Part shown: positions 1 to 64,000 of the stretch, piece after piece
How positions within the stretch are numbered: position 1 is the stretch's first letter
Layout: each line of letters begins with the position of its first letter
NCBI GenBank assembly: GCA_963924565.1
Contig: OZ004608.1
Coordinates: 6,882,001-6,946,000 of the forward strand
DNA from: Ascidiella aspersa
Taxonomy: Eukaryota
DNA: 64,000 nt
Direction of reading: 5' to 3'
Notes under the pieces: generated by a model
Database searches by the model: none
What the model was told of the DNA's origin: nothing
What the model saw: the letters and a program-made list of their open reading frames with translations, nothing else
Program-made: the position numbers and the translations under genes

Positions 1-3000
1 CCAAACAATGGATTTTACATCGGTTTGAAGCGGATCGCAAGTGGTGGTGAGTTCCGATGGTTGGACGGGACAGCTTTGATGTATAAGTCATGGGGAAAGG
101 ATCAACCTGACAACCACAGCGGGCCCGAAAATTGCGTCACCATGGGTATATCGTGGGGTGTCAGTCTTAAGTGGTATGACATTTCTTGTGGAATATCTGC
201 AGGATACATATGCCAGAAAAATGATGGTGAGTGGACACTTAACCCTGTAAATACTTATTTTATAGGTTTTTAATTTAAACAAAAATGATGCTTTTACAAG
301 GAAAATGGAACAAATATTGCATTGCCATTTAGAAATTTCGCGTAGTTCAATGAAACATTTATTTTTATAGTAACAACAAAAAACAGCGAATCTGTCACTT
401 CATCTACAATACAAATATCTGGACCGTTTACGAGCGTAGAAAAAAATATATCAACTAGGTCATTACTCCACACAACAACCGTTGGTCGGAAGGTGGTGTC
501 CTATGGCTTATTGTCTACTGACAAAGGTAGTATAGACTTTGTAGAAAGAATGCTAACTTAGTCCCAAAATGATCTATACATATAAGTGAGTTTGATGTAG
601 GCCCGAATTGTCTTTTAAACGACCAAAGGAAATATACAACAACCAATTTAAAACGCTGGAAAAACAGGTTTAGCATAAAATCAGTTCACCTATAACTTTT
701 GGTTTGGTTCATTGAAATATCATGCTAATAATGCATTGCAAAATGTTTTTACCTTTATTGATGGTTGATTCTTGCTGTAAGGTTCCTTACCCCTTGCATT
801 TCCAAACACTCCGTAAGCCCTTTCCAAGAAGTGATATTTTTATACTATACATAACCTAAAAACAAGACAGAAGCAAGTAGATAATTCAACATCACCTGAT
901 TAATCGCTTGCAGCACACCATTGTGACTGCAAAAACAAATCATATTTATATCTAGAATTGGGGTATAAGTTTAATAATAATACAGATATAATAGGTATAG
1001 ACTACTGCTTAAATCAAACTTCTACTATCACGTTTTTATATCTTTAAAGCTTTTACGACATCAAACGAGGAAACTTTCCAGGTAACACCTTTCAACATAG
1101 CCATCATAGCTTCCTCGGCAGGTGGTGGTAGTCTGCTCCTGATTATCATCATAGCTGCTGTGTTGGTTTGTCTAAGGTTAGTGGCTAATTTAGGCCCAAC
1201 CATATAAAAATGCGATGCACTGCTTTAATCTATTCCAAAGTCGATAATTTTGTATACATCGTTTTCTAAAAGTTTTATTTAAAAAAGTAAAAGCATAAAG
1301 AATAAACTAAGAACAGAACTTAATTAACCGAAAATCGGTTTGTTTGGATGTTATGTGATAAATATATTTCGCTATAGTAAAAGCATCATCAGTATCTGAA
1401 AATATAACACAATATAAATCAAGATGTACGGTACTAAAACCCCAAACCTATACTGTTCACATATTCGATATCATTGATGTGCAACCAGAATCGTTTATTT
1501 TACCATTTGGATTCAGGCAGATTTTTTTATTCAAAAGAATGTAACAAGGAGGTGAAATTCTGAGGTGAAATTCATCTTTTTTGTTGTTGTTAGAAGGATG
1601 CAAAAATCTAAATCCGCGAAGAATACATCGAGTACAACAGATCCTACAGGTGTAATATGTTTGTACGTTTATAAAATATATCGTAGGCAAAACATGCTAT
1701 GCCCACGTATAATTTAGACAGGCTCGATACTAACTATAAGTATACTCCACAAAAGACGAACAAGAATTTTTCACAGTTCGAATGGCATAATTTGCTAGGT
1801 CTCGTCAAATCCCTTTGTCGCAAACTGTTTTGTCCGTGTAATAATTAGAAAATATATTGTGTTTATTTGCTTGACTTGGCATTTTTCTGGCAGCCCAGCA
1901 TGCTAACGTTGTTAGCGCGGATGAAAACGATGGAACTCACAACACCGAAACATCCAATCTGGCCAAAGTTGATTTTAAAGATGAAACCACTTACGCTAAA
2001 ATAAACGAAACAGAGGATTCAAAATCTGAAGAGGGCGACCATGTTTACTCGAAACTTAACACCAATGTACCATCCTCTTCCGACTTACCACCCCCACCAC
2101 CAATAACAGAATATCAGGACATAAAGCAGGGAGCCGAATATTCCACAATAGAAGCAAATATTAAAGTCGAAGCCGAACCGAGCTACGCAGCTATAGACCA
2201 AACTCATGTGAGCAACGAAGGAGAAACACCGTTGGGCGACCAGTACAGCACCATGTATGATATCGCAAAACTGCCGGAAGAAGTGGTAAAGATTTCTGAC
2301 GTCAACGAATCTCTATACACGTCAATGGCAGGTTAGATGGCATTGTATAGAACTATAGAACAACATGTTTAGTAGTATAATGTACAAATTTTCAATGCAA
2401 TTAAATCGTTACGACTCAAGGAGAACCATCAAGGTTCGGTGAGGCCATAACAACAACAACTTTAATTTAAAGTGAAAAACATCGTCAAAAAGGAGCCTCA
2501 ATATCGCATAGTATAACTTTTAACATGTTTGATAGTATAACCAAATTCTTTTTAAATGAACTACATCCCTAATGACCTTACAAACCATTTAAATTTAAAG
2601 TGAAAATATTTCTGTTAGAAATGTGGCGTTATTAGTTCTGACGATAAGGCTGCAACGACAATGACAACTACTGGGAGCTGTAGGCCCTTACGTCTAAGCT
2701 GATAAATTGATCATTAATATATACTGCTGCAGGTAATCAGAAAGATCGAAAGACTATTCGTGGAAGTTCAACAGCTACCCAGAAGGCTGTTACCGATCAG
2801 CGAACAACATCATCCACTGCTGAATTATTATTGCCTCCACCACCACCGGACTTTTACATAACTGTGCACAAAGGTGGTAACATAAGATTAAATACGTTGT
2901 GTTCGTTATCTTAACCAAATTAAATCACCCTCCTATCCAATATAATAAAATAGGGCCAGTTACGCATACAGTTGTATTTTAAAAGTTATCCTATAACCCA

Positions 3001-3925
3001 CATCAAGTGACTTATTCACGTATTATCAACTTCCACACATATTAATCTTCAATGATAAATTCCGGTAGTAAAACAAATGGTTCGAGCCGTAGATTAATTG
3101 ACAAATACACATAAACCACTATAATATATACAATTTAGCAAAATAATACATTGCTTTTGGCCAGGTTGTTTAAGAGCCAAAGGTTTGTTTTATTAACAAA
3201 ACAATGCAGGTACCTGACGTGTGAGTTTATCAGACATAAATGCTCACGGACATCATGTTGCGGCAGCAAAACCTTGGATCAATCGTGCTCTATTAGTTTT
3301 CCAATATTTGGATATGCAGAAAAAAAGCCTATTTTTCAAACACACCTCAACTACTAACGTTGACAAATTTAGCACGCAGATCAATGAATAGATTTCAGCA
3401 AGGATATTGAGTAGTAAAAGGCTTACGCTCATAACAACAAAGCACTGCAGTAGGACGGAAATTCTCAATATCACTTTATAAGTGATCAAAGCGCGGGGGC
3501 ACCATCTAACGGATACATAAAATAATTGTGTCTTAACCGTTTGCCACCGTATGACATACAATTAGAAACAAATTACTAATACAATACGTTGAGTAGCTAA
3601 TAACTTAATACCTCTTTTTCATACAAACTGCTATACCTTTAAAGAAAAGCAAAAATAAATGGCTCTAAAATATATTTCTATAAAATGTTTTATTTAAAGC
3701 TTCCCAAAAATTCTTCTGTATAGTTGTATCCCCGATTACTGCTAAAACAAGATTAAACTTTAGCACCATTTTAACTGACATATTTATATTTACTTTTTAG
3801 AACCTGAATATGAAAAGGCTTTGATCCTAGAAAAAGAACAGGATGACAAAGAAAAGAAACCATTGGTCACCGTTCAAGAAAAACCGGATTTAGATAGCCT
3901 TTATTCTGTTGTCAACAAAAATTAA
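1..3925 (+). CDS. Gene 1 (5' end outside window): type I TM C-type lectin receptor, QPD/WYD head, long Tyr- and Pro-rich tail
   Basis: Phase-compatible GT-AG exons: <1-226 (PNNGFYIGLKR...WLDG...QPDNHSGPENC...WYDISC...YICQK), 371-526 (S/T stalk), 1050-1176 (TM IAIIASSAGGGSLLLIIIIAAVLVCL), 1594-1649 (RRMQK), 1894-2331 (TTYAKI, HVYSKL, DLPPPPP, YQDI, YSTI, YAAI, YSTM, SLYTSM), 2733-2873 (LLLPPPPPDFYITVHK), 3801-3925 (DSLYSVVNKN*). Confidence 0.88.
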
Positions 3926-5418
3926 CTCGGATATAGTTAAATATCTAACTATTTAAACACCGATCCAAAAATATCAAAACTATTTGAAGACCGATTTTTT
4001 TTGTATGTCGTTGTTTTTTGTAATTCATTTTCGACCAACTATAACATCTGAGCTCTAAAATATAAAATTTTTAAGCAAATTAAGCGATTGCTTCGACCTG
4101 TTTTTAACCTTTCATATTGCTTTGCTGCTCTTACGCATCCTACATGTTTTTGGTGACACTCATTTGATTGACTGCACACCAGTAATTTAATCAGCGGTCT
4201 GACTGAAATAAAGCTTCCTAAAACGTATTAAAGCAGAGCATCGCTGTTCGGTCAAACTGCCATTCCCATATTTTACTAATTTTTCTTATTTTTAGAAGAG
4301 CTCTTTCTTTCAAATTTTTATGTAATAATTACGTTTTCTATGACTTAAGTTACTTGTGAGTGGTATTTTATGGCAGATAATAAATAAGTCGTTATGCACA
4401 CAATTTTTGTAAATATGTTAGGCTTTTTCACTACTATTTATGTGATGTATATTTTATTTTTACAATATTCTTTATTCGTTTACCGTATGTTTATATAACC
4501 TAATAAGTTTGCCTCTTCACAACGATTTTTTACAAAGCATAGATTTGTTTTTTTCACATTAAAATTTCACTGATGCTAATTTTTTTTTGCTGTTTTCAAA
4601 AATTATTCATTAACATCATCTATTAACTTAGAATTTTTACGATCGGTATTTTAGGAACACCATATGTTATATGTTTGCGTCTTTTTTGACATATGGTTTT
4701 ACATGTCAATTTTTCCTACATTATTGTTTAGGAATAATTATGGCTAAACATTCGGCTCTTGTAAACTCGTTTAGGAAAATATATGTGTCTATGTGAAATG
4801 CTTCACGCATTAAGCAGCGTTCCTTCCAGTACGCTATAGAGACATTTGTGCCACGGAAAGATAAAAAACATATGCCTACATTTACCACAATTACTTGTCG
4901 ATTTTCTTACAGTTTGTCATATTGTCTGAACAGTGCGTTAAAGAACGCGTTGTTAACAGCCGGTTTGCCATACATTCTTGCTAGTCCGTCCAGTATTTGC
5001 TTTATTTTAAGTGTTTTTGCAACTTTAAGGGTGTACTATTTTTCGCTTTGTATCCTTTTTGGAAACTCTAACAAAAAAGCGAACTGAATGTATAGTTTGC
5101 ATTTTTATGTATTGCACGCTGCTGCTACAGTTCCAAATTTGCATGACTGGTTGTAAGTTTTGCGTAGTGTGTTCGGCAAAAGCAACTCCAACGCAAACGC
5201 ATTCCTGGTGTTTTTTTGTTTTCAATCGCACAAGCAAACTTTACTGAAAGCTTAATCATTGCATTTCTATAAAAATTACCTAATATAAACGGGCAAATAT
5301 GTAAGGTATTTTAGCACAAAAATACGGTGCATCGCACTAGGTCATGCTAAAATATTTATTTGGTCCTGTATGTTCGAATTCCGTTCCAATAATTACTGTA
5401 GTCTGATTACCTAGCAAC

Positions 5419-5827
5419 CAGGGCTTCGAAGCAGGCGTAAATGTTAAGTTGCTCCGGCTCCAGCTCCGGAGCTCTTTTTATAATAGGTTAATTAGCTCGA
5501 GTTCTGGAGCTGATTGATACCACTACTCCAGCTCCAGCAAAAACTATCCACTGGGGTCTGTCAGAAGTCAGTATCATTGGTTGCAGCTGCGGAGTGCTCG
5601 CTCCGTCTGCTCTCAAATTTCCCAACAGTTTTGTTACTTAGAAAAGGTGGCGTCAAAGAGGCGTCAATTCCTAATTTTGCGGAAGTTGCTCTTAAGTTAT
5701 GTGAATTCAGCCATTATAGTAGTAGCATAGCATCTTATGAAATACATCGTAGCCGGATCTATTTGTTAAATAACTGCTCCAGCTCCATTGAAAATGCACG
5801 GCTCTGTGCTCCGGCTCCAAAGCCCTG
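5419..5827. mobile_element. Non-autonomous hAT-like MITE
   Basis: Imperfect TIRs CAGGGCTTCGAAGC...GCTCCAAAGCCCTG; near-identical 8-bp flanks ctagcaac/ctagcatc; internal GCTCC(G/A) repeats. Confidence 0.8.
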
Positions 5828-6312
5828 CTAGCATCCCTGTACCAGCGTACCGCTGCCTATATAGTTCTTTCTTAATGATTAAACGTAACACGTCCTGCAT
5901 TCTTCCCGGTCTGTATAATCTATTTAAACATTTCATTTAGGAAAAATACAACAACCTTTCGTCATATTAAATGTGTATGATTTGACTATTATTGAAATAA
6001 ATTACATTCGATCATTGTCAGTTATTCACAGCTTTTGTGCTTTGAACACACTTCTTTCTCCAACGCATAGAGTATAGCCTAAATACGCTGTGAGCTAAAC
6101 TAAAAATATATATACGGTATTGTTATTCTACGTAAAGTAGTATGCGCTTCCAGATTCCTTCCTACTCAAAGCCAAACAAAGCCGCACTTAAGCATTCGAT
6201 GTAACCAATCAAGTACGAACTGGCCGAAATAGATATTTAGGCTTGGCAGATTTAATAACGTTCTAACTTTGCAGGGCATGAATTTTGTCTAAATACTATA
6301 CATTATTTCGTA

Positions 6313-8330
6313 ATGCATAATATTCGGCTTGTAGTTCTATTTATTCTACTGTGTGAAGCTTCCAATGTGACGTGGCATAAGTTTGACTACTCAGAATTTT
6401 ATGTCGCCACCAACTCTTCAGCAAACTTCGATGGAGCACTTTTGTCTTGTACAGGCATGGGTGCGACTCTGGCCAAAGTCAACTCTTCAAACATTCAATT
6501 GTTTTCAGCAAGTTTAACAGGTATGTTGGCCTAAATATAATATTGATTAATACTTGACGAGGATTTTCGAAGCACCCTATAAATGTGTTTAGCACCAAGA
6601 AAGGGTCACTTCATTGGACTGAAGGGAGACCCATCACCTACTAACTTTACCTGGTTGGATGGTTCGATATTAACATGGTCTAATTGGAGAGGTGGTGAAC
6701 CGAATAATCTATTGGTGTCTGGAAACGAGGATTGTGTTGTTATGGGAGCTCCATGGGATAGCGGATATAGTTTCCTCTGGAACGACTATCCATGTTACTT
6801 TTCAGTAGCATATATTTGTCAGAGAACCAATGGTAAATACTTGTATGTTGACAGTTTAAGAGCGGTTGTAGAATTTTTTAATTTGTTGCTGTAAGTGCCG
6901 AGGATTTTGAAATGAGGATTTTGTTGTTATGTAAGCTTCTCGGAATTCAACATTTACCAGGATGTTGAGTTAAACAATTTTCCTTGCAATTATGCACTTC
7001 GCTAAATATGCTTGAGTTTGGGAATAGCTATGGGTTGGCAATATGATGTTATTGTGACTAATTCCTTAAAGATATTTGCAAACGCATTAAGAGTTCCCAA
7101 TGGCCAGTTTACAAAATGTAAGAACTACTAATGCCAACCCACTTATTTTGACTATTTAAAATTTAGTGTATATAACGAATATAAATACTGTTTTGTTACA
7201 CTTCACTTGCAGTAAGTGTTAAACCGTGCTTCGAAAACTTTATACGATTTCTATTTAGGTTGATCTAGCATTTTGATAAAATCGTGCTACATTTAGGCTT
7301 AGGAACTCAATCAAACACAACAAATATTTCAACCTCTGGAACCGAAGCAGTAACAAGACTGAGGTTTAAAACAGCAACACCCACAGAAAACAACAAGGAT
7401 GTGACGCAAACACATAAGACAACACTTGGTGTAGTGACAACGACTGTAGGTAAGTTAAACCTAATATTAAGAGTGGAACTTCTGCAATTGACAACAGGCC
7501 ATGTAATATTGCTTATAAAATACCTCTATGAATTCTAGGTGATTGGACCTGCATTTATGCCTCTCTTCGCCTGCCCATGATAGATGTATAGAAAAAAATA
7601 AAATTCAAACTTGTTTTCTTCAAAAATGTCATATTAAGATTCTTATTCGTTTCTGTTAGGTTGTGCCACCAGTAGCCCCCAAACAATCGCGACCAACCAG
7701 CAGGAAAACAGCTCACCAGTAGTCTTAGGAGCATTGGTCGCTTCCATAATTTTCCATTTTCTTATCACTGTCATTGCTATCTACTACAGAAAGTTAGTTT
7801 TGCTATATAAAATGGACTAGTGGTTACGTTCGATAACTGTATAACTTTCACTTCATATTTCCTGCAGAAAATATTCTACCGCAAGTCAATCAGCAAGTGC
7901 ATCATTTATTGGCACAGGTATGACCAAAAATTTAATATATATCCTATATCATAAAAACTTACCTATTGAATACAAATAAGCCAATGCAATGTTTATAGTA
8001 AATGGAAACCGTTACTAATGGACCATGCAGTAAAACTAAATTTAGATTTAATTTTCTGAATATTTTAAAACTTGACGTCTAGAATTGTAGCCATAGAAAT
8101 AGATATCATACAAAAGGCATCTTAAACGTATTTTTATAATCATTACGAAAATGAACTTAAATGTTTGTTTATGTGCTTAATATCTGTTTTATACAGAGCG
8201 TCAGGCGACAGTTCAATATGTCAACGTTCACTTAGCTGTTGGAGAGAAACGACAGAGTCAGGATTGTGCTACAATCAATAACGACCCTCTGCAAAGCGGC
8301 CGCGTTACGTTCCAAAGCGTCACTCAATAA
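6313..8330 (+). CDS. Gene 2: type I TM C-type lectin receptor, EPN/WND head, His in TM, short tail with YVNV
   Basis: Exons 6313-6520 (signal peptide + CTLD N-half), 6593-6832 (FIGL, WLDG, EPN, EDC, WND, YICQR), 7297-7449 (T-rich stalk), 7660-7792 (TM VVLGALVASIIFHFLITVIAIYY), 7868-7917, 8197-8330 (ERQATVQYVNVHL...VTQ*). All GT-AG and in phase. Confidence 0.88.
6911..7011 (+). pseudogene. Decayed CTLD C-terminal fragment in intron 2 of gene 2
   Basis: Reads NEDFVVM*ASRN...NNFPCNYALR*IC, versus NEDCVVMGAPWD...NDYPCYFSVAYIC in the exon just upstream. Confidence 0.55.
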
Positions 8331-9282
8331 AAAAATAAATATAAAATTTCTTCTCCGATAAACAAAACCAAATATTTAAGTTCATTATAGATTTCTGATA
8401 TACTGTTAGTCAAAGTTTTGGTAATTTTTGTTGATCGTTAACACCACGTGTCCTGACTTTTATGTTGAACATACCACGATTTAGAAAATAGAACCGAGAT
8501 TTTAAATTGGGTTTCTTCTTACTACTACTTATATAGTTGTGAATTTTGCTTAAGCCTGAAAACATTGCAAATGAGATAAACATTATTAAATTGATAAGGT
8601 GATTGTCCAATAAACTGATCGGCATTCTTCGATCCGCTATTATAAACCACCTTTTCTTCACAGAAATATTTTTTTCTTATTCTTTAGTCAAACATGTCAA
8701 ACATTTCGCTTGAAACACCAAACCAGTATTTTTCTTGCGTGAAAATTGAGTGATGCATTTTTGTGTTTAAAGTGCATTCTTCGTTAGTCCGTTGAATCGT
8801 TTGGTTACTTTTGGAAGTTGGCAACCATGTTTTTTGTCAACCTTAACTGTGTAAACTTTTTTCGCTTAGTATCCGCTTTTGGAGAGTCTGCTAAGCACAA
8901 AAAGCAACCCGAAAATATAGTTCATGTCACTCTAGCTATAATATGAAACATTTATTACAGTGACACAATTTGCATTGGTATGTATATACGCTTTTGCTCG
9001 AATACAGTTCCAAATTTGCATGACTGGTTGTAAGTTTTGTGTAGTGTGTTCGGCAAAGCAAACGCATTCCTTGTGTTTTTTTGGTTTTAAATCGCACAAG
9101 CAAACGTAACTTAAAGCTTAATCATTGCATTTCTATAATAGATTGATTACCCATACAAATGGGCAAATATGTAAAGGATTTTGGAACAGAAATACGGTGC
9201 CTCGAACTAGGGTCATGCTAAAATGTTTATTTGGTCCAGTATGTTCGAATTCCGTACTAATAAAGTCTGATTACCTAACAAC

Positions 9283-9683
9283 TAGGGCTTCGGAGAAGGC
9301 GTAAATGTTAAATTTCTCTCCAGCTCCAAAGCACTTTTTTATAATAGGTTAGCTCCAGCTCCGCAGCTTATTGATTCCACTCAGCTCCAGCAAAAACCAT
9401 CCACTGGGGTCTGTCAGTATATAGTCAGTATCATCGGTTGCAGCTGCTCTGCTCAGTCTGCTGTCAAATCCCCCAACAACTTGTTAGTTAGAAAGGGTGG
9501 CGCCAAAGAGTCAACAATTCTTAATTTTGTTAAGGGTTGCTGTGAATGTAAATTCAGCCATTGGTAGTAGCATAGCATCTTATGAAATACATCGGAGCCG
9601 AAGCTATTTTTCAAACAACTGCTCCAGCTCCTTCTACAGCTCCATTTAAAATGCACGGCTCTGTGCTCCGGCTACGAACCCTG
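9283..9683. mobile_element. Second copy of the 5419-5827 MITE, co-duplicated with the upstream region of genes 2/3
   Basis: TAGGGCTTCGGAG...GCTACGAACCCTG with flanks ctaacaac/ctagaaac; flanking DNA aligns with ~5100-5890. Confidence 0.75.
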
Positions 9684-10797
9684 CTAGAAACCCTGTACTA
9701 GTGTACCGCTTCCTACATAGTTCTGTTACAATGATCAGACATAACACAAGTATATTTTCTTAAATAATCGCGCTCTTGCTTGTGCATATACGAATCAATA
9801 GGCGTACATCATAATGGTTGTGGTCCTATATAGTCACATAATACACTTTTTGCATAATACAAATCAAGTAATACTCTGTAGTCTATAGCTTGTAAATTAC
9901 CTGATATATAAAACAAAGGTCAATATTTATAGTGACTATATCCCTTTTGCAGTCTTTGTATAGGATCGTGCCTTCGAAACTTTGATTAACTTTCCGCAAA
10001 TATATTTTTTAACTATACCGGTGCCGCTGCATTCAACAGTTTAAAAAACATGGCTTAAAACATATGCCAATTGCAAAGGAATATGGGTAAAGTCAAAAAT
10101 GTCGGGTATACTTTACTCGATAGGTTCCGCCACCACGTTTTAAAGGTCTACAGGTGAGCCAGGAGGAAAAAGTTTACCAAACATTGGAATAAAACATGGA
10201 GCATGGAGTATTTCGACCAGCTTATGGCACGGAATTAATAGCGCTGCTTATACAGCTTATTACTGGATGATTGCAGCGGATAGCTTAATTTCCGTTTCTA
10301 TATACAATACTTATGCTCTGTCATTTGTTAATTTGTTTTGTTTTAATCGAGTTGACGGATTAAGTGGATGATGCCCTGCTTTCCCGATCTGTATAATCTA
10401 TTTCAACATTTCATTTAGCAAAAATACTACAACTTTTTGTCATATTAAATTTGTGTTATTTCACTGACCGTTATTGAAATAAATGGCATTCGATTAGTAT
10501 CAGTTTATCAGTTTTTCACGGCCTTTGTGGTATAAAAACACTTCCTTCTCCAACGCATAGAGTATAGCCTACATACTCTGTGAGCGCAAATCAAATTATT
10601 TACGGCATTGTAGTTCTACGTAAAGTTGTAGGGCGGTTCCACATTTCTTCCTACTCAAAATCAAACAAAGCCTCACTTAAGCATGTGATCTAAGAAATCA
10701 AGCATCCACCTGGGCGAAATAGATATTTAAACTTGGCAGGTTTAATAATGTTCTATCTTTGCAGGCCACGAATTAATTCGAAATACGTTAGTTCGTA

Positions 10798-13700
10798 ATG
10801 CATAATATCTGGCTGGTCGTTCTTTATATTCTACTGTGTGAGGCTTCCACTGTACCTTGGCATAAGTTAGACAACTTAGAATTTTATGTCGCCACCAACT
10901 CGTCAGCAAACTTCGATGGAGCACTTTCGTCTTGTAATAGCTTGGGGGCGACGCTGGCTAAAGTAAATTCTTCAAACATTTAATTATTTTTAGCAGATTT
11001 ATCAGGTATGTAAATATAAATTATTTATAAATATTGACGAGGACTTTTGACGCTTATTTGTGTGTTTAGCTCCAAGCAAGGGCTACTACATCGGTCTAAA
11101 GAGGAACCCATCACCTACTAACTTTTCTTGGTTGGATGGTTCAAAGTTAACTTGGTCGAGTTGGCGAGGCGGTGAACCGAACAATCATGCAACAAGTGGA
11201 AACGAGGATTGTGTGGTTATAGGAGCTCCTTGGGATAATAAAACTGGCTTTCTCTGGAACGATTACCCTTGCGGCTTTTCAATAGGATACATTTGTCAGA
11301 GAACCATCGGTAAATACTTGCATGTTGACAGTTCAAGAGCGGTTAAGATTTATGTTTAGTAAGTTGTTGACCATAAATTTATTTAAAAAACAATCGATTT
11401 TTTTTTATAACGCTTTATACAAATAATTCAGTTCCCCGTATGTTTACGTCTATCAACTTTATAGTACCGTAAATAAAAATCGTGCATAGAACAACTTATT
11501 TGGTTATGATAAATTTTGCTTAGGGTATTTTTGGTTTGATAAAGAAAGTGTCTTTGCAGTAAAACTATTTGTAACAAAAGCATTTCTGGCTAATACAAAT
11601 ACTATATTTATTTTCAGCTACCAACGAAACGGCTCCAATCGATTCACAAACATCGGTTATATTGGGAGCAACATTAAGCTGTATTATTATTGTGCTTCTT
11701 ATAATTTCAGCTGTCTTATTCTATAAGAGCTGGGTGTATGGTAAACAGCAGGCTTGGAAAGCTTGGTATCTTACGTACGATCATGTTGTAATATTCCAGG
11801 AAGCAGAATAAGCAGGCTTCAGACCGCCAACGTAATGAACCGACAGGTTGGTATGTTTGTTTATACGTTGAAAAAATAACACTACTCAGTTACAATATAA
11901 CTGTTAATTACAATAAACGCCAATTGCCTGCTTACATAAAAGCGTTTAGGTCCATGTTACGTGCATCACATAAAACACCTCAATTAAGTAATTGCCAAAA
12001 GCCAAATCTTGGAGTTCGTATTATCTTTAAGTTATATACATTATACTTTTGTAAAAACATTAAGTTAAAAATGTTTGGGTTGCTCATAAAATGACGTCCA
12101 GTTTACAAGACGAGCGAAAACTTTTAAATTTGAATTAAGAGAATGTTTTAAAGTTGCAGAAGGAAAACAGCTCTTAATTAATAAAGCTTGATAGCGTTAC
12201 TTAAAAGCACAATTTGGAGATGCTTGTCGCATAAAAACTACAATGCGTATTTTGTCGAATTTGTGATTTAGCGGCCATATAAATCGCATCTGCAATATGC
12301 TGCAAAATAGGTTAGGTTTACGATTAGTGCTGACATTTATTTTGACTCATGTAGAAGCAACAACTGACAACGCCCAAACAGCAAACCAGGAAGAAGAAAG
12401 GCGGCCACCAAGTGTGGAATACTCAACCTTAGCCGAAGCCCGACAGGATTTTTCTCAAAGTGTAACTTTAGAAGGCGAGAACGTCTATTCCCGACTCCAA
12501 CGTGAAGCCCCTCCTTCCAAATCAACTAATCTTACAGAATATCATCCAAATACTAATCCTCAACTTCCCGCTGAACTACACAACGCCTATTACGTCACAG
12601 ACGGAGGTATGACTATTTACTAGTGAATTCCAGACTATAAGTTGTTGTAGGCTGGACTTGCTGTACTACAAACCTGATTGATTATGCCAACTGATTAAGG
12701 TTGTAGCCTTTAGAAAAGCACTTAGTATATCGTGTCATTTTTTGTGAAATTAAAGGGTATTGCTGGATGCTCAAACCAGCGATAATTGAAAATTAATTCA
12801 ACGTCATTTGAATTAAAATTCTAGTTCCGACATTCAACAATTGTGTTCAAGGGTTTTTTGTTCATATAAATTAGTTATAAGGCAATTTAAATCCCTTGAT
12901 TATCTTTTATTGTGGTACAGTACAAACATCCGAATTCTCCGGTTCAAAGGCTGAACCCTTGACGAATTCAAGCAATATTCCCGGAAAACCGCCAGTGCAC
13001 GAAGTAACAGAGCAATGTGCTTCGCACGAAGTTTACGCGGCTGTCAGAAAAGGTTAGGAAATTCACTAAATTTCGAGAAGTTAGCGAGTTCAAAAACTAC
13101 AAACAGCAACCCAGGGTTGGCAGATTGCCAATTAACGGCCAAAACCGAGATTTTTTTTAGAATGCGCTTGGCCGAAGATATTTCTCTTGCCCTTTTGTCC
13201 GCTTTTTTCCTTTAATAGGCAAATTAACATTATAATATTTTGTTTATTAGTTTTTGCTAAAAGTCTGTGCGCTGGATAGTCGAAGCAATTACAAGGAATT
13301 TAATTCTCTAAAGTGAATGTTAAATGATGTTTGTGGACTTTAAGGCCGTATCTTGCACTTAAGCAGGTATGAGAACTTGTATTGTTGTTACAGTGGGAAA
13401 TCGCAACAATTAGATGTTTATAATATGGCTGAAAAATATTCACATTTGTAAATTTTAGTATTTATTAACGTTTGTCGCCTTAAGTGTGAGTGATGAATAC
13501 CTGAAACCAATTCGAGGGTGAGAGTTTCAGATCTCTGAAGTCTAATGTAAAACTTCGCGCGCCAAGCTCTGCGAGGTTACTAAAATAGCACATGTTATAC
13601 TGTATATCAGGAGCAGTTCTAATCTTTGAAGCATTTTTTAACTGCCAAGCAAAACTCTAAATACAACCCCTCTCAAAGTGTATTGGGCTTTAACAAATAA

Positions 13701-14044
13701 TTTAACCGTTGTCGTATCAGATTTGTCCTTTTATTTAAATTTAGCTGCTGGTCACCTTGCAAACTCCAGCGCAAAGCAAAACAATTTAAAGCAATTTTTA
13801 ACTTTAGCATAGCCATGTATCATACTTATTGTGTCATTTACATGTCTGCTGTGACATTATTTTTTTACCAAAATTTAAACAACACTATAAATGGTACTCG
13901 AAACATAAAAAAAATTCTCCGAGTTTTATTGTTTCAACAGAACCAAGGAAAAGAAAGACCCAAAATAAAGACACAACCGACCAACAAACTTCATCTAAAC
14001 CACACGACGTGGAACCAATATATACAGCTGTTAACAAGCAATAA
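10798..14044 (+). pseudogene. Gene 3: EPN/WND lectin receptor, paralog of gene 2, with an in-frame TAA in exon 1; no stalk exon; ITIM and EPIYT tail
   Basis: Exons 10798-11005 (TAA at 10981-10983 where gene 2 has CAA; frame continues LFLADLS to the donor), 11070-11309, 11618-11735 (TM VILGATLSCIIIVLLIISAVLFY), 11800-11846, 12355-12606 (VEYSTL, NVYSRL), 12921-13052 (EVYAAVRK), 13941-14044 (DVEPIYTAVNKQ*). Confidence 0.82.
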
Positions 14045-15841
14045 ATTGACACATGTACCAATTTTTAAATCAGTTATTTTTAGCTGTATAATGACAGCGT
14101 GTTGTTGTTGTGAATTGTTCTTCATTTGTTGTGTTTGAGACAAGGGCGATTTGTTTTTGTTGGTGAGTTAAGTGGGCAGCAAGCAAACTGTCTGTACACA
14201 GCGCTGTGTCTTTATTTTGACAGCACTATGCTGGAAAACCAAACAAAAACCCACACAGACTTTATAAACGCTATTCGATATAACAAATATTCGGCCGTCA
14301 GTTCAAACGGCAATTGGTGCCACAGTTAACGTGGATGTCAGCCTTTCTAAAAACCGTTCTTTATAGTTGCACTAACTCCACCTTAAACCAATCCTATTAA
14401 ATGCAACTAGATTCATGTAGGAAAAGATTGTGCGAAATACAGTATATATGTAACAAAAGTTGGTTTTATATTGCAACATTATAAATGTAAAAATGAGAAT
14501 CATTCCTAAGCGAACAATTGACACAATGTATTCAATAGATGTTACAATAAACGACGCTTTTAACGCTTAGCCTGATACAAGCAACACATTTCAATAAGGA
14601 ACCTACACGTCAATGTTTTGTATAACGCATGAAAACAAATATTTCCGTACACTGTATTCTAATAAGATAATTAAAAATCAAATAAATTGTTATTGTTGGT
14701 CAATGAAGCAGGTTTAGCTGTCAGTGCAGGTCCGTAAAAGTCACATTCTTACATTTAATCTAAAGCAACATGGTTACGTATTCCAAATCGACATGCTTGC
14801 GTATTCTAAGCAGGCATACATCCATTTATACACACTTAGCCATACGCAGAAAACGAGTATTCTCATCACTTCGATAATATAATAAATGTAGCTGTTATAC
14901 CCCTTTCAAAGCTTGGCCTAAAACAAACAAGGGATTGGAATTACAAACTCACAATTAGATGTTTTTTATGTAGCGCATGACTACAAAAACGCGTTAATTC
15001 AGAACACTGAATTCTGATTTAACATAATTGAAATGAATTATATTGTTATGTTTGATCACACCTAAAGAATTTTTCTTATCGCAGCTTCAGCCGTCAGTCT
15101 AGGTCTAGGTCGATAAAAAACATGCTTACGTATTGTATTACTTCAGACATATATCCAGCTATGACCACAATCCACATACGCAGAGCACGTATATTCTTTA
15201 GTACCGCGGTACGTTTACTTTAGAAAAGGAAGCGGTTGAAAGCTATTGCTTCAGTTTGTTTAGGCACCACGCCTCACAACTACCAGGTTGATTTCAGAAG
15301 GTTATGCTTGTACAAGAGTTTGTGTGAACGATTGTTTACGGAGGACTACAAATGACTAGATAAACGATAGAAAAACACACGGCAACCAGTTTTTTGTCTA
15401 TTCTTGTTTAAAGTTTTAGATTAGGATGTAGGGCATACATAAGTGAGTGCAAAGTTTTGGAGTGTAAGGTTCAGGCGTTATATTTATTTATCAGAATACA
15501 TTCGTATATATAACGCATTGCTGGTAAGATGAATTGATGAGTAAAACGAAGAAAAAATGATTCAACTTAGTCAGCTGGCTCAATATTTCAGTGGAAATTG
15601 CTGCATTAAGAAATAAGGCATTCGGTTTGTTTGCCACGTTTGGCTCATTTGGGGCTATGTACTCTTTTTTAGCATAACTTTGAAATACATTTGGTGGCGT
15701 AATTAGTATTCCGGAGCCTTTGCCACTGTAGTGAAGAAATGTCCTGTATTATAGAGCAGTGGGTGGCTTAAGTTTTGTCTCTGTTTGCAGAATTGTTTTT
15801 GCCTCTTTTATAACTTCTTATTAGATTAAAATTAATGGACG

Positions 15842-18800
15842 ATGCGCGTCGTTTTGACATTAGTTGCGTGTTTCCTTCTGAGTGAAACAACAGCTGTTAC
15901 TTGGCACCAGTTAAACGAGAAGGAATACTACATTGCTGCAACCGAGTCAACAAATTTTAATGGAGCACGTACCGCTTGTGGTAAGCTGAACGCGACTTTG
16001 GCAACAGTCAACTCTTCATCGATTCAGAATTTTCTGACAAATTTTACAGGTTTGTGACTAAAACTTTTACTTGGTTGTAGTTTTACATCGTTTGTGGCTT
16101 ACACAACGTTTGTTTTCAGTTCCAGGGGGATTTTACATCGGTTTGAAGCGGACAAAAGGTAGTGAATTCCAATGGCTGGATGGAACAGCTTTGATGTATA
16201 AGTCATGGGGAAATCAGCAACCTGACAACCACGATGGAAATGAGAAGTGCGTCACCATGGGTATTTCCTGGAGTAGCAATTTACTGTGGTATGACATTCC
16301 TTGCAGCAACACATTCGGGTACATTTGCCAGAGAAACATTGGTAAGTGCACAATCCTGTATTTTGCCATAAACTCGACTTAAAAATTAGTAACAAATGTC
16401 GTGTTATTATGTCTTTACATATCACTTACCTGACCTGTATAATATGTTAGTTTTTTCTATATATTTTCCAAACTTGTAAACTTGCCGATACGGATATGGA
16501 AACTCCACCACACGCTACACAAAGTTTTACATTTTTTCGTTTTGTCAGGAACGAACCGTTTTAAACTGACCCCATTCAGCAATCAGCATAGTGATACAGA
16601 AATCAAGTGTAAACACATAAAGCCCCATTGGTTTTAAAACAATTCTTTTAAAGTGATAAGATATCATACAAAGAAAAATAAGATTAACATCAACATATGC
16701 GTTTATGTTTTTGAAAGCCAAACTATATAAAGTCCTGTCCCCACACAACCTGGTCCGTCCCTGACCCTACGTAATCTATGTCATATTTCAAAGCTAAAAA
16801 AACTAACCGTACAATTAAACAGGGCGTCAGTATCCCAAAGTCATTAATATTTGTGTTGCGCTGATGTATAGTTTCCCGCTTAATAATATGTATTGATTTA
16901 ATTCACTCACAATTGCCAACGTGTGTGCTTATTCTTTATATGCTATTTCACCTATATTGACTTTTCTCCATTCGGAAGTAAAAAAATGTGTCACAACACA
17001 AACAGCCAAAGCGGAATTGTAACAAACATATTGATCTCTCTAATAGCATGTAATACAAGTTAAGGCAACAAAAATAAGAACTAATATAAGGTAATCCAAT
17101 TAAGACAACAAAATAAGTGCTTTTCCGTAACAAGGAATTATCTCTATGTGTGTGTCTTGCTTCCCGTGAGTAGTGCTAACATTATAGTAATGAACCATTT
17201 ACATATACCAAAGTAAGTGTCGTTTGGCCGTTTAAACTATTAAGCCTGGTGGTTTCTAAAGTAGAGTTACACTACGGAAAGTCGCATAAGATTAACTGCT
17301 CTGTTGTTCAATCGCCTGATTAATGGAGCGCCTGACGTTAGTGTCGCGTGACGTTGCTTTAAAATAATTCCGCATATTTTGGGGAATAGGATGCTGTTTT
17401 CCGTTTAGAATTTAAGTAGCATTCTAAAGTTCAGCTGACAATAAACGAGATTGAAACAGCACAATAACTATGCAACAAGGTTAAATTGTTTTAATGTTTG
17501 GCTCTTTTATTGTACAAAAAAATTGTATCAACCGACAGAGCAAAACTTGGAATCCTAATGAATTTGAAATATTTCTCGGCACGTTTAGGCGTTAAAACAT
17601 GGCATCTCGCTTTGCAATATAAAATTGAAGCAGCAACCGTATAAACTGTGATTTAAAACTTGGACGATACATTTGCCAGAGATTTATTGGTGGGTTTAGG
17701 CTATATTAATCATTTATATGCAACTACTGAAGACAACATTAATGAAATCTGTATAGCTTACCAGTAGGTCAAAATAATCTTTTCATTTTATAATTTATCA
17801 TAACCCTGTTAACGTTTGGTTTTAATTTATTCCTTTACTAATTTCATCATATTTAACACGGAAATCCGACGTTATGTAGCAGGTTTTCATTTTTTGCCCA
17901 ACAAAATGTTTTTGAATTCCAGCACCGTAATGTAAGCGAGCATAGGCGACCGTATTATTTTTTCCTTTTAACGCAGAAATTCCTACGACGGTTCTTCCGA
18001 CTACACATATAGCTACAACAACATCAACAACAACAACAACACTCACTCTCAAACCACAAACGAGCGCAGGTTTGAATCTGAACAGTTTTATGTACTGCTA
18101 ACTACTTTAACTGCAGTGAAAAAACGAACAGGAAGCGATAACAGCAATAATCCTTAAGGTTTTTGTCATTTTTGTAATTGAAATGCCTTGTGGTTTGTGA
18201 CAGCTTTGTGATTCGAATTAAGTCCATCATGTTGATAGAAATGGCTACCACATAATAAAACATGTGAACATCTAGTTAAAATAGATTTATTAACAAAAAG
18301 TCGATATTTTAAGGAAAATTACAAAGTGTTAATTTTTAGTCTGCGATGGTTTCCGGTGTGCTTACTCCTATTAAGCAAACCGGTGTGTTTACTGACTATA
18401 CCTGTTGACTAATTTCCATTAGGAAGTAAAAACATTTGTCACAACCCAAACAGCCACAGCGCAATGACTATAAGTGTATACACATGATAACAAACATATT
18501 GATCTATATAGTCAGAGGTAATACGAGTTTAAGTCAACAAAAATAAGAACTAATATAAGGTAATACCAATTAAGACAACAAAACAAGTGCTTTTCCGTAA
18601 CAAGGAATTATCTCTATGTGTGTGTCTTGTTTCCCGTGAGTAGTACTAACATTGCAGTAATGAACCATTTACATATACCAAAGTAAGTGTCGTTTGGCCG
18701 TTCAAACTATTAAGCCTCGTGGTTTCTACAGTAGAGTTACACTCCGGAAAGTCGCATAAGATTAACTGCTCTATTGTTCAATCGCCTGATTAATGGAGCG

Positions 18801-21800
18801 CCTAACGTTAGTGTCGCGTGACGTTGCTGTAAAATAATTCCGCATATTTTGGGGAAAAGGATACTGTTTTCCGTTTAGAATTTAAGTAGCATTCTAAAGT
18901 TCTGCTGACAATAAACGAGATTGCAACAGCACAATAACTATGCAACAAGGTTAAATTTTCTTAATGTTTGAATCTTTTATTGTACAAAAAAATTGTATCA
19001 ACCGACAGAGCAAAACTTGGAATCCTAATGAATTTGAAATATTTCTCGGTACTTTTAAGCGTTAAAACATGGCATCTCGCTTTGCAATATAAAATTGAAG
19101 CAGCAACGGTATCAACTGTGATTTAAAACTTGGACGATACATTTGCCAGAGATCTATTGGTGGGTTTAGGCTATATTAATCATTTATATGCAACTACTGA
19201 AGACAGCATTAATGAAATCTGTATAGCTTACCAGTAGGTCAAAATAATCTTTTCATTTTATAATTTATCATAACCCTGTTAACGTTTGGTTTTAATTTGT
19301 TCCTTTACTATGTGAGCGAGCATATGCGACCGTATTATTTTTTCCTTTTAACGCAGAAATTCCTACGACGGTTCTTCCGACTACACATATAGCTACAACA
19401 ACATCAACAACAACAACACTCACTCTCAAAACACAAACGAGCGCAGGTTTGAATCTGAACAGTTTTTGTACTGCTAACTACTTTAGCTGCAGTGAAAAAA
19501 CAAACAGGAAGCGATAACAGCAATAATCCTTAAGGTTTTTGTCACTTTTGTAATTAAAATGCCTTGTGGTTTGTGACACCTTTGTAATTCGAATTAGGTC
19601 CATCCTGTTGATAGAAATGGCTACCACAGAATAAAACATGTGAACATCTAGTAAAAATAGATTTTTTAACAAAAAGTCGATATTTTAAGGAAAATTACAA
19701 AGTGTTAATTTCTAGTGTGCAATGGTTTTCGGTGTGCTTACTCCTATTAAGCAAATCTGTGAAGCTTTTAAGACGGTGTGGTTGGTGTACAGCATAACTG
19801 AGCCCCTATCGCTAAATATTGCTTAAATGCTGTTAACCATGTCAAAATCTTTATTATCAGGGTAACTGTTTCGTATATTTTAACAATACCAAGTAATAAT
19901 ACAAAATTGGTTCAAACTTATCAATATTTTGTTCTCAGTTTCGTTGCCAATCGTGATTGGTGCAGCGGGAGGTGGCCTTCTTCTGATTTGCCTCATCGTG
20001 TTCGTCATACTTATGATGTAAGACATGAAAAGATATTTTTTGAGTACATGATATGTTATACATTAAGGGCGTATCTTTAACGAAACCGTTGTCATCAGGT
20101 TTCGGCATGTCGATCACTTCTCTGCTGACTCGTATAAAATAAGTATATTACTTTCGACAAAGTCTGACCCTGTGTTTCATTCTGGTTTTTTAAGCTTTAA
20201 ATTTTACTTCCTTGTGCTAAATGTTAGAACGTACGGTACACCAAGGTGGTTGTCTAATAATCTCAAACCAAATCGATTTCTTTTCTGAATTTGCATTACA
20301 TATTATGTTTATAATGTAACTACCCACTTCGGATTTCGGATTAAATTTTAAGTTTTTTTTTACTTAAAAACGGCCTACCTTATCCCTGGATTTCTCAACT
20401 AAGCAATAAAGGTTTACAATGACCAGTGATGTTATTGGTTTTATTGATGGAGTTTGTAGTGTTTAAAAGGCAATAAAAATGATGAAAATGGCAAATAGGT
20501 CAGTTACTTGTTTTGCGTTTTAAATGTCTAGAATTATTTTTATATAAATAAGCAACGTTTTCATGAACGACAATGGGTTGTGAGGCCTTGTCGTATATAT
20601 ACTAAATAATATTTACTTTTTAGATGTCGACGTCGGACTACCAAACCGTCGTCCATGAATGAATGTCTAACAGGTATTTTGCATAAAATAACGCGTTTTG
20701 CGAATTAAACTAATGAAGCGACCGGGCTTTGTACAAACATTTTGCAAATACAAATCAGTGTTTGGTGTTTTAAATGACCAAAGCCGTTTGTAAAACTTCC
20801 ACAAGTCTTCGAAATATATTGTTTTAGAAACTAGTTATTTCGACCATACGTTTGCAAAATCCAAATAACCAAAGGCCAGAAACTGCACTTCACGCGAAAC
20901 AGTACGGCTTATTTGAGCTTAGACGCGTAGACCCTCAACAACTTCCGTGTAGGTGGCGTAACTGTATAGTCAGTAAATCTCTAGTCAACTTAGCGACGGC
21001 GCGCTAAGCACTTTGGTACTGTTTTATGGAATAACAGCTCTCCGAACTAACCGCGTTAAGTTGCCTTTGATGGCCTCTCTAGGCTGAAATTGCTGTCCTG
21101 GTAATTTGAATTCTTTCTTTGTACGTTGAAACAGTTTGTTTTTGCGAACGCATAAATCTGTTTGTAATGCGCATAAAAAATTGTAAAGTCTTGTGTATAA
21201 GCTTTGCTGTTTCTGCATTTTGCCGAAAAGCATAAAAATCACATGAATAGAAAAAAATTATACTTTGAACTGATGAAGCACGGTTGTACGAAAGCTGGTC
21301 GAGAATTCAATACAATTTGTCTTTATATAGTGTCACCTTATTACAGTATTTAGCATAATACATGTAGGACCATTTACAAAAATAGAATTATTATTAGTGC
21401 AAACGGATTCAACACAGTACATGCTATCGGTCGATAATTTTACCAACAAAGTGTGAAATATTACTTTGATATTTTCTTGACGTTTGTCTGGAACGTTTAA
21501 TCTTTACGCCCAAAACAAATTGAATTACATTTTGGATCAATAAACCCCCTCCCAAATATACTTGTTTACAATGCTTTTATAAATACAATGAAACATAAGT
21601 TATGTAGTCAGCTAATGTTTGGTTTAACGACTTTCGTGAAACCCGACAAAAATTAGTATGAAAACAAAAGGCAGAAAATAGTACAAAATTTGTTGGAACT
21701 ATAGAAAAGCATTTTTTCGTTAGACCAACCGGATGCAATCTACAACGCGGTAGATGCCAGCGGGGAAGATGGAAGGCCTGAGAACAACTATACCCTCGAC

Positions 21801-23002
21801 GAGTCCAATTCTGTTGGTCTGCAAAGAAGAGCGGATCCCAGGACAGACGAAGGCTACAGCTCGCTTGAGATTGTAAGACCTGGCGAATCGGCATACGACT
21901 CGAATGTCCAATACAGCTCTATCAACACAACAGAGAGAAAGCCTTTAGGGCCTGACCAGGATGCGGTCTATTCTGCTGTGAACAAAGGTAAAATGGCTAA
22001 CTTTTGTAGAAGTGGGTCCTAATAAAATATATACAATATATATATATGTATATATATATGTTGTATTTCAATTAGCAGAAGCCTAATATTTTCTCTCGAT
22101 AGCAAAACCGATATTTTTGGTAAAAATAACTATATTTATTATTAAGCAAAATAGATGAAATTGAAATGTACAAACGTATTGTTTTCTAGGATATATAAGA
22201 AATAAATTTTCCTTAGCCTATCGAGGTTTAGTTTTTTCTTCAGTTAACAGCGTACCATGTTTAATAACTGTAACTTTTAGACTAAAATCAATGCATTCTA
22301 ACGCAAATTAGAGGTAAAATTGTTATATAAATTTGCTATTAAGTCTGTGGTGTACCATACTATGGTATCCTACTAGTTGAGTATGCTATACTATCGTATA
22401 ACATATATCTATATACTGCCATTTGGCATCTCATATTGGCTCTGATTTTAATTGTATTTCCTCAATGCAAGAAATAATCAATCAATTATTGAATATCTCT
22501 AATTGATTAATTGAAATTATAGCCTATTTATATAAGCCTTTGTTTTAAAATGTTCTTTTTTTTTTCAAACAACATACTCATAACAGTAACACCCGAACCA
22601 TTTAAAAATACAAACCTTTAGTAAGAATTTTTAAATGATATATATATATCAACTGTTAATAAACGGCGCCAAAACTTTTCGTCAGAAACAAAGAAAAAGT
22701 CCAATGAAAAGGAAACTGTGGCTAACCCGCTTTACGGAGAAACGAACAGTTACACTGAGAAGGAAACTGTGGCTAACCCGCTTTACGGAGAAACGAACAG
22801 TAACACTGAGAAGGAAACTGTGGCTAACCCGCTTTACGGAAAAACGAACAGTTACACAGAGAAGGAAACTGTGGCTAACCCTCTTTACGGAGACACGAGC
22901 CCCTCCTCGGAGAAGGAAACTGTTGCCAACCCTCTCTATGCTTCCTCCAACCACGAGCAGCATTCAACGCCTGATGATTTGTACTCGCAAGTAAAAAAGT
23001 GA
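15842..23002 (+). CDS. Gene 4: type I TM C-type lectin receptor, QPD/WYD head, duplicated Thr-rich stalk exon, tail with 5x NPLY repeat
   Basis: Exons 15842-16049, 16120-16341 (YIGL, QPD, WYD), 17977-18069 and 19357-19446 (EIPTTVLPTTHIATTTST..., both phase 1-1), 19939-20017 (TM LPIVIGAAGGGLLLICLIVFVILM), 20624-20673 (CRRR), 21724-21987 (AIYNAV, DEGYSSL, VQYSSI, AVYSAVNK), 22686-23002 (ANPLY repeats, DDLYSQVKK*). The join of head exons to downstream exons is inferred. Confidence 0.8.
17558..17689 (+). pseudogene. Collapsed lectin-gene 5' relic (copy 1)
   Basis: Acceptor-like acag then ATG: MNLKYFSARLGVKTWHLALQYKIEAATV* (resembles exon 1 TWH..Y.I), fused out of frame to INCDLKLGRYICQRFI plus a GT donor (exon 2 end). 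Confidence 0.55.
19028..19159 (+). pseudogene. Collapsed lectin-gene 5' relic (copy 2)
   Basis: MNLKYFSVLLSVKTWHLALQYKIEAATVST / INCDLKLGRYICQRSI|gt. Confidence 0.55.
22706..22940 (+). repeat. Coding VNTR, 51-bp unit (EKETVANPLYGxxNSYT), 5 units
   Basis: Directly repeated gagaaggaaactgtggctaacccgctttacgga.... Paralogous arrays at ~33049-33232 (4 units), ~41687-41820 (3) and ~50830-50962 (3). Confidence 0.95.
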
Positions 23003-26000
23003 TAAAACACCTATTTTGCGATTTCTCATAAAGTTCCTTTGTGATACGTAATAAGAATATCAAAGTCCATACACACACACGCATATATGATATAAACACT
23101 AATAATCAGGGGCTCTTTCTATGTTCAAAATGAATATAGAGTTATTCCAAACGTCAAAATGCTACCTACTTTTGTTTGGGCTTTGATTTTATTACTACGT
23201 CCATCTACAACCTCCAACCATTACTTATCTTAAGAGTTATTCCAAACGTCAAAATGCTCCCTCTTTTTGTATGGGCTTTGGTATTCTTATCACGTGCTAC
23301 TACAACCTTCAACTATTATGCTGCAAAGTTTTGTTGCAATCTTTTTTAGTTTTCCCTTATGTTTAACCATCATCGAAACATTTAGTGCAACGTAACGGTA
23401 AATCTGGAATGCTGACAGTAAACACTGTCAAATTTCGTTCATGAGTATTGTTGCACCCAAGTCAAGTATTGTTTAGAAATATAGTGTTGAACACCAAATC
23501 ACCGCAACTAAAATTGCATGGGAGTTTTACTTGTGTCTTGCAATGCACTTGAGTAATTCGATGCTTCGCAGAAACATTTGGTAATACTATATGGAGAAAC
23601 CGCAAGTGGGCTTCTTTCCAATTAAACATCTTTTAGGGTTTTTTAACATCGGGTATGGTTGGGATTATGTGAGATTATAACAAATCAATTTGTCATAAAT
23701 CTGGTTTCACTGGCACAAAAACATTACACTAGCCCGCTGTCTTTAGCGTAAAATCCATTACAGGAGATATTAAGCGATTTTTCAATGTCTGTAACGTATT
23801 GCTTGCATTATTCTTGTACTGTGATATAAAATTACTGTATTTTGTCAAGTTATTGCATTACCGTTATTTTATAAATTTTTTATTTTTTAGTATTTTTTTT
23901 TCAACATATTCTTGCGGTGATCTATTGTGTTCTTCTTCACTTCGCCAAACATTGGTGAACAGTTAATCGATTTGTTTGTATTTGATTCAGCTTTACCATA
24001 TTCTATTGCCTTTCGTCGCTTTACACTGCATTTTGTCCCTATCTGTTGTTTTTTATTTGTTCAGTGTTCGATTTCGCTTTTCACCAAACCGCAAACCTAC
24101 TTCTAAACACACTTAGATTAACTTTTAGTCTAGTGTTACACTATTTTACAATTTTGTTGAGTGTTTTTGATTTCAATGATTTTATTTATCTATATTTTTA
24201 ACACTGAACATATCCGCCGTATAACCGATTAGTGCGTTTTGGTTAAAAACAAGAAGGCAGATGTTTAATTTCTGAATGGTTGCCATAATTTAGTTAAGTT
24301 ATAAGTTGATGTATTTAAAAAAAATAAATGAAAGGCAGGACGCATGGTTTGCTGGGCGTTTATTAAAGTCTACTAATACATTCCTAAAAAAACACGGAAA
24401 TAATACATAAAGTAGTGTAATATAGCAAAGTATTCACCAACCAGACTATCTGATATTAATACATGCATTTCCAAAGACAAAGTGCACGTAGTACATTTAG
24501 GCAGCAATGAAACCTTTGCCTTATTATGTGCTAGTTCAAATGTTCGTATGTCAGAAAGGAAGAGCCATGGCGTGACTGTGTAGTGACGTTTACTCTACAG
24601 ATACCGAGTATCTAAATTCCAGCTACCATAAGACGCTCTGCTTTCCGGGTGTATTCCATCACAGTCCTTGTAACGACTTAATGACTTTACATTATGACAA
24701 CGAGTAGGTCCTATCATATTTTGTACTCTAATCAACGCAAAAGTTTAACTGCCTATACGTGTAAACGCCGCTCGCAGTTCAAAGCTTTTGCTACATTATC
24801 TGCGCTTTTACTTAAAACAGAAACTGAGGTACAAAACATGAAGCGTCTTTAGAAATTTGGTGCACAACATTGAACAAACAACCATTTCGCAATATTTATT
24901 TTCTTTTAATAACGGTGAAATGTTAAGCACAACTACCGCTGTCTTTTATAGCATTTCAGTTAGAGCAAAAACTTTTTTGAACGTCATTGTTAAAAGTGTT
25001 GTTTATAGGAAAAGTTGCCATTTCGTCAACTCGATGTTAATTAGTCCTTTCTGGTATGAAACTTTAATTGAGTCGTTAAACACATTTTTACGGCAGTACA
25101 CACAGTCGGCCGGAGCGTCTTTGGTTTTGCAAGAATTATCATTGACTTGTTATGCTTCGTAATAGTGGCTATTATGATTTAAAATTTTGGCTCACATGCC
25201 TAGCACGTGTTTCTGTGCAATATATCTCTCATTTGTTAAATGAAGGAAGTTTGCTGATCAACCACTGAACAAAATCACCTGTTGACATTTACTTTTTTGA
25301 GTGAAAAATTTTAGCCGCCAATTGCGCAAACTTCATAAATAGCGGTCAGTTTTTTCTGTATTATTTTTCTCTACAACACTTCCCAAATACTTTGAATGTT
25401 TCGAAAACCGCCTGTTTGGCACATCAAATAAAATTTTGAATTTATAGCACTTTATTTCAGTGACGTTACTATCGTATCTGTTAATAAAATGAAACTACAA
25501 ATTTTATGTGTTTTTAGTCAAAAAAGTGAGTTGGGCAGCTTCAGTTAACGCCTATTGACTTCCGTCCTTTGGAAACTATCTCGTTCTTAAATATTGTTTA
25601 ATAAAAGTCAAAAATGTTGCAAAAATTATGCTAACAAAAAATGAAGAACATTAAATGGCGTTCGAAAAAAAGTATACCGGTTTCAAAGCGCTACACAATG
25701 TACATTTTTCCATGCAATGGAAGTTCTGAACAGGCTAAATCTTGCGTTCAAACTCAAGCAAGTCTGACGTGTACTACAAACAGGTAACGTCGCAGGAAAT
25801 TAGGTAATTAATTAACCAGGTTCCATACAGTCTTAACATGAGTTTGTATTACGTTCAGGATGCCTATCCCATTAGCTTTATGCGGACCAACTACAAAATC
25901 GTATATATAGTTACTCCTCTGTAATTCAACGCAATTAAATTCCGTGGTAATAACAACAGCTTTGAGAACAAGCAAAATTATTAAAATTTATCTTAACCTT

Positions 26001-26859
26001 TATAGGTGCTATTTTCACTGGATACTATTTAGGCGTATATTGCAAACAACGAAAACAGCACAAAAAAATGCTTTTCAAATAAAACTGAAAGTTGATTTCC
26101 ATGAATAACGACGTTTACAATAGGCTAGCTCTTACAAATAGTATATATACCAACATACTTGAGTACACTATGCACGGATTTGTAATGTAGCTTGATAGTA
26201 AATTGCAAGCCAAAAAGGTCGAGTAGATCGACAGCATCTTGATTAAGACGTTTCGATACGAGCTTGTATCATCTTCATGTCACATTAACTGATCATTAAT
26301 TATCTTAACTTTTTCTCGCAAAGTAATGATTAGTTGAAGGTCTTTGCAAGGTGAAAGCCAGACAAGAGGTATTTGTTTTGTTGTAAAACGCCTAAACGAT
26401 AACTATATTAACACTTATGAACGACATTTAAATATTAAATAGTCAAAATAAAAGTCTAAAACAGTTAGTGGGAATGTTTATATTTTTATGATTTCTTTCA
26501 GTACCCCTTTGGGCAATAGAAATGCCAACTGACCTCTCCTATATAATGTTTGATTTTTAATTTAAATACGCCAAAAAAGATTTATTAAAATGCTCATGCC
26601 GACACTTTTGTGTTTATACAGTTATGTACAACCTCGGGAAGAGATGTTTTGTACTTTATAGAAATATTGCTTCGTAACAATTTGTCGTAATATGATTCAA
26701 ATTATAATTCCCAACCAATAATGGTAAACTTCTTAACAACAGTCGTTGGTCTACATCACTCAGTGCTGCATAAAATCTCAATATTGTTTGTACAATTACG
26801 TAAAATGAAGAGTATGAAAAACTGATCGTAAAATGTCATTTATCGTTATCGCTTATAAG

Positions 26860-27415
26860 CAGGGTTACCATTTGCTCAGACCAAATAAGCACCTACTCCA
26901 AAAAAATAAGCACGCTACTAAAGATCAGGAACAGATCCAGGACTCCGGGGGTGATATCCAAGGTTTCAGAAATAACGTTATAATATAAAATGAAAACTTG
27001 AAAAACAGCTATTTTTGTTTGCGCAAAACGTAGCTTAATCGCGCGAAGCAAAAAAAATGTGTTTATTAGGTTAAAATTGGCAAGTCCTCACGTCAAGCCG
27101 AAGGTTTACTTGATTGCTAAAGCAACCTACCACGCTTTTATAGGCTAGAATGTACTTTTTAGATTTGGAATAAACAATCACAATCCATTGTTATTATGTA
27201 ATTTAATGCATTACTGTTATAATCTGGGTTAAATAACTGGATAAATATAAATAAATAATTGATAAAGAACGCTTTTAGAAATTAAAATAAGACAAACTAA
27301 GCACATAACTCTAAAATAAGCACGTTTCTTAGAAATAAGCACATTGGCGTTTTCTAAGACACTGCGCCCAAAAATAAGCACAAATCTTAGAAATAAGCAC
27401 GGTATGGTAACCCTG
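26860..27415. mobile_element. hAT-like MITE with subterminal AAATAAGCAC repeats
   Basis: Perfect 12-bp TIR CAGGGTTACCAT...ATGGTAACCCTG; 8-bp TSD cttataag; empty site in the paralogous unit at ~37353. Confidence 0.92.
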
Positions 27416-27611
27416 CTTATAAGGTTACGTTTTTCTGTAAATCTAAAATAAACAAATATAAAAATATCTAAATTTGGTGATTTATTGTTAAATATTAACT
27501 CAACGTTCGTTTTACGACGTTGGAAATTTTAACTCTATTTTTCGGCGTTTGAGGTCGCGCGTTAAACCGGCAAACTAAATAAAACACAAACAGAAAAAGT
27601 TTAGGCTACGG

Positions 27612-28531
27612 CAGGAGTCGGCAACCCCTGGTACGCGTGCCAAAAGTGACACGCGAGATGATTTTACAGGGCACGCCAAATGATTTAACGCGCTCGTTAT
27701 ATCACCTTAAAAATTCAATATCACATCATAACTTTATTATTACATGACTAACACTAGCTAACTAAACTATTGCACACATTTCTAGTTCGATCTGCAGTGT
27801 TTGTGTCACAAATTAGTGTCTTAAATGTTGTATTTAATATTATTTTTTGTGGGCGTTATACTAGTTGTCCACCACTAATCGTTTGTATTAAGCACAATGC
27901 CCTAAAATTGGTGCGATGTTTACTGCGGTAAAGCAGGGCATTTTACATTGAAGTACGCACGTGTGTTTTTGTATGTCTGAGAAACCTAGCTTAAAGCGAA
28001 ACTGATAGCTAACACTTTTATAGCTACCTGCTGAAAAACGTGGAATTGTATTCCAAAATAGCGGTCACAGTATTGTGTTCGTGACAGTGTGTTTTTTCAC
28101 ACGGTTAAGGTATCTTTACAGAATTTAACTTATGAAATTAGGTTTAATGGCGTCTCCCAAGATACGTAACTTAGATGTCAGATCACAGCAGGGTTGCGGA
28201 GTCGGGCTCGGGCTCGGGACTCGAGTAAGACTAGGTAAAACCGTAAAACTACCCGAGCTCGACATGTGCGCATGTGCTTAACCAAATTTCGAAACTATTT
28301 TCCATGAGCCCTACGAAGGATTGCGGATTATCCATCTTGTTTCAGTTACGTAAATCGGTGAAGTATACAGGCTGTTGAGTCTGAGTCGGACTCGGGTTGT
28401 TTTTAACCGACTCCGCAGCCCTGGTTGCTAGGGCAAAACCAAACATAGAAAAATGTTTGGCACACGAGTTGTTGATATTTTAAAATTATTCTTAATTTGG
28501 CACACTGTATGCGAAAGGTTGCCGAACCCTG
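27612..28531. mobile_element. hAT-like non-autonomous element (host of a nested MITE)
   Basis: TIRs CAGGAGTCGGCAACC...GGTTGCCGAACCCTG; flanks ggctacgg/ggctacaa; empty site ttaggctacgatg at ~37530, ~46297 and ~55706. Confidence 0.85.
28189..28423. mobile_element. Nested MITE
   Basis: TIRs CAGGGTTGCGGAGTCGG...CCGACTCCGCAGCCCTG; TSD not clean (gatcacag/gttgctag). Confidence 0.75.
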
Positions 28532-29204
28532 GGCTACAAAATCAATCAGAATGGTTTGATCTGCTTTTTTTGACCGCAGCACATTACTCTGTTATATTAC
28601 TTTGGCGGAAAATTTAGCCTAGTTGCCATATACATAAATTTAGGGTTCATTTATTTATTATTTTATTTTTAAATAGGGAAAGCGTCACGATTTTGCGTTC
28701 CAGGGTTCATTTATTGATTTCTATAACCTTCATGAAGTAGCGCACACGTAGAACACAAGATTAACTTAAAACAACTGAGCACGAAAGGTTACTCAATAGC
28801 ATTACTCACAAGACGTGCTGGTTCGTTGTGTCTGATTCAATGTTAAGCCTGTTTCAATAATATTACGGCAGGCGACTTTCAAGTTGTGGAAATGACACAT
28901 CGCACGGGTATAGCAGTCAGTATAGCTTAACCAGTTTTAGGCAACTTTCATGCAGCCATTCAGTTATTAAGTAAATAGCCATAATCTTCGAAACGTAATT
29001 TATTCGTGCTTCACTTGACTAAATTACCTGAAGGTATAGACGTTAAGTTATTGAATCATTCCTACACACATTGTGTGCTTAGAACCTTAAGAAGTCCCAC
29101 CGACCAACGATAACGGCAAGCATTACATAGTCCACCAGATGCCTTCGGAATAGTCTATCAAGCACAGTAAGCCTTGTCAGGATTATCGTACCAGAAAAGC
29201 AAGA

Positions 29205-29285
29205 AATGAAAAATCTAGCCTTGAGTAAGTTTCGAGCTCACGACCTCGGGCAAAACGGGGACTGTCGCGCGACCGAATTCGTTGA
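29205..29285 (-). mobile_element. Possible tRNA-derived SINE head relic (repeated upstream of genes 6-8)
   Basis: Reverse strand reads ...gaggtcgtgagctcgaaacttactcaaggc, resembling a tRNA T-arm/B-box (GGTCGTGAGTTCGAA). No full cloverleaf is visible. Confidence 0.35.
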
Positions 29286-29478
29286 TAGTACCCTAGATAT
29301 TATTAGATCTGCCACTGGTAGCAGACGCTAGCGGTTTATCAATTAAATAAACAAATTATCAAGTATTGCTAATGAAGAAAGTCGTACAAATTCATTTGAA
29401 ACTTAGCACGGAGGAAGAGGCGACCAAAAACCATACTTTGCAGTAAGTTACGAATTTCAGCTTGTGCCTCACATATAT

Positions 29479-29690
29479 TGATTAAGTAAAAGGCGATATT
29501 TCAATGGCATGGATAGTACAATGATTAAGTAAAAGGCGGTATTTCAATGGAATAGATAGTACAATGATTAAGTAAAAGGCGGTATTTCAATGGAATGGAT
29601 AGTACAATGATTAAGTAAAAGGCGGTATTTCAATGGAATGGATAGTACAATGATTAAGTAAAAGGCGGTATTTCAATGGCATGGATAGTA
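29479..29690 (+). repeat. 43-bp minisatellite, 5 copies, upstream of the gene 5 ATG
   Basis: Unit tgattaagtaaaaggcggtatttcaatggaatggatagtacaa at 29479, 29522, 29565, 29608 and 29651. Confidence 0.95.
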
Positions 29691-30042
29691 TGAGTGTTGT
29701 TGAACCTCAGTTGTTAAATATTAAATTAAAATTTATTCTATTTCATAACGAAGTTAATATTCAATTAATCATACTTTGTGATGAAGCAAAAAGTTCCGTG
29801 AGCTTTGTGTTGCGGCTTGCTATAAAGGTTATAACCTATCTAGCATACACACTATATAAATTGAAAGAATACGCTTCGGTGTTACCAAGTGATTGTACTG
29901 CACTAGAACAATATATGACTGTGGGTGGATAGTTTGTCTGAAAGAATGACTGCATTACATCACTGCTGATGTAGTTAGTAGTCTGTACAGCTTTACCCAC
30001 GGCATTCATTTGCGATTCTCAGTAACTTCTGGTTGGTTTAAG

Positions 30043-33000
30043 ATGGTCACACTAGTCAATGTGATGATTGCATTTACTACTGCGACAAGTTCATTTGCGA
30101 CGTGGCACCAATTGGAAGACTTTCAATACAGCATTCAAAGCAATGTAAAGCGAACGTTTAAGGAAGCTGCTACGGCTTGCAGGGAAATGAATGCATCTCT
30201 GGTTAAAGTCAACTCGTCGATTATCCAAATGTTCTTAGCTCAGAAAATTAAAACAGGTAGCTTAAACAATTAAAGAGCGAATCAAACGTAACTCATATTT
30301 ATCAATTAGACAAATCATTCCTAAAGCTTAGTACTATTCTGGGTCACTATCCATTTTACGGAAGTTAGAATAATGTAGGCCTATTCGTTCGAACAAAATT
30401 GAGTCCCGAGTAAGACCAAAATAGAAATACACAATGTCGGAAAAACTTGTAAAGCGGAATTAAACAAGCCTTTCAGAAAACAACCTAAACGGACAGAGTA
30501 CGATTTTAACAATCTCTACTCTAAACACACATAGGGTATTACTGAGTCTTTTGTTTAACTATTATGTAAGGTGTTATCTAAAATTTCGATTTAAATATTG
30601 AGCTTTATTGTTTTTAGTGTGCGTTTCATTGTTCAGGTTCACGCACTTACTATATTGGATTAACGAGTGGAACGGATGACAAGTTCAAATGGTTGGACGG
30701 ATCAAGTTTAGCTTATACGAAATGGGAAAAGGGGGAGCCAAATGATTGGTGGTGGAATGAGGATTGTGCCGTGATGAAAGAGAGTCCAGAATTTTTTTGG
30801 AATGATATATCATGCAGCCGAAAAGAAAAATACATTTGTCAGAGACCAATTGGTATGTATACTGTATAGGCTATCCTTTACGTAGATTGTGAATGACCTA
30901 CGTTATACCAACAACTAAATATAATTATAAAGAAAGATTAAATTATTAATTTCGTTTCTGAAAAAAAACATTGCTTTCCCTAAATTATTGCCTGTTCGTT
31001 GGCCGAAACAAAAATATTATTTCTGATAGATTACCGAATCACTTAAACCCGATTGTGTGAAATGAAACATGCCTGCATAAAGTGCCTGATGAAGTGTCTC
31101 GGAAAATGCATACATGATTGATTGATTGTGTATAAACAACGTAAAGTTATAAATATCTAGCCTTGGAAATATCTACCACCACCCATGTTGTTGTATCCAA
31201 TAGCTTTGTTAGTTACGTTCATATTGAAGGTTTAGCATTTAATATTTTGTTTTGTAGTTTTATGTATTTACGTTGGTTTACAGAGCTACTTAGCCCTACA
31301 ACAGCTTCGTCGACTCATCAAACAACTGTTGAAGGCTTCACTAATGCGGTGATAAACCCCACAACTGTTAACAATAATGCACTAACCAAGAACGTTCCAA
31401 AAGGTAGCCATTGACTTCACTTTCTCAAACGTAATGTACAGTAAAACGACAATTCATCAAAATTATTTGGTTTCGAAAACAGTTTAACCCTCTTTGTAGA
31501 ACAAACTAAATATGAGCCCACTATCACGGATATGACGTCATACGAAGGAAAAACAATAAGCAGCAGATCGTCATCAGGTCACGTGTTTTTCTATGCAATT
31601 TGGCAAAAGTTAATTCGCATTGAAAGCGTAGCATTAATTGCGGAAGCATTTTGATTTTGCAAAACGATTATAGCCTTATTTGTAACGTAAAGGCTCTACT
31701 TGCAGACGGTCTTACTGAGACGTATGCAAAGAAATCTGGATCATCAACTGTTGAATAATTGCACCGATCTCCGGAGTTGTGCTTCTTTGCCTTGCAGCTC
31801 TTGCTGTAGCATTGTGCATAAGGTGGGTTGAACTGCTTATAACATGTGTAGGTTAAGAGTCTAAATTGTTTAAAGGCGTCATGTTCCTATTTTCAGGAAG
31901 AGCAGAGCGGTCGAACAACAACCAAGCATTAATCACGATGAAGGTTAGTGTTACATTCCCAGGTAGCCTATAGGACAATGCTCGTATATCTCGGCTGCTA
32001 AAAGCTCAAATTGCCTCTGCTAAAAGTTCAATATGAATTAGCCGGATAGTCAATAGTGTTGTCCGACACTTGTTATTCTATTCCGATACAAACAGATAAA
32101 CGCCGAGAAGCACGTTTATTGTAAACATGCTCTTTCTGAGAAATTTACGTTTCATAGTGGAAAACGCTCACAGTGGCAAAATGCTTTGTTCTGACTTAAA
32201 AATGCTTTGTTCTGACTTAAAATTTAGCATAGTTTAGTATACGATATGTTACGATACCACGCTACTATCGTACGAGAACAAATACTAGTATCGAGGATCG
32301 GTTGTTGTAATGGCACTCGACATTTCGAAAAGTGACCATGTTTGTTTCACATCCGGCCGTAAATGATTTCATCCGAAGTTGTTTTAACTGAAATAGTTGT
32401 CGGACTTGAAATATGTAAATGGGAAAAAACAAATCTTATTCTAAATTTGCTGATAGGTAATCAGGCCACGTCTCGGAATGTGAACGAAATGCCTGCAAAC
32501 AACGAATACTCGTCTTTAAACTTGGAAACTACTTCTCAACCTCACAGCGGTGGTCAAAATGCGTCTGAAACTGGCAACGATTATTCGCATCTTAACTTAT
32601 CCGGAATAGCAACTGGAAATGTCACCTCACAAGAACAGGCGGTGTACTCCGTGGCAACGATTGGTAAGCCTTCAACATAGATGTCCTAGGAATTACATTC
32701 ATCTAAAATCAACTAGCTTGGGATAGTGCAACGGCGGGCCTGCAAACTGAAGTCAAACATATTGACTCTGATTTTAATTGTATTTCCTCAAGACAAGAAA
32801 TAATCAAGAAGAAACAATCAATCAATTATTGAATATCTCTAATTAATTAATTGAAATTATAGCCTATTTTTATAAGCCTTTGTTTTAAAATATATTTTTT
32901 TTCAAACAACATACTCATAACAGTAACACCCGAACCATTTAAAAATGAAAACATTTAGTAAGAATTTTTAAATTACATATATATATATATATCAACTGTT

Positions 33001-33294
33001 AATAAACGGCGCCAAAACTTTTCGTCAGAAACAAAGAAAAAGTCCAATGAAAAGGAAACTGTGGCTAACCCGCTTTACGGAAAAAGGAACAGTTACACTG
33101 AGAAGGAAACTGTGGCTAACCCGCTTTACGGAGACAAGAACAGTTACACTGAGAAGGAAACTGTGGCTAACCCGCTTTACGGAGACACGAGCCCCTCCTC
33201 GGAAAAGGAAACTGTTGCCAACCCTCTCTATGCTTCCTCCAACCACGAGCAGCATTCAACGCCTGATGATTTGTACTCGCAAGTAAAAAAGTAA
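30043..33294 (+). pseudogene. Gene 5: EPN/WND lectin receptor with a 1-nt deletion giving a stop just before the TM (null allele or secreted form)
   Basis: Exons 30043-30256, 30637-30852 (EPNDWWWNEDC...WND), 31284-31403, 31500-31577, 31706-31822 (GTT GAA TAA at 31750-31758 versus GTT GTA ATA ATT in genes 6-8), 31897-31943, 32457-32663, 33029-33294. Confidence 0.85.
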
Positions 33295-34327
33295 TAAAAC
33301 ACCTATTTTGCGATTTCTCATAAAGTTCCTTTGTGATACGTAATAAGAATATCAAACTCCATACACACACACGCATATATGATATAAACACTAATAATCA
33401 GGAGCTCTTTCTATGTTCAAAATGAATATAGAGTTATTCCAAACGTCAAAATGCTACCTACTTTTGTTTGGGCTTTGGTATTCTTATCACGTGCTACTAC
33501 AACCTTCAACTATTATGCTGCAAAGTTTTGTTGTAATCTTTTTTAGTTTTCCCTTATGTTTTACCATCATCGAAACATTTAGTGCAACGTAACGGTAAAT
33601 CTGGAAGGCTGACAGTAAACACTGTCAAATTTCGTTCATGAGTATTGTTGCACCCAAGTCAAGTATTGTGTAGAAATGTAGTGTTGAATACCAAATCACG
33701 GCAACTAAAATTGCACGGGAGTTTTACTTGTGTCTTGCAATGCACTTGAGTTTGTTTTTGACAAATTCTGTCTTAATTCGATGATTCGCAACAACTTTGG
33801 GTAATACTATATGGAGAAACCGCAAGTGGGCTTCTTTCCAATTAAACATCTTTTAGGTTTTTTTAACATCGGGTATGGTTGGGATTATGTGAGATTATAA
33901 CAAATCAATTTGTCATAAATCTGGTTTCACTGACATAAACACATTATATTAACCCGCTGTCTTTAGCGTAAAATCCATTACAGGATATATTAACGGTTTT
34001 TCAATGTCTGTAACGTATTGCTTGCTTTATTCTTGTACTGTGATATAAAATTACTGTATTTTGTCAAGTTATTGCATTACCGTTATTTCATAATTTTTTT
34101 ATTTTTTAGTATTTTTATATTGCATAAAACTGGCCTTAATTTGTAAATTTAATTCAACATATTCTTCTGGTGATCTCTTGTGTTCTTCTTCACTTCGCCA
34201 AACATTGGTGAACAGTTAATCGATTTGTTTGTATTTGATGCAGCTTTACCATATTCTATTGCCTTTCATCGCTTTACACTGCATTTTGTCCTTTTCTGTT
34301 GTTTTTTTATTTGTTCAGTGTTCGATA

Positions 34328-35126
34328 TAGGGTTACTCGGATATCAATAATTTTTACTATCCGGATAACGGATATATCCGTATATTTGGAATTTATCTAA
34401 CCGGTTAACCGGATAATAACTGCTAAGTGAGATAATCGATTTCACGAGGTTTGCATGAAAAATTAATTGTAAAATCATTACACAGTTTTATTGTAGATCT
34501 TCGTACACGCGCAGTACGAGAAAAATCACGCAAAAGCTCTTCGACTGACACTACCAGACTTTACCTTGCCATGAGAATGCAGTCTTCTATTAATAGAATC
34601 ATTCATTATGCTTTCTTTGTGACGTGATAGTAAATTTCACTCGTGCATTTTACGAGTACCGTAGTTGAAAGTATAAGACAATAGAAGTGTGAACAAAGGT
34701 TTAATTGCGCTCAGCGGGAGTCAGCCTCTACGTCAGGGGTTCTAAACTATTTTGTACCCGTAGCGCCTTTTTGATGCTTTCAAATGGTCGCGGACCCCTT
34801 ACATTTTTATGGTGGAATATCTGCGTTCATAGTTCTTTTTAATAATTCAGTATATCTGCACTGTACCTTATGTTGAATAAATTTACAGACAACACCAAAT
34901 TACTTTATAACACGTTTATTTTAATGTGATTTCTGCTGCGGACCCTTGGTTGAGAACCACTGCTCTACGTAACAAATAATGTTCAAACTTACTAAAAAGT
35001 GTAAAACGCATTAGCAACATACTCTTTTAGCCGGTTGACCGGCAGAATTATATCCGGATATCAGATAGAAAAAAAACTGCGGTTAATCGGTCAACTGGTA
35101 TCCGTTATCCGGATAATCTAACCCTA
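34328..35126. mobile_element. hAT-like MITE with palindromic (T)AACCGG/CCGGATA subterminal repeats, copy 1
   Basis: TIR TAGGGTTA...TAACCCTA; TSD gttcgata/gttcgatt; empty site at ~24066 in the unit after gene 4. Confidence 0.88.
34734..34962. mobile_element. Nested hAT (Charlie/SPIN-like ends) MITE, copy 1
   Basis: CAGGGGTTCTAAAC...GGTTGAGAACCACTG with perfect 8-bp TSD ctctacgt. Confidence 0.88.
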
Positions 35127-38100
35127 GTTCGATTTCGCTTTTCACGAAACCGCAATCCTACTTCTAAACACACTTAAATTAACTTTTAGCCTAGTGTTGC
35201 ACAATTTTACAATTTTTTTGAGTTATTTTGATTTCAATGATTTTATTTATCTATATTTTTAACACTGAACAAATTAGACGTATAACCGATTAATGAGTTT
35301 TGTTTAAGAACTAGAAGGTAGATGTTTTTTTGAATGGTTGCTATAATCTAAGTAAGTTATAAGTTGATGTATTCAAGAAAAACACAATAAATAAAAGGCG
35401 GGACTCATGGTTTGCTGGTCGTTTATTACTGTATATTATTACAAACCTAAAAATATTTACGAAAATAATACATAAAGTAGTGTAATACAGCTAAGTATTC
35501 ACCAACCAAAGTCTGACATTAATACATGCATTTCCAAAGACAAAGTGCGCGTAGTACTTTTAGGCAGAAATGAAACCTTTGCTTCATTATGTGCTAGTTC
35601 AAAGTGTTCGTATGTCAGAAAGGAAGAGCCATGGCGTTTTTGAACGTCATTGTTAAAAGTGTTGTTTATAGGTAAAGTTGCCATATGGTCAATTCGATGT
35701 TAATTAGTCCTTTCTGGTATAAAACTTTAATTGAGTCGTTAAACACATTTTTACGGCAGTACACACAGTCGGCCGGGGCGTCTTTGGTTTTGCAAGAATT
35801 ATCATTGACTTGTTATGCTTCGTAATAGTGGCTATTATGATTTAAAATTTTGGCTCACATGCCTAGCACGTGTTTCTGTGCAATATATCTCTCATTTGTT
35901 GATTAAAGGAAGTTTGCAGATCAACCACTAAACAAAATCACCTGTTGACATTTACTTTTTTGAGTGAAAAATTTTAGCCGCCAATTGCGCTAACTTTATA
36001 AATAGCGGTCAGTTTTTCTGCTATATTTTTCTCTACAACACTTCCCTCATGCTTCAAATGTTTCGCAAACCGCCTGTATGTCACATCGAATAAAAGTTTG
36101 CATTTATAGCACTTTATTTCAGTGACGTTACCATCTTATCTATTAACAAAATAAAACTACAATATTTATGTGTGTTTCAATAAAAAAAAATATTTTGCTT
36201 TGTCAGTTGGGCAGCTTCAGTTAAAGACTATTTAACTTTTGTCATTTGGAAACAATCTCGTTTTAAAATCTGTTTAAACGAAAGGCAAAAATAATGAAAA
36301 TTATAGAAATAAACAATAAAGAACAATAAATGTGTCCGTAAAGAAATGTATATCGGTCTCAAAACGCTGCACGATGCTATTGCTACCAAGCAACCCAGGC
36401 TAAATCTTGCGTTCAAACTCAAGCATGTTTGACGCACTACAAACAAGTAACGTCGCAGGATATTAGGTAATTAATTAACCAGGTTCAATACACTCTTAAC
36501 ATGAATTTGTATTACGTTCAGGATGCCTATTCCACTTTATGCGGACCAACTACAGAATCGTATATAGTTACTCCAATGCAACGCGATTAAATTCCGTGGT
36601 AAATACAACAGATTTAAAAACAAGCAAAATTATTAAAATTCATCTTAACCTTGATAGGTGCTATTTTCACTCGATATTATTTAGATGTATATTGCAAACA
36701 ACCGAAACAGCAGAAAAAAAATATTTTCAAATAAAACTGAAAGTTGATTTCCATGAATAACGACGTTTACATTAAGTTGTTAATAGGCTAGCTCTTTATA
36801 TTTCGTGAATCCCAGTGTCATTAATTATCTTATCTTGTAACAAAGTAATGGTTAGTTGAGGCTCTTTGCAAGGTGACAGCCAGGCAAGAGATATTTGTTT
36901 TATTGTAAAACGCCTGAACGACATTCATTAAGTTATTGTATAACACCTAAACGATAGGCCCATACTTATTAACACTTATCAACGACATTTAATTATTAAA
37001 TAGTTAAAATAAAAGTCTAAAACAGCTAGTTGGAATGTTTATATTTTTAGGATTTCTTTCAGTACCCCTTTAGGCAATAGAAAAGCCAATTGACCTCCAT
37101 AATGCCGACAGTTTTTGTGTTTGTACAGTTATATAGAACCTTGGGAAGTGATGTTTTGTACTTTTATGGAAATATTGATCCGTAACAAGTTGTCATAATA
37201 GAGTTGAAATTATAATTTCCAGCCGATAGTGGTAACCTTCTTAACAACAAACGTTGGTGTACTTCACTGCATAAAATCTCTATATTGTTCGTACAATTAT
37301 GTAAAATAAAGAGTATGAAAAACTGATCGTAAAATGTTTTTAAACTTTATCGCGTATAAGGTTAAGGTTTTCTGTAAATCTAAAATAAAAAAATAATTTG
37401 GTGATTTATTGTTAAATATTAACTCAACGTTCGTTTTACGACGTTGGCAATTTTAACTTTATTGTTCTGCGTTTGAGGTTGAGTGTTAAACCGGCTAACT
37501 AGATAAAAAAAAAAAACAGAAACAGTTTAGGCTACGATGTCAATCGGAATGGTTTCATCTACTAATTTCGTCCTAAGCACATTACTCTGCAATATAACTT
37601 GCTGGAAAGTTTACCCTATAAGCTATATCAGGAAAATTATGGCTTATTTATTTGTTATTTTATATTTAAATAAGTAACGCTTCACGATTTTGCGTTCCAG
37701 GGTTCATTTATTGATTTTTATAACTTTCAATAAGTACTCCACACGTATAACGAACTGAACACGAAAGGTTCCTCAAATGCATTACTCACAAGGCGTACTA
37801 GTTCGTTGTGTCTGATTCAATGTTAAGCCTGTTTCAAAAATATTAAGGCAGGCAACTTTCAAGTTGTGGAAATGACACATCGCACGGGTATAGCAGTCAG
37901 TAGAGCTTAACCAGTTTTAGGCGATTTTCATGCAGCCATTCAGTTATCAAGTAAATAGTCATAATCTTCAAAACGTAATTTCTTCGTGCTTCACTTGACT
38001 AAATTAGCTGAAGGTATAGACGTTAAGTTATTGCATCATTCCTACACACATTGTGTGATTAGAACCTTAAGAAGTCCCACCGACCAACGATAACGGCAAA

Positions 38101-38455
38101 CATTACATAGTCCACCAGATGCCTTCGGAATAGTCTATCAAGCACAGTAAGCCTTATCAGGATTATCGTACCAGAAAAGCAAGAAAAGAAAAATTAGCCT
38201 GAAGAGTTTCGAGCCCACGACCTCGGTCAAAACGGGGACTGTCGCGCGCCCGAATTCGTTGATAGTACCCTAGAAATTGTTAGATCTGCCCCTGGTAGCA
38301 GACGCTAGCGGTTTATCAATTAAATAAACAAATTATCAAGTATTGCTAATGAAGAAAGTCGTACAAATTCATTTGAAACTTAGCACGGAGGAAGAGGCGA
38401 CCAAAAACCATACTTTGCACTAAGTTACGAATTTCAGCTTGTGCCTCACATATAT

Positions 38456-38582
38456 TGATTAAGTAAAAGGCGATATTTCAATGGCATGGATAGTACAATG
38501 ATTAAGTAAAAGGCGGTATTTCAATGGAATGGATAGTACAATGATTAAGTAAAAGGCGGTATTTCAAATGGCATGGATAGTA
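38456..38582 (+). repeat. 43-bp minisatellite, 3 copies
   Basis: Same unit as at 29479; starts at 38456, 38499 and 38542. Confidence 0.9.
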
Positions 38583-38933
38583 TGAGTGTTGTTGAACCTC
38601 AGTTGTTAAATATTAAATTAAAATTTATTCTATTTCATAACGAAGTTAATATTCAATTAATCATACTTTGTGATGAAGCAAAAATTCTGTGAGCTTTGTG
38701 TTGCGGCTTGCTATAAAGGTTATAACCTATCTAGCATACACACTATATAAATTTATAGAATACATTTCGGTGTTACCAAGTGATTGTACTGCACTAGAAC
38801 AATATATGACTGTGGGTGGATAGTTTGTCTGAAAGAATGGCCGCATTACGTCACTGCTGATGTAGTTAGTAGTCTGTACAGCTTTACCCACGGCATTCAT
38901 TTGCGATTCTCAGTAACTTCTGGTTGGTTTAAG

Positions 38934-41881
38934 ATGGTCACACTAGTCAATGTGATGATTGCATTTACTACTGCGACAAGCTCATTTGCGATGTGGCACC
39001 AATCGGACAACTTTGAATACAGCATTCAAAGCAATGTAAAGCGAACGTTTAAGGGAGCTGCTACGGCTTGCAGGGAAATGAATGCATCTCTGGTTAAAGT
39101 CAACTCGTCGATTATCCAAATGTTCTTAGCTCAGAAAATTAAAACAGGTAGCTTAAACAATTAAAGAGCGAATCAAACGTAACTCATATTTATCAATTAG
39201 ACAAATCATTCCTAAAGCTTAGTACTATTCTGGGTCACTATCCATTTTACGGAAGTTAGAATAATGTAGGCCTATTCGTTCGAACAAAATTGAGTCCCGA
39301 GTAAGACCAAAATAGAAATACACAAAGTCGGAAAAACTTGTAAAGCGGAATTAAACAAGCCTTTCAGAAAACAACCTAAACGGACAGAGTACGATTTTAA
39401 CAATCTCTACTCTAAACACACATAGAGTATTACTGAGTCTTTGGTTTAACTATTATGTAAGGTGTTATCTAAAATTTCGATTTAAATATTGAGCTTTATT
39501 GTTTTTAGTGTGCGTTTCATTGTTCAGGTTCACGCACTTACTATATTGGATTAACGAGAGGAACGGATGACAAGTTCAAATGGTTGGACGGATCAAGTTT
39601 AGCTTATACGAAATGGGAAAAGGGGGAGCCAAATGATTGGTGGTGGAATGAGGATTGTGTCGTGATGAAAGACAGTCCAGACTTTTTTTGGAATGATATA
39701 TCATGCAGCCGAAAAGAAAAATACATTTGTCAGAGACCAATTGGTATGTATACTGTATAGGCTATCCTTTACGTAGATTGTGAATGACCTACGTTATACC
39801 AACAACTAAATATAATTATAAAGAAAGATTAAATTATTAATTTCGTTTCTGAAAAAAAACATTGCTTTCCCTAAATTATTGCCTGTTCGTTGGCCGAAAC
39901 AAAAATATTATTTCTGATAGATTACCGAATCACTTAAACCCGATTGTGTGAAATGAAACATGCCTGCATAAAGTGCCTGATGAAGTGTCTCGGAAAATGC
40001 ATACATGATTGATTGATTGTGTATAAACAACGTAAAGTTATAAATATCTAGCCTTGGAAATATCTACCACCACCCATGTTGTTGTATCCAATAGCTTTGT
40101 TAGTTACGTTCATATTGAAGGTTTAGCATTTAATATTTTTGTTTTGTAGTTTTATGTATTTACGTTGTTTACAGAGCTACTTAGCCCTACAACAGCTTCG
40201 TCGACTCATCAAACAACTTTTGAAGGCTTCACTAATGCGGTGATAAACCCCACAACTGTTAACAATAATGCACTAACCAAGAACGTTCCAAAAGGTAGCC
40301 ATTGACTTCACTTTCTTAAACGTAATGTACAGTAAAACGACAATTCATCAAAATTATTTGGTTTCGAAAACAGTTTAACACTCTTTGTAGAACAAACTAA
40401 ATATGAGCCCACTATCACGGATATGACGTCATACGAAGGAAAAACAATAAGCAGCAGATCGTCATCAGGTCACGTGTTTTTCTATGCAATTTGGCAAAAG
40501 TTAATTCGCATTAAAAGCGTAGCATTAATTGCGGAAGCATTTTGATTTTGCAAAACGATTATAGCCTTATTTGTAACGTAAAGGCTCTACTTGCAGACGG
40601 CCTTACGGAGACGTATGCAAAGGAATCTGGATCCTCAACTGTTGTAATAATTGCATCGATCTCCGGAGTTGTGCTTCTTTGCCTTGCAGCTCTTGCTGTA
40701 GCATTGTGCATAAGGTGAGTTGAACTGCTTATAACATGTGTAGGTTAAGAGTCTAAATTGTTTAAAGGCGCCATGTTCCTTTTTTCAGGAAGAGCAGAGC
40801 GGTCGAGCAACAACCAAGCATTAATCACGATGAAGGTTAGTGTTACATTACCAAAGTATAGGACAATTCTCGCATATCTTGCCTTCTAAAAGCTCAAATT
40901 GAATTAGCCGGATGGTCAATAGTGTTGTTCGACACTTCTTATTCTATTCCGATACAAATATATAAACCCCGAGAACCACGTTTATTGTTAACATGCTCTT
41001 TCTAAGAAATTTACGTTTCATAGTGGAAAACGCTCACAGTGGCAAAATGCTTTGTTCTGACTTAAAAACGCTTATTTAGCATAGTTTAGTATACGATATG
41101 TAACGATACCACGCTACTATCGTACGAGAACAAATACTATAGTATCGAGGATCGGTTGTTGTAATGGTAATCGACATTTCGAAAAGTGACCAGGTTTGTT
41201 TCACATCCGGCCGTAAATGATTTCATCCGAAGTTGTTCATTTGTGTTTTAAGCAACTATATGTGTTATTATTTAACTAAGTTAAGTACATAAAAATTGAT
41301 GACATTTTAATTGAAATAGTTGTCGGAAACAAATCTTATTCTAAATTTGCTGATAGGTAATCAGGCCACGTCTCGGAATGTGAACGAAATGCCTCCAAAC
41401 AACGAATACTCGACTTTAAACTTGGAAACTACTTCTCAACCTCACAGCAGTGGTCAAAATGCGTCTGAAACTGGCAACGAATATTCGCATCTTAACTTAT
41501 CCGGAATAGCAACTGGAAATGTCAACTCACAAGAACAGGCGGTGTACTCCGTGGCAACGATTGGTAAGCCTTTAACATAGATGTCCTAGGAATTACATTC
41601 ATTTCAAATTACATATATATATATATATATCAACTGTTAATAAACGGCGCCAAAACTTTTCGTCAGAAACAAAGAAAAAGTCCAATGAAAAGGAAACTGT
41701 GGCTAACACGCTTTACGGAAAAAGGAACAGTTACACTGAGAAGGAAACTGTGGCTAACCCGCTTTACGGAGACAAGAACCCCTCCTCGGAGAAGGAAACT
41801 GTTGCCAATCCTCTCTATGCTTCCTCCAACCACGAGCAGCATTCAACGCCTGATGATTTGTACTCGCAAGTAAAAAAGTGA
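38934..41881 (+). CDS. Gene 6: intact EPN/WND type I TM lectin receptor, tail with YxxL motifs, NPLY repeats and C-terminal LYSQVKK
   Basis: Exons 38934-39147, 39528-39743, 40175-40294, 40391-40468, 40597-40714 (TM VVIIASISGVVLLCLAALAVALCI), 40789-40835, 41357-41563 (NEYSTL, NEYSHL, AVYSVA), 41667-41881 (NTLY, NPLY x2, DDLYSQVKK*). Confidence 0.9.
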
Positions 41882-43022
41882 TAAAACACCTGTTTCGCGA
41901 TTTCTCATAAAGTTCCTTTGTGATACGTAATAAGAATATCAAAGTCCATACACACACACACACATATATATATGTATATGATATAAAACACTAATAATCA
42001 GGAGCTCTTTCTATGTTCAAAATGAATATAGAGTTATTCCAAACGTCAAAATGCTACCTACTTTTGTTTGGGCTTTGGTTTTATTACTACGTCCATCTAC
42101 ATCCTCCAACCATTAGTTATCTTAAGATATATTCCAAACGTCAAAATGCTACCTACTTTTGTATGAGCTTTGGTATTCTTATCACGTGCTACTACAACCT
42201 TCAACTATTATGCTGCAAAGTTTTGTTGTAATCTTTTTTAGTTTTCCCTTATGTTTTACTATCATCGAAACATTTAGTGCAACGTAACGGTAAATCTGGA
42301 AGGCTGACAGTAAACACTGTCAAATTTCGTTCATGAGTATTGTTGCACCCAAGTCAAGTATTGTTTAGAAATATAGTGTTGAATACCAAATCACGGCAAC
42401 TAAAATTGCACGGGAGTTTTACTTGTGTCTTGCAATGCACTTGAGTTTGTTTTTGACAAATTCTGTCGTAATTCGATGATTCGCAACAACTTTGGGTAAT
42501 ACTATATGGAGAAACCGCAAGTGGGCTTCTTTCCAATTAAACATCTTTTAGGTTTTTTAACATTGGGTATGGTTGGGATTATGTGAGATTATAACAAATC
42601 AATTTGTCATAAATCTGGTTTCACTGACATAAACACATTATATTAACCCGCTGTCTTTAGCGTAAAATCCATTACAGGAGATATTAACGGTTTTTCAATG
42701 TCTGTAACGTATTGCTTGCTTTATTCTTGTACCGTGATATAAAATTACTGTATTTTGTCAAGTTATTGCATTACCGTTATTTCATAATTTTTTTCATTTT
42801 TTAGTATTTTTATATTGCATAAAACTGGCCTTAATTTGTAGATTTAATTCAACATATTCTTCTGGTGATCTATTGTGTTCTTCTTCACTTCGCCAAACAT
42901 TGGTGAACAGTTAATCGATTTGTTTGTATTTGATGCAGCTTTACCATATTCTATTGCCTTTCATCGTTTTACATTGCATTTTGTCCTTTTCTGTTGCTTT
43001 TTTATTTGTTCAGTGTTCGATT

Positions 43023-43817
43023 TAGGGTTAGTCGGACATCAATAATTTTTACTATCCGGATAACGGATATATCCGTATATTTGGAATTTATCTAACCGGT
43101 CAACCGGATAATAACTGCTAAGTGAGATAATCGATTTTACGAGGTTTGCATGAAAAATTAATTGTAAAATCATTACACAGTTTTATTGTAGATCTTCGTA
43201 CACGCGCAGTACGAGAAAAATCACGCAAAAGCTCTTCAACTGACACTACCAGACTTTACCTTGCCATGAGAATGCAGTCTTCTATTAATAGAATCATTCA
43301 TTATGCTTTCTTTGTGACGTGATAGTAAATTCCACTCGTGCATTTTACGAGTACCATAGTTGAAAGTATAAGACAATAGAAGTGTGAACAAAGGTTTAAT
43401 TGCGCTCAGCGGGAGTCAGCCTATACGTCAGTGGTTCTCAACCTTTTTGTACCCGTAACGCCTTTTTGATGCTTTCAAATGGTCGCGGACCCCTTACATT
43501 TTTATGGTGGAATATCTGCGTTGATAGTTCTTTTTAATAATTCAGTATATCTGCACTGTACCTTATGTTGAATAAATTTACAGACAACACCAAACTACTT
43601 TATAACACGTTTATTTTAATGTGATTTCTGCTGCGGACCCCTGGTTGAGAACCACTGCTGTACGTAACATAGAATGTTCAAACTTACTAAAAACTGTAAA
43701 ACGCATTAGCAACGATACTCTTTTAGTCGGTTAACCGGCAGAATTATATCCGGATATCATATAGAAAAAAAAAACTGCGGTTAATCGGTTAACCGTTATC
43801 CGGATAATCTAACCCTG
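43023..43817. mobile_element. hAT-like MITE copy 2 with nested MITE at 43429-43657
   Basis: TAGGGTTAG...CTAACCCTG, TSD gttcgatt; nested CAGTGGTTCTCAACC...GGTTGAGAACCACTG. Confidence 0.88.
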
Positions 43818-46800
43818 GTTCGATTTCGCTTTTCACGAAACCGCAAACCTACTTCTAAACACACTTAGATTAACTTTTAGCCTAGTGTTGCACAATTTTA
43901 CAATTTTTTTGAGTTATTTTGATTTCAATGATTTTATTGATCTATATTTTTAACACTGAACATATTAGCCGTATAACCGATTAATGAGTTTTGTTTAAGA
44001 ACTAGAAGGTAGATGTTTTTTTGAATGGTTGCTATAATCTAAGTAAGTTATAAGTTGATGTATTCAAGAAAAACAAAATAAATAAAATGCGGGACGCATG
44101 GTTTGCTGGTCGTTTATTACTGTATATTATTACAAACCTAAAAATATTTACGAAAATAATACATAAAGTAGTGTAATACAGCTAAGTATTCACCAACCAA
44201 AGTCTGATATTAATATATGCATTTCCAAAGACAAAGTGCGCGTAGTACTTTTAGGCAGAAATGAAACCTTTGCTTCATTATGTGCTAGTTCAAAGTGTTC
44301 GTATGTCAGAAAGGAAGATCCATGGCGTTTTTGAACGTCATTGTTAAAAGTGTTGTTTATAGGTAAAGTTGCCATATGGTCAATTCGATGTTAATTAGTC
44401 CTTTCTGGTATAAAACTTTAATTGAGTCGTTAAACACATTTTTACGGCAGTACCCACAGTCGGCCGGAGCGTCTTTGGTTTTGCAAGAATTATCATTGAC
44501 TTGTTATGCTTCGTAATAGTGGCTATTATGATTTAAAATTTTGGCTCACATGCCTAGCACGTGTTTCTGTGAAATATATCTCTCATTTGTTGATTGAAGG
44601 AAGTTTGCAGATCAACCACTGAACAAAATCATCTGTTGACATTTACTTTTTTGAGTGAAAAATTTTAGCCGCCAATTGCGCTAACATTATAAATAGCGGT
44701 CAGTTTTTCTGCTATATTTTTCTCTACAACACTTCCCTAATGCTTCAAATGTTTCGCAGACCGCCTGTATGTCACATCGAATAAAATTTTGCATTCATAG
44801 CACTTTATTTCAGTGACGTTACCATCTTATCTATTCATAAAATAAAACTATAATATTTATGTGTGTTTCAATAAAAAAAAATATTTTGCTTTGTCAGTTG
44901 GGCAGCTTCAGTTAAAGACTATTTAACTTTTGTCATTTGGAAACAATCTCGTTTTAAAATATGTTTAAACGAAAGGCAAAAATAATGAAAATTATAGAAA
45001 TAAACAATAAAGAACAATAAATGTGCCCGTAAAGAAATGTATATCGGTCTCAAAACGCTGCACGATGCTGTTGCTACCAAGCAAACCAGGCTAAATCTTG
45101 CGTTCAAACTCAAGCATGTTTGACGCACTACAAACAAGTAACGTCACAGGATATTAGGTAATTAATTAACCAGGTTCAATACACTCTTAACATGAGTTTG
45201 TATTACGTTCAGGATGCCTATTCCACTTTATGCGGACCAACTACAGAATCGTATATAGTTACTCCAATGCAACGCGATTAAATTCCGTGGTAAATACAAC
45301 AGATTTAAAAACAAGCAAAATTATTAAAATTCATCTTAACCTTGATAGGTGCTATTTTCACTCGATATTATTTAGATGTATATTGCGAACAACCGAAACA
45401 GCAGAAAAAAAATATTTTCAAATAAAACTGAAAGTTGATTTCCATGAATAACGACGTTTACATTAAGTTGTTAATATATAGGCTATAGCTCTTTATATTT
45501 CGTGAATCCCAGTGTCATTAATTATCTTATCTTGTAACAAAGTAATGGTTAGTTGAAGCTCTTTGCAAGGTGACAGCCAGGCAAGAGATATTTGTTTTAT
45601 TGTAAAACGCCTGAACGAAATTCATTAAGTTATTGTACAACACCTAAACGATAGGCCTATACTTATTAACACTTATCAACGACATTTAATTATTAAATAG
45701 TTAAAATAAAAGTCTAAAACAGCGAGTTGGAATGTTTATATTTTTAGGATTTCTTTCAGTACCCCTTTAGGCAATAGAAATGCCAATTAGCCTGTCCTAT
45801 ATAATGTTTGAGTTTTAGTTTAAATACGCCAAAAAAAGATCCATTAAAGTGCTCATGCCGACACTTTTTGAGTTTGTACAGTTATATACAACCTTGGGAA
45901 GTAATGTTTTGTACTTTTATAGAAATATTGCTCCTTAACAAGTTGTCTTAATATGGTTAAAATTTAAATTTCCAGCCAATAATGGTAAACTTTTTAACAA
46001 CAGACGTTGGTCTATTTCACTCAGTGCTGCATAAAATCTCTACATTGTTCGTGCAATTATGTAAAATGAAGAGTACGAAGAACTGATCGTAAAATGTTAT
46101 CAATTGTTATCGCGTAAAATTGCGGTTTTCTTATGTGAAATAACCCAAAATAAAAATAGCTAAAGTTGTTGATTTGTTCGTAAATATTAACTTATGGTTC
46201 GTTTTACGAGGTTGGCAATTTTAACTTCATTGTTCTGCGTTTGAGGTTGAGCGTTAAACCGGCCAACTAGATAAAATACAAGCAGAAACAGTTTAGGCTA
46301 CGATGTCAATTGGATTGGTTACATCTACTAATTTCGCCCTTAGCACATTACTCTGCAATATAAATTTGATGGAAAGCTTGCCCTATACGCCATATGAGGA
46401 AAATTAGGGCTCTTATTATTTTTTTTTATATAAGTAACGCTTCACGATTTATATGCCAGGGTTATTCATGGACTTCTGTAACCTTGATGAAGACACTCGT
46501 AGAACGAACTGAACACAAGATTCACGTAGAACGAACTGAGCGCGAAAGGTTCCTCAATAGCATTACTCACAAGACGTGCTGGTTCGTTGTGACTGATTCA
46601 ATGTTAAGCCTGTTCAAAAATATTCTTTCAAGTTGTGGAAATGACACATCGCACGGGTATAGCAATCACAGTAGCTTAACCAGTTTTAGGCGATTTTCAT
46701 GCAGCCATTCAGTTATTAAGTAAATAGTGATAATCTTCAAAACGTAATTTCTTCGTGCTTCACTTGACTAAATTACCTGAAGGTATAGACGTTAAGTTAT

Positions 46801-47230
46801 TGAATCATTCCTATACACATTGTGTGATTAGAACCTTATGAAGTCCCACCGACCAACGATAACGGCAAGCATTACATAGTCCACCAGATGCCTTCGGAAT
46901 AGTCTATCAAGCACAGTAAGCCTTATCAGGATTATCGTACCAGAAAAGCAAGAAAAGAAAAATCTAGCCTTGAGTAAGTTTCGAGCTCACGACCTCAGGC
47001 AAAACGGGGACTGTCGCACGACCGAATTCGTTAATAGTTATACCCTATAAATTGTTAGATCTGCCCCTGGTAGCAGACGCTAGCGGTTTATCAATTAAAT
47101 AAACAAATTATCAAGTATTGCTAATGAAGAAAGTCGTACAAATTCATTTGAAACTTAGCACGGAAGAAGAGGCGACCAAAAACCATACTTTGCTGTAAGT
47201 TACGAATTTCAGCCTGTGCCTCACATATAT

Positions 47231-47355
47231 TGATTAAGTAAAAGGCGGTATTTCAATGGAATGGATAGTACAAGATTAAGTAAAAGGCGGTATTTCAATG
47301 GAATGGATAGTACAATGATTAAGTAAAAGGCGGTATTTCAATGGCATGGATAGTA
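47231..47355 (+). repeat. 43-bp minisatellite, 3 copies
   Basis: Same unit as at 29479. Only a single copy occurs upstream of gene 8 (~56644). Confidence 0.9.
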
Positions 47356-47707
47356 TGAGTGTTGTTGAACCTCAGTTGTTAAATATTAAATTAAAATTTA
47401 TTCTATTTCATAACGAAGTTAATATTCAATTAATCATACTTTGTGATGAAGCAAAAACTTCCGTGAGCTTTGTGTTGCGGCTTGCTATAAAGGTTATAAC
47501 CTGTCTAGCATACACACTATATAAATTGAAAGAATACGCTTCGGTGTTACCAAGTGATTGTACTGCACTAGAACAATATATGACTGTGGGCGAATAGTTT
47601 GTCTGAAAGAATGACCGCATTACGTCACTGCTGATGTAGTTAGTAGTCTGTACAGCTTTACCCACGGCATTCATTTGCGATTCTCAGCAACTTCTGGTTG
47701 GTTTAAG

Positions 47708-50700
47708 ATGGTCACACTAGTCAATGTGATGATTGCATTTACTACTGCAACAAGCTCATTTGCGATGTGGCACCAATCGGACAACTTTGAATACAAAACT
47801 GAAAGCAATGGAAAACGAACGTTTAAGGGAGCTTCTACGGCTTGCAGAGAAATGAATGCAACTCTGGCCAAAGTCAACTCTTCGGTTATCCAAATGTTCT
47901 TAGCCCAGAAAATTAAAAGAGGTAGCTTAAACAATTAAAGAGCGAATCACACGTAACTCATATTTATGAAATAGACAAATCATTCCTAAAGCTTAGTACT
48001 ATTCTGGGTCACTATCCATTTTACGGAAGTTAGAATAACGTAGGCCTAATCGTTCGAACAAAATTGAGTTCCGAGTAAGACCAAAATAGAAATACACAAA
48101 GTCGGAAAAACTTGTAAAGCGGAATGAAACAAGCCTTTCAGAAAACAACCTAAACGTACAGAATACGATTTTAACAATCTCTACTCTAAACACACAAAGG
48201 GTATTATTAAGTCTTTGGTTTAACTATTTTGTTGGTTAGTAAGGTGGTATCTAAAGTTTCGATTTAAATATTGAGCTTTTATTGGTTTTAGTGTGCGTTT
48301 CATTGTTCAGGTTCAAGCACTTACTATATTGGATTAACGAGAGGAACGGATGACAAGTTTAAATGGTTGGACGGATCAAGTTTAGCTTATACGAAATGGG
48401 AAAAGGGGGAGCCGAATGATTGGCTGTGGAATGATGAGGATTGTGCCGTGATGCAAGACAGTCCAGACTTTCTTTGGAATGATATATCATGCAGCCGAGA
48501 AGAAGCATACATTTGTCAGAGACCAATTGGTATGTATGCTCTGTGGGCTACCATCAAGATTTTGAATGACCTAAGTAATATCAGCAACTAAATATATATA
48601 TAAAGCAAAATTAAAGTTCTAGTTTTGTTTCTGCAAAAATATTGTTCCTCCTAAATAATTGCCTGTTTGTTAGACGAAAAGCAATATTCTTTCTGATAGA
48701 TTACAGGATTAGTCATGCACGATTTTGTATACCGAAACAAAATTTCACACAATACGTGAAATGTCAAATTGTGATTGTGTGATTGTGTATATAAATTTGT
48801 ACACATATCAGAACGGTACACAATCCATAATAATCTATAACCTTCGGGTTTTAACCAAAATGATTCCATATCCTAATAAATCTCTACAAATATAGTAAGG
48901 CTAGAAATATGTAGCCTTAGAAATATCTACCACCACCCCATGTTGTTGTATCCAATAGCATTGTTAGTTGTGTTCATATTGAAGGTTTAGCATTTAACAT
49001 TTTTGTTTTGTAGTTTTATGTATTTACGTCGGTTTACAGAGCTACTTAGCCCTACAACAGCTTCGTCGACTCATCAAACATCTGTTGAAGGCTTCACTAA
49101 TGCGGTGATAAACCCCACAACTGTTAACAATAATGCACTAACCAAGAACGTTCCAAAAGGTAGCCATTGACTTCACTTTCTCAAACGTAATGTACAGTAA
49201 AACGACAATTCATCAAAATTATTTGGTTTCGAAAACAGTTTAACCCTCTTTGTAGAACAAACTAAATATGAGCCCACTATCACGGATATGACGTCATACG
49301 AAGGAAAAACAATAAGCAGCAGCTCGTCATCAGGTCACGTGTTTTTCTATGCAATTTGGCAAAAGTTAATTCGCATTAAAAGCGTAGCATTAATTGCGGA
49401 AGTATTTTGATTTTGCAAAACGATTATAGCCTTATTTGTAACGTTAAGGCTGTACTTGCAGACGGCCTTACGGAGACGTATGCAAAGGAATCTGGATCCT
49501 CAACTGTTGTAATAATTGCATCGATCTCCGGAGTTGTGCTTCTTTGCCTTGCAGCTCTTGCTGTAGCATTGTGCATAAGGTGGGTTGAACTGCTTATAAC
49601 ATGTGTAGGTTAAGAGTCTAAATTGTTTAAAGGCGTCATGTTCCTTTTTTCAGGAAGAGCAGAGCGGTCGAGCAACAACCAAGCATTAATCACGATGAAG
49701 GTTAGTGTTACATTACCAAAGTATAGGACAATTCTCGCATATCTCGCCTTCTAAAAGCTCGAATTGAATTAGCCGGATGGTCAATAGTGTTGTCTGACAC
49801 TTATTATTCTATTCCGATACAAATATATAAACGCCGAGAAGCACGTTTATTGTTAACATGATCTTTCTAAGAAATTAACGTTTCATAGTGAGAAACGCTC
49901 ACAATGGAAAACGCTCACAGTGGCAAAATGCTTTGTTCTGACTTAAAAACGCTTATTTAGCATAGTTTGGTAAACGATATGTAACGATACCACGCTACTA
50001 TCGTACGAGAACAAATACTATAGTATCGAGGATCGGTGGTTGCAATGGTAATCGACATTTCGAAAAGTGACCAGGTTTGTTTCACATCCGGCCGTAAATG
50101 ATTTCATCCGAAGTTGTTCATTTGTGTTTTAAGCAACTATATGTGTTATTATTTAACTAAGTTAAGTACATAAAAATTGATGACATTTTAATTGAAATAG
50201 TTGTCGGAAACAAATCTTATTCTAAATTTGCTGATAGGTAATCAGGCCACGTCTCGGAATGTGAACGAAATTCCCGCAAACAACGAATACTCGTCTTTAA
50301 ACTTGGAAACTACTTCTCAACCACACAGCGGTGGTCAAAATGCGTCTGAAACTGGCAACGATTATTCGCATCTTAACTTATCCGGAATAGCAACTGGAAA
50401 TGTCACCTCACAAGAACAGGCGGTGTACTCCGTGGCAACGATTGGTAAGCCTTTAACATAGATGTCCTAGGAATTACATTCATCTAAAATCAACTAGCTT
50501 GGGATAGTGCAACGGCGGGCCTGCAAACTGAAGTCAAACATATTGACTCTGATTTTAATTGTATTTCCTCAAGACAAGAAATAATCAAGAAGAAACAATC
50601 AATCAATTATTGAATATCTCTAATTAATTAATTGAAATTATAGCCTATTTATATAAGCCTTTGTTTTAAAATATATTTTTTTTCAAACAACATACTCATA

Positions 50701-51024
50701 ACAGTAACACCCGAACCATTTAAAAATGAAAACATTTAGTAAGAATTTTTAAATTACATATATATATATATATCAACTGTCAATAAACGTCGCCAAAACT
50801 TTTCGTCAGAAACAAAGAAAAAGTCCAATGAAAAGGAAACTGTGGCTAACCCGCTTTACGGAAAAAGGAACAGTTACACTGAGAAGGAAACTGTGGCTAA
50901 CCCGCTTTACGGAGACAAGAACCCCTCCTCGGAAAAGGAAACTGTTGCCAACCCTCTCTATGCTTCCTCCAACCACGAGCAGCATTCAACGCCTGATGAT
51001 TTGTACTCGCAAGTAAAAAAGTGA
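47708..51024 (+). CDS. Gene 7: intact EPN/WND type I TM lectin receptor, NPLY x3 and LYSQVKK tail
   Basis: Exons 47708-47921, 48311-48529 (EPNDWLWNDEDC...WND), 49040-49159, 49256-49333, 49462-49579, 49654-49700, 50238-50444, 50810-51024. Confidence 0.9.
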
Positions 51025-52052
51025 TAAAACACCTATTTTGCGATTTCTCATAAAGTTCCTTTGTGATACGTAATAAGAATATCAAAGTCCATACACACAC
51101 ACGCATATATGATATAAAACCAATAATCAGGAGCTCTTTCTATGTTCAAAATGAATATAGAGTTATTCTAAACGTCAAAATGCTACCTACTTTTGTTTGG
51201 GCTTTGGTATTCTTACCACGTGCTACTACAACCTTCAACTATTATGCTGCAAAGTTTTGTTGTAATCTTTTTTAGTTTTCCCTTATGTTTAACCATCATC
51301 GAAACATTTAGTGCAACGTAACGGTCAATCTGGAAGGCTGACAGTAAACACTGTCAAATTTCGTTCATGAGTATTGTTGCACCCAAGTCAAGTATTGTTT
51401 AGAAATATAGTGTTGAATACCAAATCACGGCAACTAAAATTGCACGGGAGTTTTACTTGTGTCTTGCAATGCACTTGAGTTTGTTTTTGACAAATTCTGT
51501 CGTAATTCGATGATTCGCAACAACTTTGGGTAATACTATATGGAGAAACCGCAAGTGGGCTTCTTTCCAATTAAACATCTTTTAGGTTTTATTAACATCG
51601 GGTATGGTTGGGATTATGTGAGATTATAACAAATCAATTTGTCATGAATCTGGTTTCACTGACATAAACACATTATATTAACCCGCTGTCTTTAGCGTAA
51701 AATCCATTACAGGAGATATTAACGGTTTTTCAATGTCTGAAACGTATTGCTTGCTTTATTCTTGTACTGTGATATAAAATTACTGTATTTAGTTATTGCA
51801 TTACCGTTATTTCATAATTTTTTTCATTTTTTAGTATTTTAATATTGCATAAAACCGGCCTTAATTTGTAGATTTAATTCAACATATTCTTCTGGTGATC
51901 TCTTGTGTTCTTCTTCACTTCGCCAAACATTGGTGAACAGTTAATCGATTTGTTTGTATTTGATGCAGCTTTACCATATTCTATTGCCTTTCATCGCTTT
52001 ACACTGCATTTTGTCCTTTTCTGTTGTTTTTTTATTTGTTCACTGTTCGATT

Positions 52053-52822
52053 TAGGGTTAGTCGGATATCAATAATTTTTACTGTCCGGATAACGGATAT
52101 ATCCGTATATTTGGAATTTATCTAAGCGGTTAACCGGATAATAACTGCTAAGTGAGATAATCGATTTCACGAGGTTTGCATGAAAAATTAATTGTAAAAT
52201 CATTACACAGTTTTATTGTAGATCTTCGTACACGCGCAGTACGAGAAAAATCACGCAAAAGCTCTTCAACTGACACTACCAGACTTTACCTTGCCATGAG
52301 AATGCTTTCTTTGTGACGTGATAGTAAATTTCACTCGTGCATTTTGCGAGTACCATAGTTGAAAGTATAAGACAATAGAAGTGTGAACAAAGGTTTAATT
52401 GCGCTCAGCGGGAGTCAGCCTCTACGTCAGTGGTTCTCAACCTTTTTGTACCCGTAGCGCCTTTTTGATGCTTTCAAATGGTCGCGGACCCCTTACATTT
52501 TTATGGTGGAATATCTGCGTTTATAGTTCTTTTTAATAATTCAGTATATCTGCACTGTACCTTATGTTGAATAAATTTACAGACAACACCAAATTACTTT
52601 ATAACACGTTTATTTTAACGTGATTTCTGCTGCGGACCCCTGGTTGAGAACCACTGCTCTACGTAACAAATAATGTTCAAACTTACTAAAAAGTGTAAAA
52701 CGCATTAGCAACATACTCTTTTAGCCGGTTGACCGGCAGAATTATATCCGGATATCAGATAGAAAAAAAAACTGCGGTTAATCGGTTAACCGGTTAACCG
52801 TTATCCGGATAATCTAACCCTA
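52053..52822. mobile_element. hAT-like MITE copy 3 with nested MITE at 52428-52656
   Basis: TAGGGTTAG...CTAACCCTA, TSD gttcgatt; nested element with TSD ctctacgt. Confidence 0.88.
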
Positions 52823-55800
52823 GTTCGATTTCGCTTTTCACGAAACCGCAAACCTACTTCTAAACACACTTAGATTAACTTTTAGCCTAGTGTTGCACAA
52901 TTTTACAATTTTTTTGAGTTATTTTGATTTCAATGATTTTATTTATCTATATTTTTAACACTGAACATATTAGCCGTCTAACCGATTAATGAGTTCTGTT
53001 TAAGAACTAGAAGTTAGATGTTCTTTTGAATGGTTGCTATAATCTAAGTAAGTTATAAGTTGATGTATTCAAGAAAAACAAAATAAATAAAATGCGGGAC
53101 ACATGGTTTGCTGGTCGTTTATTACTGTATATTATTACAAACCTAAAAATATTTACGAAAATAATACATAAAGTAGTGTAATACAGCTAAGTATTCACCA
53201 GCCAAAGTATCTGATATTAATGCATGCATTTCTAAAGACAAAGTGCTCGTAGTACTTTTAGGCAGCAATGAACCCTTTGCCTTATTAGGTACTAGTTCAA
53301 AGTGTTCCTATATCAGAAAGGAAGAGCCATGGCGTGACTGTGTAGTGACGTTTACTCTACAGATACCGACAGATACACAAGACGCTCTGCTTTCCGGGTA
53401 TTTTTCATCACAGCACTTGTATCGACGAAATTACTATACATTATGACAACGAGTAGGCCTAATCATATTTTTTTACTCTGATCAACGCAAAAGTTTAATG
53501 GCATATGCGGCATATGCGTATATACGCAGCTCGCAGTTTAAAGCTTTTACTTAATTCATCCCAGCTTTTACTTAAAACAGAAACCGAGGTACAAAATATG
53601 AAACGTCTTTATAAATTTGGTGCACCACATTGAACAAACAACCATTTGCCAATATTTATTTTCTTTTAATAACGGTGAAATGTTAAGCACAACTCCGCTG
53701 TCTTTTATAGCATTTCATTTAGGGCAAAAAAATTTTTAACGCCATTGTTAAAAGTGTTTTTCATATAGGTAAAGGAGCACTATGGTCAATTCGATGTTAG
53801 TTAGTCCTTTCTGGGATAAAACTTTAATTGAGTCGTTAAACACAATTTTACGGCAGTACACACAGTCGACCTTAGCGTCCTTGGTTTTGCAAGAATTATC
53901 ATTGACTTGCTATGCTTCATAATAGTGGCTATAATGGTTTAAAATTTTGACCCACCTTCCTAGCACGTATTTCTGTGAAATATATTTCTCATATTATTCA
54001 ATATCTCCCATTAGTTGAATGAAGGAAGTTTGCAGATCAACCACTGAACAAAATCACCTGTTGACATTTACATTTTTGAGTGAAAAATGTTAGCCGCCAA
54101 TTGCGCTAACTTTATAAATAGCGTTCAGTTTTTCTGCTATATTTGCTCTACAACACTTCCCTAATGCTTTGAATGTTTCGCAAACCGCCTGTATGGCACA
54201 TCGAGTAAAATTTTGAATTTATAGCACTTTATTTCAGTGACTTTACCATCTTATCTGTTAATAAAATGAAACAACAAATTTTCTGTGTTTTTCAGTAAAA
54301 AAAGTGAGTTGGGCAGCTTCAGTTAAAGCCTATTGACTTTCCGTCATTTGGAAACTATCTCGTTCTTAAATATTGTTTAATAAAAGTAAAAAATGTTGCA
54401 AAATTATACTAACAAAAAATGAAGAACATTAAATGGCGTTCGAAAAAAGTATACCGGTCTCAAAGCGCTACACAATGTACATGTTACCAAGCAACGGAAG
54501 TTCTGCACAGGCAAAATCTTGCGTTCAAACTCATGTTTGACGCACTAAAAACAGGTAATGTCGCAGGATATTAGGTAATTAATTAACCTTTTTCCATACA
54601 CTTTTAACATGAATTTGTATTACGTTCAGGATGCCTATCCCATAAGCTTTATGCGGACCAACTACAAAATTGTATATATAATTACTCCTCTGTAATGCAA
54701 CGCAATTAAATTCCGTGGTAATAACAACAGCTTTGAAAACAAGCAAAATTATTAAAATTCATCTTAACCTTTATAGGTGCTATTTTCACTGGATACTATT
54801 TAGGCGTATATTGCAAACAACGAAAACTGCACAAAAATGCTTTTCAAATAAAACTGAAAGTTGATTTCCATGAATAACGACGTTTACCTTCAGTTGTTAA
54901 CAAGCAAGCTCTTTATATTTCGTGAATCCCAGTGTCATTACTTATCTTGCAATTTTTCTCGCAAAGTAATGGTTAGTTGAGGCTCTTTGCAAGGTGACAG
55001 CCAGACAAGAGATATTTGTTTTATTGTAAAACGCCTGAACGACATTCATTAAGTTATTGTATAACACCTAAACGATAGGCCTACTTATTAACACTTATCA
55101 ACGACATTTAAATATTGAATAGTTAAAATGAAAGTCTAAAACAGCTATAGTTTGAATGTTTATATTTTTAGGATTTTTTCAGTACCCCTTTAGGCAATAG
55201 ACATGCCAATTAGCCTGTCCTATATAATGTTTGAATTTTAGTTTAAATACGCCAAAAAAGATCCATTAAAGTGCTCATGCCGACACTAAGTTTGTACAGT
55301 TATATACAACCTTGGGAAATAATGTTTTGTACTTTTATAGAAATATTGCTCCTTAACAAGTTGTCTTAATATGGTTAAAAATTAAATTTCCAGCCAATAA
55401 TGGTAAACTTCTTAACAACAGACGTTGGTCTATTTCACTCAGTACTGCATAAAATCTCTACATTGTTCGTGCAATTATGTAAAATGAAGAGTACGAAGAA
55501 CTGATCGTAAAATGTTATCAATTGTTATCGCGTAAAATTGCGGTTTTCTTATGTGAAATAACCCAAAATAAAAATAGCTAAAGTTGTTGATTTGTTCGTA
55601 AATATTAACTTATGGTTCGTTTTACGAGGTTGGCACTTCATTGTTCTGCGTTTGAGGTCGAGTGTTAAACCGGCCAACTAGATAAAATACAAGCAGAAAC
55701 AGTTTAGGTTACGATGTCAATCGGAATGGTTTCATCTACTAATTTCGTCCTAAGCACATTACTCTGCAATATTACTTGCTGGAAAGTTTACCCCATAAGC

Positions 55801-57036
55801 TATATCAGGAAAATTATGGCTCATTTATTTATTATTTTATATTTAAATAAGTAACGCTTCACGATTTTGCGTTCCAGGGTTCATTTATTGATTTCTATAA
55901 CTTTCAAAAAGTACTCCACACGTATAACGAACTGAACACGAAAGGTTCCTCAAATGCATTACTCACAAGGCGTACTAGTTCGTTGTGTCTGATTCAATGT
56001 TAAGCCTGTTTCAAAAATATTAAGGCAGGCAACTTTCAAGTTGTGGAAATGACACATCGCACGGGTATAGCAATCACAGTAGCTTAACCAGTTTTAGGCG
56101 ATTTTCATGCAGCCATTCATTTATTAAGTAAATAGTCATAATCTTCGAAACGTAATTTCTTCGTGCTTCACTTGACTAAATTACCTGAAGGTATGGACGT
56201 TAAGTTATTGAATCATTCCTACACACATTGTGGGTATTCTGTGATTAGAACCTTATGAAGTCGACCTGACCAACGATAACGGCAAACATTACATAGTCCA
56301 CCAGATGCCTTCGGAATAGTCTATCAAGCACAGTAAGCCTTATCAGGATTATCGTGCCAGAAAAGCAAGAAAAGAAAAATCTAGCCTTGAGTAAGTTTCG
56401 AGCTTACGACCTCGGGCAAAACGGGGACTGTCGCGCGACCGAATTCGTTGATAGTACCCTAGAAATTGTTAGATCTGTCCTGGTAGCAGACGCTAGCGGT
56501 TTATCAATTAAATAAACAAATTATCAAGTATTGCTAATGAAGAAAGTCGTACAAATTCATTTGAAACTTAGCACGGAGGAAAAGGCGACCAAAAACCATA
56601 CTTTGCAGTAAGTTACGAATTTCAGCTTGTGCCTCGCATATATTGATTAAGTAAAAGGCGGTATTTCAAATGGCATGGATAGTATGAGTGTTGTTTAATA
56701 TAAGTTGTTAAATATTAAATTAAAATTTATTCTGTTTCATAACGAAGTTAATATTCAATTAATCATACTTTGTGATGAAGCAAAATGTTCCGTGAGCTTT
56801 GTGTTGCGGCTTGCTATAAAGGTTATAACCTATCTAGCATACACACTATATAAATTGAAAGAATACGCTTCGGTGTTACCAAGTGATTGTACTGCACTAG
56901 AACAATATATGACTGTGGGTGGATAGTTTGTCTGAAAGAATGACTGCATTACATCACTGCTGATGTAGTTAGTAGTCTGTACAGCTTTACCCACGGCATT
57001 CATTTGCGATTCTCAGTAACTTCTGGTTGGTTTAAG

Positions 57037-60000
57037 ATGGTCACACTAGTCAATGTGATGATTGCATTTACTACTGCGACAAGTTCATTTGCGATGTGGC
57101 ACCAATCGGACAACTTTGAATACAGCATTCAAAGCAATGTAAAGCGAACGTTTAAGGGAGCTGCTACGGCTTGCAGGGAAATGAATGCATCTCTGGTTAA
57201 AGTCAACTCGTCGATTATCCAAATGTTCTTAGCTCAGAAAATTAAAACAGGTACTTAAACAATTAAAGAGCGAATCAAACGTAACTCATATTTATCAATT
57301 AGACAAATCATTCCTAAAGCTTAGTACTATTCTGGGTCACTATCCATTTTAAGGAAGTTAGAATAATGTAGGCCTATTCGTTCGAACAAAATTGAGTCCC
57401 GAGTAAGACCAAAATAGAAATACACAATGTCGGAAAAACTTGTAAAGCGAAATTAAACAAGCCTTTCAGAAAACAACCTAAACGGACAAAGTACGATTTT
57501 AACAATCTCTACTCTAAACACACATAGGGTATTACTGAGTCTTTGGTTTAACTATTATGTAAGGTGTTATCTAAAATTTCGATTTAAATATTGAGCTTTA
57601 TTGTTTTTAGTGTGCGTTTCATTGTTCAGGTTCAAACACTTACTATATTGGATTAACGAGAGGAACGGATGACAAGTTCAAATGGTTGGACGGATCAAGT
57701 TTAGCTTATACGAAATGGGATTGGTTGGAGCCAAATGATTGGCTGTGGAATGAGGATTGTGCCGTGATGAAAGACAGTCCAGACTTTTTGTGGAAAGATA
57801 TATCATGCAGCCGAAAAGAAAACTACATTTGTCAGAGACCAATTGGTATGTATACTGTATAGGCTATCCTACGTTGATTTTGAATGTCCTACGTTATACC
57901 AACAAAAAATTATATACATGAAGCAAAATTAAATTACTAATTTCGTTTCTGAAAAAACATTGTTTCCCCTAAGTTATTGCCTGTTTGTTAGACGAAATTT
58001 TTTTAAAATATTACCGAATCATTCAAACCCGTTTGTGTATAACAAAACATGCTTGCGCAGAATACCTGAGATGTCTCGAAAAATGCATACATGATTGTGT
58101 ATATAAAATCGTAGAGACCTCAGAACGTTACGACATCCATAATATCAATAACTGTCGGGTTTTGACCCAAATCATTTCATATCCTAATAAATTTATATAA
58201 ACAACGTAAGGCAAGAAATATCTATAGTCTTACCCATGTTGGTTTGTTAGTTGTGAGCATGTTGAAGGTTCGACATTGAATATTATTTTTTGGAGTTTTG
58301 TGAATTTACGTTGTTTACAGAGCTACTTAGCCCCACAACAGCTTCGTCGACTCATCAAACAACTGTTGAAGGCTTCACTAATGCGGCAATAAACCCCACA
58401 ACTGCTAACAATAATGCACTAACCAAGAACCTTCCAAAAGGTAGCCATTAACTTTCCTTCCTCAAATGTAATGTACAGTAAAACGCTTGTTTGAGGCAGT
58501 AGTTTAGGTAATTTTAAAATTCTCTTGGTTAAAATCGTAGTATCCATAGATCAGTTTTGTGTTCGAAAACCATTAATCCTAAATTCATTTCTGATGGTAA
58601 TTTTAAATATGTTATAACATAGCTTCGGCATAATAAAATAGTCCGTTTGGGTGCTATGTCAATACAGAAAAGCTGTTTTTAGGAAGTCTTTAGGAAAGTG
58701 TTTAACGTAAAGCTGAGTTTATATATATTGCACACTGCTCGCTTTCGTTATATTTCTATAAATTATTTTATGTTGGAGCACAAATATTCTAAGACACTTT
58801 ACAGGGTTTTGCTTGACCCCTTAAAATAATTGTTGCATCATTCAGCTTATTGTCCTACGGCCAAATAGAGTTCATCAAAATAATTTGGTTCGTAAACAGT
58901 TTCACCCTCTTTGTAGAACAATCTCAATACGAGCCAACCTCCACGGATATGACGTCATTCGAAGGAAAAACAATAAGCAGCAGCTCGTCATCAGGTCACG
59001 TGTTATTCCTTACATTTTCGCAAAAGTTAATTTGCATCAAGTATAGCCTTACTTGCGATAACATTTTGATTTTGCAAAATGATAAGCCTTATTTGTAACG
59101 TTAAGGCTGTACTTGCAGACGGCCGCACTAAGACGTATGCAAAGGAATCTGGATCATCAACTGTTGTAATAATTGCATCGATCTCCGGAGTTGTGCTTCT
59201 TTGCCTTGCAGCACTTGCTGTAGCATTGTGCATAAAGTGGGTGTAACTGATTGAAGCATACGGTGGTTAAATGTCAAAATTGTGTAATTGTGCTTTGTTC
59301 CTTATTTTAGGAAGAGCCGAGCGGTCAAGCAACAACCAAGTATTAATCACAATGAAGGTTAGTGTTACATTACCCAGGTATATAGCCTATAGGAAAATTC
59401 TCGCATATCTCGCTTGCACGAAAATCAAATTGAATTAGCCGGAGAGTCAATAGTGTTGTCCGACACTTCTTATTTTATTCCGATACAAAAACCAAGTATT
59501 TCGGGAAAAAAAGTTTGAGCCGAACTGATCAAATTACAACGTAATTGCAACGTTAAGTTTTCAAAATGAAAAACAATGTTAAACACAAAATATAAATAAA
59601 CACCTAACAATTATTGTTAACATGCTTTTTCTAACAAATTTACGTTTTTTGGTGGAAAAAACTCACAGTAAACCAACGCTGTGTTTCACATTTGTACACG
59701 GTTATTTAGCACTGTTTTGTATCAGAATCGCGCGTGTTAACAATTTAATTACTTAATATTCATTTTAATTTCTAGGTAAAATATAAAGAATTACGGTTAA
59801 CTTAACGTCATTAACAGTAATAACTGAGCTATGTGCAGTAAAACGAGTTATTTGATTGTAAAGCACATGTTACTAGAAAAGGCACAAACGAGTAAGATTT
59901 CTATTAATACAATTTTTTAAACAACGTGGGGATGCGGCATTTTTCCGTAACAATTGAAAGCTATATTTTATTTCAAGAGGGAGAAAACAATAGTGAAGAC

Positions 60001-60213
60001 GAAAATGGCTACATTCGACTCAACCCTGTGCTACTATTACAAGAAGATGAAAACGGATACTTGCGATCTAACAAAGTGGTACCAGTCCAAGTATCGGTGG
60101 TTGGTGGACAGGAATACATGGAATTAAACGTCACTGGTTTACCCGAGGCTGGAGGTTCAGCTGTAATCTCAAACGCTTTTCAAGGGGCTCCAGTTTGCAA
60201 TAATATACTTTAG
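57037..60213 (+). CDS. Gene 8: EPN/WKD type I TM lectin receptor with a divergent hemITAM-like tail
   Basis: Exons 57037-57250, 57630-57845 (KWDWLEPNDWLWNEDC...WKD), 58321-58440, 58917-58994, 59119-59236 (TM), 59311-59357, 59978-60213 (EGENNSEDENGYIRLNPVLLLQEDENGYLRSNK...GQEYMELNVTGL...NNIL*). The last acceptor is a weaker AAG but is in phase. Confidence 0.83.
58486..58870. mobile_element. ~385-bp insertion in intron 3 of gene 8, probable DNA-transposon derivative
   Basis: Absent from genes 5-7 (gtaaaacg|acaattcatc); imperfect inverted ends cttgtttgaggcagtag / ctacggccaaatagag. Confidence 0.5.
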
Positions 60214-63200
60214 ATTTTTCCCAAGCAAACCATTATTGTACACTTAATGCTTAACAACTGGTTTGAAATTTCGACGTTATCCAAACTGTTCCTAAGAACC
60301 CTATAAAGATCGTTAATTACAGCATAAGTTATGTGCGATCTCATTTACGCCAGTTACATCTGTTAACAATTATCAATCATAATCTCTCTATTTGCGCTAA
60401 CAAAACGTCATTTAAAAACCCACAGAACTGTTAATTGAAATATTAAAAAAGTTGTTTGGAATTATTTTGGAATATATTTTGCTCTAAATTAACATCTTGC
60501 TTAAATACTGATATTTTGCTCATATTCCGTTTACATTTATTCCGTTGTTTTAGTTAAGGCTTGTAAATAAACTCTCCCAAAGACATTTCTGCACTTTGTG
60601 TCAGATATTTCAATACTATTATGCTTTTAAGGCCAGTAAATATTTAGGTGGGTAATCAATCAATATTTCAGGTCGAATAACCAAAGTTGTTTACTGAGCA
60701 AACTTTGGAAATATCGAAACTTCCTGCAATACTAATATCAAAACTTGGTCTACTTCACAAACGGTGAACCACTGAACCGCGGTTCACGATTTGATACATC
60801 AGCGACTTTTCTTACACTTGTTTCTCTAGAAATAACAAAATGTTTAATATTGCAGGAATGTATATAAATACATATAAAAAGGCATATTTTTATGAAATTG
60901 AAAACCATTGGCAAGTTTCTGCTTGCCAGTCACTGTTCCGCGGACGAGCATATTAACGACAAACTCAAAGTTTAAAAACCAGAGTAAAACCAAACCCGGA
61001 ACAGATATTTTCATAAGGGAATATATATTTCGTCTCTACTGGCATCGTCAGTTCCTTAATTCGAATAAATATGGTAGGAATGACTTAATGTTGCATTAAA
61101 TCTATGTTATAAGCCACTATATGTACTGTTTAAACCATGGCTTCCCGAACAGTGTGGTATGCAAAGTATGTTAGATGTCGGGTTTGCATTAACTAACTGT
61201 AAAACAAAGCATGTAGAAATAAATAAAAAACGCTTGCTTAGCTCTGTAAAACGTAACGTGTGGCGAACAGTTTTGGATTTTAAAACTGCGCGCAGACTGA
61301 TGACAATTTTAAGGAACCCCGCTTAAAATCATGCTGAAAAACGTCGTGATGAATCAATTTAATATTAAAGTTGCTATTTCTTTTTTTGTTCTTAAAATTC
61401 GTGCCAATAAAGACTTGAAAATCCAAAAATTTCCAAAAATTTAGATACCAACCAAAGACAATGAAACCTGTATGACGTGCAACAGCAAAAACACGGAATT
61501 AAAAGTTTGACCTATAGTCGTGCGTTTTAAAGGATTAAGGCCTCGTTTGTGACCAGCGCTTTAAAATGTCCCTTCATTTGCGGTATATATACTCTATTTT
61601 GTTTAGATAGGTGTTAATTTGACTCTTGTCGACTTTTTATTTTGCTTCGAGCGCAGCCAAAACTATTCAGATTTCCAATAGCCCAACAATGAATAGCGAC
61701 ATATAGAAATTAAATAAATCATAAACTGGTTAAACAAACTGAAAAGTTTCACAATACGCAGCGTTGATTATTCTTTTGCAAGTGAAGATCTATTTGGGGT
61801 GGCTGTGATTTTAAATAGTTTGACTAAGAAGTTAGAGACATGTGTATATTGTAATTTTATTTACTGTTATGTCGCGAAAGCATTTCCTACCGTGGATACG
61901 CAAAATTATCACTTATTGGCTTGTTTCTAATTGTCGGGTATTCGGCTAAAAAAAATGGTCGGGTATTCAGCTAATAATATGTTACAGTGCAAACGTTATA
62001 AAGGTCTTCTTTGTGGACCAATAAAATGGGACAAACTGCAAACTTTTCAGCACCAAAACCAATTCGAATAAAAACATGTCGATTCTCCTTTCATAACTTA
62101 CATTTTAATTTCCTTTTGCATCCTGAAAATGCAAACCCCTGCTACAATAAAACGTAAATTAACAGTCAACAACTCTCTACTCATGTCAAAGCATAAACGC
62201 AGAAAGGATTAAGTTTAAGAATAACTGCAGTTGACTTCTTCAATCTTTTTGGCATAAAGCAAATTGTTACCAAGCTTCGCGGCAAAGTAAAGCGCGTTTG
62301 CCGCGGAAACGACCTGGGTTGCCAAAGTCAGTATTTGGCTTGTTTGCACAGTCAAGCGAAGACACAGGAAGTATTTATTTTATGAAGAGTGCAGCGGAAC
62401 TAACTAAAAGTGTTTAAAAATAAATTGTTTGTTCGTATTGGAACTCTCATGTTGAGGCACGCTTATACATATTTTTGTGTGATTTATGCGATGTATTATA
62501 GTAAGAGCTATACGAAATAAATGTTACATTTTCTTTTTGGTGTTTCATCTTATGGGGCCTAAAAACAATGTTGAGACGAAAGACCATTTAAACTTTCGCT
62601 TGAGTTATTCCTTTGCGCAAAATCGTTTGCGATGTTGCCCGATAATCTATAGATTAATTATTTTCAATATACGAAAATTCAATCCTGCATTTTATTTATT
62701 TCTTTAACGCCTGGTATGCAAAAAAAATTTTATTTGATTTTGTAAATCCGGAATAACAGATGGATGTTTAACCTCTTCTGTTGTTTATTTTTATTAACGT
62801 CACCTTGCCATAAGGCTCACAAAACTAATTGATATAACTAACTTTCCACTGTTGCCAGAACGCCTTGGAAGTTGCCCAAATGAAAGGATTTTCCGAATTC
62901 ATCTACATAAACGCAAATTTCGCTAAATCAGAACTCTAAGTAAACAACTCAAGATAAAGTATGTACAGTATACCTATATCTAACAGACCCTGGTTAAATC
63001 CCATATTTCTTGGGACGCAGATATCAAAAACATCTAACGTGCCTAAATCAAAGGTTGCCTCTTATCCACTAGAATAGAAATTCCAACATGCGCCCTGCAC
63101 ACGCTGCTATGTGCATAGTTCGCTTTAAACAAGTATTATAAAGGATAAACGAGATGAAAAAAGCGGGATGTCGCCCAACGATTAAAGTTATCTGATTTGG

Positions 63201-64000
63201 TAAGAACGAAGCGTGTTAAAATGCGGAAATACGCTAAACTCTTTTTAACCACTGACTTTTAAATAAAAAGACAGCTTTATAAAGATTCAACCACATATAA
63301 CATCGATACTTATTAACACAGTTTAGCCGCATCATATATTTAATTTTAGGTGTTCAGGTAACAATATTTAAAAAGAAACATATCGTATTTAACTTTGGCG
63401 GGCTTCCTAAACTTTTGTTACATCATATCTTAAATATATTGAAATGTTCGCCTGTTTGTACGCTGTCCGTTCGCCAAAACAAACGTATTACCTTCTTGTA
63501 GCAAAGGCATTCTTTTCGGGGATAAATTATTCTCAATAGAGCTATAAAGTTTCGAAGGTAATTTTGTACGCCATGCGCTAGCACCGTAAAAACTTATACA
63601 TAAATAAAAAAATTAGTAATGTGTAATAGCCAAAAAAGCAGCGCACACCAGCGTCTATGGCTGAAATGCACACAAGGCGCTGATATGTTTGGTCGCAATC
63701 ACTTTTCTCGGTATTTTTAGAAATCGTTATGCGTCACATAAGTTAAAATAATTAAAGATGTGGCTCCATGCTGTGATTACACATCGACAAGTTACACCCA
63801 TATATCAATAAACCTCGGATACAGTACTGCAGGTTATCATAGGTTTACACGTAGGCGAAGGTGAGTAACATAATAGTGATTAATTTTACAGTGAGAAATT
63901 AAACTGCTCTTTAGTTTAGAAATCTCCATAACGCTGTATGCCATGTATTGGTTCATAAGAGCGACAATTGTTTTGGCGCTGGTTCCTTCGCTACTTGGCA

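What the first reader, a model, noticed from the sequence alone, without database searches (positions are those of the whole stretch)
1..60213. Candidate invertebrate 'lectin receptor complex': eight tandem type I CTLD receptors mixing sugar-binding heads with inhibitory-type or activating-type tyrosine tails
Seen: eight same-strand genes share one exon plan (signal+CTLD-a / CTLD-b / stalk / TM / juxtamembrane / Tyr exons). Most introns are phase 1, there are two head classes (QPD, EPN), at least five tail types, plus null copies and relics. Known: vertebrate immune receptor clusters (Ly49/NKG2/Dectin, KIR/LILR, Siglec, CEACAM) and the cnidarian Alr locus combine tandem expansion, ITIM/ITAM-type tails and pseudogenes. 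The vertebrate NK-complex lectins are type II proteins with N-terminal tails, whereas these are type I with C-terminal tails. Inference: an independently evolved, fast-turnover innate-immunity or allorecognition receptor family.
Basis: partly seen in the sequence, partly recalled or inferred. Interest (0 to 1): 0.9.

Follow-up and report, generated by a model that had tools for sequence, protein, structure and literature searches.

The report
Sea-squirt lectin receptor gene array
Eight neighbouring genes in this probable sea-squirt genome encode membrane receptors with a C-type lectin head and interchangeable tyrosine-motif tails. They are a small slice of an array of well over 100 such genes that looks like a fast-evolving recognition-receptor family, but no expression or function has been shown.

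Summary
[quoted passage not shown] All splice sites are GT-AG; every intron is phase 1 except the one after the TM exon.

- **Broken copies:** gene 3 has a nonsense codon and gene 5 a frameshift.
- **Real coding sequence:** the tail exon of gene 1's type is open in 13 paralogs, with dN/dS about 0.33 and six invariant tyrosines.
- **Context:** the window is a slice of at least 128 CTLD exons spread over 1.67 Mb of one contig. This scan already described the far edge of the same array (s1-790843).
- **Shuffling:** tails are swapped by recombination in introns; gene 4 is a hybrid.

The inhibitory-versus-activating reading is too simple. I found ITIM-consensus, ITSM-consensus, YxxM and one hemITAM-like motif, but no canonical ITAM and no charged TM residue. 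The most prominent motif is a repeated NPxY, as in engulfment and endocytic receptors. The same tail cassette also follows SUEL-lectin, LCCL and Ig exons elsewhere in the genome.

The parts
1..226 (+). Gene 1, exon 2 (second half of the CTLD; QPD, WYD). Exon 1 lies just upstream of the window.
   Evidence: Pfam Lectin_C E=2.4e-8; donor at 226, phase 1; upstream exon 1 seen in L031
371..526 (+). Gene 1 stalk exon (phase 1 to 1)
   Evidence: splice options
1050..1176 (+). Gene 1 TM exon (phase 1 to 2)
1594..1649 (+). Gene 1 juxtamembrane mini-exon (phase 2 to 1; donor could also be 1658 or 1682)
1894..2331 (+). Gene 1 large tyrosine exon: two ITSM-consensus motifs, YSKL, YSTI-x11-YAAI, two YxxM
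   Evidence: 13 open paralogs; alignment A3; dN/dS 0.33
2733..2873 (+). Gene 1 proline-run/YITV exon (phase 1 to 1)
   Evidence: similar ORFs in paralogs
3801..3925 (+). Gene 1 terminal exon ending in SLYSVVNKN and stop (ITIM consensus)
6313..6520 (+). Gene 2 exon 1 (signal peptide plus first half of the CTLD)
6593..6832 (+). Gene 2 exon 2 (second half of the CTLD; EPN, EDC, WND)
   Evidence: Pfam E=3.4e-9
7303..7449 (+). Gene 2 stalk exon (acceptor could also be 7297)
7660..7792 (+). Gene 2 TM exon (phase 1 to 2)
7868..7917 (+). Gene 2 mini-exon (50 nt, phase 2 to 1)
8197..8330 (+). Gene 2 terminal exon with a single ITIM-consensus motif, VQYVNV
10798..11005 (+). Gene 3 exon 1, with an in-frame TAA at 10981-10983 where gene 2 has CAA: a null copy
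   Evidence: alignment A1
11070..11309 (+). Gene 3 exon 2 (EPN, WND)
   Evidence: Pfam E=2.6e-11
11618..11735 (+). Gene 3 short stalk plus TM exon
11800..11846 (+). Gene 3 mini-exon (47 nt, phase 2 to 1)
12355..12606 (+). Gene 3 tyrosine exon (VEYSTL ITIM consensus, YSRL)
13941..14044 (+). Gene 3 terminal exon (PIYTAVNKQ and stop)
15842..16049 (+). Gene 4 exon 1
16120..16341 (+). Gene 4 exon 2 (QPD, WYD; 72% identical in protein to gene 1's exon 2)
   Evidence: Pfam E=1.5e-11
17977..18069 (+). Gene 4 stalk exon, copy A
19357..19446 (+). Gene 4 stalk exon, copy B (part of an internal tandem duplication of about 1.4 kb)
19939..20017 (+). Gene 4 TM exon (phase 1 to 2)
20624..20673 (+). Gene 4 candidate mini-exon (50 nt, phase 2 to 1; least certain)
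21724..21987 (+). Gene 4 tyrosine exon, the only copy in the genome (YNAV, YSSL, VQYSSI, DAVYSAV)
22432..29700 (+). Stretch colinear with the 3' half of the 8.9-kb units; the recombination breakpoint lies in gene 4's last intron
   Evidence: blastn, 74-90% identity
22686..23002 (+). Gene 4 terminal exon: five NPLY repeats, then LYSQVKK and stop
30043..30256 (+). Gene 5 exon 1
30637..30852 (+). Gene 5 exon 2 (EPN, WND)
31284..31403 (+). Gene 5 stalk exon
31706..31822 (+). Gene 5 TM exon with a 1-nt deletion: frameshift and a stop before the membrane span
31897..31943 (+). Gene 5 mini-exon
32457..32663 (+). Gene 5 YSSL/YSHL/AVYSVA exon
33029..33294 (+). Gene 5 terminal exon (four NPLY)
38934..39147 (+). 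Gene 6 exon 1
39528..39743 (+). Gene 6 exon 2 (EPN, WND)
40175..40294 (+). Gene 6 stalk exon
40597..40714 (+). Gene 6 TM exon
40789..40835 (+). Gene 6 mini-exon
41357..41563 (+). Gene 6 YSTL/YSHL exon
41667..41881 (+). Gene 6 terminal exon (two NPLY and one NTLY)
47708..47921 (+). Gene 7 exon 1 (ATG, signal peptide, first half of the CTLD)
48311..48529 (+). Gene 7 exon 2 (EPN, EDC, WND, three Cys)
   Evidence: Pfam E=2.9e-5
49040..49159 (+). Gene 7 stalk exon
49256..49333 (+). Candidate second stalk exon (78 nt, phase 1 to 1). Counterparts at 31500-31577, 40391-40468 and 58917-58994. Inclusion is unproven.
49462..49579 (+). Gene 7 TM exon (phase 1 to 2)
49654..49700 (+). Gene 7 mini-exon (47 nt, basic, phase 2 to 1)
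50238..50444 (+). Gene 7 YSSL/YSHL/AVYSVA exon
50810..51024 (+). Gene 7 terminal exon (three NPLY, then LYSQVKK and stop)
57037..57250 (+). Gene 8 exon 1
57630..57845 (+). Gene 8 exon 2 (EPN, but WKD instead of WND)
58321..58440 (+). Gene 8 stalk exon
59119..59236 (+). Gene 8 TM exon
59311..59357 (+). Gene 8 mini-exon
59978..60213 (+). Gene 8 terminal exon of another type (EDENGYIRL hemITAM-like, EDENGYLRS, YMEL)
63915..64000 (+). Start of a ninth copy that runs off the window. Its signal peptide and mature part lie in different frames, and its second CTLD exon lacks one Cys.

Best explanation
The window is a 64-kb slice of a very large tandem array of genes for single-pass type I membrane receptors, specific to this lineage as far as the databases show. 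Each protein has a cleavable signal peptide, one canonical four-cysteine C-type lectin domain, a Ser/Thr-rich stalk, an uncharged membrane span, a basic juxtamembrane stretch and a disordered cytoplasmic tail. The tail is built from exchangeable phase-1 exons that carry short tyrosine motifs.

Shown: the gene structures, the domain, the family size, purifying selection on heads and tails of the older copies, fast change in the heads of the young copies, hybrid genes and null copies.

Inferred mechanism: the EPN/WND heads bind mannose-type glycans through calcium, while the QPD/WYD heads may bind something else. Ligand clustering lets Src-type kinases phosphorylate the tail tyrosines, and the tail type sets the output.
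- Repeated V-A-N-P-L-Y units plus YxxL (genes 4-7) would recruit PTB adaptors of the CED-6/GULP, Dab or Numb kind, and SH2 proteins. That would drive uptake or engulfment, as in CED-1, Draper and MEGF10.
- ITIM-, ITSM- and YxxM-type motifs (genes 1-3) would dock SH2 phosphatases, adaptors or PI3K.
- Gene 8's acidic G-Y-x-x-L motif would act like a hemITAM.

Unequal crossing-over in introns keeps making new head/tail combinations and new copies. The most likely biological role is glycan pattern recognition by blood cells or barrier epithelia: phagocytic or immune-type receptors.
For: Domain and gene plan. The profile of the second CTLD exon matches solved calcium-dependent sugar-binding domains best per single domain: Mincle 59.9 bits, aggrecan 58.5, MBP-A 57.8 and mannose-receptor CTLD4 55.8. 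EPN, an acidic residue before the Cys, and WND are present in genes 2, 3, 5, 6 and 7. Tails are real coding sequence: 13 paralogs of gene 1's tail exon are all open at 51-69% identity. In that exon the median dN/dS is 0.33 at dS about 0.58, and 6 of the 42 invariant columns are Tyr. In the same subfamily dN/dS is 0.21 for exon 1 and 0.42 for exon 2. Motif inventory. The NPLY...LYSQVKK exon is conserved in distant parts of the array. A similar cassette follows SUEL-lectin, LCCL and Ig exons elsewhere. Heads of the young copies change at or above the neutral rate: for genes 5 and 8, pN is 0.060 against 0.027 in flanking non-coding DNA, Fisher p=0.006. Array size. Hybrid gene 4. NPxY with YxxL or ITAM in engulfment receptors: PMC8092387. 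Type I ascidian receptors with ITIM, hemITAM and YxxV motifs, together with the Src, Syk and SHP machinery in an ascidian: PMC12582321.
Against: Exon borders are predictions from frame, splice consensus and paralog conservation; the mini-exons of genes 1 and 4 and the second stalk exon are uncertain. Short tyrosine motifs arise easily by chance in disordered tails, and several here miss the strict consensus. The QPD heads and gene 8 lack the Asn of WND, so calcium and sugar binding is doubtful for them. The excess of nonsynonymous change is significant for one of six pairs only and is borderline after correction. At least two of the eight copies are broken. The 95-99% identical units could be inflated by assembly of two haplotypes.
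Confidence: 0.6

Rival explanations
1. These are constitutive endocytic or scavenger cargo receptors rather than signalling receptors. The repeated hydrophobic-x-N-P-x-Y and YxxΦ motifs would be coated-pit sorting signals read by clathrin adaptors, as in the LDL receptor and the mannose receptor family. The array would diversify what is taken up, for example food-derived or microbial glycans in a filter feeder.
For: V-A-N-P-L-Y fits the hydrophobic-x-N-P-x-Y internalisation signal, and it is repeated 2-5 times. In the related cassettes elsewhere in the genome the proline is often replaced (VDNILY, VDNVLY), leaving an NxxY core like the mannose receptor's signal as I recall it. The heads match mannose-receptor-family CTLDs well. 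The type I topology is the same as in that family.
Against: Genes 1, 2, 3 and 8 have no NPxY at all but carry ITIM-, ITSM-, YxxM- or hemITAM-like motifs. Six tyrosines with their flanks are invariant over dS about 0.5, more than a sorting signal needs. The two readings overlap, since engulfment receptors both signal and internalise.
Confidence: 0.2
2. It is an allorecognition or self-incompatibility receptor complex (colony fusion, blood-cell contact reaction or gamete self-sterility). Polymorphic heads would read self glycans, and the balance of inhibitory and activating tails would set the outcome, as proposed for the Botryllus Fester and FcoR families.
For: The locus shares the genomic hallmarks of such systems: a large linked multigene family, pseudogenes, copy turnover, fast-changing heads and mixed tail types. 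The C-terminal YxxV motifs resemble the FcoR core motifs (PMC12582321).
Against: No polymorphism or haplotype data, no expression data, and it is unknown whether the species is colonial. Older subfamily members are under ordinary purifying selection. The heads look like microbial or mannose-type sugar binders. The ascidian allorecognition genes I found described are not CTLD genes (PMC12582321).
Confidence: 0.1
3. It is a non-immune adhesion or matrix receptor family (for tunic, epithelium or development). NPxY repeats would tie the receptors to the cytoskeleton through talin- or kindlin-type PTB-like domains, as in integrin beta tails or the type I lectin layilin.
For: NPxY repeats; the type I single-CTLD architecture is shared with layilin and chondrolectin (group VIII in PMC514892). 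That layilin binds talin is from my own knowledge.
Against: More than 100 rapidly turning-over copies with pseudogenes are unusual for housekeeping adhesion receptors. Many tails have no NPxY.
Confidence: 0.05
4. The array is largely dead or partly an assembly artefact: decaying duplicates, with the near-identical 8.9-kb units being collapsed or expanded haplotypes.
For: Two of eight copies are broken and a ninth probably is. Units 5-7 are 95-99% identical, including introns. No transcripts have been seen.
Against: dN/dS is 0.21-0.42 across old paralogs, and 143 of 150 scored second CTLD exons have no internal stop. The units differ by specific indels, a different tail in gene 8 and mosaic divergence, which two haplotypes do not explain.
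Confidence: 0.05

Closest known systems
Predicted urochordate membrane proteins with CTLD or Ig ectodomains and ITIM/ITAM tails (from memory: Azumi et al. 2003, Immunogenetics 55:570, on Ciona)
   Same: Tunicate; CTLD ectodomain joined to tyrosine-motif tails; read as ancient activating and inhibitory receptors. The claim is relayed in PMC2248247, which cites its reference 82. The Azumi citation itself is listed in PMC5465252 and PMC514892.
   Different: I could not read that paper. No sequence relative from Ciona or any other species turned up. I found no report of a 1.67-Mb array of more than 100 genes, of modular phase-1 tail exons, or of NPxY repeats.
Botryllus schlosseri FcoR (fester co-receptor) family, PMC12582321
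   Same: Ascidian type I receptors in polymorphic tandem clusters. Tails carry ITIM, hemITAM and YxxI/L/V or [A/D]VYxxV core motifs, and motifs are swapped between alleles and splice forms. Gene 4's DAVYSAV fits the core-2 motif.
   Different: FcoR ectodomains belong to the Ig superfamily, not the CTLD family. The paper's text does not mention NPxY. No sequence homology was tested, because I had no FcoR sequences.
CED-1 / Draper / MEGF10 engulfment receptors (PMC8092387)
   Same: Type I receptors whose tails combine NPxY (read by the CED-6/GULP PTB domain) with YxxL or ITAM (read by Syk-family kinases); genes 4-7 combine the same two motif types.
   Different: Their ectodomains are EMI/EGF, they are single-copy genes, and they have one NPxY rather than 2-5 tandem repeats. 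This is a functional analogy only.
Vertebrate type I single-CTLD receptors: group XV Bimlec and group VIII (PMC514892); from my own knowledge these correspond to CD302, layilin and chondrolectin
   Same: Signal peptide, one CTLD, neck, TM and a short cytoplasmic tail.
   Different: They are single conserved genes. They are not among the 60 best solved-structure matches. Orthology is unsupported.
Vertebrate NK-gene-complex and Dectin clusters (Ly49, NKG2, Dectin-1, CLEC-2)
   Same: Tandem clusters of CTLD receptors with paired signalling outputs, pseudogenes and fast evolution; a hemITAM-like acidic G-Y-x-x-L motif in gene 8.
   Different: Those are type II proteins with N-terminal tails, and many lack the calcium/sugar site. 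Their activating forms pair with adaptors through a charged TM residue, which is absent here.
Mannose receptor family (MRC1, DEC-205, PLA2R, Endo180, FcRY)
   Same: Type I topology and good CTLD sequence similarity. From my own knowledge, a tyrosine-based NxxY-type internalisation motif.
   Different: That family has 8-10 CTLDs plus ricin-type and FNII domains; the genes here have one CTLD.

Membership tests
C-type lectin-like domain superfamily (Pfam PF00059) | Significant match to the Lectin_C profile over the whole domain | tested here: met
   Second-exon ORFs score above the curated cut-off (25.2-45.4 bits against 22.6) and cover positions 38-107. First-exon ORFs cover positions 2-36 at 14-23 bits.
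C-type lectin-like domain superfamily (Pfam PF00059) | Four canonical cysteines (one in helix 1, three in the second half) | tested here: met
   Read from the translations. The ninth copy lacks one.
Calcium-dependent sugar-binding C-type CRD | EPN or QPD, an acidic residue before the Cys, and WND (the ligands of calcium site 2) | tested here: inconclusive
   The full set is present in genes 2, 3, 5, 6 and 7. Genes 1 and 4 have QPD but WYD, and gene 8 has EPN but WKD. The gene-1 subfamily has WYD, WFD or WLD throughout. Binding itself was not tested.
Vertebrate NK-complex / Dectin-type CTLD receptors (groups II and V) | Type II topology: N-terminal cytoplasmic tail and C-terminal CTLD | tested here: not met
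   Signal peptide and CTLD come first; the TM and tail exons follow.
ITIM-bearing inhibitory receptors | [ILVS]xYxx[ILV] in the cytoplasmic tail | tested here: met
   SLYSVV (gene 1), VQYVNV (gene 2), VEYSTL (gene 3) and VQYSSI (gene 4); none in genes 5-8. VHYANV is present in most gene-1-type paralogs.
ITIM-bearing inhibitory receptors | Recruitment of SHP-1, SHP-2 or SHIP after phosphorylation | not testable with these tools
   Needs biochemistry.
ITAM-bearing activating receptors | Yxx[LI]-x6-8-Yxx[LI] | tested here: not met
   No match with a 6-8 residue spacer. One match to the relaxed 6-12 form (YSTI-x11-YAAI, gene 1). The other pairs have spacers of 5, 15 or 21.
Adaptor-paired activating receptors (KIR-S, NKG2C, Ly49H type) | A charged residue in the TM segment and a short tail | tested here: not met
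   No K, R, D or E in any membrane core.
hemITAM receptors (Dectin-1, CLEC-2) | [DE][DE][DE]xYxxL | tested here: inconclusive
   Gene 8 has EDENGYIRL, where the acidic triad sits one residue further from the Tyr. The strict pattern is not matched; the second copy is YLRS.
CED-1 / Draper / MEGF10 | NPxY plus YxxL or ITAM in the tail | tested here: met
   Genes 4-7 have 2-5 NPLY and YSSL, YSTL or YSHL.
CED-1 / Draper / MEGF10 | EMI and EGF-repeat ectodomain | tested here: not met
   The ectodomain is a single CTLD.
Mannose receptor family | Ricin-type domain, FNII domain and 8-10 CTLDs | tested here: not met
   One CTLD per gene, and no other domain exon between heads.
Botryllus FcoR family | Ig-superfamily ectodomain | tested here: not met
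   The ectodomain is a CTLD. Only the tail motifs are alike.
Group VIII / XV type I single-CTLD receptors | Sequence orthology to layilin, chondrolectin or CD302 | tested here: inconclusive
   The architecture is the same, but none is among the best 60 solved-structure matches. No tree was made.

The most novel reading that the evidence does not exclude
The whole 1.67-Mb array would be a tunicate counterpart of the vertebrate NK and leukocyte receptor complexes, evolved independently from type I lectins. It would comprise more than 100 polymorphic glycan-reading receptors whose heads diversify under selection. Their outputs (engulf, inhibit, activate) would be re-dealt by exon shuffling of one tail toolkit, which the genome also uses for SUEL-lectin, LCCL and Ig receptors. 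The array would decide self versus non-self, or friend versus foe, among microbes or neighbouring individuals.
Probability: 0.15. Interest if true: 0.85.

Novelty: new variant of a known kind. Interest (0 to 1): 0.6.

Why it matters
Tunicates are the closest living relatives of vertebrates, and how they discriminate microbes and foreign cells without antibodies is still open. A receptor array of more than 100 genes joining a sugar-reading head to interchangeable engulfment-, inhibitory- and activating-type tails would be a concrete, testable candidate for that job. It would also be a clean natural example of how symmetric phase-1 exons let evolution re-pair recognition with output. The finding that unrelated ectodomains (CTLD, SUEL lectin, LCCL, Ig) use the same tail cassette points to one shared, still unidentified cytoplasmic pathway. 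That pathway could be found by pull-down.

Tried and rejected

**Database relatives.**
- The whole-library HMMER search with the profile of the second CTLD exon was swamped by giant multi-CTLD proteins, so the best 150 hits were uninformative.
- A 225-aa stop-free ORF of a paralog (exon 1, a readable intron and exon 2) gave no match at E<=1e-5.
- Gene 1's tail ORF gave none at E<=1e-3.
- A TM-plus-tail ORF of the SUEL-lectin receptor gave none.
- These blanks are bounded by that tool's length window and word index.

**Pfam on tails.** Nothing meaningful; a Phage_tail_X hit with no matched stretch is a repeat artefact.

**Automatic exon chaining.** It over-predicted spurious exons. I used it only to suggest candidates that I then checked by phase and paralog conservation.

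**Poly(A) hexamers after the stop codons.** Uninformative in this AT-rich DNA.

All searches were exon by exon and by reference.

**Readings rejected.** Membership of the NK-complex lectins (wrong topology), a canonical ITAM reading, and adaptor pairing through a charged TM residue.

Full report
**What is in the window.** The DNA is AT-rich eukaryotic sequence (35% G+C, no N). Earlier notes of this scan take the genome for an ascidian; I did not test that. Pfam's Lectin_C model matches two kinds of ORF that alternate along the + strand. A first-half ORF follows a hydrophobic N-terminus and covers profile positions 2-36. A second-half ORF covers positions 38-107 of 107. A tblastn search with the family's own exons finds exactly eight heads. 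Each is followed in the same order by stalk, membrane and tail exons, nothing lies on the other strand, and there are no stray fragments.

**Gene models.** Gene 7 closes as a seven-exon, 379-codon model: 47708-47921, 48311-48529, 49040-49159, 49462-49579, 49654-49700, 50238-50444 and 50810-51024. Every border is GT-AG, and the intron phases are 1,1,1,2,1,1. The other genes fit the same plan.
- The membrane exon always ends in phase 2.
- A basic mini-exon of 47-56 nt restores phase 1.
- All further tail exons are phase 1 to 1.
- A 78-nt phase 1-1 Ser/Thr-rich ORF between the stalk and membrane exons of genes 5-8 may be a second stalk exon.

These are predictions. 

**Heads.** Each head has one Cys in the first half and three in the second, the canonical four. 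The profile of the second exon matches solved calcium-dependent sugar-binding domains. Per single domain the best are Mincle (59.9 bits), aggrecan (58.5), MBP-A (57.8) and mannose-receptor CTLD4 (55.8). The multi-CTLD mannose-receptor family ranks first only by summed score. Genes 2, 3, 5, 6 and 7 have EPN, an acidic residue before the Cys, and WND. Genes 1 and 4 have QPD but WYD, and gene 8 has EPN but WKD. So "sugar-binding heads" is a fair reading for the EPN/WND class and an open question for the rest.

**Tails.** A motif scan exon by exon gives the following.

| Gene | Motifs found in the tail |
|---|---|
| 1 | two ITSM-consensus motifs, YSKL, YSTI-x11-YAAI, two YxxM, C-terminal SLYSVV |
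| 2 | a short tail with only VQYVNV (ITIM consensus) |
| 3 | VEYSTL, YSRL, terminal IYTAV |
| 4 | YNAV, YSSL, VQYSSI, DAVYSAV, then five V-A-N-P-L-Y repeats and LYSQV |
| 5-7 | YSSL or YSTL, YSHL, AVYSVA, then two to four NPLY repeats and LYSQV |
| 8 | EDENGYIRL, EDENGYLRS, YMEL |

No ITAM with a 6-8 residue spacer exists, the strict hemITAM pattern is not met, and no membrane core holds a charged residue. An inhibitory-versus-activating dichotomy is therefore too simple. Most tails are mixed, and the most conspicuous motif is NPxY.

**Are the tails real coding sequence?** Yes, by conservation.
- Gene 1's 145-codon tail exon has 12 further copies at C2:6.747-6.872 Mb, all open, at 51-69% identity.
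- Across the 13 copies the median dN/dS is 0.33 at dS about 0.58.
- Six tyrosines are invariant (in TAYAKI, VYSKL, EYSVI, SYAAI, QYSSI and LYTSM). All nine Tyr columns keep Tyr in at least 8 of the 13 copies.
- In the same genes the first head exon has dN/dS 0.21 and the second 0.42. The changes pile up in the loops around QPD/EPN and W-x-D.

**Young copies.** Genes 5-8 lie in four tandem units of about 8.9 kb. The first three are 95-99% identical through introns and spacers. The fourth shares only the part from the upstream flank to the mini-exon, then has a different tail. In these copies the head exons differ more than their surroundings, and mostly by amino-acid changes. For genes 5 and 8 I count 20.5 nonsynonymous against 0.5 synonymous differences. 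pN is 0.060 against 0.027 in the 5' flank and intron 1 (Fisher p=0.006; binomial p=0.011). The other five pairs are not significant. This suggests relaxed or diversifying selection at the binding face; it is not proof.

**Turnover and shuffling.**
- Gene 3 carries TAA where gene 2 has CAA in exon 1.
- Gene 5 has lost one T in the membrane exon, outside any homopolymer, which puts a stop before the membrane span.
- A ninth copy starts at 63915. Its signal peptide and mature part are in different frames, and one Cys is missing from its second head exon.
- Gene 4 is a hybrid. Its QPD head is 72% identical to gene 1's and its tyrosine exon is unique in the genome. From 22432, inside its last intron, to 29700 it is colinear with the 3' half of the 8.9-kb units at 74-90% identity.

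Because every tail module is a symmetric phase-1 exon, such intronic crossovers always give an open frame.

**Context.** The window is G000:C2:6882001-6946000 in a 308.6-Mb assembly. The family profile of the second head exon finds 150 scored places out of 263 candidates:
- 78 on C2 between 5.87 and 6.67 Mb, mostly on the - strand;
- 50 between 6.74 and 7.54 Mb, mostly on the + strand;
- 12 at 2.39-2.79 Mb, and 10 elsewhere.

Only 7 of the 150 have internal stops. The eight genes therefore sit in an array of at least 128 copies over 1.67 Mb, in two oppositely oriented arms. Tail types run in blocks:
- 13 copies of gene 1's type sit upstream of and into the window;
- four copies of the YSSL/YSHL exon exist;
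- eight copies of gene 8's type exist, mostly just downstream;
- NPLY exons occur in both arms.

Sampled members of the other arm show the same head, stalk and membrane exons. This scan has met the array before: s1-790843, 990 kb upstream, called it about 50 genes in 0.5 Mb. My count is larger.

**A shared tail cassette.** Weak matches of the NPLY exon on other contigs led to same-strand membrane-plus-tail ORFs. These carry repeats of E-x-V-D/A-N-P/I/V-L/I-Y, often followed by D-x-Y-x-x-V-N/D-K. They lie just downstream of a SUEL-lectin exon (PF02140, 1.7e-14), an LCCL exon (PF03815, 1.6e-17) and Ig exons (PF00047, 2.3e-5). That the ectodomain and tail belong to one gene there is inferred from proximity. 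The cassette is thus a general tool of this genome's type I receptors, not a feature of the lectin array alone.

**Comparison with what is known.**
- A review states that genome-wide analysis found extracellular C-type lectin and Ig domains together with ITIMs, ITAMs and their signalling molecules (PMC2248247). From memory its source is Azumi et al. 2003 on Ciona; that citation is listed in PMC5465252 and PMC514892. I could not read the paper.
- The Botryllus FcoR family is the closest published analogue. These are type I Ig-superfamily receptors in polymorphic clusters, with ITIM, hemITAM, YxxI/L/V and [A/D]VYxxV motifs that are swapped between alleles and splice forms. The Src, Syk and SHP machinery is present in that ascidian (PMC12582321).
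- NPxY plus YxxL or ITAM is the tail logic of CED-1, Draper and MEGF10, read by CED-6/GULP and Syk-family kinases (PMC8092387).
- Type I single-CTLD receptors exist in vertebrates as groups VIII and XV (PMC514892).
- I found no report of a type I CTLD array of this size, or of this tail cassette. The protein databases gave no relative.

**Most likely working.** The proteins are glycan-reading surface receptors whose tail type sets the response: uptake or engulfment through NPxY and YxxL, damping through ITIM or ITSM, and PI3K or Syk-type activation through YxxM or the acidic G-Y-x-x-L motif. New head/tail pairs arise continually by unequal crossing-over. The genes, domains, selection and shuffling are shown. 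The ligands, phosphorylation, binding partners, cell type and immune role are inferred.

**Rivals.** The rival readings are pure endocytic cargo receptors, allorecognition, adhesion, and a mostly dead or mis-assembled array. The report sections weigh each of them.

Noticed in passing
L033 (G000:C7:27496000-27504000) 3852-4187 and 5155-5883; L034 (C7:27404000-27412000) 3703-3903 and 5254-5970; L035 (C1:40865000-40873000) 3109-3405 and 5087-7935; L032 (C6:28753000-28761000) 4681-6046: Type I receptor genes with SUEL-lectin, LCCL, Ig or unassigned ectodomain exons carry tails made of the same kind of repeat as genes 4-7 (E-x-V-D/A-N-P/I/V-L/I-Y, often followed by D-x-Y-x-x-V-N/D-K). This looks like a genome-wide shared cytoplasmic cassette with no database relatives.
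   Followed up: partly
G000:C2:5.87-7.54 Mb (window = 6882001-6946000): The array has two arms of opposite orientation: mostly - strand at 5.87-6.67 Mb and mostly + strand at 6.74-7.54 Mb, with the heads facing a centre near 6.7 Mb. A second cluster of 12 copies lies at C2:2.39-2.79 Mb. I did not look at the centre.
   Followed up: no
window 63915-64000, continuing in L017 1-2000: A ninth family member starts at the window's end. Its signal peptide and mature part are in different frames, its second CTLD exon lacks a cysteine, and its tail is of gene 8's type. It is probably a pseudogene.
   Followed up: partly
window 16900-19520: Gene 4 contains an internal tandem duplication of about 1.4 kb that doubles its Thr-rich stalk exon (17977-18069 and 19357-19446).
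   Followed up: partly
window 5029-5937 and 8942-9760: The spacers after genes 1 and 2 share a repeated segment with long open frames on the + strand (a Cys-rich stretch, then an Ala/Pro/Ser-rich stretch). It may be a mobile element or the remnant of the duplication unit.
   Followed up: no
L027 (G000:C2:6842500-6849000) 1-606: One member of the gene-1 subfamily has a 202-codon open frame of unrelated, transposase-like appearance where its head exons should be. Its TM and tail exons are intact.
   Followed up: no
L015 (G000:C2:5903000-5909000) 3165-3839 (-) and L016 (C2:6593000-6599500) 3049-3672 (-): In some paralogs the short first intron is stop-free in frame, so exon 1, the intron and exon 2 read as one ORF of 208-225 codons. 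Intron retention there would insert about 27 residues into the lectin fold.
   Followed up: no

Follow-up and report, generated by a model that had tools for sequence, protein, structure and literature searches.

The eight genes in this stretch of Ascidiella aspersa DNA (64,000 nt, hereafter the window) raise the question of what is signalled by the short tyrosine motif at the ends of their cytoplasmic tail exons. We scanned the window for the pattern Y-[STA]-x-V-x-K and obtained nine matches on the + strand and none on the - strand, whereas an order-2 Markov null gave a mean of 1.6 per strand and a maximum of 5 in 60 runs. With exon borders predicted from AG/GT signals and phase, eight of the nine matches adjoin a phase-1 GT donor or sit at most one codon from a stop. 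All six motif peptides quoted in an earlier sequence-only reading were located on the + strand of the genes named there, and the motif is indeed absent from genes 2 and 8; the stop had been misplaced in two of the quoted ends, each of which carries one extra residue (NKN before the stop in gene 1, NKQ in gene 3). The same reading had described the tails as otherwise unalignable. This holds for the last exons of genes 1 and 3 and the penultimate exon of gene 4 (motif removed, shuffle p 1.0, 0.28 and 0.43, respectively) but not for the DLYSQVKK last exons of genes 4-7, which are a single, recently duplicated exon, so that the window holds five independent motif contexts rather than eight.

The window belongs to an ascidian complex in which at least 141 predicted C-type lectin receptor loci were counted; the literature searched gave no description of it. 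Two main tails are distributed over the complex, a motif-ended class A (38 loci) and a class B (63 loci), the other 40 of the 141 loci being unassigned; as automatic gene models extended into junk exons, tail class was taken from the nearest tail exon, and the A labels of five loci were added by hand. The class B tail is acidic and of the form G-Y-x-x-P-N-P...G-Y-x-E-F, with YxxP in 37 and YxEF in 29 of 47 distinct exons, and is found in the window only in gene 8. Up to 11-14 tyrosines occur per tail. A conserved hemITAM (DEDGYxxL) in gene 8 and class B was considered and dropped: the DENGYIRL of gene 8 is one residue off and its YIRL is YIRP in the closest tail paralog, four DEAGYITL class B exons likewise miss by one residue, and the B sites are for the most part YxxP and YxEF. 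Of the two main tail classes, one is indeed marked by the motif, but the proposed inhibitory split of six genes versus two is no functional count: four of the sites go back to one duplicated exon, two of the genes (3 and 5) are broken, gene 2 has a third tail type, the ITIM mostly fails, and in Botryllus a proposed activating and a proposed inhibitory co-receptor both have the motif. Furthermore, NxLY-rich receptor tails on contigs C7 and C6 are without the motif, thus NPxY can occur apart from it.

Table 1. Positions in the window of the predicted genes, their tail exons and the motif sites.
Feature	Position	Strand	Remarks
Gene 1	1..3925	+	class A tail with 11 Tyr; open frame
Gene 1, penultimate exon end FYITVHK	2852-2872	+	variant of the motif
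Gene 1, last-exon SLYSVVNK	3896-3919	+	then N and stop
Gene 2	6313..8330	+	short third tail type, without motif
Gene 3	10798..14044	+	class A tail with two motifs, their Tyr 33 residues apart
Chance pattern match in intron	11460-11477	+	without acceptor; outside the feature
Gene 3, penultimate exon end EVYAAVRK	13028-13051	+	phase-1 donor directly after
Gene 3, last-exon PIYTAVNK	14015-14038	+	then Q and stop; sole paralog is YTNANK
Gene 4	15842..23002	+	mosaic; open frame
Gene 4, penultimate exon end AVYSAVNK	21963-21986	+	exact Botryllus core-2 [A/D]VYxxV
Gene 4, last exon	22686..23002	+	five NPLY (NPxY) repeats, then DLYSQVKK (22976-22999), stop
Gene 5	30043..33294	+	class A tail: 4 NPxY, DLYSQVKK 33268-33291
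Gene 6	38934..41881	+	open class A gene; last exon 2 NPxY, DLYSQVKK 41855-41878
Gene 7	47708..51024	+	class A gene with open frame; 3 NPxY and DLYSQVKK (50998-51021) in last exon
Gene 8	57037..60213	+	class B last exon 59978-60213; DENGYIRL 59998-60021

Gene 1 encodes a type I receptor bearing a C-type lectin domain, an S/T stalk and a membrane helix; its exon 1 lies just upstream of the window, at C2:6881723. A Lectin_C domain was detected above cut-off in exon 2 of gene 4 (Pfam PF00059, E 7.3e-12), and signal peptide, stalk, single membrane helix and C-terminal cytoplasmic tail were seen by eye in the exon translations, genes 3 and 5 being broken. In Pfam, the NPLY exon also matched Phage_tail_X and Nucleoporin_FG, which we took for repeat artefacts. 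Gene 3 is interrupted by a TAA in exon 1 (10981-10983), also present in an X1 read contig, and by CT replacing the GT donor at 11730-11731; contigs of the other haplotype do not reach the stop, and the broken state refers to this haplotype. In gene 5, a 1-base deletion near 31753 makes the frame stop ahead of the membrane helix. The penultimate exon of gene 6 ends in a degenerate motif, AVYSVATI, and in gene 1 the other allele, seen as T>C at 2859 in both DNA runs (X1 and X2), has FYTTVHK and so conforms to the motif; both sequencing runs compared are DNA contigs and contain no splice joints. Gene 2 has an ITIM-consensus fit, VQYVNV, at 8211-8228, and related last exons are located at C2:2.59-2.62 Mb.

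Lectin clades have exchanged their tails. Monophyly of the A tails was rejected (p-AU 1.9e-8) on a stricter lectin tree of 29 A and 50 B rows, from which 30 unassigned and 11 doubtful rows had been dropped, and 14 A/B tail changes were counted, at least 8 of them forced by starred branches of a tree built on 126 columns with many open forks. Near-identical heads carry different tails, the lectin domains of genes 6 and 8 being 93% identical and those of another A-B pair 94%, while the last exon of gene 8 shares 93.7% DNA identity with a tail that belongs to a gene of just 50% lectin-domain identity. The lectin domain of gene 4 shares 83% identity with that of a class B gene and 42-45% with those of genes 5-7, with which its last exon and flanks are common, starting at about 22432. 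In three genes an A-type inner exon is joined to a B last exon.

The motif is enriched across the complex and constrained in last exons. In 141 downstream zones (1.10 Mb, the window included and paralogs not independent), 73 sense versus 20 antisense matches were found, and those with a good acceptor plus a donor or stop numbered 23 versus 0. Control patterns with Y replaced by F, H or N gave 5, 0 and 1 matches, and Y-x-x-[LI]-x-K gave 15 versus 2, so position +3 tolerates I and L as well. Among 11 paralogous last exons of the gene 1 family, selected by upstream sequence, Y-[AS]-V-V-x-K is kept in 10, and pN at Y, +1, +3 and +5 is 0.039 versus 0.217 in the flank; other families were partly selected via the motif itself and are not counted as evidence of selection. 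In the penultimate-type exons of the same family (n = 32) the motif shows no stronger conservation than its flank (pN 0.244 versus 0.278), and the K found at +5 in 12 of them may partly mirror the splice-donor consensus. Decay among paralogs was observed as YTNANK and as a change of Y to F in two genes. No orthologous receptors turned up in other species: not one of 12 candidates reached E<=1e-8, the top 150 matches are just 26-45% identical and mostly multi-lectin proteins, and the last exon of gene 4 had three matches in other species, all meaningless.

The same motif also ends receptors with Ig heads. Two Ig-receptor copies on contig C1, a chromosome other than that of the window, each have five exons in which N-x-x-Y precedes the motif or something close to it. 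In Botryllus schlosseri, at least 19 FcoR entries of supplementary dataset 1, compared by eye, show the motif followed by a stop; this C-terminal motif was published as “core-2”, [A/D]VYxxV, with no function assigned by the authors and no mention of Csk in the main text (PMC12582321). The +5 lysine is absent from the published core-2 definition. Exact core-2 occurs here as AVYSAV of gene 4, as DVYAKV and as DVYASV of the Ig receptor, most other sites differing at -1 or -2. Published core-2 pairs are 29-33 residues apart and Tyr to Tyr is 35 in FcoR1 (PMC12582321); for the pairs here the Tyr-to-Tyr distance is 33, 40-41 or 43, but 71-105 in genes 4-7. As far as the entries compared go, both groups are type I receptors from variable clusters with a C-terminal Y-x-x-V pair and N-x-x-Y upstream, and QDVYTTV, the inner motif of FcoR, is similar to QDLYTTV in the gene 1 family. 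In contrast, FcoR carry Ig domains and have fester-family genes as partners, whereas here the head is a lectin domain, no family of partner genes came to light and a distinct exon, acidic and with YxxP/YxEF, makes up the alternative tail. With a lectin domain in place of the Ig head, the window genes fall outside the FcoR family.

YSQV of Dok1 is a Csk SH2 site, and IYSEVKK of CEACAM1 and VYSEVRK of PECAM-1 are C-terminal ITIM-type sites. From such likenesses the motif had been read as a recruiter of Csk or SHP phosphatase that would mark an inhibitory class; the Csk half gained strength from a CagA profile match, Cbp/PAG YSSV and a Csk SH2 exon, while the ITIM/SHP half proved weak at position -2. 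Likeness to Csk ligands was judged against individual proven sites, those of CagA and Cbp/PAG. A profile of 16 motif ends, in which Y, V and K are invariant because the sites were picked by pattern, had a single match among 177,635 PDB entries, namely CagA (whole-chain E 1.3e-5, i-E 0.18 for the best stretch). The match is strongest at the A and B sites, the V-x-K part being missing at the third site. The profile retrieved neither the Cbp peptide nor any other Csk ligand from PDB, where one tail exon alone had no match either. The CagA A and B sites bind Csk, C and D do not, and SHP2 binds via A, B or C (PMC4412286), so the CagA likeness is compatible with SHP2 too. The Csk site of Cbp/PAG is given as YSSV (PMC3492796). 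Cbp/PAG and CagA EPIYA-A/B (PDB 3iec) share with the motif the Tyr, a small +1 residue, V at +3 and a hydrophobic -1 residue, and the CagA A and B peptides also K at +5; Cbp/PAG is an adaptor without a ligand-binding head and CagA is bacterial, whereas the motif here ends predicted ligand-binding receptors. The genome contains a Csk SH2 exon at C1:1.0977 Mb (best PDB match Csk, E 6.7e-30), as well as a SHP2-like exon and Syk-like genes.

Very probably the motif serves one tail class as a conserved phosphotyrosine docking site. That it is instead a neutral relic, an ancestral exon end copied often with its K held by the splice-donor consensus, appears very improbable: four window sites are one duplicated exon, the penultimate-type exons are without extra constraint and two of the six motif genes are broken, but last exons, which have no donor, still keep the motif above the flank, the flanks of different families do not align, and unrelated Ig receptors, here and in Botryllus, are motif-ended. 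For last exons this explanation is already largely refuted. NPxY and tyrosine-x-x-hydrophobic are classic sorting signals, and their co-occurrence in genes 4-7 and the Ig receptor would suit endocytic lectin receptors in which NPxY and Y-x-x-V serve internalisation rather than signalling; this would not explain why last exons favour S/T/A at +1 and K at +5, why a tail has so many tyrosines or why there is a second, alternative Tyr tail, and we regard it as quite improbable.

Recruitment of the tandem SH2 domains of a SHP phosphatase by an ITIM-like pair of end-of-exon tyrosines is unlikely, too. The distance between the Tyr that close the final two exons (33 residues in gene 3, 40-41 and 43 in two other families), the SHP2-like gene, the SHP2 binding listed for the CagA A and B sites (PMC4412286) and the loose ITIM fit of SLYSVV in gene 1 speak for it, but the ITIM (I/V/L-x-Y-x-x-I/V/L) mostly fails at -2, where just 2 of the 25 distinct sites have I/V/L (7 if S is allowed) and 15 have D/E, the distance in genes 4-7 is 71-105, and true ITIM matches occur elsewhere in the tails (VEYSTL, VQYSSI). 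Nor does the ITSM (S/T-x-Y-x-x-I/L/V) fit, with T at -2 in none of the 25 sites and S in 5. Improbable as well is an activating or neutral adaptor site, with classes A and B not opposed as inhibitory and activating. Its evidence is FcoR1, which has dual core-2 and no ITIM and which the authors couple to uncle fester, the activating receptor (PMC12582321), together with a B tail that is mostly YxxP then YxEF and not hemITAM; however, FcoR7-01, the proposed partner of an inhibitory receptor, is motif-ended too, going by the order of the entries, and the FF/FcoR pairing was itself deduced by the authors from linkage and co-expression (PMC12582321).

The explanation we favour, though our judgement on it is evenly poised, is an interchangeable motif-ended tail that would dock Csk once phosphorylated; that Csk is the main partner is about as likely as not. 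Upon ligand binding, a Src-family kinase would phosphorylate the motif tyrosine, the phosphorylated motif would dock the Csk SH2 domain, and Src-family kinases beside the receptor would be switched off, whereas NPxY sites, often upstream of the motif, would bind PTB adaptors. Provided that the tail exons are expressed and spliced as predicted, A tails would damp and B tails stimulate under near-identical lectin heads, as paired receptors do, and symmetric phase-1 tail exons would account for an exon-end motif moving as a unit. It is possible, if rather doubtful, that a portable Csk-docking tail exon, and not the vertebrate ITIM-SHP route, is the brake of ascidian recognition receptors, shuffled onto lectin and Ig heads across lineages and identical with Botryllus core-2.

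The lectin-like receptors of the vertebrate natural killer complex are type II proteins. As in the Ly49/KLR and CLEC genes of that complex, the receptors described here are clustered lectin-domain receptors with near-identical heads, differing signalling ends and many broken copies; natural killer complex receptors use ITIM, hemITAM or a charged membrane residue (motif definitions as in PMC11484026), whereas the ascidian receptors are type I, mostly fail the ITIM and have tyrosines of their own in both tail classes. The complex of at least 141 loci with swapped tails is a candidate invertebrate-chordate counterpart of the vertebrate paired receptor complexes. Moreover, a motif of Botryllus allorecognition co-receptors to which no function had been assigned is now found constrained on unrelated lectin and Ig receptors, and its likeness to Csk sites reduces the gap in core-2 function to one peptide-binding question. 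If the proposed route is true, uncle fester, though supposedly activating, would have a partner that bears a Src-family brake.

The Y-[STA]-x-V-x-K motif is a real feature of the window. All six peptides quoted in the sequence-only reading were found on its forward strand, where the motif matched nine times, compared with none on the reverse strand and an average of 1.6 per strand under the null; eight of the nine matches lie at predicted exon ends. Predicted exon chains describe eight tandem type I receptor genes, laid out as a signal peptide and a C-type lectin domain on two exons, an S/T stalk, a membrane helix and tail exons, every one of which starts in phase 1. FYITVHK, previously taken for a variant, is an allele, a T>C change at 2859 in both DNA runs giving FYTTVHK. 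The count of six motif-bearing genes held for the presence of the sites but not for their independence or integrity: genes 4-7 share a copied last exon together with its flanks (80-93% identical), so the window offers five independent contexts, and genes 3 and 5 are broken. Gene 3 holds a TAA in exon 1, with the same stop in a read contig, and CT replaces GT after its membrane exon, while gene 5 has a one-base deletion ahead of the membrane helix. Genes 1, 4, 6 and 7 carry the motif in an open frame; gene 2 has a short tail in which VQYVNV matches the ITIM consensus, and the gene 8 tail is of a wholly different type from the motif tails.

A lectin exon search of the genome yielded 105 matches, almost all on C2, the contig that carries the window, and surveying 1.4 Mb around them (2.4-2.8 and 7.06-7.55 Mb covered in part) gave at least 141 lectin loci. 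Downstream of 141 loci the motif occurred 73 times in sense and 20 times in antisense, or 23 versus 0 times with a good acceptor before it and a donor or stop at its end, all counts being inflated by paralogs. In the gene 1 family, 10 of 11 last exons picked via upstream sequence kept the full motif, with a pN of 0.039 in the motif versus 0.217 in the flank, whereas only 12 of 32 penultimate-type exons had lysine at +5, and the motif there showed no extra constraint. Conservation is thus firmly supported in last exons and weakly in inner ones. Symmetric phase-1 exons with the motif at their end are predicted as tandem copies within the gene 1 family and an Ig-domain receptor; they would account for both the exon-terminal place of the motif and its mobility.

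The alternative tail (class B), found with a profile, is acidic and carries G-Y-x-x-P-N-P, then G-Y-x-E-F. Assigned by nearest tail exon, the 141 loci comprise 38 with motif-ended tails (class A), 63 of class B and 40 in neither class. On a lectin-domain tree with many open forks (29 A and 50 B rows, 126 columns; 30 unassigned and 11 doubtful rows dropped), the tail label changes 14 times, at least eight of them forced by starred branches, and a single A clade is rejected (p-AU 1.9e-8). The lectin domains of genes 8 and 6 are 93% identical, yet the tail DNA of gene 8 matches, at 93.7% identity, the tail of a gene with a 50%-identical lectin domain; likewise, gene 4 resembles a B gene in its lectin domain (83% identity) more than it does genes 5-7 (42-45%), although it has their last exon. 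It follows that tails have been transferred between lectin heads. Both classes include EPN and QPD sugar-site motifs. The hemITAM consensus in the available text of PMC11484026 was not matched by the class B tail, in which YxxP is present in 37 of 47 distinct exons. The terminal motif was not found in the NPLY-repeat tails at the five C2 loci between 6467090 and 6644227.

Positions of receptor copies, tail types and neighbouring features
Feature	Position
Ig-domain receptor, copy in stretch L190	L190 3108-7937 (C1:40.87 Mb)
Ig-domain receptor, copy in stretch L191	C1:40.79 Mb
DEAGYITL ending four distinct class B exons, one residue off hemITAM consensus DEDGYxxL	C2:6.46-6.60 Mb
Further tail type, 3-5 NPLY repeats	C2:6467090, 6516784, 6607089, 6621799, 6644227
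Mixed tails: A-type inner exon with VEYSTV, then class B last exon	C2:6113700, 6186503, 6263349
Gene 1 family tail exon ending L-P-P-P-P-Q-D-L-Y-T-T-V, up to four copies per gene; proline run adjoins tyrosine	C2:6.74-6.88 Mb
Gene 4 internal tandem duplication, Thr-rich stalk exon doubled (92-95% identical)	window 16957-19761
Minisatellite upstream of genes 5-7, unit ~40 bases, copy number varies	window 29480-29690, 38450-38580, 47230-47360
Protein kinase exons between lectin receptor genes, some near kelch-like exons (automatic models)	C2:7.02-7.05, 6.15, 2.61-2.65 Mb
Seven-helix adhesion-receptor-like exons and transposase-like frame inside cluster	C2:6.02, 6.13, 6.19, 6.84 Mb
Two intronless Syk/ZAP-70-like open frames, ~600 residues	L145/L146 (C1:3.4 Mb), L151/L155 (C1:31.7 Mb)

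The motif had been likened to Csk SH2 sites and to ITIM-type sites, and read as marking an inhibitory class that recruits Csk or SHP phosphatase. Over 25 distinct sites, residue -2 is D/E in 15 and I/V/L in only 2, so that the sites do not qualify as ITIMs. A profile built from 16 motif ends, partly circular and failing to retrieve the Cbp peptide, matched CagA alone among 177,635 PDB sequences, most strongly at sites A and B. According to the accessible part of PMC4412286, CagA sites A and B bind Csk whereas C and D do not, and SHP2 can use A, B or C; the Csk site of Cbp/PAG is YSSV, and Csk recruitment is a negative feedback on Src-family kinases (PMC3492796, in the sections available). The genome encodes Csk and SHP2-like SH2 exons, and a Syk-like gene marks it as an ascidian's, the top named matches being in Phallusia (50%) and Ciona (47%). 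Docking of the Csk SH2 domain by the phosphorylated motif is the likely reading: ligand binding by the lectin head would lead to tail tyrosine phosphorylation by a Src-family kinase, and the terminal site would then recruit Csk and damp the kinase. PTB adaptors could be added through NPxY sites, and the B-tailed twins would give a different output, probably stimulating.

The motif extends to other heads. Each copy of the Ig-domain receptor on contig C1 has five tail exons in which N-x-x-Y precedes Y-x-x-V-x-K or something close to it; compared by eye, these exons (KEER-x-N-x-[IL]-Y ... QDVYASVDK) resemble the tails of the Botryllus fester co-receptors (FcoR), and the receptor is possibly an FcoR relative outside botryllids. 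The motif was missing from NxLY-rich tails on contigs C7 and C6. In the available text of PMC12582321, the motif named core-2 ([A/D]VYxxV) is described as paired at the C-terminus of FcoR Ig receptors, with no function assigned, and 45 of 68 unique sequences have a membrane helix. At least 19 entries in the accessible dataset 1 of that paper end in Y-A-x-V-x-K plus stop, and others end otherwise; the motif-ending entries include FcoR1 and, by entry order, FcoR7-01, which the authors pair with an activating and an inhibitory receptor, respectively. That main text nowhere mentions Csk, nor do the available portions of the same group's review.

The motif was already published, as core-2 without a function, and paired receptors are of a known kind. 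Within the literature searched, including the accessible part of PMC5465252, three points are new: a lectin cluster whose tails have been swapped, a lysine at +5 that extends core-2 and recurs on different types of head, and the proposal that this motif may act through Csk.

What the first reader, a model, noticed from the sequence alone, without database searches (positions are those of the whole stretch)
22686..51024. Tunable NPxY array: a 51-bp coding VNTR gives 5/4/3/3 ETVANPLY units in the tails of genes 4-7
Seen: 17-aa unit EKETVANPLYGxxNSYT; copy number differs per paralog and one unit in gene 6 is mutated to NTLY. Known: NPxY binds PTB/FERM domains (Shc, Dok, Dab, talin) and acts as an endocytic signal. 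Val at -5 fits the hydrophobic-x-NPxY Shc PTB preference, and NPLY is the integrin beta3 motif. Inference: adaptor valency or internalisation rate is set by repeat slippage. Tandem arrays of NPxY in a lectin receptor are unusual to my knowledge.
Basis: partly seen in the sequence, partly recalled or inferred. Interest (0 to 1): 0.78.

Follow-up and report, generated by a model that had tools for sequence, protein, structure and literature searches.

The report
Repeated NPLY motifs in lectin-receptor tails
Four neighbouring sea-squirt lectin receptor genes end in three to five tandem copies of a short conserved tail motif of the kind that usually recruits adaptor proteins inside the cell, a design resembling the vertebrate receptor layilin, but no RNA or binding data yet show that it is used.

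Summary
A 51-bp in-frame tandem repeat sits in the last coding exon of four C-type-lectin receptor genes. It gives 5, 4, 3 and 3 units of EKETVANPLY plus a 7-residue linker; one unit in gene 6 reads NTLY.

The reading frame is supported three ways:
- The exon phases of genes 6 and 7 chain cleanly from ATG to stop.
- Seven of 8 variable core columns are synonymous third positions.
- pN/pS against a distant paralog is 0.35, against 2.3 and 1.4 in the other frames.

The motif is not confined to these genes. A second lectin subfamily 0.24-0.42 Mb away carries a 60-bp unit (KEMVANPLYD...) in 3-5 copies. A SUEL-lectin family on another chromosome carries 51-bp units (EVDN[VI]LYG...).

Weaknesses:
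- The one RNA run laid gave no reads on gene 7.
- No copy-number polymorphism between individuals was seen, so "VNTR" and "tunable" are unshown.
- Gene 5, the 4-unit copy, has a frameshift in its transmembrane exon.

A repeated NxxY tail in a lectin receptor has a precedent: layilin binds talin through ESGFVTNDIY. I read this as a new variant of a known kind, most likely a multivalent PTB-type docking or uptake array. The scan's earlier notes cover this lectin array but not the NPLY repeat.

The parts
22686..23002 (+). Gene 4 last coding exon (E8) including the TGA stop. Five 51-bp units start at 22706, 22757, 22808, 22859 and 22910, followed by HSTPDDLYSQVKK*.
   Evidence: Acceptor is ttttcgtcag|AA.
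33029..33294 (+). Gene 5 E8 including the TAA stop. Four units start at 33049, 33100, 33151 and 33202.
41667..41881 (+). Gene 6 E8 including the TGA stop. Three units start at 41687, 41738 and 41789. The first reads NTLY (41705-41716, ACG codon at 41708-41710).
50810..51024 (+). Gene 7 E8 including the TGA stop. Three units start at 50830, 50881 and 50932.
21724..21988 (+). Gene 4 cytoplasmic exon E7, with several Tyr motifs. It differs in sequence from the E7 of genes 5-7. The donor AAAG|gtaaaa is phase 1, the same phase as in genes 5-7.
32457..32663 (+). Gene 5 E7 (NEYSSLNL, NDYSHLNL, AVYSVATI), phase-1 donor ATTG|gtaagc.
41357..41563 (+). Gene 6 E7. The intron to E8 is only 103 nt because of a deletion of about 262 nt relative to genes 5 and 7.
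50238..50444 (+). Gene 7 E7.
19939..20017 (+). Gene 4 transmembrane exon (…PIVIGAAGGGLLLICLIVFVILM…). The exon or exons between it and E7 were not modelled.
31706..31822 (+). Gene 5 transmembrane exon, 117 nt instead of 118. A 1-nt deletion near 31753 gives stops in frame and breaks the phase chain.
40597..40714 (+). Gene 6 transmembrane exon, intact.
49462..49579 (+). Gene 7 transmembrane exon, intact.
47708..48529 (+). Gene 7 exons E1 (47708-47921: signal peptide and first half of the lectin domain) and E2 (48311-48529: second half, with EPN and WND).
   Evidence: PF00059 matched the gene 5 equivalents. PDB matches.
38934..39743 (+). Gene 6 exons E1 (38934-39147) and E2 (39528-39743) of the C-type lectin domain.

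Best explanation
The 51-bp repeat is real coding sequence. It forms the C-terminal cytoplasmic end of type I, single-C-type-lectin-domain receptors. It encodes 3 to 5 evenly spaced (17-residue) copies of a selected decapeptide, EKETVANPLY, which belongs to the hydrophobic-x-N-P-x-Y class.

Most likely each copy is a docking site for a PTB-type domain. Candidates are Shc-, Dab-, Numb- or GULP/CED-6-like PID domains, or a FERM F3 domain. The tail would then act as a multivalent adaptor platform for ligand-triggered uptake (endocytosis or phagocytosis) or signalling.

Copy number has changed repeatedly by in-register unequal exchange or slippage between units. The exon has also been moved as a cassette onto a different receptor body (gene 4).

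Shown here: the repeat, the frame, purifying selection on the core, the position behind a TM exon, and parallel arrays in other lectin-receptor families. Inferred: cytoplasmic exposure, PTB binding, and any effect of valency.
For: Frame and gene model:
- Genes 6 and 7 have 8 exons with AG/GT borders. The phases chain from ATG to stop with no internal stop, and this puts E8 in the NPLY frame.
- Gene 4's different E7 has the same phase-1 donor.

Selection:
- In 15 units the core has 8 variable columns. Seven are at codon position 3 and all 7 are synonymous. The linker varies evenly, 8/9/7.
- Gene 7 tail against L005 tail: pN/pS is 0.35 in this frame, against 2.32 and 1.41, with stops, in the other two.
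- The same peptide VANPLY is written with different codons in other subfamilies: GTA GCT AAT CCT TTG TAT and GTC GCC AAT CCG TTG TAC, against GTG GCT AAC CCG CTT TAC here.

Genome-wide pattern:
- 40 sites code for VANPLY against 16 for the reversed control pattern. Thirty of them lie in the lectin array at C2 6.46-7.04 Mb.
- Family B has C-type-lectin heads and a 60-bp unit in 5, 4, 4, 3+1 (NPLN) and 3 copies.
- Family C has a SUEL lectin domain upstream. Its stalk, TM helix and 3-5 [KR]ExVxNx[LI]Y motifs lie in one open exon, which shows directly that such arrays follow a TM helix.

Motif class:
- Conservation is N-terminal to the Tyr while +2 and +3 vary. That matches PTB specificity (PMC3507883 passage).
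- The genome encodes PID-type and IRS-type PTB exons.

Precedents: layilin, layilin/beta3 binding to talin F3, Jedi-1/CED-1/Draper NPXY binding GULP, mannose receptor FENTLY.
Against: - No transcript evidence. The RNA run X9 (about 6 in 100 of it read, 7.8 million reads) laid 3 reads, all on a downstream repeat and none on gene 7's exons.
- No predicted protein in the two protein libraries carries this tail. One search gave a best match of 6.3e-24 to unrelated repeats and none at 1e-30 or below. One search gave nothing.
- Gene 5 is broken.
- Genes 5-7 are 92-97% alike, introns included. They are young copies, so part of the core's constancy is shared descent.
- No adaptor was identified and no binding was tested.
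- Earlier notes of the scan report no expression data for this megabase array.
Confidence: 0.55

Rival explanations
1. Layilin-like cytoskeletal anchor. The repeated VxNxLY motifs bind the F3 (PTB-like) lobe of talin or another FERM protein and tie the lectin receptor to actin at ruffles or phagocytic cups. They would not recruit Shc/Dab/GULP-type adaptors.
For: Layilin is a type I C-type-lectin receptor whose tail holds three ESG(F/W)V and two N(D/E)IY repeats, and ten residues (ESGFVTNDIY) suffice for talin binding (PMC2132847 passages). Layilin WVENEIYY binds talin F3, and a beta3 chimera WVENPLY binds 20-fold better (PMC4003243 passages). The units here share V at -5, N at -3, L/I at -1 and Y at 0. 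IRS-type PTB exons, the Pfam family that talin F3 is recalled to fall in, exist in the genome.
Against: The aromatic residue at -6 is Thr here, and Met, Ile or Glu in families B and C. That residue (W in layilin and beta3, F or W in LH2) fills a talin pocket. The acidic residue at -4 is Ala here. Orthology to layilin was not tested. The lectin exon's best solved matches are mannose-receptor family members and mannose-binding protein.
Confidence: 0.15
2. Phosphotyrosine scaffold read by SH2 domains. The tyrosines are Src-family kinase substrates, and each pY recruits SH2 proteins, as in multi-tyrosine immune-receptor tails.
For: The tail is rich in tyrosine motifs: E7 has YSSL, YSHL and YSVA, and E8 ends in LYSQV. 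Earlier notes of the scan describe this array as lectin receptors with tyrosine-motif tails.
Against: SH2 domains read residues C-terminal to pY. Here +2 and +3 vary freely (ET, KT, DT, KR, DK, SS), while -9 to -1 are fixed. This is the PTB pattern.
Confidence: 0.12
3. The array has no present function. It is a coding minisatellite drifting in number in young, possibly unexpressed or decaying copies of an over-expanded gene family.
For: No RNA reads. Gene 5 is frameshifted. The copies are 92-97% identical including introns. Family B arrays end in a unit cut by TAA, and one unit there is NPLN.
Against: Synonymous-only change in the core. pN/pS is 0.35 against an older paralog. The motif is kept with different codons in three receptor families. 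Genes 6 and 7 have intact 8-exon frames.
Confidence: 0.12
4. The repeat is non-coding (3' UTR or intron) or is read in another frame.
For: A second + frame and the - strand are also open across the repeat. There is no transcript.
Against: The phase chain, the codon-position pattern, and stops plus pN/pS above 1 in the other frames.
Confidence: 0.03

Closest known systems
Layilin (LAYN), a talin-binding C-type-lectin receptor
   Same: It is a type I membrane protein with one N-terminal C-type lectin domain, one TM helix and a tail of about 120 residues. The tail holds internally repeated short motifs ending V-x-N-x-I-Y (ESGFVTNDIY). Several copies are present, and each is a ligand for a PTB-like domain (talin F3).
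   Different: Here the residue at -6 is not aromatic, -4 is Ala rather than Glu, and -2 is Pro. The copies form a regular 17-residue tandem array made by a 51-bp DNA repeat, and the number differs between paralogs (2 to 5). The genes belong to a megabase lineage-specific array. Orthology was not tested.
Integrin beta tails (beta3 NPLY747 and NITY759)
   Same: The identical NPLY tetrapeptide. There are two NxxY motifs per tail, read by talin, kindlin and other PTB proteins (for NPLY and talin; NITY from the listing abstract of PMC5112943; kindlin's site is recalled).
   Different: Integrins have two non-identical motifs at fixed positions, with a Trp upstream. There is no tandem array and no lectin head.
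Endocytic FxNPxY / FxNxxY signals (LDL-receptor family; mannose receptor FENTLY)
   Same: A hydrophobic residue at -5, N at -3 and Y at 0 in the tail of a type I uptake receptor. The mannose receptor is a C-type-lectin receptor, and its family gives the best solved matches to the lectin exon here.
   Different: There is one motif in the mannose receptor and two or three scattered ones in LRP1 and megalin (the latter recalled). The residue at -5 is aromatic there and Val here. The mannose-receptor family has many lectin domains plus other modules.
Engulfment receptors CED-1 / Draper / Jedi-1 / MEGF10
   Same: The tail combines NPXY, which binds the PTB adaptor CED-6/GULP and is needed for internalisation, with YxxL-type motifs (passages of PMC4055271).
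   Different: Their ectodomains are EGF-type and they have one NPXY. The two YxxL in E7 here are 21 residues apart, outside the ITAM spacing (spacing rule recalled).
Multi-NPxY proteins (KRIT1; Drosophila insulin receptor C-terminal extension; SHIP1)
   Same: Several NPxY motifs on one polypeptide. KRIT1 recruits two CCM2 molecules (title and abstract in the listing only). 'Four NPxY' occurs in PMC3895810, which was seen only in the listing and not read.
   Different: These are not periodic tandem repeats, not lectin receptors, and their copy number does not vary between paralogs.
Uncharacterised NPxYG arrays in other invertebrates
   Same: Lytechinus variegatus XP_041484661.1 has 9 NPxY, most of them as [LI][VI]DNPLYG. 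An EGF-TM protein (P0065) has 3 PNP[VI]YG units 18 residues apart behind its TM helix. One ENA cluster has members with 8 or 9 units.
   Different: The heads and linkers differ. All are predictions without names or studies. Homology as opposed to convergence is not resolved.

Membership tests
Hydrophobic-x-NPxY motif class (PTB ligand / internalisation signal) | N-P-x-Y tetrapeptide | tested here: met
   14 of 15 units are NPLY and 1 is NTLY.
Hydrophobic-x-NPxY motif class (PTB ligand / internalisation signal) | Hydrophobic residue at -5 | tested here: met
   Val in 15 of 15 units.
Hydrophobic-x-NPxY motif class (PTB ligand / internalisation signal) | Lies in the cytosolic part of a membrane protein | tested here: met
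   By gene model only. In genes 6 and 7 a signal-peptide-like start, a lectin domain and a TM exon precede E6-E8 in one phase chain. In family C the TM helix and motifs are in one open exon. No protein-level evidence.
Hydrophobic-x-NPxY motif class (PTB ligand / internalisation signal) | Bound by a PTB or FERM-F3 domain | not testable with these tools
   Only the presence of PID and IRS-type PTB exons in the genome was shown.
Layilin family | Type I protein with a single C-type lectin domain, a TM helix and a cytoplasmic tail | tested here: met
   PF00059 on E1/E2; exon models.
Layilin family | Talin-binding module ESG(F/W)V + N(D/E)IY, with an aromatic residue at -6 | tested here: not met
   V, N, L/I and Y are shared, but -6 is Thr and -4 is Ala (compared).
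Layilin family | Sequence orthology of lectin domain and tail to layilin | not tested
   No layilin sequence was available from a tool. The tail had 0 PDB matches at E up to 10. The lectin exon's best solved matches are DEC-205, FcRY, PLA2R, Endo180, the mannose receptor and mannose-binding protein.
Mannose-receptor family | Multi-lectin-domain ectodomain with Cys-rich and FNII modules | tested here: not met
   Only one lectin domain, encoded by two exons, per gene.
VNTR (minisatellite polymorphic between individuals) | Head-to-tail tandem units | tested here: met
   Period 51, 2.3-4.5 copies, 82-95% matches.
VNTR (minisatellite polymorphic between individuals) | Copy number differs between alleles or individuals | tested here: inconclusive
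   One locus (gene 7) and four runs gave no 51-bp indel or joint in 50830-50954. However, the raw DNA run had a depth of about 3 there, and its reads were mostly 95-99% alike.
CED-1/Draper/Jedi engulfment receptors | EGF/EMI-type ectodomain | tested here: not met
   The ectodomain is a C-type lectin domain plus a Ser/Thr-rich stalk.
CED-1/Draper/Jedi engulfment receptors | NPXY plus ITAM in the tail | tested here: inconclusive
   NPXY is present. E7 has YSSL and YSHL separated by 21 residues, which is longer than the recalled ITAM spacing.

The most novel reading that the evidence does not exclude
A 17-residue [KR]ExVxNx[LI]Y 'valency cassette' is a shared, portable signalling module of sea-squirt lectin receptors. 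It occurs in two C-type-lectin subfamilies and a SUEL-lectin family, with look-alikes in sea urchin and other invertebrates. Its copy number (2 to 5 or more) is repeatedly reset by unequal exchange. The number of PTB docking sites sets how strongly each receptor couples to an engulfment or adhesion adaptor. This would be an undescribed way of tuning innate receptors in an invertebrate chordate.
Probability: 0.2. Interest if true: 0.7.

Novelty: new variant of a known kind. Interest (0 to 1): 0.45.

Why it matters
If the arrays are expressed and bind an adaptor, this would be a natural dose series. Near-identical lectin heads carry 2, 3, 4 or 5 identical docking sites, and the same design arose in three receptor families of one animal.

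That would let one test directly how adaptor valency shapes uptake or signalling by innate receptors. It would also link the large, unexplained lectin-receptor expansions of sea squirts to a concrete pathway, either PTB adaptors of the GULP/Dab/Shc type or talin. And it would place layilin's repeated talin-binding motif in a wider evolutionary setting.

If the genes are silent, this is only a tidy example of a coding minisatellite in a young gene family.

Tried and rejected
- RNA evidence. One RNA run (X9) was laid on gene 7 and gave nothing on its exons. This is absence of evidence only. The run's tissue is unknown and only about 6 in 100 of it was read.
- Copy-number polymorphism. No 51-bp indel appeared at gene 7 in X8, X1 or X2. 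X1 and X2 may be the assembly's own sample, and X8 depth was about 3.
- Protein libraries. The tail exon found no near relative in 1.84 billion representatives: 57 hits at E up to 0.001 and none at 1e-30 or below. Many top hits are unrelated low-complexity repeats, for example P0001, P0007, P0046 and the bacterial P0045. The word search of proteins 57-182 aa long found nothing, and it cannot see full-length receptors. The family C exon found nothing either.
- Pfam gave nothing credible for E7 or E8. PDB gave 0 matches for the tail.
- The sigma-70 promoter and terminator scan is a bacterial tool and says nothing here. It was a wasted call.
- The DNA comparison of family A and family C units was out of register and is not used. 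Common origin against convergence of the three unit types is unresolved.
- ITAM reading of E7: rejected, because the two YxxL are 21 residues apart.
- YxxPhi (AP-2) reading of the NPLY tyrosines: rejected, because +3 is T, K, R or S. Only the terminal LYSQV fits.
- Literature. Three searches found no paper on tandem NPxY arrays in lectin receptors or ascidians. That covers only the held library.
- Gene 4's exons between the TM exon and E7 were not modelled.

Full report
**What is there.** The window (35% G+C, no N) is part of chromosome-scale contig C2 (6,882,001-6,946,000) of a 308.6-Mb genome. Earlier notes of the scan call the organism a sea squirt. The window holds about eight same-strand genes for type I membrane proteins, each with one C-type lectin domain (PF00059 on the two lectin exons).

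Tandem Repeats Finder reports a 51-bp repeat at four places. A six-frame scan finds 14 ETVANPLY sites on the + strand, split 5, 4, 2 and 3. Cutting out the units gives 15 in all (5/4/3/3). The first unit of gene 6 reads NTLY through a single C>A change at 41708.

**Gene models.** Genes 5, 6 and 7 are tandem copies, 92-97% identical including introns. I placed eight exons by splice sites and reading frames, and translated each exon on its own without joining any. For genes 6 and 7, all borders are AG/GT, the phases chain from the ATG to the stop, and no exon has an internal stop.

The order of parts is:
- a signal-peptide-like start plus the first half of the lectin domain;
- the second half of the lectin domain, with EPN and WND;
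- two Ser/Thr-rich stalk exons;
- a TM exon;
- a short basic exon;
- a tyrosine-rich exon E7 (NEYSSLNL, NDYSHLNL, AVYSVATI);
- the repeat exon E8, which ends ...DDLYSQVKK*.

Gene 4 has a different head (QPD) and a different E7, but the same phase-1 donor. It shares sequence with genes 5-7 only from about 250 bp upstream of E8 onwards.

Gene 5, the 4-unit copy, lacks one base in its TM exon. This gives in-frame stops and breaks the phase chain. It is either a pseudogene or an assembly error.

**Is the frame real?** Openness is no proof, because another + frame and the - strand are also open across the repeat. Three other tests support the frame.
- Among the 15 units the 30-nt core has 8 variable columns. 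Seven are third codon positions and all seven are synonymous; the eighth is the P>T of gene 6. The 21-nt linker varies evenly over the codon positions, 8/9/7. If 8 changes fell at random, 7 or more in one named position would have a probability of about 0.003 (my arithmetic).
- Against an older paralogous tail (L005, 61% identical), the last 29 codons give 9 synonymous and 12 non-synonymous differences, pN/pS 0.35. The other two frames give 2.32 and 1.41 and contain stops.
- The peptide VANPLY recurs elsewhere in the lectin array written with other codons.

**How copy number changed.** Genes 6 and 7 differ from gene 5 by one exact 51-bp gap. Their unit 2 (GDKNPSS) is a hybrid of gene 5's unit 2 (GDKNSYT) and unit 3 (GDTSPSS). 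Units 1-3 of gene 4 are nearly identical to each other. Related tails at C2 6.03-6.25 Mb and 7.01-7.04 Mb have two units and the same (E/D)LYSQVKK end. The array therefore grew from about 2 to 3-5 units by in-register unequal exchange or slippage, at least three times. This part is inferred from sequence.

**The motif is wider than the finding.** A genome-wide pattern for VANPLY gives 40 sites against 16 for the reversed control. Thirty of them lie at C2 6.46-7.04 Mb.
- Family B lies at 6.46-6.64 Mb on the - strand, with C-type-lectin heads. Its last exon carries a 60-bp unit, KEMVANPLYDQFKNGQAEI, in 5, 4, 4, 3+1 (NPLN) and 3 copies, and ends in a unit cut by TAA.
- Family C lies on C7 at 27.41-27.54 Mb. 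It has a SUEL-lectin exon upstream (PF02140, E 5.7e-14) and one open exon holding a mucin-like stalk, a TM helix and a tail. The tail has 3-5 [KR]ExVxNx[LI]Y motifs, including 51-bp tandem units EVDN[VI]LYGVSKV[ND]DQK and a final EEVANPLYHL*. That the SUEL exon belongs to the same gene is inferred from adjacency.

The shared consensus is [KR]-E-x-V-x-N-x-[LI]-Y. N at -3, V at -5 and L/I at -1 are kept, while Pro at -2 is not always kept.

**Outside this genome.** The representative search found no close relative: 57 hits at E up to 0.001 and none at 1e-30 or below. It did turn up uncharacterised proteins with NPxYG arrays:
- a Lytechinus variegatus protein with 9 NPxY;
- an EGF-TM protein with three units behind its TM helix;
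- a cluster whose members have 8 or 9 units.

Many other hits are unrelated repeats.

**Expression and polymorphism.** One RNA run, one raw DNA run and two contig sets were laid on gene 7 (3,801 letters).
- The RNA run gave 3 reads, all in a high-copy repeat at 51056-51300 and none on an exon.
- No run showed a 51-bp indel or joint in the array.
- The raw DNA run was shallow (about 3x). Of its 312 reads, 292 were only 95-99% alike, and it had no cover at 48516-48896. It probably reports paralogs or a diverged haplotype.

Transcription, splicing and population-level variation therefore remain untested.

**What it most likely does.** The fixed residues lie N-terminal to the tyrosine (-9 to -1, plus Gly at +1 in most units), and +2 and +3 vary. 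PTB domains read residues N-terminal to the Tyr, mostly in NPXY or NPXpY, and most prefer unphosphorylated Tyr (passage of PMC3507883). SH2 domains read the other side (recalled).

NPXY in the engulfment receptors CED-1, Draper and Jedi-1 binds CED-6/GULP and is needed for internalisation (passages of PMC4055271). The genome has PID-type and IRS-type PTB exons. I therefore favour a multivalent PTB docking array on an uptake or signalling receptor (confidence 0.55). The adaptor is unknown.

**Comparison with known systems.** The closest match in architecture is layilin. It is a type I C-type-lectin receptor whose tail carries three ESG(F/W)V and two N(D/E)IY repeats, and ESGFVTNDIY suffices to bind talin (passages of PMC2132847). 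Layilin WVENEIYY and the beta3 chimera WVENPLY bind talin F3 tightly (passages of PMC4003243). The units here share V, N, L/I and Y but lack the aromatic residue at -6 and the acidic residue at -4. The defining talin module is thus not met, and I do not file these genes as layilins.

The lectin exon's best solved matches are DEC-205, FcRY, PLA2R, Endo180 and the mannose receptor. The mannose receptor is internalised through FENTLY (passage of PMC8551360), so gene 6's VANTLY may still work. Proteins with several NPxY motifs are known: KRIT1, the Drosophila insulin receptor and SHIP1 (seen in the listing only).

Three literature searches found no description of tandem NPxY arrays in lectin receptors or ascidians.

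**Verdict.** This is a new variant of a known kind: a layilin-like design built as a copy-number-variable tandem array and repeated in three lectin-receptor families. Interest is moderate (0.45), held down by the lack of any expression or binding evidence and by one broken copy.

Noticed in passing
window 31706-31822 (near 31753): Gene 5's transmembrane exon is 117 nt, against 118 nt in genes 6, 7 and 8. The missing base creates in-frame stops, so the 4-unit gene is probably a pseudogene or carries an assembly error.
   Followed up: partly
window 29479-29690, 38456-38582, 47231-47355: A 43-bp tandem repeat a few hundred bases upstream of the ATG of genes 5, 6 and 7 also differs in copy number (4.9, 2.9, 2.9). 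It might sit in the promoter region.
   Followed up: no
window 51056-51300 (also 23138-23318): A repeat element just downstream of the last exon has enormous depth in the contig sets (tens of thousands) and many joints and loose ends. It is a high-copy dispersed or satellite repeat. The only 3 RNA reads laid fall here.
   Followed up: no
window 41564-41666: Gene 6's intron between E7 and E8 is only 103 nt. About 262 nt present in genes 5 and 7 are deleted.
   Followed up: no
window 48516-48896: The raw DNA run X8 has no cover on this gene-7-specific intron stretch, and most of its reads elsewhere are only 95-99% alike. That individual may lack gene 7 or carry a diverged haplotype.
   Followed up: no
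G000:C2:6464858-6642204 (L009, L011, L012, L015, L016, L022): A second C-type-lectin receptor subfamily has a 60-bp coding repeat, KEMVANPLYDQFKNGQAEI, in 3-5 copies. The last unit is cut by TAA (…NEMV*), and one unit has mutated to NPLN.
   Followed up: partly
G000:C7:27409736-27543940 (L008, L014, L017, L019, L020, L021): A SUEL (rhamnose-binding) lectin receptor family has stalk, TM helix and tail in one exon. The tail holds 51-bp tandem units EVDN[VI]LYGVSKV[ND]DQK and ends in ...NPLY(H/D)L* or ...NQLYEL*.
   Followed up: partly
window 32457-32663, 41357-41563, 50238-50444: E7 contains an internal duplicate, (N)EYSSLNL and (N)DYSHLNL, 21 residues apart. The tails of distant paralogs share the C-terminal (D/E)LYSQVKK, the only YxxPhi-type motif in E8.
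   Followed up: no
proteins P0003, P0058-P0063 (ENA contigs up to 2.39 Mb): In an unnamed eukaryote, members of one 90%-identity cluster carry 8 or 9 evenly spaced (14-17 residues) PNPVYG units. This shows copy-number variation of an NPxY array outside this genome.
   Followed up: no

What the first reader, a model, noticed from the sequence alone, without database searches (positions are those of the whole stretch)
57037..60213. Gene 8 looks like the activating twin of genes 5-7: near-identical head, tail switched to tandem hemITAM-like EDENGYxR motifs
Seen: gene 8 exon 1 encodes the same protein as gene 6 exon 1, and intron 1 is almost identical to genes 5/6. Identity falls through exons 3-6 and intron 6. 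Its last exon is a distant homolog of exon 7 of genes 5-7 (GQEYMELNVTGL...AVIS versus GNDYSHLNLSGI...AVYS). It has lost that last Tyr and the whole NPLY/LYSQVKK exon, and has gained EDENGYIRL and EDENGYLRS. Known: Dectin-1 and CLEC-2 signal via Syk through a hemITAM, DEDGYxxL. Paired receptors such as Siglec-5/Siglec-14 keep matching ligand-binding ends by gene conversion while their tails differ. Inference: a paired activating/inhibitory system with a convergent hemITAM in the opposite membrane topology.
Basis: partly seen in the sequence, partly recalled or inferred. Interest (0 to 1): 0.92.

Follow-up and report, generated by a model that had tools for sequence, protein, structure and literature searches.

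The report
Chimeric sea-squirt lectin receptor gene
Gene 8 is an intact but recently assembled hybrid in a large sea-squirt cluster of membrane C-type lectin receptor genes, with a head from one subfamily joined inside an intron to the tail exon of another. The evidence does not support the proposed "activating twin of inhibitory genes 5-7".

Summary
The sequence observations hold. Gene 8 (57037-60213) has seven GT-AG exons in a consistent frame, giving 342 codons. It encodes a signal peptide, an EPN-type C-type lectin domain, a Ser/Thr stalk, a TM segment and a 77-residue tail with EDENGYIRL, EDENGYLRS and QEYMELNV.

Gene 8 is a three-part mosaic:
- The promoter to mid exon 2 resembles genes 5/6 (97-99.5% identity up to the end of intron 1).
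- Intron 2 up to 59726 resembles a gene 10 beyond the window (97-99% in the introns).
- From 59952 onward it resembles gene 14 (93%).
- A truncated 222-bp dispersed repeat sits at the joint.

The tail exon belongs to a "tail-B" exon family found in at least 8 genes, with dN/dS about 0.3 over the Tyr motifs. The family consensus for motif 1 is YIRP. Only gene 8 has Leu at +3, through one T at 60020, and two other DNA datasets show only C there. Motif 2 (YLRS) is not YxxL.

Genes 5-7 carry no ITIM. Their tail aligns with a canonical ITAM in gene 15 and adds 2-4 NPLY motifs, so it reads as activating or engulfment-type.

No RNA read covered gene 8, so splicing is untested.

Type I lectin receptors with a hemITAM (oyster CgCLec-HTM) and ascidian hemITAM/ITIM swapping (Botryllus FcoR) are already published.

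The parts
57037..57250 (+). Gene 8 exon 1: start codon, signal peptide, first part of the C-type lectin domain. Ends in phase 1.
   Evidence: Open frame and GT donor. Weak Lectin_C match, 21.1 bits, below the cut-off. 99.5% nt identity to gene 6.
57630..57845 (+). Gene 8 exon 2: rest of the C-type lectin domain, with EPN (57728-57736) and WKD (57791-57799) in place of WND.
   Evidence: Pfam PF00059, 46.1 bits. Aligns to mannose receptor CRD4 with EPN on EPN and WKD on WND. The switch from 5/6-like to gene-10-like sequence lies within this exon.
58321..58440 (+). Gene 8 exon 3: Ser/Thr-rich stalk.
   Evidence: AG/GT sites and phase 1 in, phase 1 out. 97.5% identical to gene 10.
58917..58994 (+). 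Gene 8 exon 4: stalk.
   Evidence: More diverged (88.5%) than the flanking introns (95-98%) when compared with gene 10.
59119..59236 (+). Gene 8 exon 5: transmembrane segment. Ends in phase 2.
   Evidence: 23-residue hydrophobic run followed by basic residues.
59311..59357 (+). Gene 8 exon 6: juxtamembrane segment (KSRAVKQQPSINHNE). Ends in phase 1.
   Evidence: Only this frame stays open across the exon 5/6 joint.
59358..59726 (+). 5' part of intron 6, 99.2% identical to gene 10. The similarity stops at 59726.
59731..59952 (+). Truncated right part of a ~520-bp dispersed element with short terminal inverted repeats (MITE-like), at least 40 copies in the genome. It sits exactly at the joint between gene-10-like and gene-14-like DNA.
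59978..60213 (+). Gene 8 exon 7 (tail-B exon, terminal): EDENGYIRL 59995-60021, EDENGYLRS 60043-60069, QEYMELNV 60109-60132, PVCNNIL 60190-60210, stop codon 60211-60213.
   Evidence: 91% amino-acid identity to the gene 14 tail exon. dN/dS 0.25-0.31 over the motif-bearing half.
60020..60020 (+). The single T that makes Leu (CTC) at +3 of the first motif. Gene 14 has C (Pro), and the contigs of two other DNA runs read C.
60214..61917 (+). 3' flank shared with gene 14 at 93%, with a conserved AATAAA at 60566.
32459..32668 (+). Comparison partner: exon 7 (tail A) of gene 5, with EYSSLNL, DYSHLNL and AVYSVA. Equivalents lie at 41359-41568 (gene 6) and 50240-50449 (gene 7).
33019..33291 (+). Comparison partner: exon 8 of gene 5, with NPLY repeats and a DDLYSQVKK end. 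Equivalents lie at 41657-41878 and 50800-51021, and in gene 4 at 22676-22999.

Best explanation
Gene 8 is a young, intact chimeric member of a birth-and-death cluster of at least 16 type I membrane C-type lectin receptor genes in a probable ascidian.

Origin (shown from sequence): a non-homologous join inside intron 6 fused the head-stalk-TM-juxtamembrane part of the genes 5-7/10 subfamily to the terminal 'tail-B' exon and 3' flank of a gene-14-like copy. The breakpoint lies inside a MITE-like repeat that had inserted about 25 nt upstream of the tail exon. Later exchange made the promoter, exon 1 and intron 1 nearly identical to genes 5/6.

Function (inferred): tail B is a conserved, lineage-specific phosphotyrosine scaffold with three Tyr motifs. 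Tail A of genes 5-7 is an ITAM-derived double YxxL plus an NPxY array. The two tails therefore route one kind of lectin head to different adaptor sets. Tail B would recruit SH2 proteins only. Tail A would recruit SH2 proteins plus PTB-type endocytic or engulfment adaptors. They would not send opposite (activating versus inhibitory) signals.

The hemITAM look of gene 8 comes from one private Pro-to-Leu change on the family motif YIRP. It may or may not create a site for Syk-type kinases.
For: Gene model and mosaic:
- All seven exons have GT-AG borders and consistent phases.
- Identity by segment and the run of informative sites show the three-part mosaic.
- Gene 8 56905-59726 matches gene 10 at 94.9% over 2.8 kb, ending at 59726.
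- Gene 8 59952-61917 matches the gene 14 tail region at 93%.
- 59731-59952 is a dispersed repeat with at least 40 copies. Other copies extend about 300 bp further left and share the right end.

Tail B:
- The exon occurs in at least 8 genes with different heads.
- Tyr12, Tyr28 and the N-P after motif 1 are invariant.
- dN/dS is 0.25-0.31 over the motif region.
- The two EDENGY repeats differ at synonymous third positions only.

Tail A:
- It aligns with the canonical ITAM of gene 15 (E 7e-5).
- It holds no ITIM string.

Context:
- Two SH2-SH2-kinase open frames lie in the genome.
- Oyster CgCLec-HTM is a lectin with a C-terminal TM segment and a hemITAM, reported to signal through Syk (PMC12842671, PMC13027682).
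- Botryllus FcoR tails carry hemITAM, ITIM, YxxI/L/V and [A/D]VYxxV motifs (PMC12582321). The last of these also occurs in tail-B copies, as DVYQNV in genes 11/12.
Against: - No transcript evidence. There were 0 reads on gene 8 in the only RNA run available, of which about 6% was read. The 59357/59978 splice and any expression are unproven.
- Gene 8 carries three private changes at otherwise conserved positions: WND to WKD, Pro to Leu at +3 of motif 1, and the final Tyr to Cys (PVCNNIL against PVYNNIL in gene 14).
- Exons 3-6 compared with gene 10 give pN/pS near 1. This fits relaxed constraint in a new, possibly functionless copy.
- Several neighbours are already broken (genes 5, 9, 10, 13).
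- No homologue of tail B outside this genome was found, so the role of the motifs rests on resemblance alone.
- The order of the rearrangement events is inferred, not shown.
Confidence: 0.6

Rival explanations
1. First reader's model. Gene 8 is the activating partner, through tandem hemITAM-like motifs that recruit a Syk-type kinase. Genes 5-7 are inhibitory receptors that share the same ligand-binding head, as in Siglec-5/14.
For: - DENGYIRL matches CLEC-2-type DEDGYxxL at 6 of 8 positions (the vertebrate motif is recalled from memory; the Botryllus paper gives the pattern [E/D][E/D][E/D]xYxxL).
- A further YxxL (YMEL) lies downstream.
- The 5' end is homogenised with genes 5/6.
- Two tandem-SH2 kinases are in the genome.
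- In 58,673 residues of + strand open frames across the cluster, the loose hemITAM pattern hits an exon only here.
Against: - Tail A has no ITIM or ITSM and is related to a canonical ITAM.
- Motif 2 is YLRS, not YxxL.
- The Leu of motif 1 is private to gene 8 and unconfirmed in other DNA samples.
- The acidic triad is incomplete (D-E-N).
- The sugar-binding residues differ between gene 8 and genes 5-7.
Confidence: 0.12
2. Gene 8 is a functionless by-product of cluster rearrangement, a very young pseudogene-to-be whose reading frame has not yet been hit.
For: - Private substitutions at three conserved positions (WKD, Leu for Pro, Cys for the last Tyr).
- pN/pS near 1 in exons 3-6 compared with gene 10.
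- No RNA reads.
- Four broken neighbours.
- A repeat fragment 25 nt from the acceptor might impair splicing.
Against: - 342 codons stay open across seven exons with all splice sites intact.
- The polypyrimidine tract and AG of exon 7 are kept as in gene 14.
- The poly(A) signal is conserved.
- The motif half of the tail shows 2 synonymous and 2 non-synonymous changes against gene 14, dN/dS 0.28.
- The RNA sample was small and its tissue is unknown.
Confidence: 0.22
3. The tails are mainly sorting signals, not kinase-coupled signalling motifs. In tail B, an acidic cluster with a casein-kinase-type Ser (SEDE) plus YxxPhi would direct clathrin/AP-2 uptake and endosomal routing. In tail A, NPxY would direct Dab/ARH-type uptake. 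This resembles mannose-receptor-family and DEC-205-type endocytic lectins.
For: - The lectin domain is closest to mannose receptor CRD4, with further matches to DEC-205 (Ly75), PLA2R and Endo180. These are type I endocytic lectins.
- YIRL and YMEL fit YxxPhi.
- NPLY arrays fit LDL-receptor-type internalisation signals (established knowledge).
- The acidic EDE triad is a known DEC-205 targeting signal (recalled from memory).
Against: - The family consensus YIRP/YLRS does not fit YxxPhi.
- Conservation centres on the Tyr and its acidic N-terminal context, as in kinase substrates.
- The cluster also holds a canonical ITAM.
- Sorting and signalling are not mutually exclusive.
Confidence: 0.2

Closest known systems
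Oyster CgCLec-HTM / CgCLec-TM1 (transmembrane C-type lectins with a hemITAM that signal through Syk)
   Same: An invertebrate single-CTLD receptor with the lectin domain outside, a C-terminal TM segment and a Tyr motif of hemITAM type in the tail (PMC12842671, PMC13027682).
   Different: - No sequence relationship of the tails was found.
- Gene 8's motif is D-E-N-G-Y-I-R-L, with an incomplete acidic triad.
- No binding or expression data exist for gene 8.
- Gene 8 sits in a head/tail-shuffled multigene cluster.
Botryllus schlosseri FcoR receptors (PMC12582321)
   Same: - Ascidian type I receptors in polymorphic clusters.
- Their tails mix hemITAM, ITIM, YxxI/L/V and [A/D]VYxxV motifs.
- Motifs are swapped between alleles and splice forms.
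- The [A/D]VYxxV string also occurs in tail-B copies here (DVYQNV, DVYQDV).
   Different: - FcoR ectodomains are immunoglobulin-type, not C-type lectin.
- Swapping there is by alleles and intron retention. Here it is by genomic exon exchange.
- No canonical ITIM partner of gene 8 was found.
Vertebrate hemITAM C-type lectin-like receptors (CLEC-2, Dectin-1, DNGR-1, NKp80)
   Same: A C-type lectin fold coupled to a single acidic-G-Y-x-x-L motif. The following Asn (YxxLN) also recurs, as recalled from memory.
   Different: - Those are type II proteins with an N-terminal tail and lie in the NK gene complex.
- The motif here is C-terminal to the TM segment.
- It is not conserved in paralogues.
- It lies in a tail with two further Tyr motifs.
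Paired receptors kept similar by gene conversion (Siglec-5/14, KIR, Ly49)
   Same: Tandem paralogues with a homogenised 5' end and unrelated 3' ends, and birth-and-death turnover with pseudogenes.
   Different: - The homogenised tract here covers the promoter, the signal peptide and the first half of the lectin domain. The sugar-binding loops are excluded.
- There is no ITIM versus adaptor-coupling dichotomy.
Draper / CED-1 / MEGF10 engulfment receptor tails (for tail A of genes 5-7)
   Same: A combination of NPxY (PTB adaptor) and ITAM-like double YxxL motifs in one type I tail (established knowledge).
   Different: - Different ectodomain.
- The spacer between the YxxL motifs is 21 residues.
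- NPLY is repeated 2-4 times (five times in gene 4).

Membership tests
hemITAM | Single Y-x-x-L/I in the cytoplasmic tail | tested here: met
   Met for motif 1 (YIRL, 60010-60021) and for YMEL. Motif 2 is YLRS and fails.
hemITAM | Three acidic residues at -4 to -2, [ED][ED][ED]xY (pattern as used in PMC12582321) | tested here: not met
   The residues are D-E-N-G-Y. The strict pattern has no hit anywhere in the 114-kb cluster.
hemITAM | Motif conserved among relatives | tested here: not met
   Position +3 is Pro in genes 11, 12, 13, 14, L006 and L010, and Thr in gene 9. It is Leu only in gene 8. Two other DNA runs show only C (Pro) at 60020.
hemITAM | The phosphorylated motif binds the tandem SH2 of a Syk-family kinase | not testable with these tools
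   Two SH2-SH2-kinase open frames exist in the genome. Binding needs a bench test.
ITIM-bearing inhibitory receptor (claimed for genes 5-7) | [ILVS]xYxx[ILV] in the tail | tested here: not met
   Tail A tyrosines read NNEYSSL, GNDYSHL, QAVYSVA, NPLYG/A, RNSYTEK and DDLYSQV. None fits.
ITAM | YxxL/I - 6 to 12 residues - YxxL/I | tested here: not met
   Tail A has 21 residues between the two motifs. In tail B, the first and third motifs (YIRL, YMEL) fit YxxL but lie 31 residues apart, and the middle motif (YLRS) does not fit. A canonical ITAM occurs in gene 15 and aligns to tail A.
C-type lectin domain (PF00059) | Profile match over the gathering score, four-Cys framework, EPN/WND Ca-sugar site | tested here: met
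   Exon 2 scores 46.1 bits against a 22.6 cut-off. Exon 1 scores 21.1 bits, a partial match. EPN is present. WND is replaced by WKD.
Paired activating/inhibitory receptors | Near-identical ligand-binding domain with opposite signalling tails | tested here: not met
   Exon 2 identity is 93-94%, and 12.5-14.5 of about 15 differences from genes 5/6 are non-synonymous, including WKD for WND and DWL for EKG next to EPN. The tails are not of opposite type.
Type I membrane protein | N-terminal signal peptide, one TM segment, basic residues after the TM segment | tested here: met
   Read directly from the translated exons. No predictor was run.

The most novel reading that the evidence does not exclude
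A single Pro-to-Leu change on a freshly shuffled tail exon has turned a conserved YIRP motif into a working hemITAM. Gene 8 would then be a newborn receptor coupling an altered (WKD) lectin head to one of the two Syk-like kinases. That would be a snapshot of how activating lectin receptors arise, and evidence for a lectin-Syk route in the closest invertebrate relatives of vertebrates.
Probability: 0.12. Interest if true: 0.65.

Novelty: new member of a known kind. Interest (0 to 1): 0.4.

Why it matters
Tunicates are the sister group of vertebrates, and how lectin receptors became wired to Syk/ITAM signalling is poorly documented outside vertebrates and oysters.

This cluster shows, in one 114-kb stretch, several lectin heads combined with several tyrosine-motif tails: a canonical ITAM, an ITAM-derived tail with an NPxY array, and a private three-Tyr tail. 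It includes a recent hybrid whose joint is still visible inside an intron.

That makes the cluster a useful natural set of chimeras for testing what each tail does. It does not, as it stands, show an activating/inhibitory pair or a new signalling principle.

Tried and rejected
- RNA support. The only RNA run of the species label (X3) gave 0 reads on gene 8, with about 6% of the run read. Its only reads lay on a repeat at 60961-61061. This gives no verdict on splicing.
- Apparent structural polymorphism. Loose ends at 59726 and 59731 in DNA runs X1/X2 first looked like one. They are explained by cross-laid contigs of gene 10, whose sequence after 71350 matches the loose-end letters, and by other copies of the repeat.
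- Profile search of the tail-B alignment against 1.84 billion representatives. It returned 5 hits, none a relative of tail B: the two strong ones are ankyrin-repeat proteins and the three weak ones are other long repetitive proteins.
- The search for homologous proteins with the tail exon. No candidate was found, and the length window limits this search.
- Pfam on both tail types. Nothing was found.
- Tail A against tail B profile comparison. Not significant.
- Retroposon reading of the joint repeat. I first read it as a 5'-truncated retroposon. Full copies are only about 520 bp and have short terminal inverted repeats, so a MITE-like element fits better.
- Joined protein. All searches were exon by exon, by reference. 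Whole-protein searches, structure prediction and complex prediction were therefore left out.
Full report
**What is there.** The window is G000:C2:6882001-6946000 of a 308.6-Mb genome that earlier notes of this scan call a probable ascidian. Gene 8 has seven exons: 57037-57250, 57630-57845, 58321-58440, 58917-58994, 59119-59236, 59311-59357 and 59978-60213. All have GT-AG borders, and the phases fit, giving 342 codons.

Exons 1 and 2 encode a signal peptide and a C-type lectin domain. Pfam PF00059 scores 46.1 bits on exon 2. The best solved relative is mannose receptor CRD4, with EPN aligned to EPN and gene 8's WKD aligned to WND. A Ser/Thr stalk, one transmembrane segment, a basic juxtamembrane exon and a 77-residue tail follow. 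This is a type I layout.

- Exon 1 is identical in protein to gene 6 and 99.5% identical in DNA.
- Intron 1 is about 99% identical to genes 5/6.
- Identity to genes 5-7 falls to 69-89% in the later introns.
- The two EDENGY motifs lie at 59995-60021 and 60043-60069.
- No NPLY exon follows gene 8.

These points are confirmed. The claim that the last exon is a diverged copy of exon 7 of genes 5-7 is not. tblastn finds nothing. A profile-profile comparison gives E=0.44 over 12 columns only.

**Where the tail comes from.** Searching the whole genome with the tail exon found relatives just downstream on the same chromosome, plus four weaker matches (30-53% identity) 0.44-0.81 Mb upstream. I fetched 50 kb beyond the window and mapped at least 16 lectin genes, all on the + strand.

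The 'tail-B' exon is the terminal exon of genes 8, 9, 11, 12, 13 and 14 and of three of the four distant copies, on heads that differ from gene 8's. Gene 14's copy is 91% identical in protein. The similarity runs at 93% from 59952 to 61917, including a conserved AATAAA.

On the other side, gene 8 from 56905 to 59726 matches gene 10 (4.7 kb beyond the window end) at 94.9%, and at 97-99% in introns 2-6. That similarity stops at 59726.

Between the two tracts, 59731-59952 is a dispersed repeat with at least 40 copies. Full copies are about 520 bp with short imperfect terminal inverted repeats. Gene 8 holds only the right 222 bp, with the natural right end about 25 nt before the exon 7 acceptor.

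Informative sites show a third component. From 56645 to about 57705 gene 8 follows genes 5/6. It switches within exon 2 and then follows gene 10.

Gene 8 is thus a hybrid made by a non-homologous join inside intron 6, with later exchange at its 5' end. This part rests directly on the sequence.

**What the tails say.** In the tail-B alignment, Tyr12, Tyr28 and the Asn-Pro after the first motif are invariant. The consensus reads EDENGY-IRP-NPVLP, then QEDENGYLR, then EYxELN, then [D/P]VYxN[V/I].

The motif-bearing half evolves at dN/dS 0.25-0.31. The two EDENGY repeats differ only at synonymous positions. Tail B is therefore a constrained coding module.

The Leu that makes YIRL exists only in gene 8. 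Six other copies have Pro and one has Thr. It depends on one T at 60020. The contigs of two other DNA runs read C there, although these may derive from gene 14.

The second motif is YLRS. The acidic triad is D-E-N, so the strict hemITAM pattern used in the Botryllus work is not met. Gene 8 has also lost the last family Tyr: it reads PVCNNIL where gene 14 reads PVYNNIL.

**Genes 5-7 are not inhibitory by motif.** Their exon 7 carries EYSSLNL, DYSHLNL and AVYSVA. Their exon 8 carries two to four NPLY repeats (five in gene 4) and DDLYSQV. None fits an ITIM.

The tail of gene 15 holds a canonical ITAM (YSTL, 11 residues, YQHL). Tail A aligns to it with a 10-residue insertion in the spacer (E 7e-5). 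Tail B's third motif aligns weakly to the second half of that ITAM (E 0.009). This is the only support for a remote common origin of tails A and B.

NPxY together with a double YxxL recalls engulfment receptors such as Draper (established knowledge). Both tail types therefore read as positive signalling or uptake tails that differ in adaptor set.

**Heads.** The homogenised tract covers the promoter, the signal peptide and the first half of the lectin domain. The binding loops in exon 2 differ: WDWLEPN against WEKGEPN, and WKD against WND. Against genes 5/6 there are 12.5-14.5 non-synonymous and 0.5 synonymous differences. Part of this reflects the mosaic switch within the exon. The premise of matched ligand-binding ends is therefore weak.

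**Is gene 8 used?** This is unknown. The single RNA run gave no read on the gene. Protein databases hold no relative of the tail.

Gene 8 is intact, but several neighbours are broken:
- Gene 5 has a 1-nt deletion in its TM exon.
- Gene 10 has an in-frame TAA in exon 4.
- Genes 9 and 13 have damaged tail exons.

I give about 0.2 to gene 8 being a functionless by-product.

**Effectors and precedent.** The genome has two intronless open frames of 606 and 608 residues with the order SH2, SH2, tyrosine kinase. This is the Syk/ZAP-70 layout. A Ciona sequence is included in the Zap70/Syk phylogeny of bioRxiv 10.1101/046789.

A hemITAM on a lectin with a C-terminal TM segment that signals through Syk is published for oyster CgCLec-HTM (PMC12842671, PMC13027682). 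Ascidian type I receptors that swap hemITAM and ITIM are published for Botryllus FcoR (PMC12582321). My searches of the held library found no description of this lectin cluster or of tail B.

**Verdict.** This is a real and interesting example of exon shuffling in an immune-type receptor cluster, but it is a new member of a known kind. The activating/inhibitory pairing is not supported, and the hemITAM reading rests on one private, unconfirmed residue.

Because spliced models may be searched only exon by exon, no whole-protein search, fold or complex prediction was run.

Noticed in passing
window 31740-31770 (gene 5, TM exon): Gene 5 lacks one T present in gene 6 (about 40644). This shifts the frame inside the transmembrane exon, so gene 5 is probably a pseudogene or the assembly has a slip.
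   Followed up: partly
L011:6590-6630 (gene 10, exon 4; ext 70615-70617): Gene 10 is the closest relative of gene 8's body. It has an in-frame TAA just before the exon 4 donor (TCA in gene 8), and no NPLY exon lies within 3 kb of its exon 7. It may be a pseudogene or a secreted, truncated lectin.
   Followed up: partly
L015:7395-7454 (gene 15 tail) and window 2136-2195 (gene 1 tail): A canonical ITAM (YSTL, 11 residues, YQHL) lies in the tail open frame of gene 15. An ITAM-like YSTI, 12 residues, YAAI lies in gene 1's tail, which has at least eight tyrosines.
   Followed up: partly
window 21906-21923 (gene 4, exon before the NPLY exon): The string VQYSSI fits the canonical ITIM pattern. It is the only ITIM string I noticed in the tail open frames I read; I ran no ITIM scan of the cluster. 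AVYSAV follows it.
   Followed up: no
G000:C1:3416139-3417899 and G000:C1:31715643-31717409: Two intronless open frames of 606 and 608 residues each hold two SH2 matches followed by the two best tyrosine-kinase matches of the genome. This is the Syk/ZAP-70 layout, apparently duplicated and without introns.
   Followed up: partly
window 22676-22999, 33019-33291, 41657-41878, 50800-51021: The number of EKETVANPLY repeats varies between paralogues: five in gene 4, four in gene 5, three in gene 7, and two plus one NTLY in gene 6.
   Followed up: no
window 57630-57845 versus 30639-30851 and 39530-39742: Exon 2 (the lectin binding loops) differs from genes 5/6 almost only at non-synonymous sites (pN/pS 5-6). 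Exons 2 and 4 are more diverged than the flanking introns when compared with gene 10. This points to diversifying selection or micro-conversion.
   Followed up: partly
window 60961-61061: A short high-copy repeat (contig depth about 3,900 against about 100-400 nearby). It is the only place in the laid stretch with RNA reads.
   Followed up: no
L011:1696-1962 (gene 9) and L012:5928-6194 (gene 13): The tail-B exons of genes 9 and 13 carry an in-frame stop and, in gene 13, a frame shift across the second EDENGY motif. Both end in a further EYYEIINP motif absent from gene 8.
   Followed up: no
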